Source of the DNA: Octopus vulgaris | Lineage: Eukaryota | NCBI GenBank assembly: GCA_951406725.2 | Contig: OX597817.1 | Coordinates: forward strand, 151,838,001 to 151,902,000 | Direction: 5' to 3' | DNA: 64,000 nt | Shown: positions 1 through 64,000 of the stretch, one piece after another | How positions within the stretch are numbered: position 1 is the stretch's first letter | Layout of the letters: each line of letters starts with the position of its first letter | Notes under the pieces: generated by a model | The model's database searches: none | Seen by the model: the letters and a program-made list of their open reading frames with translations, nothing else | What the model was told of the DNA's origin: nothing | Made by a program: the position numbers and the translations under genes

Positions 1-307
1 TGTATATGTGTGTATATACACACATACACACACCATCTTACCTCTATATATAACATCTCACTTTTGCATATATCATCTCACCTTTATATATTATAACAGC
101 TCACATCTATACAGAACACCTCATATTGTATGCTTCTCACTTTTATGTAACATCTTATTCCTACATAATCCCTCCCCTCTGTGTAAACACCTCACCCCAA
201 AATTAGCATTTAACTTCTATATATAGCACCTCTTATACAAGGTTGTCTCTACATCATCGCTCAAGCTCTTAATAAATGCTTTCAAATATACCTGCTCCCT
301 AGTATCT

Positions 308-790
308 TGAAATAAAAAGGAGATCATTTTTATAATAGTCCTGATGTATTGTCTGAAAATAAGATAGTGATCAAGTCTTAGTTACATCTGTCCCCTGGGT
401 TAAACACCAATACTATTTATATCTCCTTTTATCACTTCTATCTCTTCAATTCTTACCTTATATGCTTCTCTGTTGAGTCTACTCAAAATATAATTTGAAC
501 TCCACCAATCATTCGCTCATTATCCATCTTTTTATTAAATGTTTTATATATATATATATATATAATATAGGATAAAATTTTCAAAAACATTTTATCTGAA
601 ATAAAAAGGAGATCATTTTTATAATAGTCCTGATGTATTGTCTGAAAATAAGATAGTGATCAAGTCTTAGTTACATCTAGGGCAAACACCAAACTATTTA
701 TATCTCCTTTTATCACTTCTATCTCTTCAACTCTTACCTTATATGCTTCTCTGTTGAGTCTACTTTCAAATTATAATTTATAAATCATTC
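308..790. repeat. ~290-bp-period tandem duplication with indel-rich second copy
   Basis: tgaaataaaaaggagatcatt...gttgagtctact at 308-485 recurs at 597-765. Confidence 0.85.
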
Positions 791-1274
791 GTTTTTTTTT
801 TTCACTTAAAAATTTATATATATATAATTTTTTTGAAATTAAATTTTACATATTTATATAAATTATTATTTGAAAATTTTCCTATATTAGAAAAAATAAC
901 ATTTACTTCCGGACTGTCTCTAACTCTTGTAGGACTTTCAGTCTGATCACATATGTCTCAAGGTACACTGCAAAATTTCTATTTTGGATATATTTGGGGT
1001 ACTTAAGTGTACTTATGGCTTTGCGTATGCTTGATCTATGTGTGCAGTTAAGTATTTCATTTATTTATTAATGTATTTACCACTGATGATGAGAGAATTC
1101 TTTATTGAATTAACTTAAAAATCAGAACTCTTTGGGAATTTTTGTCAGCGTGCTTCGAGACCTGTACTTTTAGTGATGAATTATGTGTGGTTATATAACG
1201 ATTTAAAGTCTATTTCTTGGCATATTTGGCATAAGAATTTTTTGTTTTGCCCTTATTTATAATTTGTTTTATAT

Positions 1275-1716
1275 AGGAGTGGCTGTGTGGTAAGTAGCTT
1301 GCTTACCAACCACATGGTTCTGGGTTCAGTCCCACTGCATGGTACCTTGGGCAAGTGTCTTCTACTATAGCCTCGGACCAACAAAAGCCTTGTAAGTGGA
1401 TTTGGTAGATGGAAACTGAAAGAAGCCCATCGTATATATGTATATGTATGTATATATATGTATATATATATATATATATATATAATGTGTGTGTGTATGT
1501 ATGTTTGTGTGTCTGTGTTTATCCCTGTAACATCGCTTGACAACTGATGCTGGTGTGTTTACTTCCCCGTAACTTAGCAGTTCGGCAAAAGAGACCAATA
1601 GAATAAGTACTAGGCTTACAAAGAATAAGTACTGGGGGTTGATTTTCTTGACTAAAGGCAGTGCTCCAGTATGGCCACAGTCAAATGACTGAAACAGGTA
1701 AAAGAGTAAAGAGAGA
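1275..1716 (+). mobile_element. SINE-A (tRNA head, CORE-like segment, internal TA/TG microsatellite)
   Basis: A-box-like tggctgtgtgg, B-box ggttcagtccc, ccttgggcaagtg CORE-like motif, conserved 3' tail ending taaaagag. Confidence 0.85.
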
Positions 1717-2106
1717 ATATTGCTTTTTTTTTTTCATGCTTGCATATGTGGGAAGAGTTTAGGGAAATGAGTACATTTATTTTAGATCAGTTTAAATGTT
1801 TGGGACATATTTGATCAGTAAAAAGGCCATTCTTACTTCAGTATACCATGGTGAAAATGTTTCCCTTTATGCAAAAGAGTAAAACACCAAAGCCATTTCA
1901 GAGTGGACCCTATGGAGTAATATATGTACTTCAAGCTCTTTATGCGCTCATCAGTATTAGACGCCAGGCAGGATAACTCCAAAATGACTAGAAGATTTTT
2001 GCTTCCTTATAAGAAATAAGTAAAAATTATCTACCAACAGCATGCTGTGACAATTGGAGCAAAATACATAGATGGCTCACAAAGCAGTATGGTGAAATAA
2101 ACAAAC

Positions 2107-2424
2107 ATTCTATCAGCTCAAATATGTTTGGGATATATTTGATCTGTAAAAAGACCATTTTTATTTCACTGCTTTGCATGAAAACTATGTATTATATTAT
2201 TTTGTGTCTAAATTAAATCTTTACATGTTTTATAGTCTTATGCATCCATTGTGATATTTTGCAAAATTCTATCAGCTCAAATATGTTTGGGATATATTTG
2301 ATCTGTAAAAAGACCATTTTTATTTCACTGCTTTGCATGAAAACTATGTATTATATTATTTTGTGTCTAAATTAAATCTTTACATGTTTTATAGTCTTAT
2401 GCATCCATTGTGATATTTTGCAAA
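2107..2424. repeat. 159-bp essentially exact tandem duplication
   Basis: 2107-2265 = 2266-2424. Confidence 0.9.
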
Positions 2425-2427
2425 TTA

Positions 2428-2594
2428 TAGGCGCAGGAGTGGCTGTGTGGTAAGTAGCATGCTAACCAACCACATGGTTCCGGGTTCAGTACCACTGCAT
2501 GGCACCTTGGGCAAGTGTCCTCTGCTATAGCCCCGGGCCGACCAATGCCTTGTGAGTGGATTTGGTAGACAGAAACTGAAAGAAGCCTGTTGTA

Positions 2595-2684
<90 letters not shown>

Positions 2685-2891
2685 CGCGTTTGTGTGTCTG
2701 TGTTTGTCTCCCTAGCATTGCTTGACAGCCGATGCTGGTGTGTTTACGTCCCCGTCACTTAGCGGTTCGGCAAAAGAGACCGATATAATAAGTACTGGAC
2801 TTACAAAGAATAAGTCCTGGGTTCGATTTCCTCGACTAAAGGCGGTGCTCCAGCATGGCCATAGTCAAATGACTGAAACAAGTAAAAGAGT
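2428..2891 (+). mobile_element. SINE-A
   Basis: Same structure with long internal (TA)n. Confidence 0.85.
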
Positions 2892-4379
2892 ATACAAACA
2901 GCAAAGGAATTCAGCATTGGCAAACCAGCAAGTGATTCATGATTTGGACTGTTACACTCACAGAAACAACAGATTCATATTCTTTGGTGATCAACAAGTC
3001 AACGTACAAACCACAAATGGAAGTCACTTTTCTGCCAGCGGTCATGACTTCCTACTGGCTAATTTGTTGAAACATGTCATTAAGATATCTTAACTGTATG
3101 TATACCATGTGTGATGGTCAGTAGTTGAACAGGAAAACTGAGTATCTACCTACGTCATTTTGGAGTGCCTGTGCAACATATACCAGATTTAGAACACCAT
3201 CCAAATATTCCCATTATAAGTATGCTGGAAAAGTTACACCAGATGTGTGATACCCACCATAAAAGAGGCCTGGTAATAAATGGATGTTTTGGCAGAGAAC
3301 ACATTTATCATTGTTCCAGCAGATTTATACAACAAATGGCAAGTGTTGTTGTTGTTAAGCAACAATACGGGTAAGGGTGATTAGGTGATGGTCTAGGGGC
3401 TTAGGGACGGGAGACCCTAACTTTGGAAAAAAAAGAAACTTTGGTCGTCTTGTTGTAGTCGATAATTATATCATCCATCAAACTTTGAAAAGCACTTATG
3501 GCATTGGAGATCTCCATTGAACAGCAATGGCAAGTGTTGTGGCTCGAGAGAAAGCTAAGACACACATGTTTAATTGTAGTCAAGTCTTGTAGTTGTTTAG
3601 AATAGCTAGGTATTGTGTAATCTATGAGGGGTTTCTATCTTTCAGGACCGAGTTGAAAAATAAATTTCTTCTATTAGGATGCGGACAGTCCTTCAGAAAG
3701 CAAGTGACTTAAGATTGTGGAGCCAATCAATAGATAAGAACTGATATATGTCATCATATATCTTCTTTATTGTCCCGGCTGTGGGTACAGACTGACGGGA
3801 AGCTCTTTATACAGTGTGTCTGTATCTTTGTTTACAGCTGGATGCCCTTCCTAACGCCAACCAGTGACTAGTGTTTGCTGCTCAATAATACCTATTTCTT
3901 TATTACCCACAAGGGGCTAAACACAGAGGGGACAAATGTATTAAGTCGATTATATCAACCCCAGTGTGTAACTGGTACTTATTTAATCGACCCCGAAAGG
4001 ATGAAAGGCAAAGTCGACCTCGGCAAATTTGAACTCAGAACATAGCAGACGAAATACCTTAGCATTTCGCCCCAAGCCGTTTCTGCCAGCTCGCCGCCTT
4101 ACAGCTCATAATTTGGCAGTTCTTGATGTTGGTTTAATCAGTCAGTTACAGATACCTTCTCTAGATCAATGATGTAGAGTTTCTGTGTCAGATACTGAGG
4201 GTTATTTCTTAGAAACATCATCAAACATTTAGTGTAAACTTTTGATGTGAACCACAAAAGAGGAGGCCTTATCACATGGAGTATTTCCTTTAAAACATCA
4301 CTTCATCATTTTTCCAAGTAATGATTTGTGTTAAATAGAATTAACTGATTCATATGCTCTTCAATAGGTTTAACGATAA

Positions 4380-4700
4380 ACTTTGGAAAAAAAGAAACTT
4401 TGGTCGTCTTGTAGTAATTATTCATCCATCAAACTTTGAAAAGCACTTATGGCATTAGTTACACCAAACAGTAACCTTATAGATTTGATTAAACAGCTTG
4501 TCAGCTTAAAATTTTGTGTATCGCTTATGTTCTTTGTGGAGTTGAATCTGATGGTATACTGTTTTAAAATCTAGTTTGTTGTAGGAAATAGACAGTAAGA
4601 GGTATTCGATATTAGGATGCGGACAGTCCTTCAGAAAGCAGTAGTGACTTAAAGATTGTGGATATTTCGTAACAAGGTGATAATTGTCTCGGCTTCCCAC
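4380..4700 (-). mobile_element. Degenerate Ty3/Gypsy reverse transcriptase fragment (relic probably extends towards 2900)
   Basis: PHPNIEYLL..LDFKTVYHQIQLHKEHKRYTKF then LLFGVTNAISAFQSLMD, matching Gypsy RT motifs PLPxIE, LDLxxAYHQI...KYTAF and PFGxxNAxxxFQRxMD. Confidence 0.7.
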
Positions 4701-4915
4701 TACTACTGCTTGTACTCATCATCATCATCATCATCATCGTTTAACATCCGTTCTCCATGCTAGCATGGGTTGGAGGGTTCGACCGGTGATCTGGGAAGCT
4801 AGAAGGCTGCACCAGGCTCCAGTCTTATCTTGCAATGTTTCTACAGCTGGATGCCCTTCCTAACGCCAACCACTCCGTGAGTGTAGTGGGTGCTTTTTAC
4901 GTGCTCAATAATACC

Positions 4916-5137
4916 TATTTCTTTATTACCCACAAGGGGCTAAACACAGAGGGGACAAATGTATTAAGTCGATTATATCAACCCCAGTGCGTAACTGGTA
5001 CTTATTTAATCAACCCCGAAAGGACGAAAGGCAAAGTCGACCTCGGCGAAACTTGAACTCAGAACATAGCGGCAGATGAAATACCTCTAGGCATTTCGCC
5101 CGGCAAGCTAACGTTTCTGCCAGCTCGCCGCCTTACA
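4916..5137 (-). mobile_element. SINE-B, LINE-tailed variant
   Basis: tRNA-like head and GAGTTCAA B-box-like motif, gtcgactttgccttt core; 13-bp TSD gctcaataatacc (4903-4915, 5138-5150). Confidence 0.85.
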
Positions 5138-6145
5138 GCTCAATAATACCATCATCAAGAAGCTATTGAGTCTCTTTCTCATGTATTAATGGGGTTAAGA
5201 AACTTGCTCATGTAGTGTGGGTCAGTTTTCATATATTTCTGCGATGGGTTATTTCTTAATAACCACTATCAACTATTTATTTGTGTAATATCATTTACAC
5301 CAGAATGTGTATATAACGTCAGTATGTATGTATGTAATAAATGGATGTTTGGCAGAGAACACATTTACAGGATTTCCAAAAGAAGTCTCTAGAAATAAAT
5401 CTAACTCTTTATTGTGTAATATCATTGTATAATGTCTTGTATATTCAATATTAATAAAGATAAATTTGACATTAAATAATTTATCATTTTAACCACTGAA
5501 TTTAGGCATTTAGTACTACCTAAAATATCCTATAATTTTGCTAGAGTGTAGCTTATCAAATGTAAAACATAGCTTGTGTTTAGGAGAAAACAAAATTCCT
5601 ATTCAAATGGTAATTACCGGACGATTTACTGTTCGAGTCTAACCGTTTTAAGTCATAGGAGAAATGAGACTTATATCACAAATAGGCAGATGAATATTGT
5701 ATAACTTATATAATTGAAAAATTTACTATATTTTGTACATACAAGTATACCAGCCCGTGGGTGCAAGTGTGCCTGCAGGCAGGGGTTTCCCACCCCTAGT
5801 ATAGAGGTAGATAGATACTATCATCATCATCATTGTCATCAATTCGCATTTGTATTCCATAGTGGCATGGGTTGGGCATTTGTGTGTGTGTGTGTTCCCT
5901 TACTTTAACATCGCATGATGGTTGTAGTTGATATCATTCATTTCAAATCCACCAGGAGAAACATATTGGCCATTGGTAAATTTTATGTTGCTAGGAAACA
6001 GGTGAGGGTTGGCAACAGGAAAGGCATCTAGTCTGTAAGAAGTCTGACAAATCCCATCTGAAAAGCAAGCATTAAAGCAATGGTGATTTTACATACATAC
6101 ATACATACATACACATATATATATATATATATATATATAAAAAGT

Positions 6146-6400
6146 GGAGGCACGTGGCTTAGTGGTTAGGGTGTTGAACTCATGATCATATGGTTGTGGT
6201 TTCGATTCCTGGACCGGGTGATGCATTGTGCTCTTGAGCAAAACACTTCATTTCACATTGCTCCAGTCCTCTCAGCTGGCAAAAATGAGTAACACTGCGA
6301 TGGACTGGTGTCCCGTCCAGCTGGGGAACACATACGCCATTGAAACTGGGAAACCAGGCCCATGAGCCTGGCTAGCTTTTAAAAGGGTGCATTTATTTAT
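6146..6400 (+). mobile_element. tRNA-derived SINE, V-domain-like (degenerate relative near 16580-16860)
   Basis: tggcttagtgg A-box, gtttcgattcc B-box, tgctcttgagcaaaacactt segment, gcgatggactggtgtcccgtccag tail. Confidence 0.65.
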
Positions 6401-6538
6401 ATATATATATATTCAATGAGAATACAATATACCAAATTTCTAATAAGTGCTCTTGGCAGGGAAATGTCTAAAGCATTAAAAGTATTTAGACATTTAATAA
6501 GAACGATTATATATTATAAAATAAGCGCAGGAAAATTA

Positions 6539-7406
6539 CATCGAAAAATCATCACAGAAGATGTAAGTCCAAAGTAATATTGTATTAATAGATAGATGTA
6601 TAAATATATAAAGTATGATTATTCAAAAAGTTTAAAAGCTTATTTATATTTGTTCAGATATTTGCTACTACCACCAAGATCTGCAGGTATAGATCTTGGT
6701 GATAGTAGTTTAAAAGCTTATTTAAAAGCTTCCAGCTGTAAACGAATGGTTTACACCTGGTAGCTTATTAGTAAAGCACAGTCACTTTCACAGTGATCGT
6801 TAGGTATATATATATTCCATCCTCTGTCTTTCTTTTGCCATATATATGCATAACTGTGTTTGTATATATGTGTGTGTATTTGTGTCTGCATGTTTGTTTA
6901 TATTTGTACTTCCCTAAAATCATGAGCAGCAAAGTGGTGATATCACTTCCCTGACAACAAATCACTCACTGCTTATTAAGTCCTGTTTAGTCTCTTACTA
7001 ACTGCAGTTTAAATTTTAATCAATTTTACCTAATCAGAAAACAGGATTTGAAAGCTGGCATTTTCTGCATGATAGCTGTCTATCACAAAATGAAAAGCAA
7101 AATCATTACAAGGAGGATTTTTATTAAACTAATGAAAGCAAAGCATTACGATGACCAAAGTTGTAAGAACTTCTGAAGTTTTGATAAGTTTTAATGAAAA
7201 AAGTCATGTGCAACAGTCAAACAAACATGTAAATAATTTAAAAACAAAAAACATTGTCAACAAAGTTTTTGTGAAAAATTGACAAATCTGTCTGAATCAG
7301 AGGCCTATCTGTTTGGGAAAGCATGGTCTGACATGGAATAAACAAAAGTTTATATAAGACATTCTATTGTAAAAATTGCCCAACAAAGGGCTATTCAGCT
7401 AGTGTG

Positions 7407-7438
<32 letters not shown>

Positions 7439-7777
7439 TATGGCCATGAGATAGATTACTAGCCACTACACATTCTTTATTTTCTCTCCTTGTTTCTTTC
7501 TGTGTTCCTTTCTGTGGAAGAGCGTAGGCTCGAAACATTAAAGACTTTTCACTTCCCAAGTGTTAAACTAATATATATTTGTTGTCTACAACACCTGTCT
7601 TCATCTTTTATTTTTTTTTGTGAATTCTCCCTGGGCCTGGTGCAGCTATCTGGTTCGCCAGATCATCGAAAAATCATCACAGAAGATGTAAGTCCAAAGT
7701 AATATTGTATTAATAGATAGATGTATAAATATATAAAGTATGATTATTCAAAAAGTTTAAAAGCTTATTTATATTTG

Positions 7778-7808
<31 letters not shown>

Positions 7809-8530
7809 CAGGTATAGATCTTGGTGATAGTAGTTTAAAAGCTTATTTAAAAGCTTCCAGCTGTAAACGAATGGTTTACACCTGGTAGCTTATTGGTAAA
7901 GCACAGTCACTTTCACAGTGATCGTTAGGTATATATATATTCCATCCTCTGTCTTTCTTTTGCCATATATATGCATAACTGTGTTTGTATATATGTGTGT
8001 GTATTTGTGTCTGCATGTTTGTTTATATTTGTACTTCCCTAAAATCATGAGCAGCAAAGTGGTGATATCACTTCCCCTGACAACAAATCACTCACTGCTT
8101 ATTAAGTCCTGTTTAGTCTCTTACTAACTGCAGTTTAAATTTTAATCAATTTTACCTAATCAGAAAACAGGATTTGAAAGCTGGCATTTTCTGCATGATA
8201 ACTGTCTATCACAAAATGAAAGCAAAATCATTACAAGGAGGAATTTTTATTAAACTAATGAAAGCAAAGCATTACGATGACCAAAGTTGTAAGAACTTCT
8301 GAAGTTTTGATAAGTTTTAATGAAAAAGTCATGTGCAACAGTCAAACAAACATGTAAATAATTTAAAAACAAAAAACATTGTCAACAAAGTTTTTTTGTG
8401 AAAAATTGCACAAATCTGTCCTGATCAAGAGGCCTATCTGTTTGGGAAAGCATGGTCTGACATGGAATAAACAAAAGTTTATATAAGACATTCTATTGTA
8501 AAAATTGCCCAACAAAGGGCTATTCAGCTA

Positions 8531-8571
<41 letters not shown>

Positions 8572-8801
8572 TGATGGCCATGATAGATCACTAGCCACTA
8601 CACATTCTTTATTTTCTCTCCTTGTTTCTTTCTGTGTTCCTTTCTGTGGAAGAGCGTAGGCTCGAAACATTAAAGACTTTTTCACTTCCCAAGTGTTAAA
8701 CTAATATATATTTGTTGTCTACAACACCTGTCTTCATCTTTTATTTTTTTTTTTTTTTCTGAATCTCTCCCTGGGCCTGGTGCAGCCATCTGGTTCGCCA
8801 G
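6539..8801. repeat. ~1125-bp tandem duplication
   Basis: 6539-7661 is repeated at 7664-8801, differing mostly by single-base indels. Confidence 0.9.
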
Positions 8802-8880
8802 CCCTCAGTCAAATCGTCCAACCCATACTAGCATGGAAAGCGGACGTTAAACGATGATGAGGATGATGATGATATACATA

Positions 8881-8927
<47 letters not shown>

Positions 8928-9945
8928 ATGCATATTGTCCAACCCATGCTAGCATGGAAAGCGGACGTTAAACGACGATGATGATGATGATGTATGTATG
9001 TATTGTAGTAGAAGTATCCCATGGGAAATTCTATGGTTATTTTGAAAATTGAAAGATGGAATTGAATATTTTTCTGAACAATTAGAATCTTGAGATGATT
9101 TAAAATTCCATGTCAGTAGTATTGAAGGTGCAATGTAAAGAAAAAAAAACTCCTCTGAATGTTTTCAATATCCTTATGTCTTCTAGTTTGAGTTGTGTGT
9201 TACTTTTCCAATTTATGTTAAGAATGAAACGGTTTTAGCTATGGAACAAAAGAAAGACATTTATCTATAGTTTTATTGTTTCAGTACATTGGTAAAGTTC
9301 TGATAAATTGGTTAATGGTTACTTTAACACCTGGCTACCAAAATAAAAAACAAAAGTAAGTGTAATAGATGTCAAAAAATGTGTATTAAACGAATATGAG
9401 AACAAAAGTTTGCACCAACGAACCGATTATAAAGGACTTTGTCGGGAAAATTTTTTCTGGGGGAGTGGGGGAGGACTTTCGAAGAGAAAGAAACTCATAA
9501 ATCATTTTTTTTTGCTTGAGTGTAATGGAGAAAAGTTTGAAAAGAGAATTTTTAGAATCATTTTTTTTTTGTTCTGTTTGAGTAATAGAAAATGGTTTTA
9601 AAAAAGATCCTTGTATCATGATGTTATTCACCAATCACTTAATGTTGTTCACCAATAACACCTTTAACGATGTGTTGGCACCTTTTTTTTCGGTTGATGC
9701 TTATGATAGATATAAATCATAATATGGTGATTTGAAAACAAATATAAAAACACTTTACCCTTCACTTGTGAGAATTTGAAGTTGATGAAAGATTTTATTG
9801 AGCTGACATACAATATTTAATTCACTAAAGCACATTCCTTCACTGACAGGTAAAAATTAAAGAACAAAATTATTAAAATTTACTGTTCCCTTCAGTAAAC
9901 ACATTCTCTCTCTCCTGCTCTGTCCCTGTCTCTCATTCTCTCTTT

Positions 9946-9991
<46 letters not shown>

Positions 9992-10283
9992 ACACACACA
10001 TATTCCCTGTCTCTCTGTCTCTTCCTGTCTCCACCCCTTCCCTGATATCAACCACCCTCGTTATGCCACCTATTTCCCTCAACCTAACACTCTTTCCACT
10101 CTTCTCATTTTATCCCAGACCCCGGTCAAACCATCCAACCCGTGCTAGCACGGAAAACTGACGTTAAACGATGATGATGATGAGGTAAAATTGGGATAAG
10201 AAAGCAACAGATTTATTACACTGTGAGAGGACGAAAATTTATAGTTTCAGAAACATTGTTCTTAACAAGTAATGTTACTTTAA

Positions 10284-10478
10284 TCCTTTTGTTACTAACC
10301 CGGCTAAAACCGGCTCTGTGGTAAAATGTCTTGTTTTCATAAGTTTTGAATTAAAATATTCCACCAAGCCTTATTCACAATTTACGTTCCTAACACTAGC
10401 TGAATGATAACTAAGTTAGTTTACTAAATTCTTTGTCATATTTAAGAGCATCTCAAAATAAATACAGTAATGAAAGGG
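10284..10478. mobile_element. TTAA-type MITE, third copy
   Basis: Same internal sequence, slightly mutated ends. Confidence 0.75.
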
Positions 10479-11243
10479 TCAAAAAAAATAATTGAGACAG
10501 AGATAGAGGAATTGAAATGTTGGGTAGATGGATCACATGGTGTCTTTTTTGCACGCACATATATTTGAGTAATTATGTATTTGTGAGAATTTCTAGCATT
10601 GATCCAGTTGTTGAAGAGGAAATCTCAGCTCCACTGGTTGAATTTATTTGTTTTTCAACAAGGATCTGGAAAGGTCCAGAGATCTAATCGTTAAAACACC
10701 AATGAATATCATGAAATCATTATTGTTGCTTCAGTTCCAGGTATTTTATGTGATATTTGGTTGAAGGTTAGCAGTTGCCATTTGCAATATAAAATTTCTT
10801 GAATACTGCCTTGAAAGCAGTTTAAACGTTTGAACCATATATTGTGCAGAATTAGAACCAGTGCCAAAAATCAACATTTTATTGAACTAAAATTTAAGAT
10901 AAGTACGGAGTTCACTGTGAGGCAAATGATTTAACTTTCAACCAAAGTAGATTGTGTGACATCATATCAACTTTGCCTTTCATCCTTCTAGTGTTGACAC
11001 CAGGATCACTTTGAAATTATATTTCCAATCATATAAATCACTTTGAATGTTATTTCAGCAAGTTTAAAATGATTTATACCATAAACTATTTACCATTTCT
11101 GTGGATCCCCACCCCTTACCTTGATACCTTAAGCACATGCTTAGTTTGCTTAACGGTTAATCCAGTGCTGCATCTCATATGTAATTGATTACAAGGTTTG
11201 TATGTATTGAGTTCCACGTAAGGTCAAATGTTGGGTAGATACC

Positions 11244-11476
11244 TATTTCTTTACTATCCACAAGGGACTAAACACAGAGGGGTCAAACAAGGACAGGCAC
11301 GCGGATTGAGTTGATTATATCGACCCCAGTGCATAACTGGTACTTATTTAATCGACCCCAAAAGGATGAACGGCAAAGTCGACCTCGGCAGAATTTGAAC
11401 TCAGAACGTAACGGCAGACGAAATACTGCTGAGCATTTCACCCGGCATGCTAATGTTTCTGCCAGCTCACTACCTT
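11244..11476 (-). mobile_element. SINE-B, LINE-tailed variant
   Basis: Same head, core and tail as the 60771-61330 units. Confidence 0.8.
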
Positions 11477-11864
11477 CAAAGTTAATAATACCTAAATACT
11501 GCAGCTCCACACAGAAATACTGTGACTTGTGAGGTTTAAACCTGCTCCCATATTTAAAGGGTTAAGAGCAACATTAAGTAGTTTTGTTCTCTATTCTCAA
11601 CTATAGACTCTTGTTTAAAGAAATCTGGGTGACACCAATATTAATTGATTAAATTCCAATCCAACACCAGTATGGATGCAGTTCTTTATTTCATCTACTC
11701 CAGAAGGACGAAAGTCAAAGGTGATCTGAGCAGAGGTTGACTATTTAATACTTAAACAAGCCATATCTAGCCTAAATAGTCAACTTGTTTTATGTTCAAA
11801 CTTGTCAGATCCAGCCTCTCACACCTACCCTACAATGTCATTCTAAAAGTAAACAATATCTGAA

Positions 11865-13000
11865 AATAGTGATGCTTGAACAGAGATGTGTTTATTTGGG
11901 CTGCATCCAAAAAGTAAGGTGGAGAGGAAGTTCTGCTAGGTTCCTTACAGGCAAAGAACATAGACATAAAATTTTCTGGGTAGGGACACTGATGAAGTTG
12001 GAGGCATGGGTGTACTCCTTGCAGAGAAATAGGTTAAGGTAATCGAGGTTGTCAGAATCTATGATAGAATATTTAAGCTTAGACTAGTGCAACAACATGG
12101 ATTAGCAACCATTATCTTGGCTTATGTCCCTCAGCGAGGGCTACCTGATGAACAGAAAGACTGATTTTATGACACCCTCTTGCAAACTGCCTCATCAACA
12201 AATGACGGAGACCTTCTCTTTATGGCTGGTGACTTCAATGAGCATGATGGACAACATCCAAAGAACTTCCATGGTATACATGGAGGCAACGGATTTGATT
12301 CCTGCAATGAGGAGGGAACCAGGCTGCTGGAGTTCTGTGATGCAAATGATCTTATGATCTGTAATACTAACTTCAGGAATCCTGCCAGTCACCAAAAGAG
12401 GAGGATATAGCATCGCATAATGTGGAGGACAACTGGCGGTTCCTATGGGACAACCTGTTAAGGGCTACTGACTAGATCTGTGGCTCAAGGTGTGGTGGTG
12501 AAGCATGACCTTCAAACATGAGGCCTCTCAGAGGCAATGACAAGTGACTAAAACCTTTGGAGATATGCTGTGCTTGAGAAGATCCGGCAAGCCAAGTGAG
12601 ATCATAGCCATGGTCTCTGCCAGTATCACATAACTAGCCCATTTAAAAGCACCCTTCAATCGTCAGGCAATATGCCATGCTTGTGAAGACCTGTTGAACC
12701 AAGTGGTATCATAGTTATGGCTGATGCCAGTGCCACTTGACTGGCACCCATGTTGGTGGCACATAAAAAGCACCACTCAAACATGGCCAATGCCAGTGCT
12801 GCCTGACTGGCACATAAAAAGCACCATTCAAGCAGGATCAATGCCAGTACCGCCTGACTGACACCCATGCCAGTGGCATGTAAAAAGCACCATTCAAGTG
12901 TGGTCGATGACAGTGCTGCCTGACTGGCTCCCATGCCAGTATGGAAAGCGGACATTAAGTGACGATGGTGGTGGTGATGATGATGATGATGATGATGATA
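11865..13000 (+). mobile_element. Internally deleted RTE-clade LINE (endonuclease fragment joined to 3' end), nested in an older element
   Basis: CIQKVRWRG, AGDFNEHDG, NEEGTRLLEFCDANDLMICNTNF RTE-type APE motifs; jumps near 12400 to ORF end and 3' UTR with (GAT)n tail. Confidence 0.8.
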
Positions 13001-13556
13001 ATGACATCATTGAAATCTTGAGTTGCAAGATAATCATCCTCATCATTTAATGTCTCTTTTCCGTGCTGGCATGTGTTGGACAGTTTGACAGCAGCTGGCA
13101 ACATGGAGAGCTGCACCAGGCTCCAATTGTCTGTTTTGGCATGGTTTCTATGGCTGAATACCCTTTCTAATGCCAGCCATGCATGATTACTTCAAAAGAA
13201 TGTGAGTAATAAGTATTACATTTCATAGATTAATCTGAATACTATAGGATTAAACTCAGAACACCTTAGGCTCTCATTAAATTCCTCACCCTGTTTTATC
13301 TGATGCTTCAATAATTTTGCTAATCTACTGCTGTAAAAATGAACTAATCTTCTAATTTATGTCTTATAAATTCTGGCTAATATTTCTTTAAAAAATTTTT
13401 TCTTGTTTCAACTGTACCTGTTTATTATTTTTTTTTTACTTTAATTTTATCAGCATTTCACATAATATTTTTCCCTTTTTTGCTTTTCTTAAAGAACTAA
13501 AATGTTTAACTGTTTTCCTTGTTTCTTCTTTTTTTCTTCTTCGTCTTCTTTTTCAG

Positions 13557-13707
13557 ACTGCATGATACAATGAAAATTAATCAGTTTACCTGCCGCATTA
13601 TTCATTGCACTCAACTGTTGATGTCTGTCATACAGGTGTACTATCATGAAAAGTTAGCAGTTGTTGCCCATTTAATTGATCTTGATCAACTGCCAGCTTC
13701 AACACAG
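13557..13707 (+). CDS. Internal exon of GRDP/DUF1399-like gene (upstream exons not identified in the window)
   Basis: Long polypyrimidine tract + TTTCAG acceptor; open frame LHDTMKINQFTCRIIHCTQLLMSVIQVYYHEKLAVVAHLIDLDQLPASTQ; CAG|GTAAAC donor; phase 0 matches the next exon. Confidence 0.8.
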
Positions 13708-14088
13708 GTAAACAGAAAAAGAAACCACAGGTGTAATTAACAAATGATGGGCAGCATATTTGATTATCTTTGATTATCGTTTTTGAAAATTTTACAGCAT
13801 TCAATACATTCTTGATTATCTCAAATGAATTTATTAACTTTGGGAACAAAGTACAGACTATGTAAGATGGCCCTCTATTATTTCAAAATGCAAATATAAT
13901 TGAGGATAGATATTTATTTGCACAGTGAAGGTGTAAAAGCAAACAAATTTAGATTATTTTTTCCTTTAAGATAATCAATTCTGCCTCCCATGCTTTATTG
14001 ATAAATATATATAACACCGAAGGATGGGTTGATTTATGAATGGCTGGATTTTTGCTTGTATGAATTTGTATATCTATATAAATGTATG

Positions 14089-14135
<47 letters not shown>

Positions 14136-14794
14136 GGATGTATTTGTAAGGAAGGATGCTGTCATTCAGCTTTTGTGTATTCTCTGGCCACCATACAATA
14201 CACTAATCAATAGCTCAAGAGTACAAAGAATTATATTTACATATACACACACATGTGGAAAAGGACACTAGCCATCATCATCATCATCCTCCCCCTATCA
14301 TCATCCTAGCATTTCATTAAACACTTGTTTTGTTTAATTGTTTTTCTACTTGCATTACCTCAAGTTTTTCTAAATCTTGAAGTGTAATAAGTAGTGTGGA
14401 TACAGGCATGGTATAGTTGGGTGTTTAAACTGCTCCCCATCCAACTGCACAGTCCCAGGTTTGATTTCATTCTTTGTTGTTGATGCCATGTTTACCCTAA
14501 AAATACTTTTTAAAAAATAAAAAAATTCTTCCATAGTTTCACCGCTATTGTTTACATTGGCAAGTTGTTTCTATGTAACCATAGCTATTCGTGGATATGA
14601 AGAGTAAACACATGGGGTTCTAAGGATACATTGGCTGGTAGTCCTGTCTACTTATGACTTTGATCTCTAGTTTAGTATATACAGTGTATTTATTTAAGGA
14701 AAAGTACTTTTTGAATATAAAAGTCCTTTATATTCAAGGGTTAAAGTTTTCCAAAATTCTGATTGCATTGTTTAATTCAATTCAAATCTGATTT

Positions 14795-15105
14795 ATGATT
14801 GTTGTTTGTTCCTTCTCGAGCCATGCCTGGCTCATAAGGGCCAGTTTCCCGGTTTCGTTGGCATATAGGCTCCCTGCTTGGATGGGATACCAGTCTGTCG
14901 CAGATGAGCTACTAGATGCAGGAGGAAAGGGTGAGAGAAGGTTGTGGTGAAAGAGTCAGCAGATGTTTGCTATTACCTTCTGCTGGGGCCACATGGAGCT
15001 TAGGTATTTCACTCATAAATACAGACAGCGCCTGGTCTGAAATTGAAACCCATGATCCTTCAACTGCGAGTCCTCTGCTCTAACCACTAGGCTATGTGCC
15101 TCCAC
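14795..15105 (-). mobile_element. tRNA-derived SINE (family also at 63650-64000)
   Basis: tagcctagtggttagagc head; shares ctctttcaccacaac(c/t)ttctctcac and taagctcca with the 63650-64000 copy. Confidence 0.65.
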
Positions 15106-15147
15106 TGATTTATGATTAGCGAAGATTAAATAATATATATATATATA

Positions 15148-15510
15148 TAGGCACAGGAGTGGCTGTGTGGTAAGTACCTTGCTTACCAACCACATGGTCC
15201 CGGGTTCAGTTCCCACTGCATGACACCTTTGGGCAAGTGTCTTCTACTATAACCTCTGGCTGACCAAAGACTTGTGAGTGGAATTGGTAGACGGAAACTG
15301 AAAGATACTCATCGTATATATATGTATGTATATATGTATTTGTGTCTCTGTGTTTGTCCCCACCCTTGACAACTGATGTTGATGTTTACGTTCCCGTAAC
15401 GTAGCAGTTCGGTAAAAGAGTCTGAATGAATAAGTACAAGGCTTACAAAGAATAAATCCTTGGGTCGATTTGCTTGACTAAAGGTGGTGCTCAAGCATGG
15501 CTGCAGTCAT
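15148..15510 (+). mobile_element. SINE-A (intronic)
   Basis: Same structure. Confidence 0.85.
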
Positions 15511-15606
15511 ACAATAGTTTTTTTTCTTCTTTTTTTATATGATTTCAGTGAAATAAATTCAAATTTTATGATGTCTAATTATTCCTCTGTTATCGTTTTG
15601 TCATAG

Positions 15607-15745
15607 CTTGCTTATCCAGAATCATATCCCTGCTTCACTCCTTCATCTGGAGAAAGAGCACTGCTCGTAAAAAATCACACAGGTGATTGGGCTATTATTA
15701 TTGGAAAATGGGCCGGTTTAAAGAAAGGTGTACCAGGTATTCCAG
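15607..15745 (+). CDS. Internal exon of GRDP/DUF1399-like gene
   Basis: TCATAG acceptor, CAG|GTGAGT donor; translates LAYPESYPCFTPSSGERALLVKNHTGDWAIIIGKWAGLKKGVPGIP; phase 0 in, phase 1 out, consistent with both neighbours; not in the ORF track. Confidence 0.85.
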
Positions 15746-15894
15746 GTGAGTGCATTTTTCATTTGTCCAATCTTGTTATTGTTGTTGATTATCGTATAGA
15801 TCAGGTCTGATTGAAAAACAGATCTATAACTAAAGGCCTTCCAACCATGACCACTCTGGTTGGCTTTTTCATTTCCTTATTTTTTTTTACAAAG

Positions 15895-16166
15895 TGCAGG
15901 CATGGCTGTGTGGTAAGAAGTTTGCTTCTTAACCATATGGTTCTGGGTTCAGTCACACTGCATGGCACCTTCGGCAAGTGTCTTCTACTAAAGCCTTGTA
16001 AGTGGATTTGGTTGACAGAAACTGGAAGAAGACCCTTGTGTGTGTGTGTGTCTGTCTGTCCACCTCCACTGCTTGAGAACCAGTGTCAGTGTGTTTACAT
16101 CCTTGTCGTATATATGTGTGTGTATGTATATATATGTATATATATATATATATATATATGTGTATG

Positions 16167-16233
<67 letters not shown>

Positions 16234-16249
16234 GTGTGTGTGTGTGTGT

Positions 16250-16298
<49 letters not shown>

Positions 16299-16515
16299 CA
16301 TGTGTGTGTATGATTGTGTGTCTGTGTTTGTCTCCCTAACATCGCTTGACAACCGATGCTGGTGTGTTTACATCCCCTGTAACTTAGCGGTTTGGCAAAA
16401 TAGACCAATAGAATAAGTACTAGGCTTACAAAGAATAAGTCCTGGGGTCGATTTGCTCGACTAAAGGCGGTGCTCCAGCATGACCACAGTCAAATGACTG
16501 AAACAAGTAAAAGAC
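15895..16515 (+). mobile_element. SINE-A with expanded (TG)n (intronic)
   Basis: Head and tail of family A around a ~220-bp TG/TA microsatellite. Confidence 0.8.
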
Positions 16516-17360
16516 TATGTTAGGGCACTGCCTTCAAAGGAAATTTCTAATTGATTCCCAGGACCCCCATCTGAAGGTTGTATGGCCTAGTAGTCAGGAT
16601 ATTTGACTCACAATCTTTAGGGCATTGTTCCAATTATTTCAATTCCAATTCCAGGATGCACATGTTCTTGAACAAAACATATTCTTGAGCAAAACAGCTC
16701 ATATTGTTTCAGCCCACTAAACTGTAAATATGTACCAGCATCATCTGGGAGTAAATCCTGCAAAATACTAGCCCCTTTTTACAGTGGAAGTATTGTAATC
16801 CCAGTTATTTGTTCGCCAGGGAAACAAGGTGAAGTTCTAGCTTAACAAGGCTGTAGGATTGTGACTTTGATATGGACCACAATTTTTCACCTTTTATTTA
16901 TTTTATTGATCTCTATTCACATGATGATATCACAATCCCTGTCAACTAATCCTCTTTGAAGATATGTGCAATGAGAGATCACTCACATGGAAAACAAGTA
17001 AGAGTTAGGCATCCATCCAGCTGTGAAACAAAGCCTCAGTTCAATAACGTATTCATCCGATTCATGCTAGCTTGGAAATACAGACTTAAAAACAAGTGAA
17101 TATATACCACAAAGAAGTCAGTGAGCTGGTAGAATTGTTAGCAGACAGAGCAAAATGCTAAGCAGCATTTCAGCCATCTGAGTTCATATTCTGCCATGGT
17201 CAACTTGGCCTTTCATCCTTTTGGGATCCATAAAATAAGTTCCAGATGAGCATTGAGGTCAATGTAATCAACTTAGCCCCTCTCGCTGAAATAGTTGACA
17301 CTGATCCAAAATTTAAAACCAAAATATACCACCAAGAGTTTTTGTTCAATACACATATAT

Positions 17361-17796
17361 AGGCGCAGGAGTGGCTGTGTGGTAAGTATAGGTGCAGGAG
17401 TGGCTGTGAGGTAAGTAGCTTGCTTACCAACCACACGGTTCCTGGTTCAGTCCCACTGCGTGGCACCTTGGGCAAGTGTGTTCTACTATAGCCCCAGGCC
17501 AACCAAAGACTTGTGAGTGTATTTGGTAGACGGAAATTGAAAGAAGCCCATCATATATATGTATATATATATATATGCGTGTATATGTTGGTGTGTCTGT
17601 GTTTGTCCCCCCAACATCGCTTGACAACTCATGCAGGTGTGCTTAGATCTTGTAACTTAGCAGTTCAGCAAAAGAGACCAATAGAATTCGTACTAGGCTG
17701 ACAAAGAATAAGTCCTGGAGTCAACTTGCTCGACTAAAGGCAGTGCTCCAGCATGGCAACAGTCAAATGACTGAAACAAGTAAAAGAGTAAAAGAA
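17361..17796 (+). mobile_element. SINE-A with duplicated 5' 30 bp
   Basis: aggcgcaggagtggctgtgtggtaagta occurs twice in tandem, then the full body. Confidence 0.85.
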
Positions 17797-17874
17797 TATT
17801 TCTATCAGCAATCTTTCACATTATATTGTAAGCTAAAATACAGTTGACCATATTATAAGCTTTCATATTATATA

Positions 17875-18421
17875 CTAGCACTATGACCCAGCGTTGCCAG
17901 GTCCAGTGCTAGTCAAGCATATTTGGGCTTTCATGAAAATCCCGCTCTCTTGTCATTCACTTGGTCTAACTCGTTAATTATTCCCTGCATTTCTGAAATC
18001 AAAAAAGCGTGCACGTTTGAAAACCAAAACACATGATAACGTGTCTTCGCAAAACACAAAAATGCACTGAGTCATACAGACTGTCTGCAAATGCACACGC
18101 GCATCCAACTGTCAAGGGTAGAATTATCTCCATTCAATCAAAAAACAGCTGGCAGTCTATTGGTGTATCTAGCTGTACGCATGCACCGTGTAGAAATTTC
18201 TATGTTTTAGCGATTTTGAATGGATATGCCCATAACTTATGGACATAAGGGATCGGTTTATCGATTTTTAATGGCTTTCTGGGTTGGCTGGGGAAATGAA
18301 AAGACCTTTACGTCCACTTTCAGACAGTTTTGAAAGCCCATAGAAAATGCGAGCCTTTTACGTGAAAAACTGGATTTGTATAAAGGACACACAGACATTT
18401 TGCCGTTTATAGATATAGAGA
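17875..18421 (+). mobile_element. Non-autonomous Helitron/Helentron-like element
   Basis: Begins actagcactatgacccagcgttgcc and ends acacacagacattttgccgtttatagatatagag, a terminal pattern typical of HINE/DINE-like elements; no TSD. Confidence 0.5.
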
Positions 18422-18828
18422 TTATAAACGTTGTTGCTTCCCCTCGTTCCCTCCCCCTCTGTATACCCAGACTCTCACCAGTCACCATATTCCCCCAACT
18501 CCTGACACATGACTCTTTGGCGATACCCTGTCAGCACCTGCCACCATCTCTCTCTTCCTTACTCTACCATCCCATCTATGTCCTGATCCCCATTCCTTGC
18601 AAGTATACTCTGGCACTTGCCACCATCCCTCTCCTGATCTTGCTGTCTCCTACTCTCTCTTTCTCTCTTTCCCTTGCTCTCCCCTCTAGCTGAGTAATCA
18701 TGTATCTCCTCTGCAGCAACAAACCTATTTCTACCCTCCTTCTTGATCGCTCTCTCTCCCTCCTTTCCTTGCCCATACCTCTGGCTAAGTAATCATGAGT
18801 CTTCTTTACAGCAGCACACCTCTTTCTT

Positions 18829-19046
18829 ATTTCTTTACTGCCCACAAGGGGTTACACACAGAAGGGACAAACAAGGACAGACAAACAAATTAAGTCGATT
18901 ATTTCGACTCCAGTGCATAACTGGTACTTATTTAATTGACCCCAAAATAATGAAAGACAAAGTTGACCACGGTGGAATTTGAACTCAGAATGTAGCGGCA
19001 GACGAAATACCGTTAAGCAATTCGCCCGGTATGCAAACGTTTCTGC
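18829..19046 (-). mobile_element. SINE-B, LINE-tailed variant
   Basis: Same core and tail; 12-bp TSD cacctctttctt (18817-18828, 19047-19058). Confidence 0.85.
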
Positions 19047-19224
19047 CACCTCTTTCTTGTTAACCCCCACTCTCTCTCTAGGTATCTATTTCTGCCCTCA
19101 TTCTTATTAATTCTCACTCTCTTTCTCTTCCTTTCTCTCTGGTTGGGTAACCATGGACCTCCACTGCAGCAAAATATTTATTTCTGCCTTTCTGTCACAC
19201 TCAAATATTTCATCATCTGACTCA

Positions 19225-19920
19225 AGATCACATCCCCTTCAATGACTCATTGTCTTGTAAAGTCACTTGGTGACCCCTGCCAATGCAGGTGCCACTTAAA
19301 AAGCAACATCCAGTCCACACTGTAAAGTGATTGGCATTTGGAAGGGCATCCAGCTGTTAAAAACCATGCCAAAACTGACCTTGCCTGTGCTGGTGCCACA
19401 TAAAAAGCACTCAGCCCATGCTGTGGAGTGGTTGGTGTAAGGAAGGGCACCCAGCCATAAAACCATGCCAAAACAGACACATAAGCATAGTGCAGGCTCC
19501 AGCCTGGCCAGTTCCTGTCAATCCATCCAACCCATACCAGCATAGAAGGAGGACGTTAAATGATGATGATTGTATGATGCATAAAGTTGTGCCGATGCCA
19601 GTGCCGCCTCGACTGGCTTCTGTGCCAATGGCACATAAAAAGCACCATCCGAGCGTGGCCAATGCCAGCGCCGCCTTAACTGGCTTCTGTGCCAGTGGCA
19701 CGTTAAAAGCACCAGCTGATCGTGGCCGCTGCCAGACTCCCCTGGCACGTAAAAAGCACCCACTACACTCGTGGCATGGTTGGTGTTAGGAAGGGCAACC
19801 AGCTGTAGAAACACTGCCAGATCAGACTGGAGCCTGGTGCAGACTCCTGGCTTCCCAGACCCCGGGCGAACCGTCCAACCCATGCTAGCGCAGAAAACGG
19901 ATGTTAAACGATGATGATGA
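19225..19920 (+). mobile_element. RTE-type 3' end repeats (two stacked copies); same family at 4718-4902(-), 8772-8990(+), 10117-10183(+), 13020-13180(-), 43010-43583(+), 44143-44402(-), 45923-46200(-), 48204-48400(-)
   Basis: aggaagggcatccagctgtagaaa and ccaacccatgctagcatggaaagcggacgttaaacg(atg)n termini shared with the 11865-13000 RTE. Confidence 0.75.
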
Positions 19921-20246
19921 TTTTATATATTATATTATAAAGCCAGTCAAACATTATATTACAAATTTATATATTACATATTATATTACAACATTATACA
20001 ATAAACTAAAGTACTGCCAAACATTATAGCATGAATTATTAATTTGATTAGCTTTGAAGATCAAATAGTTTCATCAGAACAGAATATTACTTGCTCTTTG
20101 GTGGCATATAATTACTAATATTTAACAGTTAATGGAAGAAATTTGTATCAAATTCTTTTTTATCACTTATTTCTCTTTTCTTTTCAAGTGTTTATTAGTC
20201 TGGTGTTTCCTTTGCTTATATATATATATTCTTTTTTTCCTTTTAG

Positions 20247-20839
20247 GTACAAGGACGACCAAAGGAGTTAAAGGTGTCAAAGGAAGCCCTGGACATTTGG
20301 CAGTCAGCATTTTTTATCTTCATAAAAAGTCCATTAAAAAATTCAGCATACCTTACGAGAGAAAGAACTATGAACTGAACATTTATCCACTACTGGCCAA
20401 TCTCTTTAGTGGACATATTAACATCAAGTTAGATGACAAGCTTGAGGTAGCCGAGCACATCGCTGTGGCCTTTGCAGTCGGATTGCTTCATGTCCTCTGT
20501 CAACCTCACCCGAAAGGATGGAACCCTCAACTTGCTGCAGTATCTTCACAAAACTCAGCGAAAATTTCACAGGAATTCGTGCCTTCTGAAAACATGGTTT
20601 TGGTTCAAGCTGGTGGTTATCATGTAGACACACCTTCAAACTATTATTACTCTCAGAACAATGTGTCTTGTATGTCAGCTGGCTGTGGATGTGGAGATCT
20701 TGGAATTAGCGACCTTGGCTGCATTGATGGATCAGGCGGTTGTGGTGGGTGTGGTGGATGTGGCGGTTGTGGTGGGTGTGGGGGCTGTGGAGGCTGTGGT
20801 GGTGGTTGTGGTGGTGGCTGTGGAGGATGTGGGGGGTGA
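20247..20839 (+). CDS. Terminal exon of glycine-rich domain-containing (GRDP/DUF1399-like) protein with Gly/Cys tail
   Basis: TTTTAG acceptor, phase 1 joins the previous exon (G|GT); AVAFAVGLLHVLCQP helix and C-terminal GGC repeats resemble GRDP-family C-termini; TGA at 20837-20839; the three exons give about 293 aa. Confidence 0.8.
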
Positions 20840-22689
20840 ACGGTGTAAAGCATGCTTATCACTTACAATCAGAACATCACATAAATATGTCAACACATAT
20901 GTACACACACATACACACTTTCACGTATATAGAAGTATATACACAATATGTGTGAAGAGCATTATGTTATTTACATTTTCCTATATGTACGTTTTGGTGA
21001 ATGTACGCGTGATCTAGGAATCTCATATCTCTATGAATGGACTTATGTTTACATACGCACAACACGCACGCACACACACACACACACACACATATGAGGA
21101 TGAATGATCGATTTAGTTAACAATGAAGTTTGTAAATGCCAATAACAACATATTTCCAAAATTCCACTTAAGATTTATTCTGAGATCATGCAATCCTGAA
21201 ATACTTATATTTTGTTAGTTTACCGTTTACCATCTTCTAGGTATTTATTTCCAAACAGCAGTAAAGTCTCTGCAATGTCTTTTCATTTTTACTGTAGTGA
21301 TTCTACCTAAGAAATGAATGCAAAGAAACCATCCAACGTTTCTGCATAACACTTGTGACATTCACTCTAAAGTGCAATTATGATAATTAGCATTAAAGAG
21401 CATAAAGGTTAAAAATAGAATTATTTTTGCTAAAGTTTTTCATGTTTGCTCACTGAGTCATTAAGGAGATGATATATTTGATCGTTAAATTGTTGTTGTT
21501 GTTAAGGTCCATTTCAGCTCTGCTTGAGCAAACCTATGATCAAAGGCATTCCAACTATGACATCCTGTCTTTTTATATATACTGTATTGCACACTATGTA
21601 TCCTTCTCTATGTAAAGCTGTGAGATAAGATGTGATTCAAGAGAGATTTCACTGCTATTTCTAAAATGTCAAGCAGCATTGTAGAGGCTCATTTACTTGT
21701 TAGGTTGTTATTGTTGTCATCATCATGAATATTGCAGCAACCACTGGCCTTATTTGTCTTTTCCTTTCAATTATTAAAATATATATCAATGTTTCTAATT
21801 AGATGTTAGTGTAAGCAGACAAAAACAGGTATGATTTGATGTTTTATTGGGAATAACTTTTTCAATCATATAGGATGTCACAGGATCTATAATGCTATTA
21901 TTTTTGCGTAAGAAGATCATATTGCATTTGGAGTTACAGAAGGTCTTCATGGCCTTTGTAGTTATGTGCCTTGTGGGAATGGATTAGCTTTAAATTGTCA
22001 TTAAGACACTTTTTGTACCACCCTTAAAGTCTGCAATTCTCATCCAAACAGCTGATAGCTCCTCACTTATGCCTTATTCTTCCCAAAGTTTAAAACTAAG
22101 GCTGTTCATGGGGCCTATCTGTAAGTGACTTTGAATGAAAATTGGATTCTTTTTCTTCTTCTTTATAGTTTAGTCTCTTTTGAAGTAAGGATCATCATTG
22201 TTTAACTTCTACTTTCCATGCTAGCATGGGTTGGACTCCCATCTTTGGTGAAATTCATGGATGCATAGCTCTTAAGTGTTGAAGTTGATGTGGAGAAAAG
22301 ATTATATGTAGGTAATGTAGATGCATTCATTTCTGGTAAGTTTTAACTACACTCATAAACCCTTCTCATTCAACAAAAAGATAGGACTTAATCTATTTAT
22401 TGAAATGTCAAAATGTTTTTCTGGTTGTCTGAGACAGCTTCGTCCTTTTTGACTGAATAATTAACAACCAACTCATATCTGCTTCTGGCTGAGGCATCCA
22501 TGGATGGTCTGTTGTTTGTTCTTTTTGTATTAAAAATGTACAAAATAAGGGCTTTGCTCACCACCTTTGCAGTCATCTTGTCCTCCATAAAAGTGAAACT
22601 GAAGCAGCCAGTCTCCAGTTTGAATAGTTGTTGGTAAATAGCTGCAGGGAAAATATGGGTGAGGAGGGAACCATAATTTACATACTTTG

Positions 22690-22886
22690 CAGTGAGCTGG
22701 CAGAATCGTTAGCTAATTGGATGAAATACTTAGAGGCATTTCTTTCAGCTCTTTACATTCTTAATTCAAATGAGGTCTGATCTGCCTTTCATCCTTTTTG
22801 TGGGTTTGATTAAATAAGTACTAGAATTAATTACATTACGTGCCCTCTCCTCTGAAATGACTGGCCTTGTGCCATAATTAGAAAGA

Positions 22887-22925
<39 letters not shown>

Positions 22926-23110
22926 GCAAGCTGGCAGAGTTGTTATACTTTAACGGCATTTCATCCATCTTTACATTCTGAGTATAAATTCCACTGGGGT
23001 AGACTTTACCTTTCATCCTTTCAGAATCAATAGCACTAGAGTCGATGTATTCAACTTACCCCATACCCTAAAATTGCTGGCTTTGTGCCAAAATTTGAAA
23101 CCATTATTAT
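22690..23110 (+). mobile_element. Two older SINE-B copies with the other tail (ggccttgtgcc...gaaa + (TTA)n); similar old copies near 17120-17320, 36860-37030, 52905-53090, 53450-53660 and 54115-55130
   Basis: gagctggcagaatcgttagc head, gcctttcatcc core, tail lacking the cccttgtggg motif. Confidence 0.65.
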
Positions 23111-23419
23111 TATCATCATTATCATTATACTAGTGCATGCTAATTTAGTCAGTAGGTATTTTGTCTAAATCTCAAGAATCTTCCTTAGGTTTCTTGCAGA
23201 ATATAGGATTATAATTATTATTAAAGAATAGCAGATTCAATAGAGTGTTGAACAAAATGCCTTGCAGTATTAGTTTATATCCTTTCATATTGTAAGTTCA
23301 TCCCTCTAGTATCAATAAAATGTGTACTGGTAATATTCTGAGAGACTATTCAATCAAGTACTGATATATGTTAACACACGTTATAAACCATAAAAATAGC
23401 CTAACAGATCCACAATCCT

Positions 23420-24000
23420 TCATATATATATATATATTCTGAAATATATTTATAAATATATGTATAAATATTTATATATATAAATATATGTATATATATT
23501 TATATATATAAATATATGTATATATATTCATATATATAAATATATGAATAAATATTTATATATATATAAATATATGAATAAATATTTATATATATATAAA
23601 TATATGTATAAATATTTATATTTATATAAATATTTATATATATATATAAATATTTCGTTTTGGGATTTGGTTTGCAAGATTCTTTATGTGAGTTCATGTG
23701 TTGAAGCATATTCTGTTGTGTCTGGGGAGAGACATTTTCTTTTTGTACCTTATAGTCAAGTCTATTGAAAAGGTTGCAAGACGCAACGAAAATTTTAGGA
23801 AAATAAAATTAAGAAATAAGTGGAAATTTTGCCGGTGAGTGTGTTAAATTATAAGGCACAAAAAGAAAATGACTCTCCCCAGACACAACAGAATATATAT
23901 AAATATATGTATAAATATTTATATATATATAAATATATGTATAAGTATTTATATATATAAAGATATATAAATCTATATATATATGTATTCTGAAATATAT
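23420..24000. repeat. AT-rich minisatellite with an embedded repeat fragment forming a ~47-bp inverted repeat (23708-23754 / 23850-23896)
   Basis: ataaatatttatatatat units; atattctgttgtgtctggggagag...cttata is mirrored by tataaggc...ctctccccagacacaacagaatat. Confidence 0.8.
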
Positions 24001-24573
24001 TTACAAATGTAAGCATATTTATATTTACAGGTTATTTATACATCATATCTGTTATTAAGAATTTCATAGTTCCTTCTCAAATTACTCTCACATTCCAGGA
24101 GTAATTAGTAGTCAGGTTGTCTGTGAGAGATTTTATTCTTTTGCACGTTCTTGTTTTCACTGTTCCTAAGGTGTTACAGTTCTTGAATTCATTGCTTTAT
24201 ACAATTTAATCTCTCCCTCTTTCTCCCCTCCTCCTCCTCCTGCTCCCCTTAATTGTTGTTCCTCTCTATTCCACATAACATTACCTGAAAGGTTCTTTAT
24301 ACTGCCTTTGCTATCACAACATCAAGCAAATTTACAACATTTTGTCCATGGCATCATTATCATTATGGCATTTCAAAGAAAGGCAACATTTTCTTCAAGA
24401 CATTTAATGCCAGTGGAGAGCTTTGTGTGCTTTATAAGTTCAAGTGTAAATGTTCGGCTGCCTTGTTGCTGTTGCCATTATTGCTGTTCAGCCCTAGGAC
24501 AGCTGTGATCAAATATAACAATGATCAAACACATTCTATCGTGACCATACAGTATATATATTTTTTTTTAGAT

Positions 24574-24969
24574 AAGCGTAGGAGTGGCTGTGTGATAAGT
24601 AGCTTGCTTACGAACCACACGGTTCTGGGTTCAGTCCCACTGCGTCTTCTACTATAGCCTCGAGTCAACCAAAGCCTTGTGAGTGGATCTGGTAGACAGA
24701 AACTGAAAGAAGCCCATTGTATATATGTGTGTGTGTGTGTATGTGTGTGTGTGTGTGTGTGTATGTTTGTGTGTCTGTGTTTGTCCCCCCAACATCGCTT
24801 GACAACCGATGCTAGTGTGCTTACGCCCCCATAACTTAGTGGTTCGGTAAAAGAGACCGATAGAATAAGTACTAGGCTTACAAAGAATAAGCACTGCGAT
24901 CAATTTGCTCGACTAAAGGCAGTGCTCCTGCATGGCCACAGTCAAATGCCTGAAACCAATAAAAGAGAT
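24574..24969 (+). mobile_element. SINE-A (small internal deletion)
   Basis: Same structure, lacks ggcaccttgggcaagt. Confidence 0.85.
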
Positions 24970-25782
24970 ATTCTATGTTATGGATAACACCTAGAAGAAG
25001 GTGTTTCTTTTCCACTCACCAAAGTGAATGGCGCTTTGACCAGATGGTATCCAATGACCAAGTGTTTTGACCCTGAAACATAACACTCCCCAATTAGTGG
25101 GCCAGCAGTTGGTGGCTTTCACCTTAACTCTTCTCTCTTGCTCCCTAACCAGCAAGAGGCTTTTCCTGTTGTCTCTCCCACCCTGCACACAACCACCCTT
25201 CACACGTTTCCTCTCATTCCAATTGCTATAAGCATCCTCCATTCTCCATTGCATATTTTTTTAATCAAATCTAGGGTATGATTTGAGGGACATTTAGTTG
25301 CCATGTCTAACGAGTTAAGCAACCATAGAGATGTTTCTCCTTTCCCATTGCCAGTTGTCCCCTTAGGCATTCAGTTCTAGTATGCACTGCACCTCCTGCA
25401 GCCCCATGATCTGTTGTCTCAATAAATTGCCTTTCCAAGTTACACTTAATCCATCACCTGGCTTGATTATCTAGTTCAGAGATGCCTTTATCAAGGTTTA
25501 TTCTGTTGTGGGCATTCAAAATAGGTTTCATGCCTGAAGGTAACTTCCTCCTTTCCTTCCACCAGTGTCGTAGACCCTGAAAAATCCACAAGCACTGCCC
25601 TTCCCCCTCTTACTAAGCAATAAAACTACATAAATAAAAGAGTGTTGGGATTGACTTGAAGCATTGCAGGATGTAAAAATAAAGATTTGTAAAATTTTTA
25701 AGAAATGTAGACAAAGCATTTATCAAAGCCTGTAAGATGATATCAATTTACAAAATAGTAAAAATATTGTATAACCTTACAT

Positions 25783-25954
25783 AGGTGTAGGAGTGGCTGT
25801 GTGATAAGTAGCTTGTTTACCAACCACATGGTTCCGGGTTCAGTCCCACTGCATGGCACCTTGGGTAAGTTTCTTCTACTATAGCCTCGGGCCAACCAAA
25901 GCCTTGTGAGTGGATTTGGTAGACGGAAACTGAAAAAAGCCCGTCGTATATATG

Positions 25955-25989
<35 letters not shown>

Positions 25990-26193
25990 GTATATATGTG
26001 TGTGTGTGGGGGGGCATATGTTTGTGTGTTTGTCCCCCCAACATCGCTTGACAACCAATGCTGGTGTGTTTACGTTGCCGTAACTTAGCGGTTTGGCAAA
26101 AGAGACCAATAGAATAAGTCCTGGGGGTCAATTTGCTCGACTAAAGGCGGTGCTCCAGCATAGCCACAGTCAAATGACTGTAACAAAGAGTAG
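25783..26193 (+). mobile_element. SINE-A
   Basis: Same structure. Confidence 0.85.
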
Positions 26194-26634
26194 AATAGAT
26201 TATTACATAATCCTGCAATATTTCAGGATAAATCTCCTTTTGAAATAAAAGAAAGGAAATAATCAAAGGATCTGGACAAAGGGGGAATTATCTTGAAGTA
26301 TGATGGAATTATTATTATTATTATTATACAACATATGAATGGTAATACAATAAGTACGGCATTTAGAGTCTCCTGGTGTTTGTTGGCTTGTCTTCTTGTT
26401 CTGTTTGCTGTTCAGGTATTCACTTGCATGTGGTACCTGGTTTTCATTCTTGGCTTTAACCATTCCATTTCACTGACGTTACTTATAATCTTGTAAGTAG
26501 TATATCCGCTGAAGCTTTCTTCCCCCTATGGAAATCAATATTCTCTGTAATTATCCTAACAAAGCTGGTATAAATATTATAAGGTATTTTGTCTTGCACT
26601 CCAATGCTTCTACCAATCTGCTATTACTACTATT

Positions 26635-26850
26635 ACTAATAATAAGTACTGCCCACATCCTTAGAAAAACCCTGTCCATTTAAATGTCTGTGTTGTATTA
26701 CATGAAGATATTTCACTACCCCCACTCCCAAAGCTTTCAGTCATATTGCAACATTTCTTATCCTTCGCTCACCCCAGGACGGTGGGTGTGTCTTGGCAAG
26801 TGACTGTAACAAAGATGCAGATTAAAAGTAAAAATAATAATAATAATGAT
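26635..26850 (+). mobile_element. Short 3' fragment of an R4/Dong-like LINE
   Basis: Encodes ...STAHILRKTLSI-stop followed by UTR and (TAA)n. Confidence 0.4.
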
Positions 26851-26931
26851 AAGTGATGATGATGATGATATTCATAACTTAAGTAGAAGGCCACAAATTT
26901 GTAAGAGGGATGGCAGAATAAGTTCGTTGAA

Positions 26932-27147
26932 AAAGGCGGAAAGCTGGCAGAAATGGCACACCGGGCAAAATGCTTAGCAGTATTTCGTCTGCCATTACAT
27001 TCTGAGTTCAAATTCCACCAAGGTCGACTTTGCCTTTCATCCTTTCGGGGTCGATAAATTAATTACCAGTTACGCACTGGGGTCAATGTAATCAACTTAA
27101 CCCCTTTGTCTGTCCTTGTTTGTCCCCTTGTGGGCAATAAAGAAATA
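26932..27147 (+). mobile_element. SINE-B, LINE-tailed variant
   Basis: Same head, core and tail; 17-bp TSD agaataagtt(c/t)gttgaa (26915-26931, 27148-27164). Confidence 0.85.
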
Positions 27148-27719
27148 AGAATAAGTTTGTTGAATCAACTCTAGTATAAAACTAGAACAACAAATATGAG
27201 CCAACAAAGGGAAACTCTACATGGTTACATGACCTGCTTGAAACAGCAGCCAAACCACCCTTAAATCACTTCTTCCTACTGTCTCATAAGCAGAAAGTAC
27301 ACACTATTTAATGTAGACTGGGACACATTGAGAATTGAGAAACAAAATAGTTATAGCTGGAATGATTCCATTTGGGTTTGCTCAATCATACAGACCTGTT
27401 GACAACAACAACAACAACAAAACTAGCACTAATTATAATAGAAATAATTGTTTCTAACATTTAACAACTATTTTAGATAACGTAGTAGTAATTACAACTA
27501 TTTCTGGCAAAACTCTCAGATTTTTAAATGGTATTTTTACATATTGAAAAATTGGCAAAATTCTTCACCTTCAATGAAATTTAGCATGCAATATTTCCTA
27601 ATTAGATACGAAACTAAAATCTAAATTACCTTTCCCAAAGGTACATTAGTATAACTTCAATAGGAAAACAAACCCTTGGCCTTATCCTATTCACTGTTTC
27701 ATCAGTTGTTGACATAACA

Positions 27720-28119
27720 TAGGTGCAGGAGTGGCTGTGTGGTAAGTAGCTTGCTTACCAACCACATGGTTCCTGGTTCAGTTCCACTATGTGACACCTT
27801 GGGCAAGTGTCTTCTACTATAGCCTCGAACCAACCAAAGCATTGTGAGTGGATTTGGTAGATGGAAACTGAAAGAAGCCTGTCATATATATATATATATA
27901 TGTATATGTGTGTGTATGTTTGTGTGTCTGTGTTTGTCCCCTAACTTCGCTTGACAATGCTGGTGTGTTTACGTCCCCCGTAACTTAGCAGTTCGGCAAA
28001 AGAGACTGATATAGTAAGTACTAGGCTTACAAAGAATAAGTCCTGGAATCGATTTGCTCGACTAAAGGCAGTGCTCCAGCATGACCACAATCAAATGACT
28101 GAAACAAGAAAAAGAGAGA
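27720..28119 (+). mobile_element. SINE-A
   Basis: Same structure. Confidence 0.85.
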
Positions 28120-28371
28120 TGTGATTTTAAATTCTGAACTATGGAGCAATATGTTAGTCTATAATTGATATTTAGTGTCATTGCTTTAAGACTTTCAAAC
28201 AAATACACTTTTAGCAAGAAAATATTTGAGAAAAATATTTAAATTTAGAGATATTAGTCATAAGGCAGATGTATGTATGCATGTATTGCTGCTGCTACTG
28301 CTGCTGCTGGACTCTCCCTCATCACTTTGACAAATGAGGGTTCAGTGTGACTCAGCATCAGTGTTCTTTAA

Positions 28372-28585
28372 GCCTTTCGTTACCAACCCAGCTGAAACCG
28401 GCTCTGAGTACAAATGTCTTGCTTTCATAAGTTTTGAATTAAAATCTTCGATCAAACCTTAGTCACAATTTATGTTCCTATCACGAGCTTAATGATAGCT
28501 AAGTATTTTTACTAAATTCTTTGTTATATTTAAAGTAATTAAAAGAAACACAGAGCATCTCAAAATAAATACAGTAACAAAAGGG
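28372..28585. mobile_element. TTAA-flanked piggyBac-like MITE
   Basis: Same internal sequence and TIRs as 40327-40535; TTAA on both sides. Confidence 0.85.
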
Positions 28586-31500
28586 TTAATGTTTGTCCTA
28601 TCTTTGAACTTATGAAGAACATGTGATGGTGTTGGTGCTGCAACCAGCACAATGACTATTATTATAGTGGGCAAGGTTTGTGCAGAGTCAGTCCCATTCT
28701 CTCGTCTTCCAAACTTGTATTGGTCTGGTACAAGTGCCACGAACCCAGTAGTTGTTAGGGTGCAGGATCTGTATTGAGTTACCTTCTCTTAGACAAGCGG
28801 CTAAAGAGCTGAAAAGCTTCTTCTTCCCTAGGTTTGTTGGGTGAGTGTGAGCGACCTTCTTATAGAGACAATTCCATGACCACTGGGACCCCGAGAGGGG
28901 CTACTACCTGTGGTCACAATAGACCTAGGAACAATAATGGCTAAAAAAAAAACGGTTCCATATTCCTCAAAACCCCTGACCTGAATCAGGTCTCCACTAC
29001 TGGATGCAGTTTAAAGATATACACATGCACATACATGTATGTATGTATGTATATATAGATAGATGGATAGAAAGAGAGGCGGGGCATTTTTTAGTAAAAC
29101 AGCTCTTTGTTACACGTTTCCATTTTTTTTAAAGTTAAGGTTGGTTTGGAACTCTAGTGATTAATATAATACAGATAATTTGGTAGTAATGAGGGGTTTT
29201 TTTAGCAACTTTTTTTAAAAAGAAACGCCTTGCGAACAACCTACAAATTCAAAATAATAATAATATTGACTAATTTTTGTCATTTATTCTGGAATATTAA
29301 TAGCTCAAATTTTCATATAGTTTATCTGAGACAATGAATGGGGAAATCTTATGACTTTAAAGCACTACAATAAATGCAGATGAAACTGATATTGCAGGGA
29401 TTCGTGCTGACTGATTTATTAGGATCTAAAATTAGATATTACAAGTTGAACTACAGAAAATGACAGAAAAGATTTTATAGAAGAAATATTGAGCAAAATA
29501 CATTGTTAAAATAATGATAAAAATATTTTATAAAAAAGTAATAAACTTTAAACTTCTCAAGTTAAAAAGCAATATATTTCTTGGTATTTAAATACTTAAC
29601 AGACGTTTTAGTAAATGTAAACTAAGAATGAATGGAAACACATTAATTACTGTTTTAACAACTCATTATAACAATAATTTGATAATAGCCAATATGAATC
29701 TAATTATACATCTAATTATTTTCTTGAAAATTTAATTCATATTTCACATATTCACTTATATATATATATGTACACACACATACATACATACATACACATA
29801 TATGCATATTTAAATGTGTGTTGTGTGTATTACATCAACTCATACTTATGTGTATCATATTTACATATATATTATTGTGTTTTTACATCTACATACATAT
29901 ATGTATTACACCATATATGTATTACATATATGTATTACCCCCAACAAATATATTATTATGTGCAAAATAACCTTTAAAATTTCATGGCTGAAAAGCAAAC
30001 CCACTGTTCATTTGTTGAAAACGACCCCCTTTGGCATATTTAAAAGCGGGTTTCAAATTTGATGTTCTTCCAAAATTTTTGTTATTAGTTGGTTGTCTTT
30101 CATTTAACAACCTCTGTTGGTAACTAATTCCAGTTTTTATGTATTTTATTCAAAACTTGTTTGCTGCTTTGTAAGCTGGTTGCATTGCTTCTACAATAAC
30201 TTATGTAAACAACCTCTTAAGACTGGTGGAATTCTAAGATTCCTTGTTTGTTGAGGTTGGTTTTCCTGTTATCATTTTATAGTCATTTATCTTCTGTCTG
30301 TGGAAAACTGAAAGCAACAAGCGCCTTAAGTCTGGCCTCATATGGCAGATGTAAATTAACTGTGTGAATATGCATTACATTTACATGTGTGCTATATTTA
30401 TAATATTTACACATTATGTTAACATGTATGTATATGATCTGTCTCTACTCATATATTTCCCTCTGTGTGTGTACTACATGCACCACATCTTCATTAACCT
30501 TAATGTGTGTACATTAACCGTGATACATCAACAAATTTTAATCATCTACAATAGCATTAATCATTTGTTTACTGTGTGTATATATATATTTATATATATA
30601 TACATACATATATTATATATATACTTATAATATAATATAATATAAAATAAATAAATATAAGAGAGTGGTCACTATATTGATCACTCTAGCACCAGTTAAT
30701 CCAAAAGGTTTCAACCACGAAAAATACATGTTTCCCATGAAAGCCAGTACGACTGTTAGCTCACACGGACAGGGCAAATAAAAAATAACAAAAATACAGA
30801 TTATTTTGGGACAATTGTTTCGCTATTAATGAATTAATTCATTTAGGCCACTTGGTGTGGAATAAATATACTATTAAATTAGTATCTACTTCTCTCACCC
30901 TTATTTAATTAATTATATATATACTTATATATGTATGTATATACATATATATATTATATATATACTTATATATGTATGTATATACATATATTATATATAT
31001 ATATATGCAGTGGGTCATGGGTATGAAAACAACATTTTGGTTCTGAGAGTCTAAAAAGAAAATTATATAAGAATCCTCTAATATCATATTAGCATATTAA
31101 AAATAAATTCCAATATATTTCCCAAATTTGAAGCTAATTCTCTTGAAATTCTATCTCACTTTTTTGTAAAGCTTCATGAATTTTATTAATTAATTACTAT
31201 TTTTTTTTTTTGCAGAAATTACTCATTTTGCTTTAAATATTTTCAAAAGAAATTTCATACATCTGAACTTATTTGTTTTTATTTTGTTTACTTTTTTTCT
31301 GTCATTCAAAATTTCAAAATATCCGAATATTCATAACAAAGGATTCTATAATTTTTTTCTACACTTTTTAAAGTTAGTTTTTTATTTTTAAAATTTTATT
31401 TCTTTCAATACGGTGAGTTTACTTTGAAATTAGGTGAAAGTAAATTTTATATTCACAAAGTAAAAGGATAAACTTCACCAAGATAAAATTTTGGCATTGG

Positions 31501-31876
31501 TTATCTCAGAGTTTCCGCAAGAAATGTATCTGTACCAATTGTTGTTGATTAAATAATTTTCTTTCGTTTTTTTTTTTTTCCTTTCCCAAGTCAAACCATT
31601 TCGCTTCATTGAAAAATTATCTACATGAGCAGGTGATGATATGCAACAGCATGAAATGACATGCAGTGACATGCAATAATTTTGCCACAATGTTTCAACA
31701 TTTTGTGAGATTTAAAAACTGAAATATAACAACATGTATCTACAAACAGTCGATGAATAAAGACACATTTGGAGACTAAATGAGAAGGAACAAGACTATT
31801 TATTCAAAATTACAAATAAATCCCAAGTTGTTTATTGTGCACTGCTGTAAGTAGGTATGCAGCACTGTACACCGTG

Positions 31877-31914
<38 letters not shown>

Positions 31915-32379
31915 GTACAAAGCATAACTATATAAACATATATGATTATTATTATTATAACCCTGGAAAAACTCTTTGGCAATATATATTGAATTGTATT
32001 ATAGCTGCAACATGCAAAAGCAATCAATACATTTTCCCACCTCTCAGGCTGGATATTAAGTTGGAATTCGGTTCCGGGAAATTTCACGGAGATTTAGCAA
32101 AGAATTTGAGTTAAAATGAGATAAATATCAGGTTCTATGGCAGTTTTCAGTGGATGTTCATCATATTTAATTTGATATTGAAATTCTGAAAATTCATGTA
32201 TTTCAAAACACAAGCTGAGAATAAATTATGCAACTGAATTAAATTAAAAGTTACTTTCATTTTAAAAAGAAACGATACGCAAAGAATAACCTGAAAAAAA
32301 AAATCACTTATTAAAATCACAAATATACTACATAAAATAATACCTAGGCTTTTGCAAAATTTACTGCTGAAAAAATATG

Positions 32380-32621
32380 AATATGTGTGTATCTATATAT
32401 ATATATATATATATATATTTACATGTATATATCTATAATATATATGTGTATATCTATAATATATATGTATATATTTATATACATATATATTCATATATAC
32501 ATATGTAGTTATATATCTTTATATACATACATATATATGCGTGTATACATACATGCATGTGTGTGTGTATTCACATGCACACACACATATATATACATAT
32601 AATATAGATATGTAGACATAA

Positions 32622-32663
<42 letters not shown>

Positions 32664-32943
32664 TGTATGTATGTGTGTATATATGTATGTATACACACAT
32701 GCATTATGTGATAAATTTTATATCTAACTGTTGTTATCAAAAACAACATTGGCAGCTTGGATGGCTTTACAATACTACAAAATATTAATTATGTAATATG
32801 AACCGTAACAAAACTTCTTAGCTTTTGTACATATATATGTGAATATACACACATACATGTATGTACATGTATATATATGTGTGTGTATGAGTGCATATGT
32901 AAATATATGTGTGCGTGTATGTACATATATATATATACACACA

Positions 32944-32990
<47 letters not shown>

Positions 32991-33075
32991 ATATATATAT
33001 ATATATATACACACACACATGCAAGTACATATACATATGCATATATATGTGTGTATTTGCATGTGTGTATATACA
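32380..33075. repeat. TA/TG/CA microsatellite cluster
   Basis: Directly visible. Confidence 0.9.
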
Positions 33076-33189
33076 CAGACATCTCAAAAGTAAACAGGCA
33101 TCATTATTTTTGATGCATACTTGAAGCTCTATGTAGTGTTTGCACAGATAAAACAGTATCACATTGGGTGTCTATTTACTCTTAAGATA

Positions 33190-35024
33190 TATGTGTATAT
33201 AATTATGTGTGTTTATATATGTATATATATGCATGTGTGTGTATGTATATATATATATATGGGTGTGTGCATATGTATATATGTATGTAGATGTATATAT
33301 ATATATATGCATGTGTGTATGTATTTATGTATGTATCTATGTATTTATATGTATGTATATATGTATGTATATATATATATCTATATGTATGTATATATAT
33401 ATATCTATATGTATATATGTATCTATATGTATGTATATATATGTATCTATATGTATATATATATATATGTATATATGTATCTATCTATATATATGTATCT
33501 ATCTATATATATGTATCTATCTATATATATGTATCTATATATATATGTATCTATATATATATGTATGTATATATATCTATATGTATCTATATATATATGT
33601 ATGTATATATGTATCTATATATGTATATGTATCTATATATGTATGTATATATGTATCTATATATATGTATGTATATATGTATCTATATATATATATGTAT
33701 GTATATATGTATCTATATATATATATGTATGTATATATGTATCTATATATATATGTATGTATATATGTATCTATATATGTATGTATGTATATATGTATCT
33801 ATATATATATGTATGTATGAATATATGTATCTATATATGTATGTATGTATATATGTATCTATATATGTATGTATGTATATATGTATCTATATGTGTATGT
33901 ATGTATATATGTATCTATATATATATGTATGTATGTATATATGTATCTATATATATATGTATGTATGTATATATATATATCTATATATATATGTATGTAT
34001 GTATATATATATCTATATATGTATGTATGTATGTATATATATATATGTATGTATGTATGTATATATCTATATATATATGTATGTATGTGTATATATATCT
34101 ATATATATATGTATGTATGTGTATATATATCTATATATATATGTATGTATGTATATATATATCTATATATATATGTATGTATGTATATATATATCTATAT
34201 ATATATGTATATATGTATATATGTATCTATATATATATGTATGTATGTATATATGTATCTATCTATCTATCTATATATATATATATGTATGTATGTATAT
34301 ATGTATCTATCTATCTATCTATATATATATATGTATGTATGTATATATGTATCTATATATATGTATGTATATATGTATCTATCTATATATATATATATAT
34401 GTATGTATATATGTATGTATATATGTATGTATCTATATATATATATATATGTATGTATATATGTATGTATCTATCTATCTATATATATATATGTATGTAT
34501 ATATGTATGTATATATGTATCTATCTATATATATATATGTATATATGTATGTATATATGTATCTATCTATATATATATGATGTATATATGTATATATGTA
34601 TGTATATATGTATCTATCTATATATATATGATGTATATATGTATCTATCTATATATATATATGTATGTATATATGTATGTGTATATATGTATGTATATAT
34701 ATGTATCTATATATATGTATCTATATATATGTATATATGTATCTATATATATGTATATATGTATCTATATATATGTATGTATGTATCTATATATATGTAT
34801 GTATGTATCTATATATGTATGTATATATGTATATATGTATATATGTATATATATGTGTATATATGTGTGTATATATATGTGTATATATGTATATATATAT
34901 ATATGTATGTATATGTATATGTATATATATGTATATATATATATGTATATATATGTATATATATATGTGTATATATATGTATATGTATATATATGTATAT
35001 GTATATATATGTATATGTATATAT

Positions 35025-35056
<32 letters not shown>

Positions 35057-35071
35057 GTATATATATATGTG

Positions 35072-35109
<38 letters not shown>

Positions 35110-35115
35110 TATGTG

Positions 35116-35152
<37 letters not shown>

Positions 35153-35157
35153 GTGTG

Positions 35158-35208
<51 letters not shown>

Positions 35209-35620
35209 GTATGTGTATATATATGTATGTGTATATATATATATATGTATATATATGTATGTATATATATATGTATGTATGTATGTATGTATATGTATGT
35301 ATGTATGTATATGTATGTATGTATGTATATATATGTATGTATGTATACATGTATGTATATATGTATGTATGTATGTATATATGTATGTATATATATCTGT
35401 ATGTATATCTATATGTATATGTATGTATATCTATATGTATATGTATGTATATATATCTATATGTATATATATGTATGTACATATATATATGTATGTATAT
35501 ATATCTATATGTATATATATGTATGTATATATATCTATATGTATATGTATGTATGTATATATATCTATATGTATATATATGTATGTTCATATATATATAT
35601 ATGTATGTACATATATCTGT

Positions 35621-35655
<35 letters not shown>
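33190..35655. repeat. 2.45-kb complex microsatellite (TA/TATG/TATC)
   Basis: Continuous mosaic of TA, TATG and TATC units; source of the spurious 300-833 aa ORFs. Confidence 0.95.
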
Positions 35656-35657
<2 letters not shown>

Positions 35658-36314
35658 AATATACTCTGTAATTCTTTTTGCTCAAACATGATTTCATTGT
35701 TGTTTTTGTTTAATAAAACTACTATTCACTAATCAATGTTGTTTTCTCTTATTGATCTCCATCAATCATCCTGTATAAACATAGAACGGCAGCACCCTCG
35801 TTAGAAATGTTTTGTGATTTTTTTTTCCTAACATTCTTTTTATACTTCTAATTTGTTTCTTGTTGTTTTTTTTTGTGTGTGTGTGTTCTCTTGTAAACAA
35901 CATTCCCAAATTCCTAAGCATCTTATTTAAATGATTTCAAAACTGATGGAGAGATTTGAAAGTAATAACAATAATAATAACTGAATCAACAACATACTGT
36001 CCAAATTTATATTGTTGAATTCTTTGATTGTATCTTAACACTCTGACACCCTCATATATATTCTGTTTTGGAATGAACCATTTGTATGCAGCCGTTTGGA
36101 CGCTGACAAGCGAGCACGACTGATTGGACATTCAGCTTGTTTCAGTGACAGTACTCTTTGGAGTTGGGAGTAAACACATCCCACACAGCTGCGTGTACAC
36201 ACAATGCATGTACGTGCAATGATTATACACACACGACGTGTGTGCATGCACAAGTGCAGAAATGTAAATGCAGAAAGATTGAGAGAGAGAGAGAGAGAGA
36301 GAGATTATTAAAAT

Positions 36315-36850
36315 AGGCACAGGAGTGGCTGTATTGTAAATAGCTTGCTTACCAACCACATGATTTTGGGTTCTGTCCCACTGCGTGGCACCTTGGGCAA
36401 GTATCTTCTACTATAGCCTCAGGCTGACCAAAGCCTTGTGAGTGGATTTGGTAGACTGGCGTCCATGCTAGTGGGGTGCAAAGAGCACCATACAAGTGTG
36501 ATCATTGACAGAGTGGTTAACCGTCTTCCATGCCAGTGGCACTTAAAAGGCACTTTTGAGCATGATCATTACCAGCGTCACACTACTGGCACTCAAGCCC
36601 CGTGCTAGTAGGGTATTAAGAGCACCTGCCATGTGTTTGTGTATTTGTGTTTGTCCCCCTAACATCATCTGACAACCAATGCTGGTGTGTTTATGTCCCC
36701 ATAACTTAATGATTCAGCAAAAAGAGACTGATAGAATTAGTACTAGGCTTACAAAGAATAAGTCCTGGGGTCGATTTGCTAAACTAAAAAAAAAAAAAGG
36801 CGGTGCTCTTTGGCCGCAGTCAAATGACTGAAACAAGTAAAAAAAATAAA
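36315..36850 (+). mobile_element. SINE-A whose central microsatellite is replaced by an RTE-3'UTR-like segment (about 36457-36625)
   Basis: Insert matches 43170-43320 (gctagtggggtgcaaagagcaccatacaagtgtgatc). Confidence 0.75.
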
Positions 36851-38189
36851 AGGAAAACTTTGGCACAAGGCCAGCAACTTTGGAGGAGGGTATAAGTCTA
36901 TAACATCAACCCTAGTCATCAACCCCAAAAGGATAAAAGGCAAAGTCAACCTCAGTGAAATTTGAACTCAGAATGTAAAGACAAATGAAAGGTCACTAAG
37001 CATTTTTCCCAGTGTGCTAACAGTTCTGCCAGCAATTTATTAATTGAGCATGATTGGTTGGAGCACTTACCTTCTCCTCATACATATAATGAGAAATATG
37101 CTCACATATATAAACAGAGAGAAGGACTGGGAGGAGGGAACAAATAGGAGAAACATTAAAAACATGATAACAGCCATTGGACAGTGACCATGTTGGGGCC
37201 CCGCCTTGAAGGGTTTTAGTCAAATAAATTGACTCCAGTACTTGTGTTTTACGTTTGGTATTTTTGCCAGTGCCCTTTAACTGGCTCCCATACCAGTGGC
37301 ACGTAAAAAGCACCATACGAATGTAGTTGATGCCAGCACCCCCTGACTGGCTCCTGTGCCAGTGGGATGTAAAAAGCTAACGTTTCTGCCAGCTTGCTGC
37401 CCAAGATATATATATGTATGTATGTATGTATGTATGCATGCATGCATCTGTGTGTGTTTGTGTGTGTGTGTCTTCGTGTCTATGTTTGTCTCTACCCCTG
37501 CTTGACAACCAATATTGGTGTGTTTATACCCAAGAAACTTAGCAGTTCAGCAAACAAGACCAATAGAATAAGAACAAGGTTAAAAAAAGCACTGGTATCA
37601 ATTCATTCAACTAAACATTCCTCAAGGCAATGCTCCAGCATGGCTGCAGTCTAATGTCAGAAATAAGTAATAGATAAAAAGATAAAAGATTTGTTGCAAT
37701 TAGTATGACTACATTTACCTTGTTATAAATCATGTAACTGAAATAAAAATAAATATAAAAACCAGTTTCATCTATAAAATAATAAAAAGAAATTGATACT
37801 TATCATAGTCAATATAAACAAAAGAGCCATTTCTAAGAGGTCTTCTTGCAAACTACCTTGGCATCAGATGACAGCATCTATATAAGAGGCCATAATGGAC
37901 ATGTTCTTCTTGACTTGTCTTGAGACAGCATTCACCCGGGGTGGGTTGAGCTGGATTCATTCATCCTCAATGCTGCATCTCTCACAAACGCTGACTGGAC
38001 CTGGCAATTTGAGGCTAATGACCACGTGATCTCCAACCACTCCTTATTCCAGTGGCGAAAGTCGTAGATATGGGGGCCTAGGTTGGGTTCCAGATCAGCC
38101 TTGACTGTCATCAGCCAGGTTTCTCATTGTCCACCACATCGCTTTCGCCAACCCTGGACGGGAGTTGAGGCAATTGCTTCATAGATGAA

Positions 38190-40280
38190 TTCTCCTGGTT
38201 GAGAAATGGACATGTTGGACAATATCAAGATGGCTTCTCAGATGTAGATGGAAGTTATGGCTATTGTACAAAGAATGAAGAAGGATTAAGGTTCTCAAAG
38301 TTCTGTGTTGCAAGGGATTTAATCATTTACAGCGCCAGTCCCAGAAAATTGGGTAACAACTTAATAACCTGCCACTCAGGTGAATACATCTGATAGACTT
38401 CATATTCTTCAGGAAATTGGATTGCCAAATGGTTGTGAATGGTAGGTTTTTCTCAGTTGCTAGATGGGCTCAAAGAAACAAGAGAGATTGGAGAAGAAAA
38501 GCATGGAAGCTGATAGATGCTTCTACCACACTTAATAACAAGGCAATATGGAGGCGGTGGAGGTGGAGAATTATGAAATAGAGAACAATTGGGAGTTTCT
38601 ATAAGAGAATCTATTGTCAACTACAGAATAAACAGCTGGAGCGAGGTTTCAGTCAGGATAAGAGATAGGCATAGAAAGAGAAAGAGAAAAGGAGAGAGGG
38701 GTGAAAGAGAGAGAGAGAGAGAGCAAGAAGAGAAGCCAGATGCCAAGTTATATTGAACAAAAGAAGAAGCCAATTTCAAGAGGTTCAATGATTTTCTACA
38801 CTGTAAGAATCAGAGGTGTGAAGAGATGTTCTGAATGACAAAGCAGTGTGTCAGTTGAATCAAGACATGGTGAAGAGTGTGAATGTAATCTCCTCATTTA
38901 TACTGAGAAGAAAGAGACAAGAAATGTTATGAAGAGTACTTGTTGAACCCAGAGTATGTGTGGGGAAAGAAAGGAGCATCCTAAGTAGCCCCAAAAGAGG
39001 GGTCAGCAGTTGAGGTTGACCACTATGCAGTTGAAAGAGCCGTTGAGGATATGAATGTAAGGAGAGCAGCAGTGTATCAAAAATAGTTGTTTGGCAAAGT
39101 GAGGCAGACCAGTCCATGAAATAGTGCTGAGAAATGTTATCCCCAACAAATAACATAGTGACAGCCTCACCAACAGATACAAAAACAGAGGAAATGTTTT
39201 TGAAAGGAACAAATACAAAGATATAAATAAATGCCCAAATATGAAAATGTCAGGAAGTTATAGTATTATAGCTAAGTAGACTGAGAATTAACTGAGATGC
39301 AGTTTGAGTTTCTGTCAGAACAAAGAATCACCAATGCCCATTTTTACTTTGACATCAACTGAAGTGCTTCGCTAATAGCAAACTACTTTATCTTGTAGTT
39401 GGTTCCAAGTTCAGTCCCACTGCATGGCACCTTGGGCAAGTGTCTTCTACTATAGCCACGGGCCGACCAAAGCCATGTGAGTGGATTTGGTAGACAGAAA
39501 CTGAAAGAAGCGCATCATATTTATGTATATATGTGTGTATGTGGGAGGGGGGGGCATATGTTTGTGTGTTTGTCCCCCCAACATCGCTTGACAACTGATG
39601 CTGGTGTGTTTACGTCCCCGTAACTTAGCGGTTCAGCAAAAGAGACTGATAGAATAAGTGCTAGGCTTACAAAGAATAAGTCCTGGGGTCAATTTGCTCA
39701 ACTAAAGGTGGTGCTCCAGCATGGCCACAGTCACATGACTGAAACAAGTAAAAGAGTTGTATTTATTCATCTTGAGAAAGCCCTTTCACAGGATACCAAG
39801 CTTTTTGTTCTGATAGTCACAATGAAAACTGGGCATCAATGAATAGTTTGTGCAAACCACGTGCAGAAAAATTGTCAGCAAAGTGAGAGTTAGCAATAAG
39901 TTTAGTGAAGAATTTAGGTAGATGTCTATCAGCGCTCAGTGCTATGTCCTCACTTGTTTATTCTAGTTCTGTCAATGACAGGGGAGCTTGAGGTTGGCTA
40001 TTCATGGGAATATCTGAATGCCAACATCATAGTTGTCAAAGTAAAAAATGTTAAAAATCAAAAGAAAAGTTTTAAACATGGAAGCAAAATCTAGAATCTT
40101 GAGGTTTAAAGATTGACCTGTCAAATATATTTTAGTTAAAAGGAATTAACTATCATCTGGCAAATGGTCATACTTGATATGGGGAAAAGAAATAAATAGA
40201 AACTATATACTGAACACAGAATGGAAATATAGGTATACAAAATGTCTAAGAGATTCCAGGCAGGTTGACAAAGAACTCCA
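38190..40280 (+). mobile_element. Highly degenerate RTE LINE relic
   Basis: NGHVG..DGF..VDGSYGY..KNEEGLR..KFC at 38199-38393; remnants of RT motifs near 39300 and 39770-40030. Confidence 0.6.
39400..39756 (+). mobile_element. SINE-A (5'-truncated) inserted in an RTE relic
   Basis: Body and tail of family A interrupting degenerate RT sequence. Confidence 0.8.
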
Positions 40281-40284
40281 GATG

Positions 40285-41302
40285 TACGAGGTAGTATCTA
40301 AAGGTTCCTGGACAAGTTATGTTTAACCCTTTTGTTACCAACCCGGCTGAAACCGGCTCTGGCTCTGTTGTACAAATGTCTTGTTTCCATAAGTTTTAAA
40401 TTAAAATCTTAGTCACAATTTATGTTCCTAATACAAGCTGAATGGTAACTAAGTTATTTTACTAATTTCTTTGTTATATTTAAAGTACTTGAAAGAAACA
40501 CAGAAGATCTCAAAATAAATACAGTAACGAAAGGGTTAATAAAAAAAAAAACTTATCTACCAAAGTTTTATCATCATCTCCTTTGAAATAGTTACCTTGT
40601 GCAGTAATGCACCAGTGCCAAGTTCCTGCCATTTTTGGAATCCTATTCTGTAAGTCAGTCAAGGACCTTCTACAGTTCACACTGGACCTCAACAACAGTG
40701 TTAAAATGACGACCTTTGAGCTGCAATTTCACATTGGGGAAGAGGTGGAAGTCTGCAGGTACTAAATTCGGTGAATAGGATGGGTGCAGAAGTAATACCA
40801 TGTTGCTTTTTGGCAAGAAACTCATGAGTGAGGAGAGTTCGGTAACAGGGTGAATTGTTGTCATGAAGAATCCAATTCTTCACACTCCACAGATTCAGTT
40901 GCTTTCACCAAATGTCCTCTCTCAAACACTTTAAAACATCACAGTAGAACTCTCAGGTGATGGTGTGGCCCTGGAAGATGTTGAAAAAAACAATGAGCAC
41001 TCTCTTGAGTGAGCTACGTGCTTTTTGAAGCACTCATGCCACCTGAAACACTGCATACAACCCATTGCCATAAGTTTGCCAAAACATGCTCAATGTCTCT
41101 GTAGCAGACTGCCTAAGTTTAACACCAAATTTCATATTGACTCTGTTTCAACTTCCTATGACAAAAATCACAGACTACAGCATACACATGATCACAAAAA
41201 CACAAATTTCACAATTTGCGAGGTAAACACAATGATGTCACTCAGCACACTGCCTCATGAAGGTCACTGCTAGCTCTCACCACACACGCAACTATGTGCT
41301 GC
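40285..41302 (-). mobile_element. Mariner (Tc1/mariner) transposon relic, one end missing
   Basis: WILHDNNSPC and HPSYSPNLVPADFHLFP match the mariner HDNA and YSPDLAPxD motifs; TA + cgaggtagtatctaaag terminal sequence at 40285. Confidence 0.8.
40327..40535. mobile_element. TTAA-flanked piggyBac-like MITE nested in the mariner
   Basis: TTAA-cccttttgttac ... gtaacgaaaggg-TTAA. Confidence 0.85.
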
Positions 41303-41364
41303 CACACCCACAGAAGTTGAATTTTCTGTTTTGACAGGGTGTTTTCATTTTTTTTTTTCAACCA

Positions 41365-41748
41365 CAGGCGCAGGAGTGGCTGTGTGGTAAGTAGCTTGCT
41401 TACCAACCACATGGTTCTGGGTTCAATCCCACTGCGTGGCACCTTGGACAAGTGTCTTCTACTATAGCCTCGGGCCGACCAAAGCCTTGTGAGTGGATTT
41501 GGTAGACGGAAACTGAAAGAAACCCGTCATATATATGTATATATATAAGCATATGTGTATATGTTGTGTATGTGTTTGTCCCACCAACATTGCTTGACAA
41601 CCGATGCTGGTGTGTGTAGGTCCCTATAACTTAGCAGTTCGGCAAAAGAGATCGATAGAATAAGCCCTGGGGTCGATTTGATTCGACTAAAGGTGATGCT
41701 CCAGCATGGCCACAGTTAAATGACTGAATGAAATAAGAGAATAAAAGA
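41365..41748 (+). mobile_element. SINE-A
   Basis: Same structure. Confidence 0.85.
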
Positions 41749-42478
41749 ACATTCTTGCAAATAATGAGGGAAGCTTTTAAAGAGTTTGGAAAATTTATGA
41801 ATCCCACCCTGCTTCCAGACCAAGTTTGTCCAATTTATTTGTTTTTTGCATTACACACTTTATAACAAAGAGGGATGTCTTTTCGGTAAAAAGAAAAAAA
41901 TTTTGGTAAATTTATGAATCTTTTTCAAAAGCCTGTCCCACACTTTGACCAATTCTTTTTCCCCTACACACTTAAAAACAATGGGAGAAGCCTTGAAGGT
42001 TAAGAAAAGAAATTTTGGGAATCGGCAATCACCATTACAATCCTCACTTCCTTTATTTTCAAACAGAAAGTGAAACATGATTTAAAAACAATAGTGAAAC
42101 CTTGAATTTTTTCCTTAAGCCTGCCCCTCCATAAATCCTAAAATTCCAGCTTTTTCGAAATTTTTTGTCAGTCATAGTTTTAAAATATAGAGAGTCTGAA
42201 TCTGCAATTTGTCTCTGTTTATAATTTCAAAATAATTTTCAGATTAAAAGGTGTGTGATTTAAGGGAAATTTAGCTGCTGTTTCTAGCACATCCTGCGAC
42301 CACCTGGTACCTTCCTCATTTTTTTTTTGTCACTTTGGCATGTATTTGTGTTTTTCAATATTTTTCTCCCCATAAACACATTTTTGGAATGATGATGCAG
42401 TGGTCCATTGTTGGGATTTAAGCCGCAAAAGATTTGTATTTTAATTTTTTTTAACCCCGGCCTCAGATCAAGTGGGTC

Positions 42479-42519
<41 letters not shown>

Positions 42520-43612
42520 AAAAGCATATTTACTAACAGACAAGTATGCTATTAAAATAGATTATCTTTTACACATGTCTTTTTAAAATCCCTCTATCAC
42601 CTGAATGAAATTCCTTACACACATGCATATACACACGCTCAACATGAACAATATACTTTTGTAGAGAGAAAGAGTGTGGTAAATATATATGTAGAGAGAA
42701 GGAAAGTTTACCATCAGAAAAGCAAAATATGAAAGAGATAGATGAATAGCAAAACCTTTACTGTTGCTATCACAGATTTTGAAATTTCATAATTAAGTAA
42801 AAATTTTCAAATTTGGTATATTGATGTACTTTTTGATGCTGAATCTGAGTTTGTCAAACATTTATTCCAGAAAAATTTTAGGAAAATGTTACAGAAATTT
42901 AAAGTTTGATCATTTTTACCTAATCAGAAAAGAGGATTTGTACATGATAGCAGCGAAAAAATGAAAATAAACATTGGAAGATGAGATTTTAAACAGAAGA
43001 GATTTTTGGAAATATGCTGTGCTTGAGAAGAGCCGGCAAGCCAAATAACCTCGTGACCTATGCCAGGGGCGTAACCAGCCCACTTATGCATACCTTTTCC
43101 TTCTTTGGACACTAAACTCTGTTTGTGAAGACCTGTTGAGGCAAGTGAAATTGAAATCAAATTCAATGACTGGCATCTGTGCTAGTGGGGTGCAAAGAGC
43201 ACCATACAAGTGTGATCGTTGACAGAGTGGCTAACCGGCTTCCGTGCCAGTGGCACATAAAAGGCACCATTCATGCATGATCGTTACCAGCATCGCCTTA
43301 CTGGCACTTGTGCTAGTGTGCAGGTGACACGTAAAAAAAAAAAACACCATTTGAGTGTGGCCGTTGCCAGTACCACCTGACTGGCCCTCGTGCCGGTGGC
43401 ACATAAAAGTACCTACTACACTCTCAGAGTGGTTGGCATTAGGAAGGGCATCCAGCTGTAGAAACTCTGCCAGATCAAGATTGGAGCCTGGTGTAGCCAT
43501 CTGATTCGCCAGTCCTCTGTCAAATCGTCCAACCCATGCTAGCATGGAAAGCGGACGTTAAACGATGATGATGATGATGATGAAAGCAATGCAAGAGAGA
43601 TAATACATATAC

Positions 43613-43645
<33 letters not shown>

Positions 43646-44486
43646 GAAGAGAGTGACAAAGAGTATGGTAAATATATTGACATATTAATGGTGACAGATC
43701 AAGAGCAGAAGAGTTGTTAGTCTAAAAGTATAGTTATTTCTCATAGAAAATTAAATTTCTTCTTCTTTTTATTATTTATGGACAACCTTCTCTTTGGAAT
43801 GCAAATTTCAAAAATCAAAATTCTTTCTTCTCAAGGATGCACTCTTCCAGAGCTTTTTGGGGTTAAACATACATAACCACATACACTCGCACTTATATAG
43901 CAGCAGATACACAGACACACTCTCACTATGTAATTCTTTCAGTTTGTGTCTACCAAATACACTCACAAGGTCTGGTCAACCCAAAGTTATAGCAGAAAAC
44001 GTCCAAAGTACCACTCATTTGGACAATGTCCAAAACCAGGCAGTTGGGAAAGAAACTTAACCACATAGCCATGCCTATCTCCGGTGAAATTAATCAGATA
44101 ATTTTTTTTTTTTAAATTTCAGTTATTTTCAGAATTTCTTAAATCATCATCATGATCGTTTAACGTTCGCTTTCCATGCTAGCATGGGTTGGACGGTTCA
44201 ACTGGGGTCTGGGAAGCCCAAAGGCTGCACCAGGCCAGTCAGATCTGGCAGTGTTTCTACAGCTGGATGCCCTTCCTAACGCCAACCACTCCGAGAGTGT
44301 AGTGGGTGATTTTATGTGCCACCGACACAGGTGCCAGACGAGGCTGGCGAACGGCCACGCTCGGATGGTGTTTTTTACGTGCCACCAGCACAGAGGCCAG
44401 TCAATAAATTCTCAATATTGTTTAAATAACACTTCAGTTATATCTTTAATACCAAAGTTCACTAAAAATAGTTATGCTCTCTTACC

Positions 44487-45545
44487 CTTTTACTTGTTTC
44501 AGTCATTTGACTGTGGCCATGCTGGAGCACCACCTTTAGTCAAACAAATCGATCCCAGGACTTATTCTTTGTAAGCCTAGTACTTCTTCTACCGGTCTTT
44601 TGCCGAACCACTAAGTTACAGGGACGTAAACACAGACACACATGCATATATACATATCTCCCTCTCTCTCATTCTTCATTCTTTCTGGTTTTCTCTACAA
44701 CCATTCCCTTTCTCTTACTCCTCCTCCTCTGTCCCATCGCTGGTCAGCGACGAGAAAACTACTGTCTTTCTGACCGAGCTTCCTTCGAGTATAAATGACT
44801 TTTCTGTGCCTCCTTCACCATTCTCAAAAAAAAGCATTCGTAATATTTTCTCTCGATTGGTTTAACAGCCCTCCTTGTCTGTGTTACTGTTATTCTCCTT
44901 GTCCTGTCTTTTACTGTTTATATTTTGTACTGTCTTTACTGTCCTGTTTTTGTTACCATTTTTACCCCTCCGCAAAAAAATCTCAAATTTTATTTAATTT
45001 GCTTTTTGCGGGAAGGAATGTTTCACCGAAGTTGTGTCTTGCCTTGACCTTCAAAACGCGGAGTAGATAAAACAGAGGCGACTGAAGAAGGGGAATTTTC
45101 CTTGTGTTCTATGTCCAGTACTCTATTTTTTTGTTGTTTAAGAAAAATGTCCATTTCCTTGGTTTTGTGTTTATGTTTTTGTTTCTCATTGTGTTCAACG
45201 TTTTTTTGTGTGTCCTGTACCCATATATGCATGTATATATACATGTAGATGTAGGTACGTACATATATGTATGTATATATGCATATGTTTTATTTATTAA
45301 TTTGTTATTATACGACAGAACACACGCATCCATTTCTAAGTAAGTTTGTTCTCTCTCTCTCTATATATATATATATATAAATATGACGGGCTTCAGTTTG
45401 CATCTAACAAATCCACTCACAAAGCTTTGGTCGGCCCGAGGCTATAGTAGAAGACACTTGCCCAAGATGTCACACAGTGGGACTGAACCCGGAACCATGT
45501 GGTTCGTAAGCAAGCTACTTACCACACAGCCATTCCTGCACCTGT
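44487..45545 (-). mobile_element. SINE-A split by a ~700-bp insertion (about 44650-45340) in its microsatellite
   Basis: Head at 45545-45385 and tail at 44640-44487, both reverse-complement family A. Confidence 0.75.
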
Positions 45546-46412
45546 GGTGAAAAAAAAAAAAAAAAGAAAACACCTTGTCAAAACAGAAAATTCAACTTCT
45601 GTGGGTGGGCTATTCTGAAAGTCCACAATGAATGCATCTATTTTTTATTTTTTTACTTTTATTTTCATGGCTGAGTGGTTAGGAAATTCACTTTGCAACT
45701 ATGTGGTTTCTGGTTCAATTTCACTGCATGACACCTTAGGCAAGTTGTCTTCTACTATAGCCTTGCCAACTAATGTCTTGTTAGTGAATTTGGTAAATAG
45801 AAACTGTGTGGAAGCCCATTGTATAAATACATGTGCATGTGTGTGTTTATAACTCTGCCATACAGTTTGCCATCCAGTGACAATTGGTTACATTCCTGCA
45901 ACTTATTAGTTTGGTCAAAAAGATCATCATCATCATCATTTAACGTCCGTTTTCCATGCTGGCATGGGTTGGACGCTTTGACTGCGGTCTGGAGAGCCAG
46001 TGGCTGCACCAAGCTCCAATCTGATCTGGCAATGTTTCGACAGCTGGATGCCCTTCCTAACACCAACCACTTCGAAAGTGCAGTGGGTGCTTTTTACATG
46101 CCACCAGCACAGGAGCCAGCCAGGGAGCACTGGCATCAGCCACGTTTGGATGGTGCTTTTTATGTTTCACTGGCACGGGAGCCAGTCAGGGGGCACTGGC
46201 AAAAATACCAAACGTAAAACACATAAGTACTGGAGTCAATTTTTTTAAACTAAAACCCTTCAAGGCATGACCCCCAACATGGTCAGTGTCCAATGGCTGA
46301 AACAAAAGATAAGAGATAAAAGCTAATACTGTAAACCAAAACCCACTTCAGAGCAACAAAGAACAATCATGATTTGCTACATTTATGAATAAGAAAACAG
46401 TATTTTGAAGTT

Positions 46413-47282
46413 TTAAAGTTTCATTTTATTGAAAACTGTGGCTTCAGCTTCAGAAATTATGGTCTGTTTCTGTGGATTAACTGAGCATTTAACAATATTA
46501 ATGTATTCAGAAAGTTGTTTGTCTGGGAGGAAGATGGCAACTAAAGCTTTATATAAAATAATTTTATTCTCTTTTGCTATAGACAGAGGGGTAAAATGAT
46601 AACTTGGCCACCAACTCTTTCGATCAGACCACACAGATTCCACCTCAGAACTAAAGCTGTCAGTGTCATATGTTTGTGTAAGAGTCTCCAGTAATTTGGC
46701 TAGCCTTGACCAAGGATCAACCATTGTCTTCCAGCAGCTATAGTCCAGTAAATCAAATAGATATTTCAGAACATCACCGTAATTATCTGAAATCATATCA
46801 CACAATGTTAACACCAATGGATCAGAAGGAACATACTTTACGAAATTCCTCAAGACTTTGACCTTTTTCTGTTCACATGCATTTGTTTGACAAAGAAAAT
46901 CATAATAAAATTTATGAGAATTGGGATTTTCAGGATTAGATAAACAATAGTCTTTGAGTAATTTTTTAACAGCTTCAAAGTTTTCATTCATTTCAAGAGC
47001 GTGCCTTTCAGCCTTTATAAAAATATCTCTCACAGCAATATTTTCTTTCACTGTAACTGCTGAAAAGCATGAGAGCATTTTAGTCATCTGTGAGTCAAGA
47101 GCAAAATTAATGGTTCCAGATTCAATTTCTGCAGAATCAGACTTCATCTTGGACTTTCTAGTATCAAGCCACTTAAGATACCAAATAAGACCTTGATAAG
47201 CAAGAAAAAGTGCCTTATTGTAGGTAACATTTCTTGACTCAGAAACAATTTGTCTTGAAGAAAGAGCAACAGATTGTAATTC
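46413..47282 (-). CDS. TAF1A: TAF1A-like, coding exon 2 (terminal)
   Basis: CTTTTATAG acceptor; motifs LAYQGLIWYLKW, NPNSHKFYYDFL, LFDLLDY, WSDRKSWWPSYHF and YKALVA parallel motifs recalled from vertebrate TAF1A (AYKGLLQYYTW, NPNAHIYLYNFL, GVLDF, RKNWWPGFHF, EKAFVA); TAA stop. Confidence 0.85.
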   Translation of the reverse strand, partial: ELQSVALSSRQIVSESRNVTYNKALFLAYQGLIWYLKWLDTRKSKMKSDSAEIESGTINFALDSQMTKMLSCFSAVTVKENIAVRDIFIKAERHALEMNENFEAVKKLLKDYCLSNPENPNSHKFYYDFLCQTNACEQKKVKVLRNFVKYVPSDPLVLTLCDMISDNYGDVLKYLFDLLDYSCWKTMVDPWSRLAKLLETLTQTYDTDSFSSEVESVWSDRKSWWPSYHFTPLSIAKENKIILYKALVAIFLPDKQLSEYINIVKCSVNPQKQTIISEAEATVFNKMKL

Positions 47283-47473
47283 CTATAAAAGAAAAAGAAG
47301 AGACAAATTTATTATTAGTAACAAAAGACAATAAGACATCAGAATTTGGAATAGTAAATTCATATTCAAATGTTTGATATTTCTTTCAAGTCAAAATTTT
47401 AATTCATGCAGGCATTATACCTGACTTTTATGTTGTTTTAGCAGGCTACAAAATATAATCACCATCATTTAAT

Positions 47474-48203
47474 ACATTATTTACATTCGACGGATATTTG
47501 TCCTCATCTTGTTTGTTGTTAACACAACGTATTGGCTGATATACCCTCCAGCCTTCATGAGGTGTCTTTGGGAAATTTCGAACCTGGGTTTTCATTCCTA
47601 AGGTATTTTTTGATGTTCTTCTTCTTCTTATTATTATTATTGAGTGAGAGAGCAGTGCATGCCATCAAAATGACACTGGGGTAAAATATACGAAGCCCAG
47701 TATACCCATCATGACTACCCATCTGATAAGGGTACACCAGCCACATGCATCACAACCATATGTGCGCAACATGGTGATCTCATATCAAGATAAACAATGC
47801 ATGATCCAGTTAGGTGGGGCCCAGTTAGAATTTTCTTCTGGTCGAGTAGCCTATCCCACTCAAAAGGTCCCTGAATAAGGATTGTTTAAGGATGTTGAAC
47901 GAACCACCCATGTTTCCAAGGGTGAATTATCCAATCCTCCAAGAATTCCTTTCAATACGCAGCTATGATGCTCCCCAACTACTTCTGCTCGTGATCAGAG
48001 ATGCACATATCATCAGCCACTAAGGGACATGGTCAACTGGTTACGGTCAAACAACTGACAAGCAAATCTTTGGTATTGAGCAGAATATTTGCTGTAGCCC
48101 ATCTTTTATATCATTATTATTATTATTATTATTATTCAGGTCATTGCCTGGAATCGAACTCGGAATCTTGGGGTTAGTAGCCCGTGCTCTCAACCACTAC
48201 GCC
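47474..48203 (-). mobile_element. tRNA-headed SINE with degenerate hammerhead-like tail, interrupted by a ~470-bp insertion (47641-48110) in its (AAT)n
   Basis: ggcgtagtggttgagagc...gagttcgattcc head; TSD ccatcatttaat at 47462-47473 and 48202-48213. Confidence 0.7.
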
Positions 48204-48717
48204 ATCATTTAATGTTCTTTTTTTTATGCTGGCATGGGTTGGACAGGATTCTGGTGAGCCACAGGCTGTGTTGAGCTCCAATATCTGCTTCGGTATGGAT
48301 TCTGTGGCTGGATACCCTTTCTAAAACTAGCCATCAATGTATACTGGGAGCTATTTTTGATGTCAGTGGCATTAGTAAGGCTTCCAAGTAACTTGCAAGA
48401 CAGAAAGAGAAAAGAGAAAAAAGAGAAAGCCCCGACTACTAAGTGAGTGGGGGAGAATATTTGAGAAGGGAAGGTGGCTTTATGCCAGGTGTTGAATGGC
48501 TAAAGTATGATAGAGGGACAAGCACAGGTGTAACCTGGCATAACTACATAACTTTGTGAGAAATGCATATTCTTTAATGAATTTCTGCAATAATATACTC
48601 TTGAAAATGTAGATTACAACTATGCTGATAAATTTAGGAAAAAAATTGAGGGGTTAGGGCTGAATCTTTTTTCATACCCCCAACCCTGACTGTCAACAAT
48701 TTCCATGATTTAAGTGT

Positions 48718-49080
48718 CTTTTATCTTCTATTTGTTTCAGTCATTGGACTGTGGCCATGCTGGGGCAGTGCCTTGATGAGGGTTTTAGTCAAACAAATTG
48801 ATCTCTATACTTATTTTCCATTTTTTTTAAAAGCCTGGTTCTTATTCTTTTAGTTTCTTTTGCCAAACTGCTAAGTTACATGGTTTTAAACAAACCAACA
48901 CCAGTTGGCAAGCAGTGGTAGGAGACATACACACATCTGCACAAACAGATAGATAGATGACAAGCTTCTTTCAGTTTCCATCTACCAAATCCATTCACAA
49001 GGCTTTGGTTGGCCCAGGGCTATAGCAGAAGACACTTGCCCAAAGTGCCATACAGTGGGACTGAACCTGAAACCACACAG
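48718..49080 (-). mobile_element. SINE-A (older copy, TAF1A intron)
   Basis: Reverse-complement family A body. Confidence 0.75.
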
Positions 49081-49509
49081 TCATCCATGGCAACCTTTAG
49101 ATTGCTAATCAGGTGTAACCTATACTCTTAAAAGTCTACCTCTGCAAAATTTCTTTTAAAATACACACTTTTCAGAGAAATTAAAAGGGAATAAAGTTGA
49201 ATGGAGGGGGCACCTATCTATAATTAGGTCTTTAACATTACAACAAATGATTAAACTGGATAGGTTTTCGATATATAAACGTTAAATACATTAGACAATA
49301 ATAATTTTTTTCTTACTTCTCCCTCGATAACCCAAGGAAAGAGCAATTTTAAATTTGTGAAACTTGAGTTAATTTTCAAACAGATACATTTATGTCTAGA
49401 GTGGGATAAAAACTTCAAAAAGGTTAATGTTTACAATATTACTCACAAACGAAAAACAAAAAAAATTGTGCAATGGGTGTAAAAAAAACTCAAGTAAAAA
49501 ATAATTTAT

Positions 49510-49860
49510 GAATTTCTCTTCGAAAGTCCTCTCCCCACCCTATCGGAAAAGATTTTCCCCACAAATTTCTTTATAACCGTAATGTATGCCGTTTGAAAGG
49601 TATTTATATAAAATTTCATTAGAAGATATCCATTTTCCTCAAAGTTATGAAGGAAAAGCTCGGATCTTGTGAATTTTCCGAAAGTCCTTTCCCCACCCTC
49701 TCGGAAAAGATTTCCCCCACGTATTTCTCTATAATCGTAATCTATGCCGTTTGAAAGGTATTTATATAAAATTTCATTTAAAAAAAACCCGTTTTCCTAA
49801 AAGTTATGAAGGGAAAACTCGGATCTTGGGAATTTTCCGAAAGTCCTCTTCCCACCACCC
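49510..49860. repeat. ~159-bp tandem repeat (2.2 units); related inverted copy at about 9386-9600
   Basis: cgaaagtcct recurs at 49521, 49679 and 49838. Confidence 0.8.
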
Positions 49861-49971
49861 CCGTTGGTTTGCGCGCATTTTTGTTTTCATATTCGTTTCA
49901 TACACATTTTTTTACACCCGTTGCACTATTTTCGTTTCCAGGTAATATGGTAAACTTTAACTAAAAAATTT

Positions 49972-50362
49972 AGCGCAGGAGTGGCTGTGTGGTAAGTAGC
50001 TTGCTAACCAACCACATGGTTCCGGGTTAAGTCCCACTGCGTGGCACCTTGGGCAAGTGTCTTCTGCTATATCCCCGGGCCGACCAATGCCTTGTGAGTG
50101 GATTTGGTAGATGGAAACTGAAAGAAGCCTGTCGTATATATGTATATATATATATGTTTGTGTGTCTGTGTTTGTCCCCCTAGCATTGCTTGACAACCGA
50201 TGCTGGTGTGTTTACATCTCCGTCACTTAGCGGTTCGGCAAAAGAGACCGATAGAATAGGTACTGGGCTTACAAAGAATAAGTCCCGGGGTCGATTTGCT
50301 CGACTGGAGGCGGTGCTCCAGCATGGCCGCAGTCAAATGACTGAAACAAGTAAAAGAGTAAA
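49972..50362 (+). mobile_element. SINE-A (TAF1A intron)
   Basis: Full family A structure, CpG-rich and therefore probably young. Confidence 0.85.
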
Positions 50363-51230
50363 CCAAAGAGTTTTGTATTGTAACCATGATACTAGTAGGG
50401 GGAGGGGGGCAGGTATTATGATACGACGAGTTCAACAGTTGAAAACTTTCTTAAAAGAAGAATAACGAGGTAGTATAATTTGGGAGAATCGCAGTAAGAT
50501 ACCCTATTTGTTATTGCGAAAAGATTGCGGAAACAAATTAATCATAGAATGCGTTGGAAATGGATAAAAGAATTTTTAAAAATAGATTCGTGTAACTTGA
50601 ATTTCATGAACCAGTCATTATGAGATGATACTAATAAGAAAAAATACAAAAGTTAATTGATAAGAACGAGGGTAGAATTTTGGAATAGCTGTCCTTCGAA
50701 GTCCCATTACATCATGGAATAGGGAAGATACACATATATCGGTACTAGTAACATAACTGTCACTTATAAACCCACGTGGGTTTATTTACATTTCTGAAGA
50801 AAAAAGATACCCTTCCCCCCACCCCTAACCCCACATATAAAAAAAAAAAAAATTTACGGAAAGTGACGATCTTCTTGTTCAAATGTAAACAAATACACGT
50901 GAGGTAAACGGGACTCATATCGAAAGAATGGCTTATATATATATATATATATATATATAAATTATATATTATACATACGTATATAATTCTGTGTTTTAAA
51001 CAATAGAAAAATTACGATCCAGAATACATTTTTTTTACCTCCCAAAATTTTCAAGTTTTTACATTTTTGCCCCGCCCTCTATCTTGCTTCTGATTTCCGT
51101 AACCTTTCCCTTTCCCATGAGGTTAGGGAATTCGGGGGACAACAATTTCAAAATTCTGGCAAAATTACGTTACGTATAACAAAGGTAGTATAATAAAAAT
51201 ATCATAAATGAATAATGAACAAATATTTAC

Positions 51231-51806
51231 TTGAATAGCTTCATCGATGCTGTTGTTTTGCAGTTGATACCATAATTGTTCAAGTTGGATATCGCTGTGT
51301 GTTACCTCCGATCTAGCGAACATGCAGAATAACTTCACCATTCGCTCGATAAAATTCAATCGGTCTTTCAACGGGTTAGAATATAGAAGTTCAAAGCCAA
51401 TTTTCGCCGCAGAACGTTTCAAATCACAAGTCGACTCCTGGTGAGAAATACTTAGTATCTGCGCTAACTCATGCCAACGGTGCATCAATAAACATTCGCG
51501 CAAAAGAAACTCTAGTTTTTGTGGAACACCTCGTGTATTTTTCTCGTAAGATAAATTGTTTTTTTTAGCTAGCTCACACCAAATGTCTTCCAGCCATTGA
51601 AATTCCTCGTCGGTTGATACATCCTCATCTATAGTTGAAAGGAACTCATTATAACATTCCGTGTCATGTAAAATAATTGATAATATCTTCTTCATCCGCC
51701 TCAATTGAACTTTGATCGCAACATCTGTATTACCGTATAAACTATCATCACTGCTGTAATTTAAATTATTTTCTGAATCATCGTCGGATTGTAGCCTTTC
51801 GTCCAT
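51231..51806 (-). CDS. TAF1A: TAF1A-like (SL1/TIF-IB subunit A, RNA polymerase I), coding exon 1
   Basis: ATG at 51806 (MDERLQSDD...), 192 open codons, CAA|GTAAAT donor at 51231, phase 0 compatible with exon 2. Confidence 0.8.
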
Positions 51807-51910
51807 AATTTCTAACAAAGGACCATGTGCTTAGATAGGAAGTAACAAATTTGTAAACAATTCCGGTGTAAGACGAAAGAGAAGCACGTTGAAATAAACG
51901 TAAGATAGTT
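51807..51910 (-). promoter_or_regulatory. Probable TAF1A 5' UTR/core promoter
   Basis: Unique sequence directly upstream of the ATG with an ETS-like CCGGAA (51866-51861) and a 4-codon uORF ATG-GTC-CTT-TGT-TAG at 51826-51812; TSS not determinable. Confidence 0.35.
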
Positions 51911-52399
51911 GTATGCTTCTATGAGGTGTACAATAATCAAAATGTTTTCAATAATCAGAACATCCAAATGATATATATTTTTTTTTAATCAACAACAAAT
52001 GGCAAGAATAATAAGAAACAGATTCAGTCTTAAATACAGATATTTTTCATATAACAGGTAAAGCGTTCAAGGGAGGTAATTCCAAGTGTATAAACTGCTT
52101 AATTGCTGAGAATATTAATAGTAACGATGTATGTATTATGATGTAGGTCCTATTATTACAATTAATATTCTAAGCAATATATGAATTAACTGTTGAATTA
52201 AAAAATATGCAGGTTATATAAGCTGAACATTTAGAAAACAGCTGAGCACAAAATATTACTTGCTTTTGGAGAATAAACGTTCATATGTAATTTTTATAGA
52301 GCACAGAAATATCTCCTGTGAATAAACTACTCTAATAGGAATAGATCTTTTTTATTCTATTAAAAAAGTAAATGAAGTTATTTGGCTAATAGTTAAGAT

Positions 52400-52824
52400 G
52401 GATCTTTTGGGCTTGAACGCCAGTTTTTTTTAATAATTTCCACGTAACTAAACACTTTTAAACTTCGTATACTGGTAGAATGTGTTTATAAAACATCTTT
52501 TTCTCTTGGCTTTATTGAGAAAATTCTATAGTTTGTAAGATATTTGTTGTTTTTTCTTCAATTTCTGCAATTTCAACCAATCAATGACGTCTATTGAGGT
52601 GAAAACATTCTGTGCCGTATGAATATGTCCCTCGTTTAAGAAACAGATTGGGTTTATTTACATTTCTGAAGAAAACAAGATACCCTTCCCCCCACCCCTA
52701 ACCCTAACTAACCCTAAATCTAAAAGAGATTGAAATGCAATAGATCGATACTAGGATCATAATAATGGGTGACAATTTCATATGACACCGCTAGAAAAAA
52801 CTGCCGGTCAAACCGAAAAGATCC
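52400..52824. mobile_element. MITE with ~30-bp TIRs and 8-bp TSD
   Basis: ggatcttttgggcttgaacgccagtttttt / aaaaaactgccggtcaaaccgaaaagatcc; TSD gttaagat at 52392-52399 and 52825-52832; internal ccctaa repeats; partial copy at about 50775-50900. Confidence 0.85.
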
Positions 52825-54181
52825 GTTAAGATTGACTATCAAATGATATGAATCATTCGTTTAAACGAGTTAAAAGCCCTACAACCAAATATCTTTTCTA
52901 CTGAAAGGACACGGCCTGAAATTTAAGGGAGGGGTTAGTCGATTAGATTGACTCCAGTACGTAACTGGTACTTATTTAATCTACCCCGAAAGGATGAAAG
53001 GCAAAGTTGACCTCGGCGGAATTTGAACTCAGACAAAATGCTGCTAAGCATTTTGCCCCGCCTTCTAACAATTCTGCCAGCTCGTCGCCTTCGCCGTATA
53101 ACCAAATATGGAACTATTTCTGACAGTTACGAACCCAGCAAATATATTTCGATCGCAATTAGATATTATAGATGTTAATTAAATGAGAAATAGATTGAAT
53201 TATAATATCTAATAAAGCAAATATATTGACGTTTAGCTCCAAGTCAACGTCTCTCGATCTGACCCATTGTCGAAAGTGCTCATGTCCTGCTCTAGCCCTT
53301 TCTAATTTTTTTCTTTGTATAATCTGTGATTATATCATTTGAGGCAGTGGATCTCAAAAGATACGTCACAAAGCACTAACCAAAATATAATTTATAATAT
53401 AATTTAGATTTCAGAGAATTCATACCAATGCAAGTTAGAAAAGAGGTAATGAGGTGGTGGAATCACTTGAGCTTTAGAGGTGGGAGAATGCTTTTTGTAG
53501 TATTTGTTTTGGTCGTTTCTATAGGAAGTTCAAATTCGACCCAAGTCAGCTTTGCTTCTCACCCCGCCTAGGGCGATAAAATAGAATGCTAGTCTTGCAT
53601 TGGGTCGATATGGCACCAACCACTTCCCCTAAATATCAGATTGTACCTATTTGAGAAACAGAGCGTGCCGGCTTGTTTCAGTTGGTTCCGTTAAATCTTG
53701 TAGTGTGCAACCAGTTGCTGTGATAGAAATAATTCACCACAAATGGTTTCATTACAGTCTTAACAGAAGATTTGGAAGAACTAGATGTAAGTCCTCCGGT
53801 AATTTTCTTTCGTGTAAATAAATGTTTATGTTAATTTTAAAATTTGCCAGCAAAATGTTATAAAATGACAATTTTCTAAAAGATGTACATGTTTATAATG
53901 AAAATCAAAGTATTTTAAATTAGAGACAAATATTATTAATAAATTAAGATAAGCATTTTTTCTGTTTTTTTTTCTTTCTACATTTATATCTACAAAACAT
54001 TTTTTACACTTTCCATCGATAGCGTACTAGTATTTTTCTTTTATCTTCAACGTATGCGATAATTGCCTTAAGCAACAGACTTATATCTTAAAATCATTTT
54101 TTATTATTCGTCATTTCGGGGAGGGGACAGATCGATTACATCGACCCCAAGGTTCAACTAGTACTTATTTTGTCGACCCTC

Positions 54182-55009
54182 GGATCTTTTCCTTTTGAAC
54201 GGAACTTTATAACATAATTTCTAGTTAACTAAAAAGTTTTAAACTTCGTATACTGGTAGAATGTGTGTATAAAACATCATTTTTTCTTGCCTTTATTGAG
54301 AAAATTCTATAGGTTGTAAGATATTTCGTCTTTAATTTCGAGCATTTCGGCAATTTTAACCAATCAAATACGTCCATTTAGGTAAATAACATTCTGTGCA
54401 TAATGAATATGTCCCTCCTTTAAGAAACAGATTGGGTTTATTTACATTTGTGAAGAAAAAAAGATACCCTTCCCCAACCCCTAACTAATCCTAACCCTAA
54501 ATCTAAAATAGATTGAAATGCAATAGATCGCTACTAGGGCCATAATTATGGGTGACATTTTCATTTGACACCGCTAGAAAAAAAATCCCATTTTCAGTAG
54601 CGGTGTCGTATGAAATTGTCACCCATAATTATAACCCTAGTATCGATCTATTGCATTTCAATCTATTTTAGACTTAGGGTGAGAGTTAGGGTTAGTTAGG
54701 GTTAGGGTTAGGGGTGGGGGAAGGGTATCTTTTTTCTTCTCAAATGTAAATAAACCCAATCTGTTTCTTAAAGGAGGGACATATTCATTGTGCACGGAAT
54801 GTTGTTTACCTAAATGGAGGTAATCGATTGGTTAAAATTGCCGAAATGCTCGAAATTAAAGACGAAATATGTTACAACATATAGAATTTTCTCAATAAAA
54901 CCAAGAAAAAATGATGTTTTATAAACACATTCTACCAGTATACGAAGTTTAAAAGTGTTTAGTTAAATAGAAATTGTGTTAAAAAGTGCCGTTCAAAAGG
55001 AAAAGATCC
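54182..55009. mobile_element. Fold-back element: ~400-bp inverted arms of the 52400 MITE family, inserted in a SINE-B
   Basis: Termini ggatcttttccttttgaacgg / ccgttcaaaaggaaaagatcc; arms complementary up to gacaccgcta...tagcggtgtc near 54570-54610. Confidence 0.85.
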
Positions 55010-55585
55010 CTTCCTCAAGGGATGAAAAGTAAAGTGGACCTCGGTGAAATTTAAACTTAAAAATGTACAGACGTACGAAATGTCGCTACGCTCTGTTAGC
55101 CGGCGTGCTAACAATTCAATCAGTTAGCCTGACCATCAGTAACACATCTCGCAGAGATTCAGAGGGAGAAAGGGACTGGCAGGCAGTCATGGAGGGAAGG
55201 GGCTATCTGTAAGCAAGCAGAAAACTGTCAATAAACTATACCTTAATAAATCTCTTTAAAGTTTTTCTGAGTCTTACATCACAATGTACAACGAAGTCAA
55301 ACAGATGAGAACCTTTGATCGAAAGCGTGTTCTTTTCTTTTAATTATTGTAGAGTGTAAGGCGGCGAGCTGGCAGAAACGTTAGCACGCCGGGCGAAATG
55401 CGTAGCCGTATTTCGTCTGCCGCACATGTGTTCGTGAAGTAAGAATTGCTGTTTCGTGGTGTTAATATTGTTAACAACTGTTGTTTCTTGTTAAACTGTT
55501 GAATAACTTAACTGTTGGAGTTTTCAATTGAAAACACTTAGTGCTTGTGGTAGCACGCGTTGTTCATTCCCCTTTGGGGGGAAGA

Positions 55586-56919
55586 ATGTCGTCTAGCATG
55601 GAGCCTACCGTTGGAGCAGAAATACTTGTTTCTCCTGTTGAGAGGAGGAAATACATGTCCGGCGAGGAGCCAACTACAGACAAGGAAATAGGGGTTTCCC
55701 CGCTACAAGAAGGAATAGCAGAGAGGATAATATATTTGATATTTTTGGAGATGTGTCTGAGAGCTCGTCAGAACTTTCACCAGAAGAGTTTCCGACTTTG
55801 CCAGAGAACAAAGGCATTGTGTCGAAGAGAATAATTGATGTGCCTAGCATCCAGATAGAACCAAAAAATGGAAAAAAAAGTTTTGCGTTGGCTGTTGGGG
55901 GTGGAACCCAGATACTGTCGACGAATAAAAGCGAAATTATGAAATACAGCAAAATAATGGAAATAACTGACAACGGTGTGGAAATTGAACCTCCGCAAAA
56001 GTTATTACAGGAAGAAAAGCAAAAAACAATAATTTTCAAAACATATTGTCTACAAAAAAAGAAAAATTGAAAGAATGTCAGAAGAGAAAATAGAAAAGTG
56101 CTTAAAGCCAATATTGGGCGACGTAGTATTTCTGAGAAGAGGAAAAAATTCGGAACGGTGGAAGTAAGGTTCACCAATAAAGAAATAGCACACAAGAACT
56201 CAGTTGAAACGTTGAAAACGAACGACGTGGAGTTAATCTCCTATTATATGGGGATGAGGACGTCGCGAATAAAAATTACAAGGGTCCCGCCAGAGGTCGA
56301 ACCTATGTGGTTGTTGGCGGCAGTCCTAATCAAAGAGGTAGAAAAAATTACTCTCCTCCAGGCTACCGCTACGGAAAACCCACGCTGGGATGGTCAAACA
56401 ATTAATCTTCTCATTCAAGCGGACCTTAAAATAATTCAAACAATTCCTGAGACAATTGAGGTAGGGGAGGAGAACCTCGTGGTGTTTGTTGAGGGCCGAA
56501 AACCTCGATGTTTTTTATGTGGTCAATTAGGCCACATTCGAAGGAACTGCAAGGAAAATGAAGAAGAGGAGGAAGAGGAGAAAAAAGACAAAGAGGAAGA
56601 AGATAAAGAAGAAACAGATGAGAAAAAAACAACAAACAAAAGAAAAATACAACCAGCAACCCAACCGAGAGCGGCGACTACTACAGAACAACGACCAAAA
56701 AAGACTGCCAGAAGAGAAAAAGAAGAAAAAGGCATAATAGCCGTATACACTAAAGATACTGAGCTCATGAGAGACATTCAACTCATAAAGACTGTAAAAA
56801 AATTTGATAACCTTTCAGAGGAATTTATCAATTACGACATATATGAAGTCTCAAATAAGACTTATAGAATTCTACAAAATAAGTACAGAAAGACTATCTT
56901 CATTGAGATTAGATTTTAA
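55586..56919 (+). pseudogene. LINE ORF1 (gag-like nucleic-acid-binding protein), two apparent frameshifts
   Basis: Three overlapping frames (55541, 55753, 56098) join; CCHC knuckle CFLCGQLGHIRRNC followed by acidic/basic tract; shifts near 55730 and at the A-run near 56060. Confidence 0.8.
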
Positions 56920-57123
56920 CAAGTCGATATTTCATGGATTACCAGCTCCGATCCCGCGAGAAAAGGAAAAGGTGGAGATTCCCCCTCCACCTGATAATTT
57001 TGTGTCGGTGGTGAGACGGGATTTTGACAAATCTATTTCCCAAGACCGTCCACCTCCGACCCTGGATCAAAAAAATGTGGAGGGTCCCCCTCCACCGGAC
57101 AATCCTAATTAAACAGGTAAGTG

Positions 57124-60100
57124 ATGGCTATTCACATTGGTTGTTTAAATGTTCATGGCCTGTTGTCAAGCTGGAAGCAAGGACGCTTTCTGAATGACAT
57201 CAGGTCGAGAAATTTGGATGTAATTGTTGCAACGGAAACCCGGGTGAAGGGGCCAAGAGATCTGCTCCCCCTCCTGAACGGCTACGAGAAATACGTTTCT
57301 CCGAGTCGGGCGGGAGGTGGGGGTGGGGTGTTGGTCCTACTAAAAAGAAACCGGGTAGCCGAGAAAAAGTTGGTTTTTTCTGACCCAGAAGGCAGGCTGG
57401 TCGTTCTCGACTTGACATTCAGTTGTGACAAGACAATCAGGCTGGTTGCTATTTACGCACCAAACATTATTGGCCCGCAAACTGAATATTTTCGTGGCCT
57501 AGGAAAGTTCCTAGCCACGTCGCATTCACTAGTAGTGTTAGGAGACTCTAATACAATATGTGCAGCACACACAGATTGTGTTGGCTCAAACTCGAACATG
57601 AACAGAAAATGTAACCCAGGCTTTCGGGATCTGCTAAGTCAATTTCAGCTAGCAGATCCATATAGGTTGGAGCACCCGAACACTCCACAGTGGACGTGGT
57701 CAAATAGTGACGGGTCTACCAGAACATATCTAGATAGGATTTTAATTAGAGAAAAAGATAAGTCCATAGTTGAGTGTCCACAGTTTTTTCTAGTCAGCTA
57801 CAGTGACCACAAGATGGTTACCTGTAAACTGACGGTAGATAAGTTGCATAGACAGGTATCTGGCTACTGGAAACTCAATACGTCCCTTTTGGCGATTGAG
57901 GAGTACAGAAAGCGGATCAAGATGTTAATACAGAGGGCATTAACAGGTACCATCATCAATAACAAATGGTGGTACGCCCTAAAAAGAGCCATCAAATATG
58001 AGTCTATTAGGTTTAGCATAAGTTTAGCTAAGAAGGGACGTAAAATAGGAGATGGTCTAGTTAAGGAACTAGAAGAAGCCTGGAGGACTGGTAATACAGA
58101 CCAAGCGAGGGTGAAAAGACTGGAGTTAAACCAGCATCTTGAAGCCCACCACATGGGAAGTATTACCAGAGCTAAGTTACGTGCAATGGGAAGTGAAGGA
58201 ATCAAAGCCGCTGGATGGGCCCGAGTGGTGGAAGCTCGGCAAGGAAATAGTTCCTCTATTCGGTCTTTGACGAATCAAAATGGTGTCTTGATAAACGAAC
58301 CCGAGAAAATGTGTGAGGTCTTTCGGGAGTACTTAGCCCAGCTGTTCGGGGGTGACGGCGGTCCTGGTGGTGGGAGCGCCCTCGAGGACTTTCTTACCGG
58401 GCTGCCGTGCCTCTGATGCGGAGTCTTGCGAAGGGCCAATCACACCTGAGGAGGTGATGGAGGCTTTGGCCGATTGTAAAGCGGGTAAGTCACCGGGACT
58501 TGATGGTCTTCCGTACGAGCTGTATAAATGTATGCCAGACTTGTTCGGGCAACTACTGACTGACGTGTACGCGAACTGGAAACAGAATGGGTTTATCCCC
58601 AGATCTGTGCGCCGGGGAGTAGTGACGTTGGTCAGAAAGGACCCGGACAAGGGGGACGTTCTAGAGAATTTCAGGCCCATCACTCTGTTAAACGCAGAAG
58701 TGATGATTTTGGCCAAGGTTCTAGCAAAAAAGTTGGCGCGTGTCGCGAATGGTATAGTCGGGGAGGCACAGACATGTGCCATCCCAGGCAGAACCATTCA
58801 GGATACCCTCCATCTTATTCGCTATACCATAGAGAGGTTTGGTAATAAATCTGGCAAAGGTGGGGCATTGGTGCATTTGGACCAGTCTAAAGCTTTTGAT
58901 AGGGTTGACCATCGATACCTAGCGACTGTACTTGCGCGGTTTGGCCTGGGCCTTGGCTTCCTCATGTGGTTTATCGCTTTGTACCACAACATTGACTCGA
59001 TAGTTCGGGTGAACGGTTTCCTTTCGAAGCCGTTCTGCATCAGACGCTCGGTTCGTCAAGGATGTCCGCTTTCACCACTTTTGTATGTGATGGCTCTCGA
59101 GCCATTACTGCAAAGGTTGAGTGGCATCCCGAGAGAACCAGGACTAGAGGAGTTTGTTACGGCTTTCGCGGATGATATCACTATCAGTGTAACCACAGTG
59201 GCACGCCTACGTGAAGTAGGTAAGACTATTGAGGCTTACGAGGAGGTAGCAGGAGCAAAGATTAACCGGGAAAAGTCGGTCGGCTTGCAGTTCGGCACCT
59301 GGGTTGGCAAGTCGATGCCTTCAGACAGTGTTGTTAGGCGCTGGACGGAGGGACCGGTTAAGTTGCTGGGAGTCTGGTTTGGACCAGGCCTCCAGATAGA
59401 GAAGAACTGGACGGAGGTATTGAGCAGGGTGGCTGCAGTAGTCAAGACCTGGTCTTGGCGGTGGCTATCCCTGAAAGGGAGGGCGGAAGTGGCCAATGTG
59501 TTTATCGCATCGGTCATTACCTACCGCCTGACCGTCGTGCCCTGTCCGGATTTGTGGTTGATCAGGTTGGTGAGACAGCTCTTTCGCTTTTTGTGGAAGG
59601 GCAGGTCGCCACTTGTGAAACGCTCTGTCTGCTGTCAAAAGCCTTTAAATGGAGGTTTAGGGATGCCTTGGTTAATGATGCGCAGACATGCGTTGAGGTT
59701 GAGGCACCTCTGGATTCTCCTGGATAGTGAACGGGTGTGGTCTCCGCTAGCCAGACAAATGTTCCCTGAGTTCAAGAGTTTTTGCGAACAGGAAGCCTGG
59801 TGTTCTCGTAGACCGTGGTCGAGTGAGTGGCATAAAGAGTGCCGTAAGGCCCTCTTGCTGTTCCGGCGCTCGGGCAACGCCAGCGGTGGGGGTTCCACAC
59901 GGATTTTATATAGTGGGTTGGTAGAGTCTGAATGCGACGATGGCCTGGGGTCGACTCTAGGTCTCGGATTTATTCAACTGGACAGCTTGTTTCATCGTAC
60001 ATTCGGGTTGAGAACGTTGGACAACTTCCAAAAGTCCTTAACCTGGCAATGCTACAGAGGTGCCTTGCCCGTTTGGGATAAGCTCGCAAGACATGGTAAA

Positions 60101-60518
60101 CGTCAGTCGCCAACCTGTCCAAGATGCGGGGGGGGACAGGGAAACCGTCCCTCACGCTATTGTTCAGTGTCCGGAGATAACTGAAATGTGGGCTTATGCT
60201 GAACATCTGTTGTCCGGCGAAGGAAGAGTACGGCTGTTGACTGAGTCAATTATAAAAATTGACCCACCGGGAGTTCTAACGAACGAAGGTAAGAATTGTT
60301 TTCTCACGGTTGTAGCAATAGCAAAAGAGGCTGTACGGAAGACTAGGATAAAAGGAATTAAGACAGGCAACTTTATCTCTGGTGACAATTTACGATCCTT
60401 TTTTTCTTTTCATTTGAAAAGGAAACTGTGGCTGGAGAAGAGGTGTCTGTCAGAGTGTACCTTCCAAAAGAGATGGAAGTATGTTGCACGAGTGTTGTGC
60501 GTGCAAGGAACCGTGTGA
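57124..60518 (+). pseudogene. LINE ORF2: APE endonuclease + reverse transcriptase + C-terminal zinc finger, two frameshifts
   Basis: APE motifs (LNVHGL, ATET, IYAPN, GDSN, LDRI, SDHK), WKLNTSLL, KSPGLDGLPYELY, FRPITLLN, DQSKAFDRVDH, VRQGCPLSPLLY, FADD, LGGLGMP-like motif, CPRC..ETVPHAIVQC; shifts near 58410 and at the G-run near 60135. Confidence 0.92.
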
Positions 60519-60770
60519 ATAGACGAGGAAAAAAAAAAAAAAAAAAGGAAAAATAAAAAGGTATCAGCGGTAGATCGGGGCTTGTGGGATCGGAGCGTAA
60601 CTTGATCATCGCTTCATTTGTATTGTTTTTGTACTGTGTATTCCATTCGATTTTTATGTATTGTATTTTATTTTTGATGTCACATTTATATAAAATCATA
60701 TCGATTCACTGATCCCATCAGTTGTACTGTCCATATCTATGTTTGGCCCCCGGTGGGCAATAAAGAAATT

Positions 60771-61330
60771 CGTATTTCGTTTGCCGTTACGTTCTGAGTT
60801 CAAATTCCGCCGAGGTCGACTTTGCCTTTCATCCTTTCGGGGTCGATAAATTAAGTACCAGCTGCGTACTGGGGTCGATCTAATCGATTGGCCCCCTTAA
60901 TCCGTTTGTCTGTCCTTGTTTGTCCTCTCTGTGTTTAGCCCCTTGTGGGTAGTAAAGAAATAGGTATTTCGTCTGCCGCTACGTTCTCAGTTCAAATTCC
61001 GCCGAGGTCGACTTTGCCTTTCATCCTTTCGGGGTCGATTAAATAAGTACCAGTTACGCACTGGAGTCGATGTAGTCGGCTTAATCCGTTTGTCTGTCCT
61101 TGTTTGTCCCCTCTGTATTTGGCCCCTTGTGGGTAGTAAAGAAATAGATATTTCGTCTACCGCTACGTTCTGAGTTCAAATTCCGCCGAGGTCGACTTTG
61201 CCTTTCATCCTTTCGGAGTCGATTAAATAAGTACCAGTTATGCACTGGGGTCGATATAATCGACTTAATCCGTTTGTCTGTCCTTATTTGTCCCCTCTAT
61301 GTTTAGCCCCTTGTGGGCAATAAAGAAACA
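60771..61330 (+). repeat. Tandem array of three ~185-bp SINE-B units carrying the LINE-type 3' tail
   Basis: Units begin at (c/g)gtatttcgtctgccg-like sequence at 60771, about 60963 and about 61147; each ends cccttgtggg(t/c)a(g/a)taaagaaa. Confidence 0.9.
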
Positions 61331-62626
61331 AGAAACATTAGCACGCCGGGCGAAATGCTTAGCGGTGTTTCCTCTGTCTTTATGTTCTTAGTTCAAATTC
61401 CGTCGAGGTCGACTTTGCCTTTCATTCTTTCGGGGTCGATAATTGAAGTACCAGTTGCGTACTGGGGTCGATCTAATTGATTGCCCCCCCCCATACCCCT
61501 TGTGCCTAGAGTAGAAAATTAGAAAAGATTATTGTAGAGTGTGATACCCCACTGTTATAATGAATATACTGTAACAGAAAACTTTCACATGGAAAATTAG
61601 TTAGGTGGATTCCTTTGAGCATACAAAAACGTGCATTATTAAAAACGTCACGAGGAAAGAAAGTCCTCACAGTTAGGGTTTAATACTTTGCAAGTCGGGT
61701 CTTCCACTTTGCTAGCGTTCGGTTCGTGGTGATATGTATGTCTGTCAAGGTTATAAACGTCGGAGAGAAAATGAGTTCGTCGGCGGGTCATCAATTTTTA
61801 ATTACCAGAGAAGTCTCTGTAACCAGTTTAGTGGGTTTGGCCGTTAAATTGCAATTGATAGTATACAATATTAGATAGGTTGTGTGAAAAGGTGATAATC
61901 ACTGCAACAATATATATATTTTTATTACCCAGATCATTTGTATTTACATATGTGCAATAATTGTTTAGGTAAAGTAGTATACATGGGATGGTGAATGTGG
62001 TAGCTAAAATTTTTCACAGCATAAAATATTGTAATTTATATGAAAATCGTTCGTGGATATTATAGACAGAATAAGTAGAAAGAGTGAGAACACCTTATCA
62101 CAAACTATGTAGCACCTAAGGCTGTTCTGTTTAGGAATCAATATCCCAGCATTTTATAACATTTAGTCAAATCTTCTAGAACTTTCGATAGACCTATTTA
62201 GCAGGAAAATGCACAAAACATAACTCTCAGGTTTACTGATTATTTGGTTATGTACTAGCTGATCTGATTTATCAAACCACGTTCCCGTAGGTATTAATGT
62301 CCAGTAACGTAGCTGGGAGCGAGCAAAGGAGCTACGCATATGGCTCTGCTGTGTAGACATGTACAGGCTTATGCAAGGCCCCAGGGGTGGCAAACTCAAG
62401 AGCTGCCCGTGTGGCACACACATTAGCTACACTTTAGTTAATGCGCTTTATGTGGTAAAAGAGTTAAACCGTGGTCCTAAACTGGAGAATCTGAGATGAT
62501 GGTTCAAAATTTAGTAGAAACCTCGCTTTGAGAATTTAAGGTTAGGCTTTGGATTTAGGATTAAGGTTAGAATTAGGTTTAAGATTATGATTATAAAATT
62601 TAATAATCCTTTTAAAACTAACAATA

Positions 62627-63032
62627 GGCGTAGGAGTTGCTGTGTGGTAAGTAGCTTGCTTACCAACCACATGGTTCCGGGTTCAATCCCACTGAGTGGC
62701 ACCTTGGGCAAGTGTCTTCTATTATAGCCTCGGGTTGACCAAAGCCTTGTGAGTGTATTTGGTAGACGGAAACTGAAAGAAGCTCGTAGCATATATGTAT
62801 ATGTCTGTGTGTGTTTGCTCCCACCCCACCCCACCCAACATCGCTTGACAACCGATGTTGGTGTGTTTACGTCCACGTAACTTAGTGGTTCGGCATAATA
62901 GACCGATAGAATAAAGTACTAGGCTTACAAAGAATAAGCCCTGGGAGTCGATTTGCTTGACTAAAAGCGGTGCCCCAGCATGGCCACAGTCAAATGACTG
63001 AAACAAGTAAAAGAGTAAAATAATAAAGAGTA
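62627..63032 (+). mobile_element. SINE-A
   Basis: Same structure. Confidence 0.85.
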
Positions 63033-63299
63033 ACATTTTAACAGTTTTCTATTTCAAACAGGCTGTACTCGCTATTTCATAACGTTATATGTTTTTTATC
63101 ATGGCTTGACACGCTGTCTGCTTTTCTAAACGTCCGTCTTTTTAAAGGTGCTCCAACCATGACCAATCCATCACTCTATTTTCTTTTTCTTGCATGTTTG
63201 CAGTTTAGCGCTTCTTCAAATACCGTTGGAACTGTGTTTATTTGTAACTTTTTAGGGTACTTTTTGGTTATCTCACCCTCATTAAAAAATTACCATTAA

Positions 63300-63628
63300 A
63301 AAGATTTTAGTCGAACGAATCGACCCCGGTACAATATTTTGCGAGCCTGGTACCTATTCCATTGAAATTTTTTGCTGAACTGCTAAGTTACAGAGACGTA
63401 AACAAACAAACACCGGTTGACAGCCAGTAGAAAGGAACAAACCTAAACACACGCGCACACACATTCATATGACGGCTTCAGCTTCCGTCAGCTAAATTTA
63501 TTCACAAGGTTTTGGTCGGCCCAAGGCTGTAGTGGAAGGTATATGCGCAGTGGAAGGCATATGCACAGTGGAACTGAAACCGGAACCATGTGGTTGTGAA
63601 GCAAACTCCTTACCACACAACTGCCTGC
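63300..63628 (-). mobile_element. SINE-A-related copy
   Basis: Reverse-complement head (ggaaccatgtggttg...ttaccacac) and tail segments. Confidence 0.7.
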
Positions 63629-63649
63629 TTGAAATACACACCAAACATA

Positions 63650-64000
63650 CTTAAACTTTAAAAGTGGATGGAAGCACTCCGTCGGTTACGACGACGAGGG
63701 TTTCCGTTGATCCGATCAACGGAACAGCCTGCTCGTGAAATTAACGTATAAGTGGCTGAGCACTCCACAGGCACGTGTACCCTTAATGTAGTTCTCGGGG
63801 ATATTCAGCGTGACACAGAGAGTGACAAGGCCGGCCCTTTTGAAATACAGGTACAACAGAAACAGGAAGTAAGAGTGAGAGAAAGTTGTGGTGAAAGAGT
63901 ACAGCAGGGATCACCGCCATCCCCTGCCGGAGCCTCGTGGAGCTTTAGGTGTTTTCGCTCAATAAACACTCACAACGCCCGGTTTGGGAATCGAAACCGC
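63650..64000 (-). mobile_element. tRNA-derived SINE, head cut by window end
   Basis: B-box ggtttcgattccc at the window edge, CpG-rich body. Confidence 0.65.

Follow-up and report, generated by a model that had tools for sequence, protein, structure and literature searches.

Insertion of a SINE and a Tx1-like LINE at two sites of the SINE's own head in Octopus vulgaris, and the association of a tail variant with target sequence

Site preference in SINEs mobilised by Tx1 LINEs is described for the crocodilian SINEU/Tx1-Mar elements, which use two preferred sites in one repeat and for which co-transcription with the target was proposed to strengthen targeting (Kojima 2015, PMC4494074). The octopus elements analysed here resemble that system in three respects: SINEs with target preference and a likely Tx1 partner, two sites in one repeat, and tandem copies, apparently from sequential insertion, with a target-site duplication (TSD) sandwiched between. 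The target of SINEU/Tx1-Mar is a Mariner DNA transposon, whereas in octopus it is the SINE's own head; no 3′ end common to SINEU-1 and a LINE was found, whereas octopus SINE-B shares the tail of the LINE; and the crocodilian site choice is there ascribed to different Tx1 families, with no link to a tail SNP.

Roles for the RNA end also have precedents. For SART1Bm and R1Bm, it was proposed that target-like RNA 3′ ends anneal to the nicked strand and so fix where reverse transcription begins (PMC7265360). Target-like bases past the octopus element would play a similar part; R1Bm and SART1Bm are, however, autonomous members of the R1 clade that use strictly defined targets (28S rDNA, telomere), whereas SINE-B is non-autonomous, with many dispersed, degenerate targets and differences between sub-lineages. 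Human L1 priming needs about four matching terminal bases (PMC3649969). L1/Alu and the octopus family have in common an APE-type ORF2, TSDs of 12–17 bp and the sufficiency of about four terminal matches, but L1 pairs its poly(A), while the octopus family has no poly(A) and carries its matching bases downstream of a fixed tail. In RTE-related SINEs, the 3′ end is correlated with the base that opens the TSD (PMC6007223), again a family-specific RNA end that tracks the TSD start; one or two bases and a microsatellite tail are involved there, against four to seven bases here, which match a position in the head of the element itself. A further comparison is with the octopus tRNA-derived SINEs, including OR2, of Ohshima and Okada 1994 (cited in PMC4758252). 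Those SINEs are abundant and of tRNA type, and SINE-B is not assigned to any of them. Other names in that set are reportedly OK and OR1.

Both ingredients, Tx1-mobilised SINE targeting and RNA-end annealing, are therefore already known; the literature searched contained no account of an octopus element that targets its own head, nor did five SINE motifs occur in paper main texts. We analysed a window of 64 kb of O. vulgaris DNA for which the original prediction was that a SNP in the SINE-B tail, T or C, foretells the target sequence.

A LINE and three SINE bodies in one SINE head

Within the SINE's own head, SINE copies and a LINE occupy two fixed positions. They form a composite at 55.3–61.5 kb, a stronger finding than the link between SNP and target, in which a Tx1-like LINE and three SINE bodies are stacked on the forward strand at two sites of a single head. 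A 14-bp TSD encloses the whole (55343–55356 and 61528–61541), with an equally good match in 0 of 400 random flanks, and belongs to the original host SINE, a member of a subfamily with another tail. The sole head (55357–55406) carries a motif that looks by eye like an A box. Site A lies between 55373 and 55374, and site G between 55406 and 55407; after the insertions, the host SINE resumes at site A (AGAAAC) and runs to its different tail (61331–61527). As had been noted, both target motifs occur inside SINE-B, AGAAAC at 55374 and (G/C)GTATTTCG at 55407, both in the head.

The LINE (55423–60770, forward strand), whose target was seen in one copy, occupies site G of the head; its 16-bp TSD has one mismatch and starts CGTAT (55407–55422; 3′ copy 60771–60786). 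ORF1 (56071–56919) contains a CCHC knuckle, and ORF2 is spread over three frames, an APE endonuclease (57121–58416), a reverse transcriptase (58337–60184) and a third frame (60042–60518), all on the forward strand, giving domains PF00098, PF03372 and PF00078 in the Tx1-type order of CCHC, then APE and RT. Named protein matches were to Argonauta hians (61%) and to 'Transposon TX1 uncharacterized 149 kDa protein' (37%), and the best PDB matches of ORF2 were L1 ORF2 (E = 6e-12); on the named matches we call the element Tx1-like. Its 3′ end (60736–60770) is a 35-nt tail common to SINE and LINE, with the same 4-bp hairpin and C at the SNP (60758); the SINE-B tail matches 60736–60768 at 91% over 33 nt (E = 1.5e-6). 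The LINE likely mobilises SINE-B.

Three SINE units follow on the forward strand. Unit 1 (60771–60962) starts at site G and is chimeric, a core like that of the other subfamily followed by a SINE-B T tail; unit 2 (60963–61146) starts with GGTAT at site G and ends in a T tail; unit 3 (61147–61330) starts with GATAT at site G and ends in a C tail. With a 184-bp period, 88% matches and a single head, the array could pass for a satellite that grew within one SINE, through unequal crossing-over or through slippage from one microhomology to another, so that its three junctions would not be insertions, and SINE-derived satellites are known in reptiles (PMC10702118). We consider this quite unlikely, as satellite units should be more alike than dispersed copies and these were not (91–92% versus 84–93% among dispersed or all copies). 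The units also vary in their SNP and in their junction site, another subfamily is represented among them, the LINE at the same site has its own TSD, and the association of T tails with GGTAT survives removal of the array (GGTAT-class targets after 6/7 T versus 0/7 C tails). Mixed T and C units no more alike than dispersed copies are what serial insertion predicts, and this process, acting on one head with 5′ joining via homology to that head, is the likely origin of the array. The C-type unit was nearer to T copies (92–93%) than to other C copies (88–89%). Retrotransposition of the whole composite, which would place a 5 kb LINE under a Pol III head, was judged unlikely.

Tail SNP and target sequence

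SINE-B is a short, non-coding, dispersed element of about 220–230 bp, with four dispersed copies considered here. A full-length reverse-strand copy (4916–5137) has a T tail (SNP at 4928) and then GGTAT, which opens its 13-bp TSD (4903–4915, reverse strand; 5′ copy 5138–5150; P = 0.0014); a local reverse-strand duplicate (3893–4104), 96% identical and with the same downstream TSD at 3880–3892, is not independent. The second T-tail copy (11244–11476, reverse strand, SNP at 11256), also followed by GGTAT, has a degenerate TSD, just a 7-nt TAGGTAT match in the 5′ flank near 11488–11494 (P = 0.018). Two copies have C tails: one on the reverse strand (18829–19046, SNP at 18840), slightly truncated at its 5′ end, with a 12-bp TSD starting AAGAAA (18817–18828/19047–19058), and one on the forward strand (26932–27147, SNP at 27135), with a 17-bp TSD that has one mismatch and starts AGAAT (26915–26931/27148–27164). 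TSDs of 12–17 bp thus flank 3 of 4 dispersed copies, and the four TSD pairs, the LINE's included, had P values of 0.001–0.002 against random flanks. Because the motif opens the TSD clearly in these three SINEs (weakly in the fourth, and also in the LINE), it is target DNA, as had been claimed for the copies with TSDs.

The window contained nine SINE-B tail matches (chance expectation 0.05), which reduce to the seven independent SINE copies originally counted once the local duplicate (3895–3913) and the LINE 3′ end are set aside. All four T tails preceded GGTAT or GATAT (4928, 11256 and 60950, GGTAT; 61134, GATAT) and all three C tails preceded AGAA (18840 and 61318, AGAAA; 27135, AGAAT; Fisher p = 0.029 for the seven copies). 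Background frequencies are 0.0008 for GGTAT and 0.007 for AGAA. The LINE, with C at 60758 and then CGTAT, departs from the rule, as had been noted. The tail forms gggT and gggC were present at the junctions as described except in the 11244 copy, which reads ggaTag, not gggTag. This sample is thin, as 3/7 copies are units of a single array; the association had p = 0.14 once the LINE was added and p = 0.33 when only the four dispersed copies were counted.

Two published octopus transcript tables, one of them PMC4199593 Table S1, supplied at least ten further tails. Among the tails listed, 4/5 T tails were followed by GGTAT-like sequence versus 0/5 C tails (p = 0.048), and the T result has p of about 4e-7 against a background of 0.016. 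AGAA followed none of the five C-tail DNA copies listed, two of which ran into (TA)n, and one T tail, in Locus_1591, preceded GAATG, with a TSD. Pooled, GGTAT-class targets followed 8/9 T-tail DNA copies versus 0/8 C SINEs (p = 0.0004; p = 0.003 counting the LINE, p = 0.005 excluding array units and LINE), from only 18 DNA junctions, not all of one species or stock. That the association is wholly a small-sample accident is very unlikely: the p of 0.33 for the dispersed copies and the lack of a C–AGAA link over all SINE copies (p = 0.29) favour accident, but the T–GGTAT link was replicated outside the window.

Since T held outside the window and C failed there, T marks a GGTAT-targeting sub-lineage and C is a mixed, probably ancestral allele. 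AGAA is nonetheless a real target class, having followed 3/3 C copies in the window, far above background, although C does not predict it. The proposal of two lineages at two SINE-B sites stands in part, as nesting at both head sites recurs outside the window (site G in Locus_4380; site A in protein records P0014 and P0017). As a clean rule of two lineages and two targets it fails on the outside C tails and on T tails before GAATG and at site A, the closeness of the C-type array unit to T copies also counts against it, and two distinct full-length lineages were rejected, as no other body column co-segregates with the SNP in the seven window copies. No SINE-B tail was found in bacterial or archaeal genome contigs.

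A proposed mechanism: nicking, read-through RNA and the inheritance of targets

We regard the following mechanism, drawn from the sequences, as evenly balanced between right and wrong. A LINE endonuclease of loose specificity would nick the target, and reverse transcription could start only once the few RNA bases that follow the tail had paired with the DNA end at the nick. Pol III would read beyond the tail into the flank of each source copy; with that flank being the copy's own TSD, daughters would insert at similar sites and in turn produce the same read-through, so that target preference would be handed down by the flank. On this view the T allele marks a single expansion, begun by a source copy within GGTATT, and C, present in the LINE, would be the older allele, spread over AGAA, (TA)n and other target classes. 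The SNP itself, which swaps G–C for G–U in the tail hairpin, is probably not causal.

Some motifs look by eye like Pol III A and B boxes; ARAGORN reported no tRNA genes, and Rfam had no tRNA match over 55300–61600. The head, the array and the copies at 4916 and 27147 are free of T4 runs, and the first T4 sits 174–1024 nt beyond the tails, which makes read-through RNA plausible. As R1Bm-type read-through annealing would predict, the TSD start matched the source flank in 8/9 T copies (at least 4 of 5 bases of head site G), but head site A was matched in only 3/8 C copies. In most of the targets GGTAT, GATAT, AGTAT, TGTAT, CGTAT, AGAAA and AGAAT the second base is G and the fourth is A, so a single, loosely defined nicking preference could account for both classes. 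APE endonucleases mostly specify bases 3′ of the junction, as in L1, and TSD motifs therefore cannot separate annealing from enzyme specificity.

Alternatively, more than one Tx1 family moves SINE-B, each with its own endonuclease specificity and at separate times or via separate tails, and the SNP, which lies in the tail hairpin, merely marks a subfamily active alongside a GGTAT-cutting partner. This is possible but falls well short of an even chance. Recent activity is documented for 13 L1-Tx1 families of O. vulgaris (PMC13282606 Table 1). For Tx1-Mar/SINEU, two dissimilar sites in one transposon are attributed to different partner LINEs (PMC4494074), which speaks against annealing. So do the LINE, which nicked site G in exact register despite an altered first base (C, the first base of both TSD copies, would leave the predicted RNA mismatched at its end), the 27147 target, which matches site A upstream of the nick (TGGC) where pairing predicts nothing, and the T tails before GAATG (Locus_1591) and at site A (P0014). 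However, such upstream likeness to a head site occurs in only 1/5 dispersed targets, the sole LINE seen has a C tail yet occupies site G, the target of T SINEs, and the C tails, in at least three target classes, would require three enzymes where one annealing rule suffices.

AGAA has two candidate sources, the head continuation AGAAACG and a tail-repeat motif, AGAAATAAG. If the latter, AGAA would be a tail repeat (AATAAAGAA ATAAGAA) from tail duplication or RT slippage, C copies would prime at AAGAA-like targets, and no source copy in head site A would be needed. The tail does contain AAAGAAAT, the 27147 TSD continues in tail-like fashion (AGAATAAG), the 18829 TSD starts AAGAAA, and the (TA)n after two outside C tails matches the terminal ATA of the tail. 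We nevertheless think this unlikely, as GGTAT is left unexplained and elements nested exactly at head site A were seen repeatedly (61331, P0014, P0017); it too remains an annealing model.

More broadly, though we advance this only tentatively, SINE-B and the LINE may form a self-targeting pair whose target preference is inherited via flanking DNA, not protein. The TSD of each copy would be the 3′ guide of its read-through RNA, one RT could sustain several SINE lineages with heritable, drifting motifs, and head insertion would rebuild the promoter, a reinforcing loop. If annealing is true, a very abundant natural family would allow a genome-scale split of endonuclease from RNA–DNA pairing in non-LTR target choice, stacked, satellite-looking SINE arrays are explained, and a Tx1-type enzyme whose insertion motif shifts with the RNA end is indicated. 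If several partners act instead, this is an octopus repeat of SINEU/Tx1-Mar with a self target, mainly of interest to repeat curators.

Junctions in protein records

The antisense frame of the tail encodes the SNP plus the next bases. Antisense-tail protein matches numbered 29 in a profile search, 1 in a word-indexed search and 0 in a 'longer' search; 11 junctions had a readable SNP residue, and the rest fell short of the tail, were ambiguous or looked chance-like. Being diverged and mostly unnamed, these records were left out of the statistical tests. Eight were C-type: two fit AGAA/site A (P0001, P0017), one fits RRTA (P0019), three have T-A-T-like starts (P0005, P0022, P0027) and two fit neither (P0010, by eye, and P0012). 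A reading of these junctions as C plus GGTA was dropped, as the adjacent residue showed TA-repeat starts. Among three T-type records, P0029 fits GGT, P0014 lies at site A and P0011 fits neither.

Tail variants and their targets in the window

The window, AT-rich eukaryotic DNA that carries long microsatellites, contains the SINE-B tail motif nine times, against 0.05 expected by chance. Two tails, a local duplicate of the copy at 4916 and the end of a LINE, were set aside, and the seven remaining SINE copies were scored. Downstream of the four T tails stands GGTAT (three copies) or GATAT (one), and downstream of all three C tails AGAA, as the original prediction had described. Because the clear target-site duplications (TSDs) around the copies at 4916 (13 bp), 18829 (12 bp) and 27147 (17 bp) each begin with the motif, GGTAT and AGAA are target DNA and not simply element sequence; around the 11244 copy a weak match of 7 nt stands in place of a clear TSD. 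The LINE tail carries C and runs into CGTAT. Fisher's P was 0.029 for the seven copies and 0.14 with the LINE added; the four dispersed copies by themselves gave 0.33. An older local duplication (~3700–5150, ~1 kb apart) copied the 4916 SINE together with its downstream TSD and an adjoining repeat fragment.

The diagnostic SNP falls in the stem of a hairpin (4-bp stem, 5-nt loop) that SINE and LINE share; where the stem is intact, the SNP turns a G-C pair into G-U. No other body column co-varies with it. The SNP has the appearance of a marker linked to the 3′ flank rather than a badge of two old lineages.

Tails in published transcripts and protein records

Outside tails were taken from two published transcript tables for O. 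vulgaris, PMC4199593 Table S1 and PMC3387010 Table S2, where the SINE-B tail also occurs. The displayed rows of the former include at least eight tails, the remaining displayed rows being chance matches to the search terms. T tails there continue into GAATG, AGTAT, GGTAT, GGTAT and TGTAT. One of the GGTAT tails, in Locus_4380, lies inside another SINE head at the GGTAT-like site G, and in Locus_1591 the TSD itself starts with GAATG. C tails continue into TATAT, AAATC and, at a diverged junction, GATAC. At least two tails, both C, appear among 15 places in PMC3387010 Table S2, followed by (TA)n and CTAGT.

With the GGTAT class defined as at least four of five bases matching, a threshold chosen after the data had been seen, these displayed entries gave 4/5 T versus 0/5 C tails (P = 0.048); all SINE copies together gave 8/9 versus 0/8 (P = 0.0004), or 6/7 versus 0/7 without array units. 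AGAA followed none of the five outside C tails, and overall 3/8 C versus 1/9 T tails (P = 0.29). The association of T with GGTAT thus extends beyond the window, but that of C with AGAA does not, and the symmetrical rule should be dropped; the observation is confirmed in part, and its interpretation, two source lineages whose RNA ends guide target choice, is likewise supported in part. A species difference may contribute to the C failure, since the sole O. bimaculoides protein record (P0001) does fit C with AGAA. Translated in antisense, the SINE shows an 88% match to a UniRef entry from Octopus bimaculoides; by this match, the LINE's named relative and the tails in the transcript tables, the window is octopus-like. 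Across eleven readable protein junctions C was again heterogeneous, and two further nestings, one of a C and one of a T tail, fall at site A (AGAAAC) of the head. In record P0029, a T-type tail seems to adjoin another SINE head close to its beginning, possibly a third self site.

Nested insertions in the SINE head

Between the two copies of a 14-bp outer TSD (55343–55356, 61528–61541) lie a single SINE head, a LINE of 5.3 kb, three SINE-B bodies and what remains of a SINE whose tail is different. ORF1 of the LINE is of CCHC type and ORF2, an endonuclease-reverse transcriptase split across three frames, has L1 ORF2 as its closest solved relative. The best named relative comes from Argonauta hians (61%), and one named match is a TX1 protein; we call the element Tx1-like. 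It is likely the SINE-B partner family, since its final 35 nt match the tail of SINE-B. The LINE sits at site G (55407) with a 16-bp TSD. Units 2 and 3 also begin at site G, whereas the final segment starts from site A, which in the head lies 33 nt upstream (55374). Array units are 91–92% alike, not above dispersed copies, with T and C mixed among them. We infer serial insertion into one head with 5′ joining by homology; recombinational duplication is the weaker explanation of the array. Unit 1 (60771–60962) is chimeric, with an other-subfamily core to ~60898 and a SINE-B T tail thereafter. The durable results are T-to-GGTAT and the nesting of both SINE and LINE in the SINE's own head.

Relatives that share this head and core but end in another tail (52883–53109, minus strand; 17120–17325 and 55343–61541, plus strand) have TSDs starting ATATT, ATAT or ATTAT. 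They add one more target class and probably use another partner LINE. Two diverged other-tail SINEs lie head to tail at 22690–23105, with an (ATT)n run between them.

Target choice and neighbouring sequence

In target-primed reverse transcription, the 3′ end of the nicked strand is complementary to the TSD start. SINE-B lacks poly(A), and no T4 run that would stop Pol III occurs for 174–1024 nt beyond the tails; transcripts would therefore run on into the source copy's flank. If pairing is needed, daughters would insert at flank-like sites and inherit that flank, which would explain a uniform T group beside a mixed C group, the recurrent use of head sites, where long perfect pairing is on offer, and the service of all copies by one partner. 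L1 is described as needing ~4 matched bases at the priming end (PMC3649969), and SART1Bm and R1Bm as using target-like RNA ends (PMC7265360, PMC6007223). We hold such annealing at about even confidence. Several Tx1 partners might instead account for the different targets, which we consider rather doubtful; direct precedent (PMC4494074) and the 13 active L1-Tx1 families reported in O. vulgaris (PMC13282606) fit that reading, as do the nicking of site G by the LINE although its first base is changed and the upstream match at 27147. A literature search found no paper on octopus SINE target preference or on a SINE–Tx1 pair aimed at the SINE's own head; subscription papers or Repbase reports may record either, and supplementary files of PMC13282606 and PMC8967140 may also be relevant. 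The ingredients are already known.

A second abundant repeat (~400 bp, more than ten copies, 70–87% identity) includes copies at 1275–1720, 17388–17800, 27719–28116, 49973–50362 and 62620–63020, among others. Directly upstream of the LINE composite lie three copies of a 400-bp repeat, one of them inverted (52400–52800, 54182–54583, 54591–55009). An ORF at 46413–47282 (minus strand) belongs to a host gene, with a match to TAF1 subunit A of RNA polymerase I (PF14929, E = 5e-35); a second ORF at 51165–51830 (minus strand), which had no match in a Pfam search, may be another exon. An open frame at 20126–20839 (plus strand), ending in a Gly/Cys-rich GCG repeat, is possibly an exon. A recent ~1.1-kb tandem duplication (6539–7661 and 7664–8801) is 97% identical, and a TA-rich compound microsatellite of 2.4 kb spans 33187–35663.

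What the first reader, a model, noticed from the sequence alone, without database searches (positions are those of the whole stretch)
55343..61542. Tx1-type LINE that targets a SINE and shares its 3' tail with a self-stacking variant of that SINE
Seen: a 15-bp TSD brackets a host SINE-B. Inside it a Tx1/L1-clade LINE sits with a 16-bp TSD (cgtatttcgtctgccg). Directly downstream are three SINE-B units, and the junctions between them fall at the same site (aaagaaata|g(g/a)tatttcgtct). The LINE 3' end (ctgtcc..tctatgtttggccccc.gtgggcaataaagaaat) is nearly the same as the unit tail (tgtcccctctatgtttagccccttgtgggcaataaagaaa), while the host SINE ends in a different tail. Known: Tx1-clade elements are often sequence-specific for multicopy targets (U2 snRNA, tRNA spacers, 5S rDNA, microsatellites, Tx1D), and SINEs borrow 3' tails from partner LINEs. 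Inference: a SINE captured the tail of the LINE that parasitises it, so it now carries both the mobilisation signal and the target site. That makes a closed loop that builds SINE tandem arrays and multiplies landing sites for the LINE.
Basis: partly seen in the sequence, partly recalled or inferred. Interest (0 to 1): 0.85.

Follow-up and report, generated by a model that had tools for sequence, protein, structure and literature searches.

The report
LINE that targets a self-stacking SINE
A Tx1-like jumping gene lands almost only at one spot inside an abundant short repeat (SINE), and that SINE carries a similar tail and sits on the same spot of its own copies tens of thousands of times, likely guided by its own RNA end and then multiplied by local duplication.

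Summary
Confirmed and extended genome-wide. The 5.35-kb Tx1-like LINE (55420-60770) belongs to a family fixed on one site of a tRNA-like SINE: 30 of 30 young 3' ends, 43 of 43 full-length 5' ends, 37 of 42 more diverged ends. Host SINE halves are about five times more diverged than the LINE, so these are separate insertions. The SINE tail is a Tx1-lineage stem-loop also found in sister LINEs that do not target the SINE, so the LINE lineage was likely the donor; which family is open. About 31,000 SINE tails sit on the same site, against at most 162 for the other tail type, and inserted units are younger than their hosts. The strict closed loop is only partly supported. Most tailed SINEs are dispersed, there is a second stacking site that the LINE was not seen to use, long arrays grow by local duplication, and the young LINE used no array junction (0 of 43). 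Best reading: RNA-end microhomology plus homologous joining seeds dimers and DNA duplication extends them. Closest known: crocodilian SINEU-3/Tx1-Mar, whose shared target is a third element. The scan noted an analogous LINE-in-LINE case on other DNA, not this system. Repbase and Dfam were unavailable.

The parts
55343..55357 (+). Left copy of the 15-bp outer TSD
   Evidence: Exact match to 61528-61542, found only twice in the window
55360..55406 (+). SINE head (tRNA-like, A-box-like motif; GCGTAGCC subfamily)
   Evidence: Blast to other window copies; the same head precedes 43 of 43 young full-length LINE copies. A-box label is recalled, not called by a tool (searches found nothing)
55407..55419 (+). 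Left copy of the LINE target block (about 13 bp)
   Evidence: Paired junction table of 39 copies
55420..60770 (+). Tx1-like LINE, full length, frameshifted in this copy
   Evidence: Family copies share both ends; off-target copy L064 fixes the 3' end
55586..56919 (+). ORF1 remnant with CCHC zinc knuckle
   Evidence: PF00098, E 4e-5; indels against family contigs
57124..60518 (+). ORF2 remnant: APE endonuclease, RT, C-terminal Cys/His motif; frame breaks near 58414 and 60130
   Evidence: PF03372 and PF00078; L1 ORF2p best PDB hit; open 1134-aa version in L062
60738..60769 (+). LINE 3' stem-loop plus AATAAAGAAAT end, shared with the SINE tail and sister families
60771..60962 (+). Unit 1: right copy of the target block, SINE body of terminal type joined to the LINE-like tail (chimera)
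   Evidence: Alignment A1
60963..61146 (+). Unit 2: headless tailed SINE unit starting at the LINE's site
   Evidence: 8% from its neighbours
61147..61329 (+). Unit 3: headless tailed SINE unit starting at the LINE's site
61330..61527 (+). Terminal SINE with the other (B) tail, entered at a second site in the head
   Evidence: 3,216 exact junctions of this type in the genome
61528..61542 (+). Right copy of the outer TSD

Best explanation
A Tx1-like LINE family inserts at one fixed site inside an abundant tRNA-like SINE, and the dominant form of that SINE carries a Tx1-lineage 3' tail, likely captured together with the first bases of the target, so that its RNA end likely pairs with nicked DNA and steers new copies into the same site of older SINE copies, after which local duplication likely lengthens the arrays. 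Shown: LINE site specificity over young and older subfamilies; insertion into pre-existing SINEs; tail shared across the Tx1-like radiation; tail followed by the site in the same register as the LINE; inserted tailed units younger than their hosts; arrays internally homogeneous. Inferred: the LINE endonuclease reads the site; the SINE transcript runs a few bases past the tail into the downstream target copy; the cDNA 5' end anneals to the homologous host head, which gives headless, seamless junctions; the enzyme for most SINE copies is a Tx1-lineage ORF2 of loose specificity, which may or may not be this family.
For: LINE: 30 of 30 3' ends followed by the site (29 independent), 43 of 43 full-length 5' ends preceded by head plus site, 37 of 42 more diverged ends at site plus SINE body and 2 more at a site-like block; of 71 exact LINE-type tails, 61 are followed by T[CG]GTATTT, 5 by a site variant with SINE body, 1 by a site-like block, 3 are off target and 1 belongs to a SINE. 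Non-CpG divergence: heads 4.4%, bodies 5.2%, LINE 0.8%. SINE: 31,237 tail+site junctions against at most 6,626 tails followed by GGTATTT and a non-C base, while only 3 of 16 and 4 of 16 GGTATTT words in unselected DNA are SINE sites. In 25 tailed+B dimers the tailed unit is 3.9% and the B host 6.4% from consensus, p 0.006. Dispersed insertions start with AGG after 29 of 50 TAG-type tails but 4 of 24 CAA/CAG-type tails, p 0.001, and 8 of 9 second-site junctions follow CAA/CAG tails: target choice follows the SINE's own 3' end. Adjacent array units differ by a median 5.6% against 10% between arrays (49 pairs in 28 arrays); long arrays share private variants and hold chimeric units. SINE copy L287 has exactly the LINE-type stem.
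Against: No RNA end was observed, so read-through is unproven. Head-retaining nested SINEs are only 99 against about 31,000 headless junctions, so the seamless route is inferred from its products and could be DNA-level conversion. A ten-fold-scale excess at the site is equally explained by the LINE's endonuclease nicking it. About 45% of adjacent units, the window's among them, are as different as unrelated copies, so duplication is not the whole story. Locus samples were chosen through LINE or motif searches and partly from the start of contig 1; genome counts use exact patterns of unequal length. Covariation in the tail stem is thin: 3 consensus pairs, 1 with two-sided changes.
Confidence: 0.6

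Rival explanations
1. Strict closed loop of the first reader: the site-specific LINE's own endonuclease and RT carry the tailed SINE into the site, and serial insertion builds the arrays.
For: Same site and same register as the LINE junction; best tail matches include older subfamilies of this family (L108, L093, L134); L287; nested full-length tailed SINEs with 13-17-bp TSDs at the site; small duplications of the site block in L235 and L251; the B-tailed SINE does not stack there.
Against: Most tails are not on the site (about 31,000 of at least 79,000), whereas the LINE is about 95% site-bound. Among full-length SINEs whose TSD starts GGTATTT (975), SINE sites are 7 exact and at most about 20 look-alike in the first 100 rows (read by eye), no more than background. 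A second stacking site (3,216) had no LINE copy in any locus read. Arrays are locally homogeneous. Young LINEs used no array junction (0 of 43).
Confidence: 0.22
2. Stacking is DNA-level only: microhomology-mediated duplication between the terminal and internal GGTATT, unequal exchange, ectopic conversion between copies, or spread of a few composite dimer masters. The LINE shares the site but plays no part.
For: Homogeneous and chimeric arrays; tandem runs also form from other sub-parts (79-bp tail-only run in L283; 64-65-bp head runs; 101-bp B-tail run); headless junctions outnumber nested ones about 300 to 1.
Against: Heterodimers with an older B host cannot arise by local duplication; host-specific variants start right at the junction; nested copies with TSDs show retrotransposition into the site occurs.
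Confidence: 0.13
3. SINE head, LINE and SINE body move as one composite element, so the targeting is only apparent.
For: All 43 young copies have the same head subfamily, and only 2 of 39 share a private variant in both target copies.
Against: Flanking SINE halves are 5-6 times more diverged than the LINE; hosts differ in tail type; off-target LINE copies end at the LINE tail with their own TSDs (L064, L289).
Confidence: 0.03

Closest known systems
Crocodilian SINEU-3 with Tx1-Mar in Mariner-N4_AMi (Kojima 2015, PMC4494074; passages and section 15 read)
   Same: A Tx1 group and a SINE share one insertion target; tandem SINE copies build up there.
   Different: There the target is a third element (a DNA transposon), the head is snRNA-derived and tandem copies sandwich a TSD. 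Here the target is the SINE itself, the SINE carries a Tx1-lineage tail, most junctions are headless and seamless, and most SINE copies are dispersed.
Tx1L in Tx1D; Keno (U2), Kibi and Koshi (microsatellites), as summarised in PMC4494074 (passages)
   Same: APE-type Tx1-like LINE with strict multicopy target and fixed junctions.
   Different: No SINE is named as a target in the passages read; here subfamilies also track the SINE's own G-to-C change at the site.
SINE multimers and SINE-derived satellites (squamates, jerboa Dip, PMC10702118; blood clam, PMC11481361; passages read)
   Same: SINE parts expand into arrays by unequal exchange.
   Different: No site-specific LINE and no fixed internal entry site were reported in those passages; scale here is over 31,000 junctions at one site.
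SINE-LINE tail sharing (MetaSINE paper PMC4824008, passages and section 9 read)
   Same: SINE families swap 3' tails to match a partner LINE, with a conserved stem-loop.
   Different: Partners named there are L2 and CR1 or unknown; Tx1 does not occur in the text, and the partner does not target the SINE.

Membership tests
Tx1 clade LINE | N-terminal APE endonuclease and RT in ORF2 | tested here: met
   PF03372 E 8e-11, PF00078 E 4e-27; L1 ORF2p far ahead of R2 in PDB
Tx1 clade LINE | ORF1 with CCHC zinc knuckle; C-terminal Cys/His motif in ORF2 | tested here: met
   PF00098; CxxC..H..C visible in the L062 ORF2; PF13966 on nearest homologues, though not scored on the window's own C-terminal piece
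Tx1 clade LINE | RT tree places it with Tx1L, Keno, Mutsu, Dewa rather than L1 | not testable with these tools
   No named reference sequences available; Atlas rank-2 cluster is auto-named 'Transposon TX1 149 kDa protein' at 0.92, a lead only
Tx1 clade LINE | Sequence-specific insertion in a multicopy target with TSD | tested here: met
tRNA-derived SINE (SINE2) | tRNA-derived head with A and B boxes | tested here: inconclusive
   A- and B-box-like words by eye (recalled consensus); Rfam on one window copy and ARAGORN on the window found nothing
tRNA-derived SINE (SINE2) | Short, non-coding, high copy, dispersed with variable TSDs | tested here: met
tRNA-derived SINE (SINE2) | 3' tail shared with a LINE | tested here: met
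tRNA-derived SINE (SINE2) | Transcribed by RNA polymerase III | not testable with these tools
   Only contigs of runs guessed to be RNA were available
Named octopus SINEs (OK, OR1, OR2) or MetaSINE/V-SINE superfamily | Match to the published consensus or central domain | not testable with these tools
   Consensus sequences are in figures or in a paper not held; a Meta/V-like core is recalled only
SINEU-3/Tx1-Mar type system | SINE and Tx1 share a target site | tested here: met
SINEU-3/Tx1-Mar type system | Target is a separate DNA transposon; head from U snRNA | tested here: not met
   Target is the SINE itself; no snRNA match

The most novel reading that the evidence does not exclude
A self-homing SINE: by capturing a site-specific Tx1 junction the SINE gained both the LINE's recognition stem and a copy of the target at its RNA 3' end, so target choice is inherited through the passenger RNA rather than set by the endonuclease. 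Each new entry site (the LINE's site, the head site) becomes a heritable address of a SINE subfamily, while the LINE lineage tracks sequence change in the SINE it parasitises (older copies at GGTATTT in B-tailed hosts, young copies only at CCGTATTT heads).
Probability: 0.35. Interest if true: 0.8.

Novelty: new variant of a known kind. Interest (0 to 1): 0.62.

Why it matters
It adds a SINE to the list of fixed targets for Tx1-like LINEs and gives a case where target and passenger are the same element. With over 31,000 junctions, dated subfamilies and an intact ORF2 copy, it makes two open questions testable: whether RNA-end pairing or the endonuclease sets non-LTR target choice, and how SINEs turn into tandem arrays. 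It also warns that SINE multimers in this genome will be split into many false families by automatic annotation, and it offers an APE endonuclease with a roughly 13-20-bp preference for biochemical study.

Tried and rejected
Composite mobilisation of head+LINE+body: rejected by divergence. RNA-borne conversion of the whole upstream head as the reason for the uniform head variant: heads are as diverged as bodies and the variant is a free subfamily (9,852 against 8,148 exact 33-mers); conversion limited to the target block is not excluded. Polarity of array growth: a 5'-to-3' gradient appeared in 3 of 6 arrays of four or more units but not in the larger set; dropped. Rfam and ARAGORN gave no tRNA parent. 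One search was badly aimed (it held LINE sequence) and added nothing. One search's tally was faulty (the motif matched inside the ORF) and was redone, where 'same locus' in the young group mostly means an identical SINE body, so one search is used for that group. Scripts stopped early and were completed. No RNA holder on record was listed; contigs of four runs cover the LINE but reach only 16-30 bases across the junctions, short of a bridging record. Homologue search gave few names (Argonauta and Sepia proteins), so no clade tree was built. Literature: eight to ten searches found no report of a Tx1 family targeting a SINE or of this family; a 2026 octopus repeat annotation (PMC13282606: first third of the text, passages, supplement search) lists L1-Tx1 with no mention of 'target' or 'nested'. 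PMC4758252 and PMC8869645: passages only. Kojima and Fujiwara 2004, Ohshima and Okada 1994, Repbase and Dfam were not seen and may hold a prior description.
Full report
Anatomy. An exact 15-bp duplication (55343-55357, 61528-61542) brackets the region. Inside lie a SINE head (55360-55406), a 5.35-kb LINE (55420-60770), three 183-192-bp headless SINE units ending in a LINE-like tail, and a terminal SINE with another tail, here called B. The LINE has an ORF1 remnant with a zinc knuckle and an ORF2 with APE and RT domains, closest to L1 ORF2p among solved structures. This copy is frameshifted; copy L062 has an open 1134-aa ORF2. Tx1 membership rests on domain layout, site specificity and an automatic cluster name; no tree with named references was possible. 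The genome is 2.8 Gb and likely an octopod, inferred from the nearest named proteins (Argonauta, Sepia).

The inner duplication is 15 of 16 here and about 13 bp in the family. Two junctions lie on the LINE's site; the third enters the terminal SINE in its head. Unit 1 is a chimera of B-type body and tailed end. The tailed SINE is the common form: five dispersed copies in this window and 79,433 exact tail matches against 4,617 for a B-tail motif (patterns differ in length).

The LINE targets the SINE. All 30 fetched of the 40 best 3'-end hits are followed by the SINE site (two are a local duplicate). Of the other 10, fetched, 9 are at the site and L064 is a truncated off-target copy with its own 11-bp TSD. 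All 43 distinct full-length 5' ends follow a SINE head plus site, with unrelated outer flanks apart from the one duplicate. Of 42 more diverged loci with a readable end, 37 are at site plus SINE body, 2 at a site-like block followed by what looks like another LINE 5' end, 1 is off target, 1 masked and 1 interrupted. A flank-blind count agrees: of 71 exact LINE-type tails, 61 continue T[CG]GTATTT, 5 a site variant with SINE body, 1 a site-like block, 3 are off target and 1 belongs to a SINE. Flanking SINE halves are 4.4% and 5.2% diverged outside CpG, the LINE 0.8% (38-39 copies), so the LINE entered existing SINEs. Older subfamilies sit at GGTATTT, often in B-tailed hosts; the young one only at heads with C at that place (43 of 43), though G-type heads are about as common or more so. 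Only 2 of 39 pairs share a private variant in both target copies, which suggests a strict sequence demand or RNA-templated target bases.

The tail. LINE and SINE tails align far above shuffles (0 of 1000) and fold into the same terminal hairpin, with thin covariation. Sister families at 52-65% amino-acid identity over the C-terminal piece carry the same motif, and 0 of 19 are followed by SINE body. The motif is therefore lineage-wide and the SINE is the likely recipient. The donor is open: best scores go to older subfamilies of the targeting family (L108, L093, L134), with sisters close behind. For the targeting family speak the identical register of tail and site and SINE copy L287 with the exact LINE stem. 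For a sister speaks a dispersed family with 15-18-bp TSDs and an A after the tail, as in the SINE.

Stacking. 31,237 tails are followed by the site; B tails give at most 162 loose matches, mostly chance AT-rich words. In 25 tailed+B dimers the tailed unit is younger (3.9% against 6.4%, p 0.006), and entered B copies are less diverged than free ones (6.4%, n 28, against 10.7%, n 9). Full-length SINEs nested at the site exist (99 matches, some in local runs); of 20 inspected, 18 show a tailed SINE in a SINE site, 1 is cut short and 1 is not in a SINE (read by eye). So retrotransposition into the site occurs.

Against the strict loop. Most tailed copies are dispersed. Among 975 full-length SINEs whose TSD begins GGTATTT, SINE sites are 7 exact and at most about 20 look-alike in the first 100 rows, near the 3 of 16 and 4 of 16 background; the excess lies wholly in headless junctions. 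A second entry site has 3,216 exact junctions and no LINE copy in the loci read. In 194 sampled tails, dispersed insertions begin AGG after 29 of 50 TAG-type tails but 4 of 24 C-type tails (p 0.001), and 8 of 9 second-site junctions follow C-type tails; the sample is enriched for site junctions, but the dispersed class was not chosen on this. Target choice thus follows the SINE's own 3' end. Adjacent units differ by a median 5.6% against 10% between arrays (49 pairs, 28 arrays), and long arrays are near-identical with chimeric units: local duplication. About 45% of neighbours, including the window's, are as unlike as strangers. No young LINE follows an array junction (0 of 43); one older copy does (L283).

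Mechanism. Shown steps: LINE specificity, shared tail, shared site, younger inserts in older hosts, local expansion. Inferred steps: endonuclease recognition; capture of tail plus target start from a LINE junction; SINE RNA ending a few bases into the target; pairing of that end with nicked DNA; homologous joining of the cDNA to the host head (as recalled for R2); unequal exchange afterwards.

Known systems. The nearest is SINEU-3 with Tx1-Mar in crocodilians (PMC4494074, passages and section 15), where both go into a DNA transposon. SINE arrays are known (PMC10702118, PMC11481361; passages), as is tail swapping (PMC4824008; passages and section 9). Ten searches found no Tx1 family with a SINE target. 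An octopus repeat annotation lists L1-Tx1 families without mention of targets (PMC13282606; first third, passages, supplement search). Repbase, Dfam and subscription papers were not seen. The scan holds no note on this sequence or genome and one analogous LINE-in-LINE note.

Verdict. Real, well supported LINE-to-SINE targeting and large-scale self-stacking; the causal loop is partly right and needs RNA-end guidance and DNA duplication added. New variant of a known kind; interest 0.62.

Noticed in passing
L113 (G000:C29:19925200-19926900; similar hits at C29:20057991 and 20121891): A sister Tx1-like 3' end lies about 20 bases before an ATG that reads like histone H2B (label recalled from the translation); three near-equal hits on C29 suggest a histone cluster insertion or duplication.
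   Followed up: no
L114, L121, L128, L123, L130: Other sister families seem to have their own targets: a shared unknown repeat (L114, L121, L128; 18-bp TSD in L273), a tandem satellite (L123) and a (CT)n run (L130).
   Followed up: partly
L132, L137, L291: LINE 3' end, a site-like block, then what looks like the 5' end of another LINE subfamily: possible LINE-on-LINE stacking at the site.
   Followed up: no
L287 (G000:C2:188901000-188901550): A SINE whose tail has the exact stem of the targeting LINE, pointing to recent exchange between them.
   Followed up: partly
L283:850-1560; L072; G000:C10:17996024-17996501; L219-L222: Tandem runs of other SINE parts: 79-bp tail-only x4, head-plus-site units of about 83 and 64 bp, and a 101-bp B-tail run.
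   Followed up: partly
window 4915-5132 and 3892-4098 (minus strand): Two tailed SINE copies with the same internal deletion and similar flanks, about 1 kb apart: a local duplication.
   Followed up: no
window 2102-2424; 33187-35663: A 159-bp tandem pair at 99% and a 2.5-kb TA/TG-rich microsatellite block.
   Followed up: no
window 54500-54690 and 54080-54360: A short inverted-repeat element with TTAGGG-like runs just upstream of the finding, and a near-duplicate stretch at 54080-54360 versus about 54790-55010.
   Followed up: no
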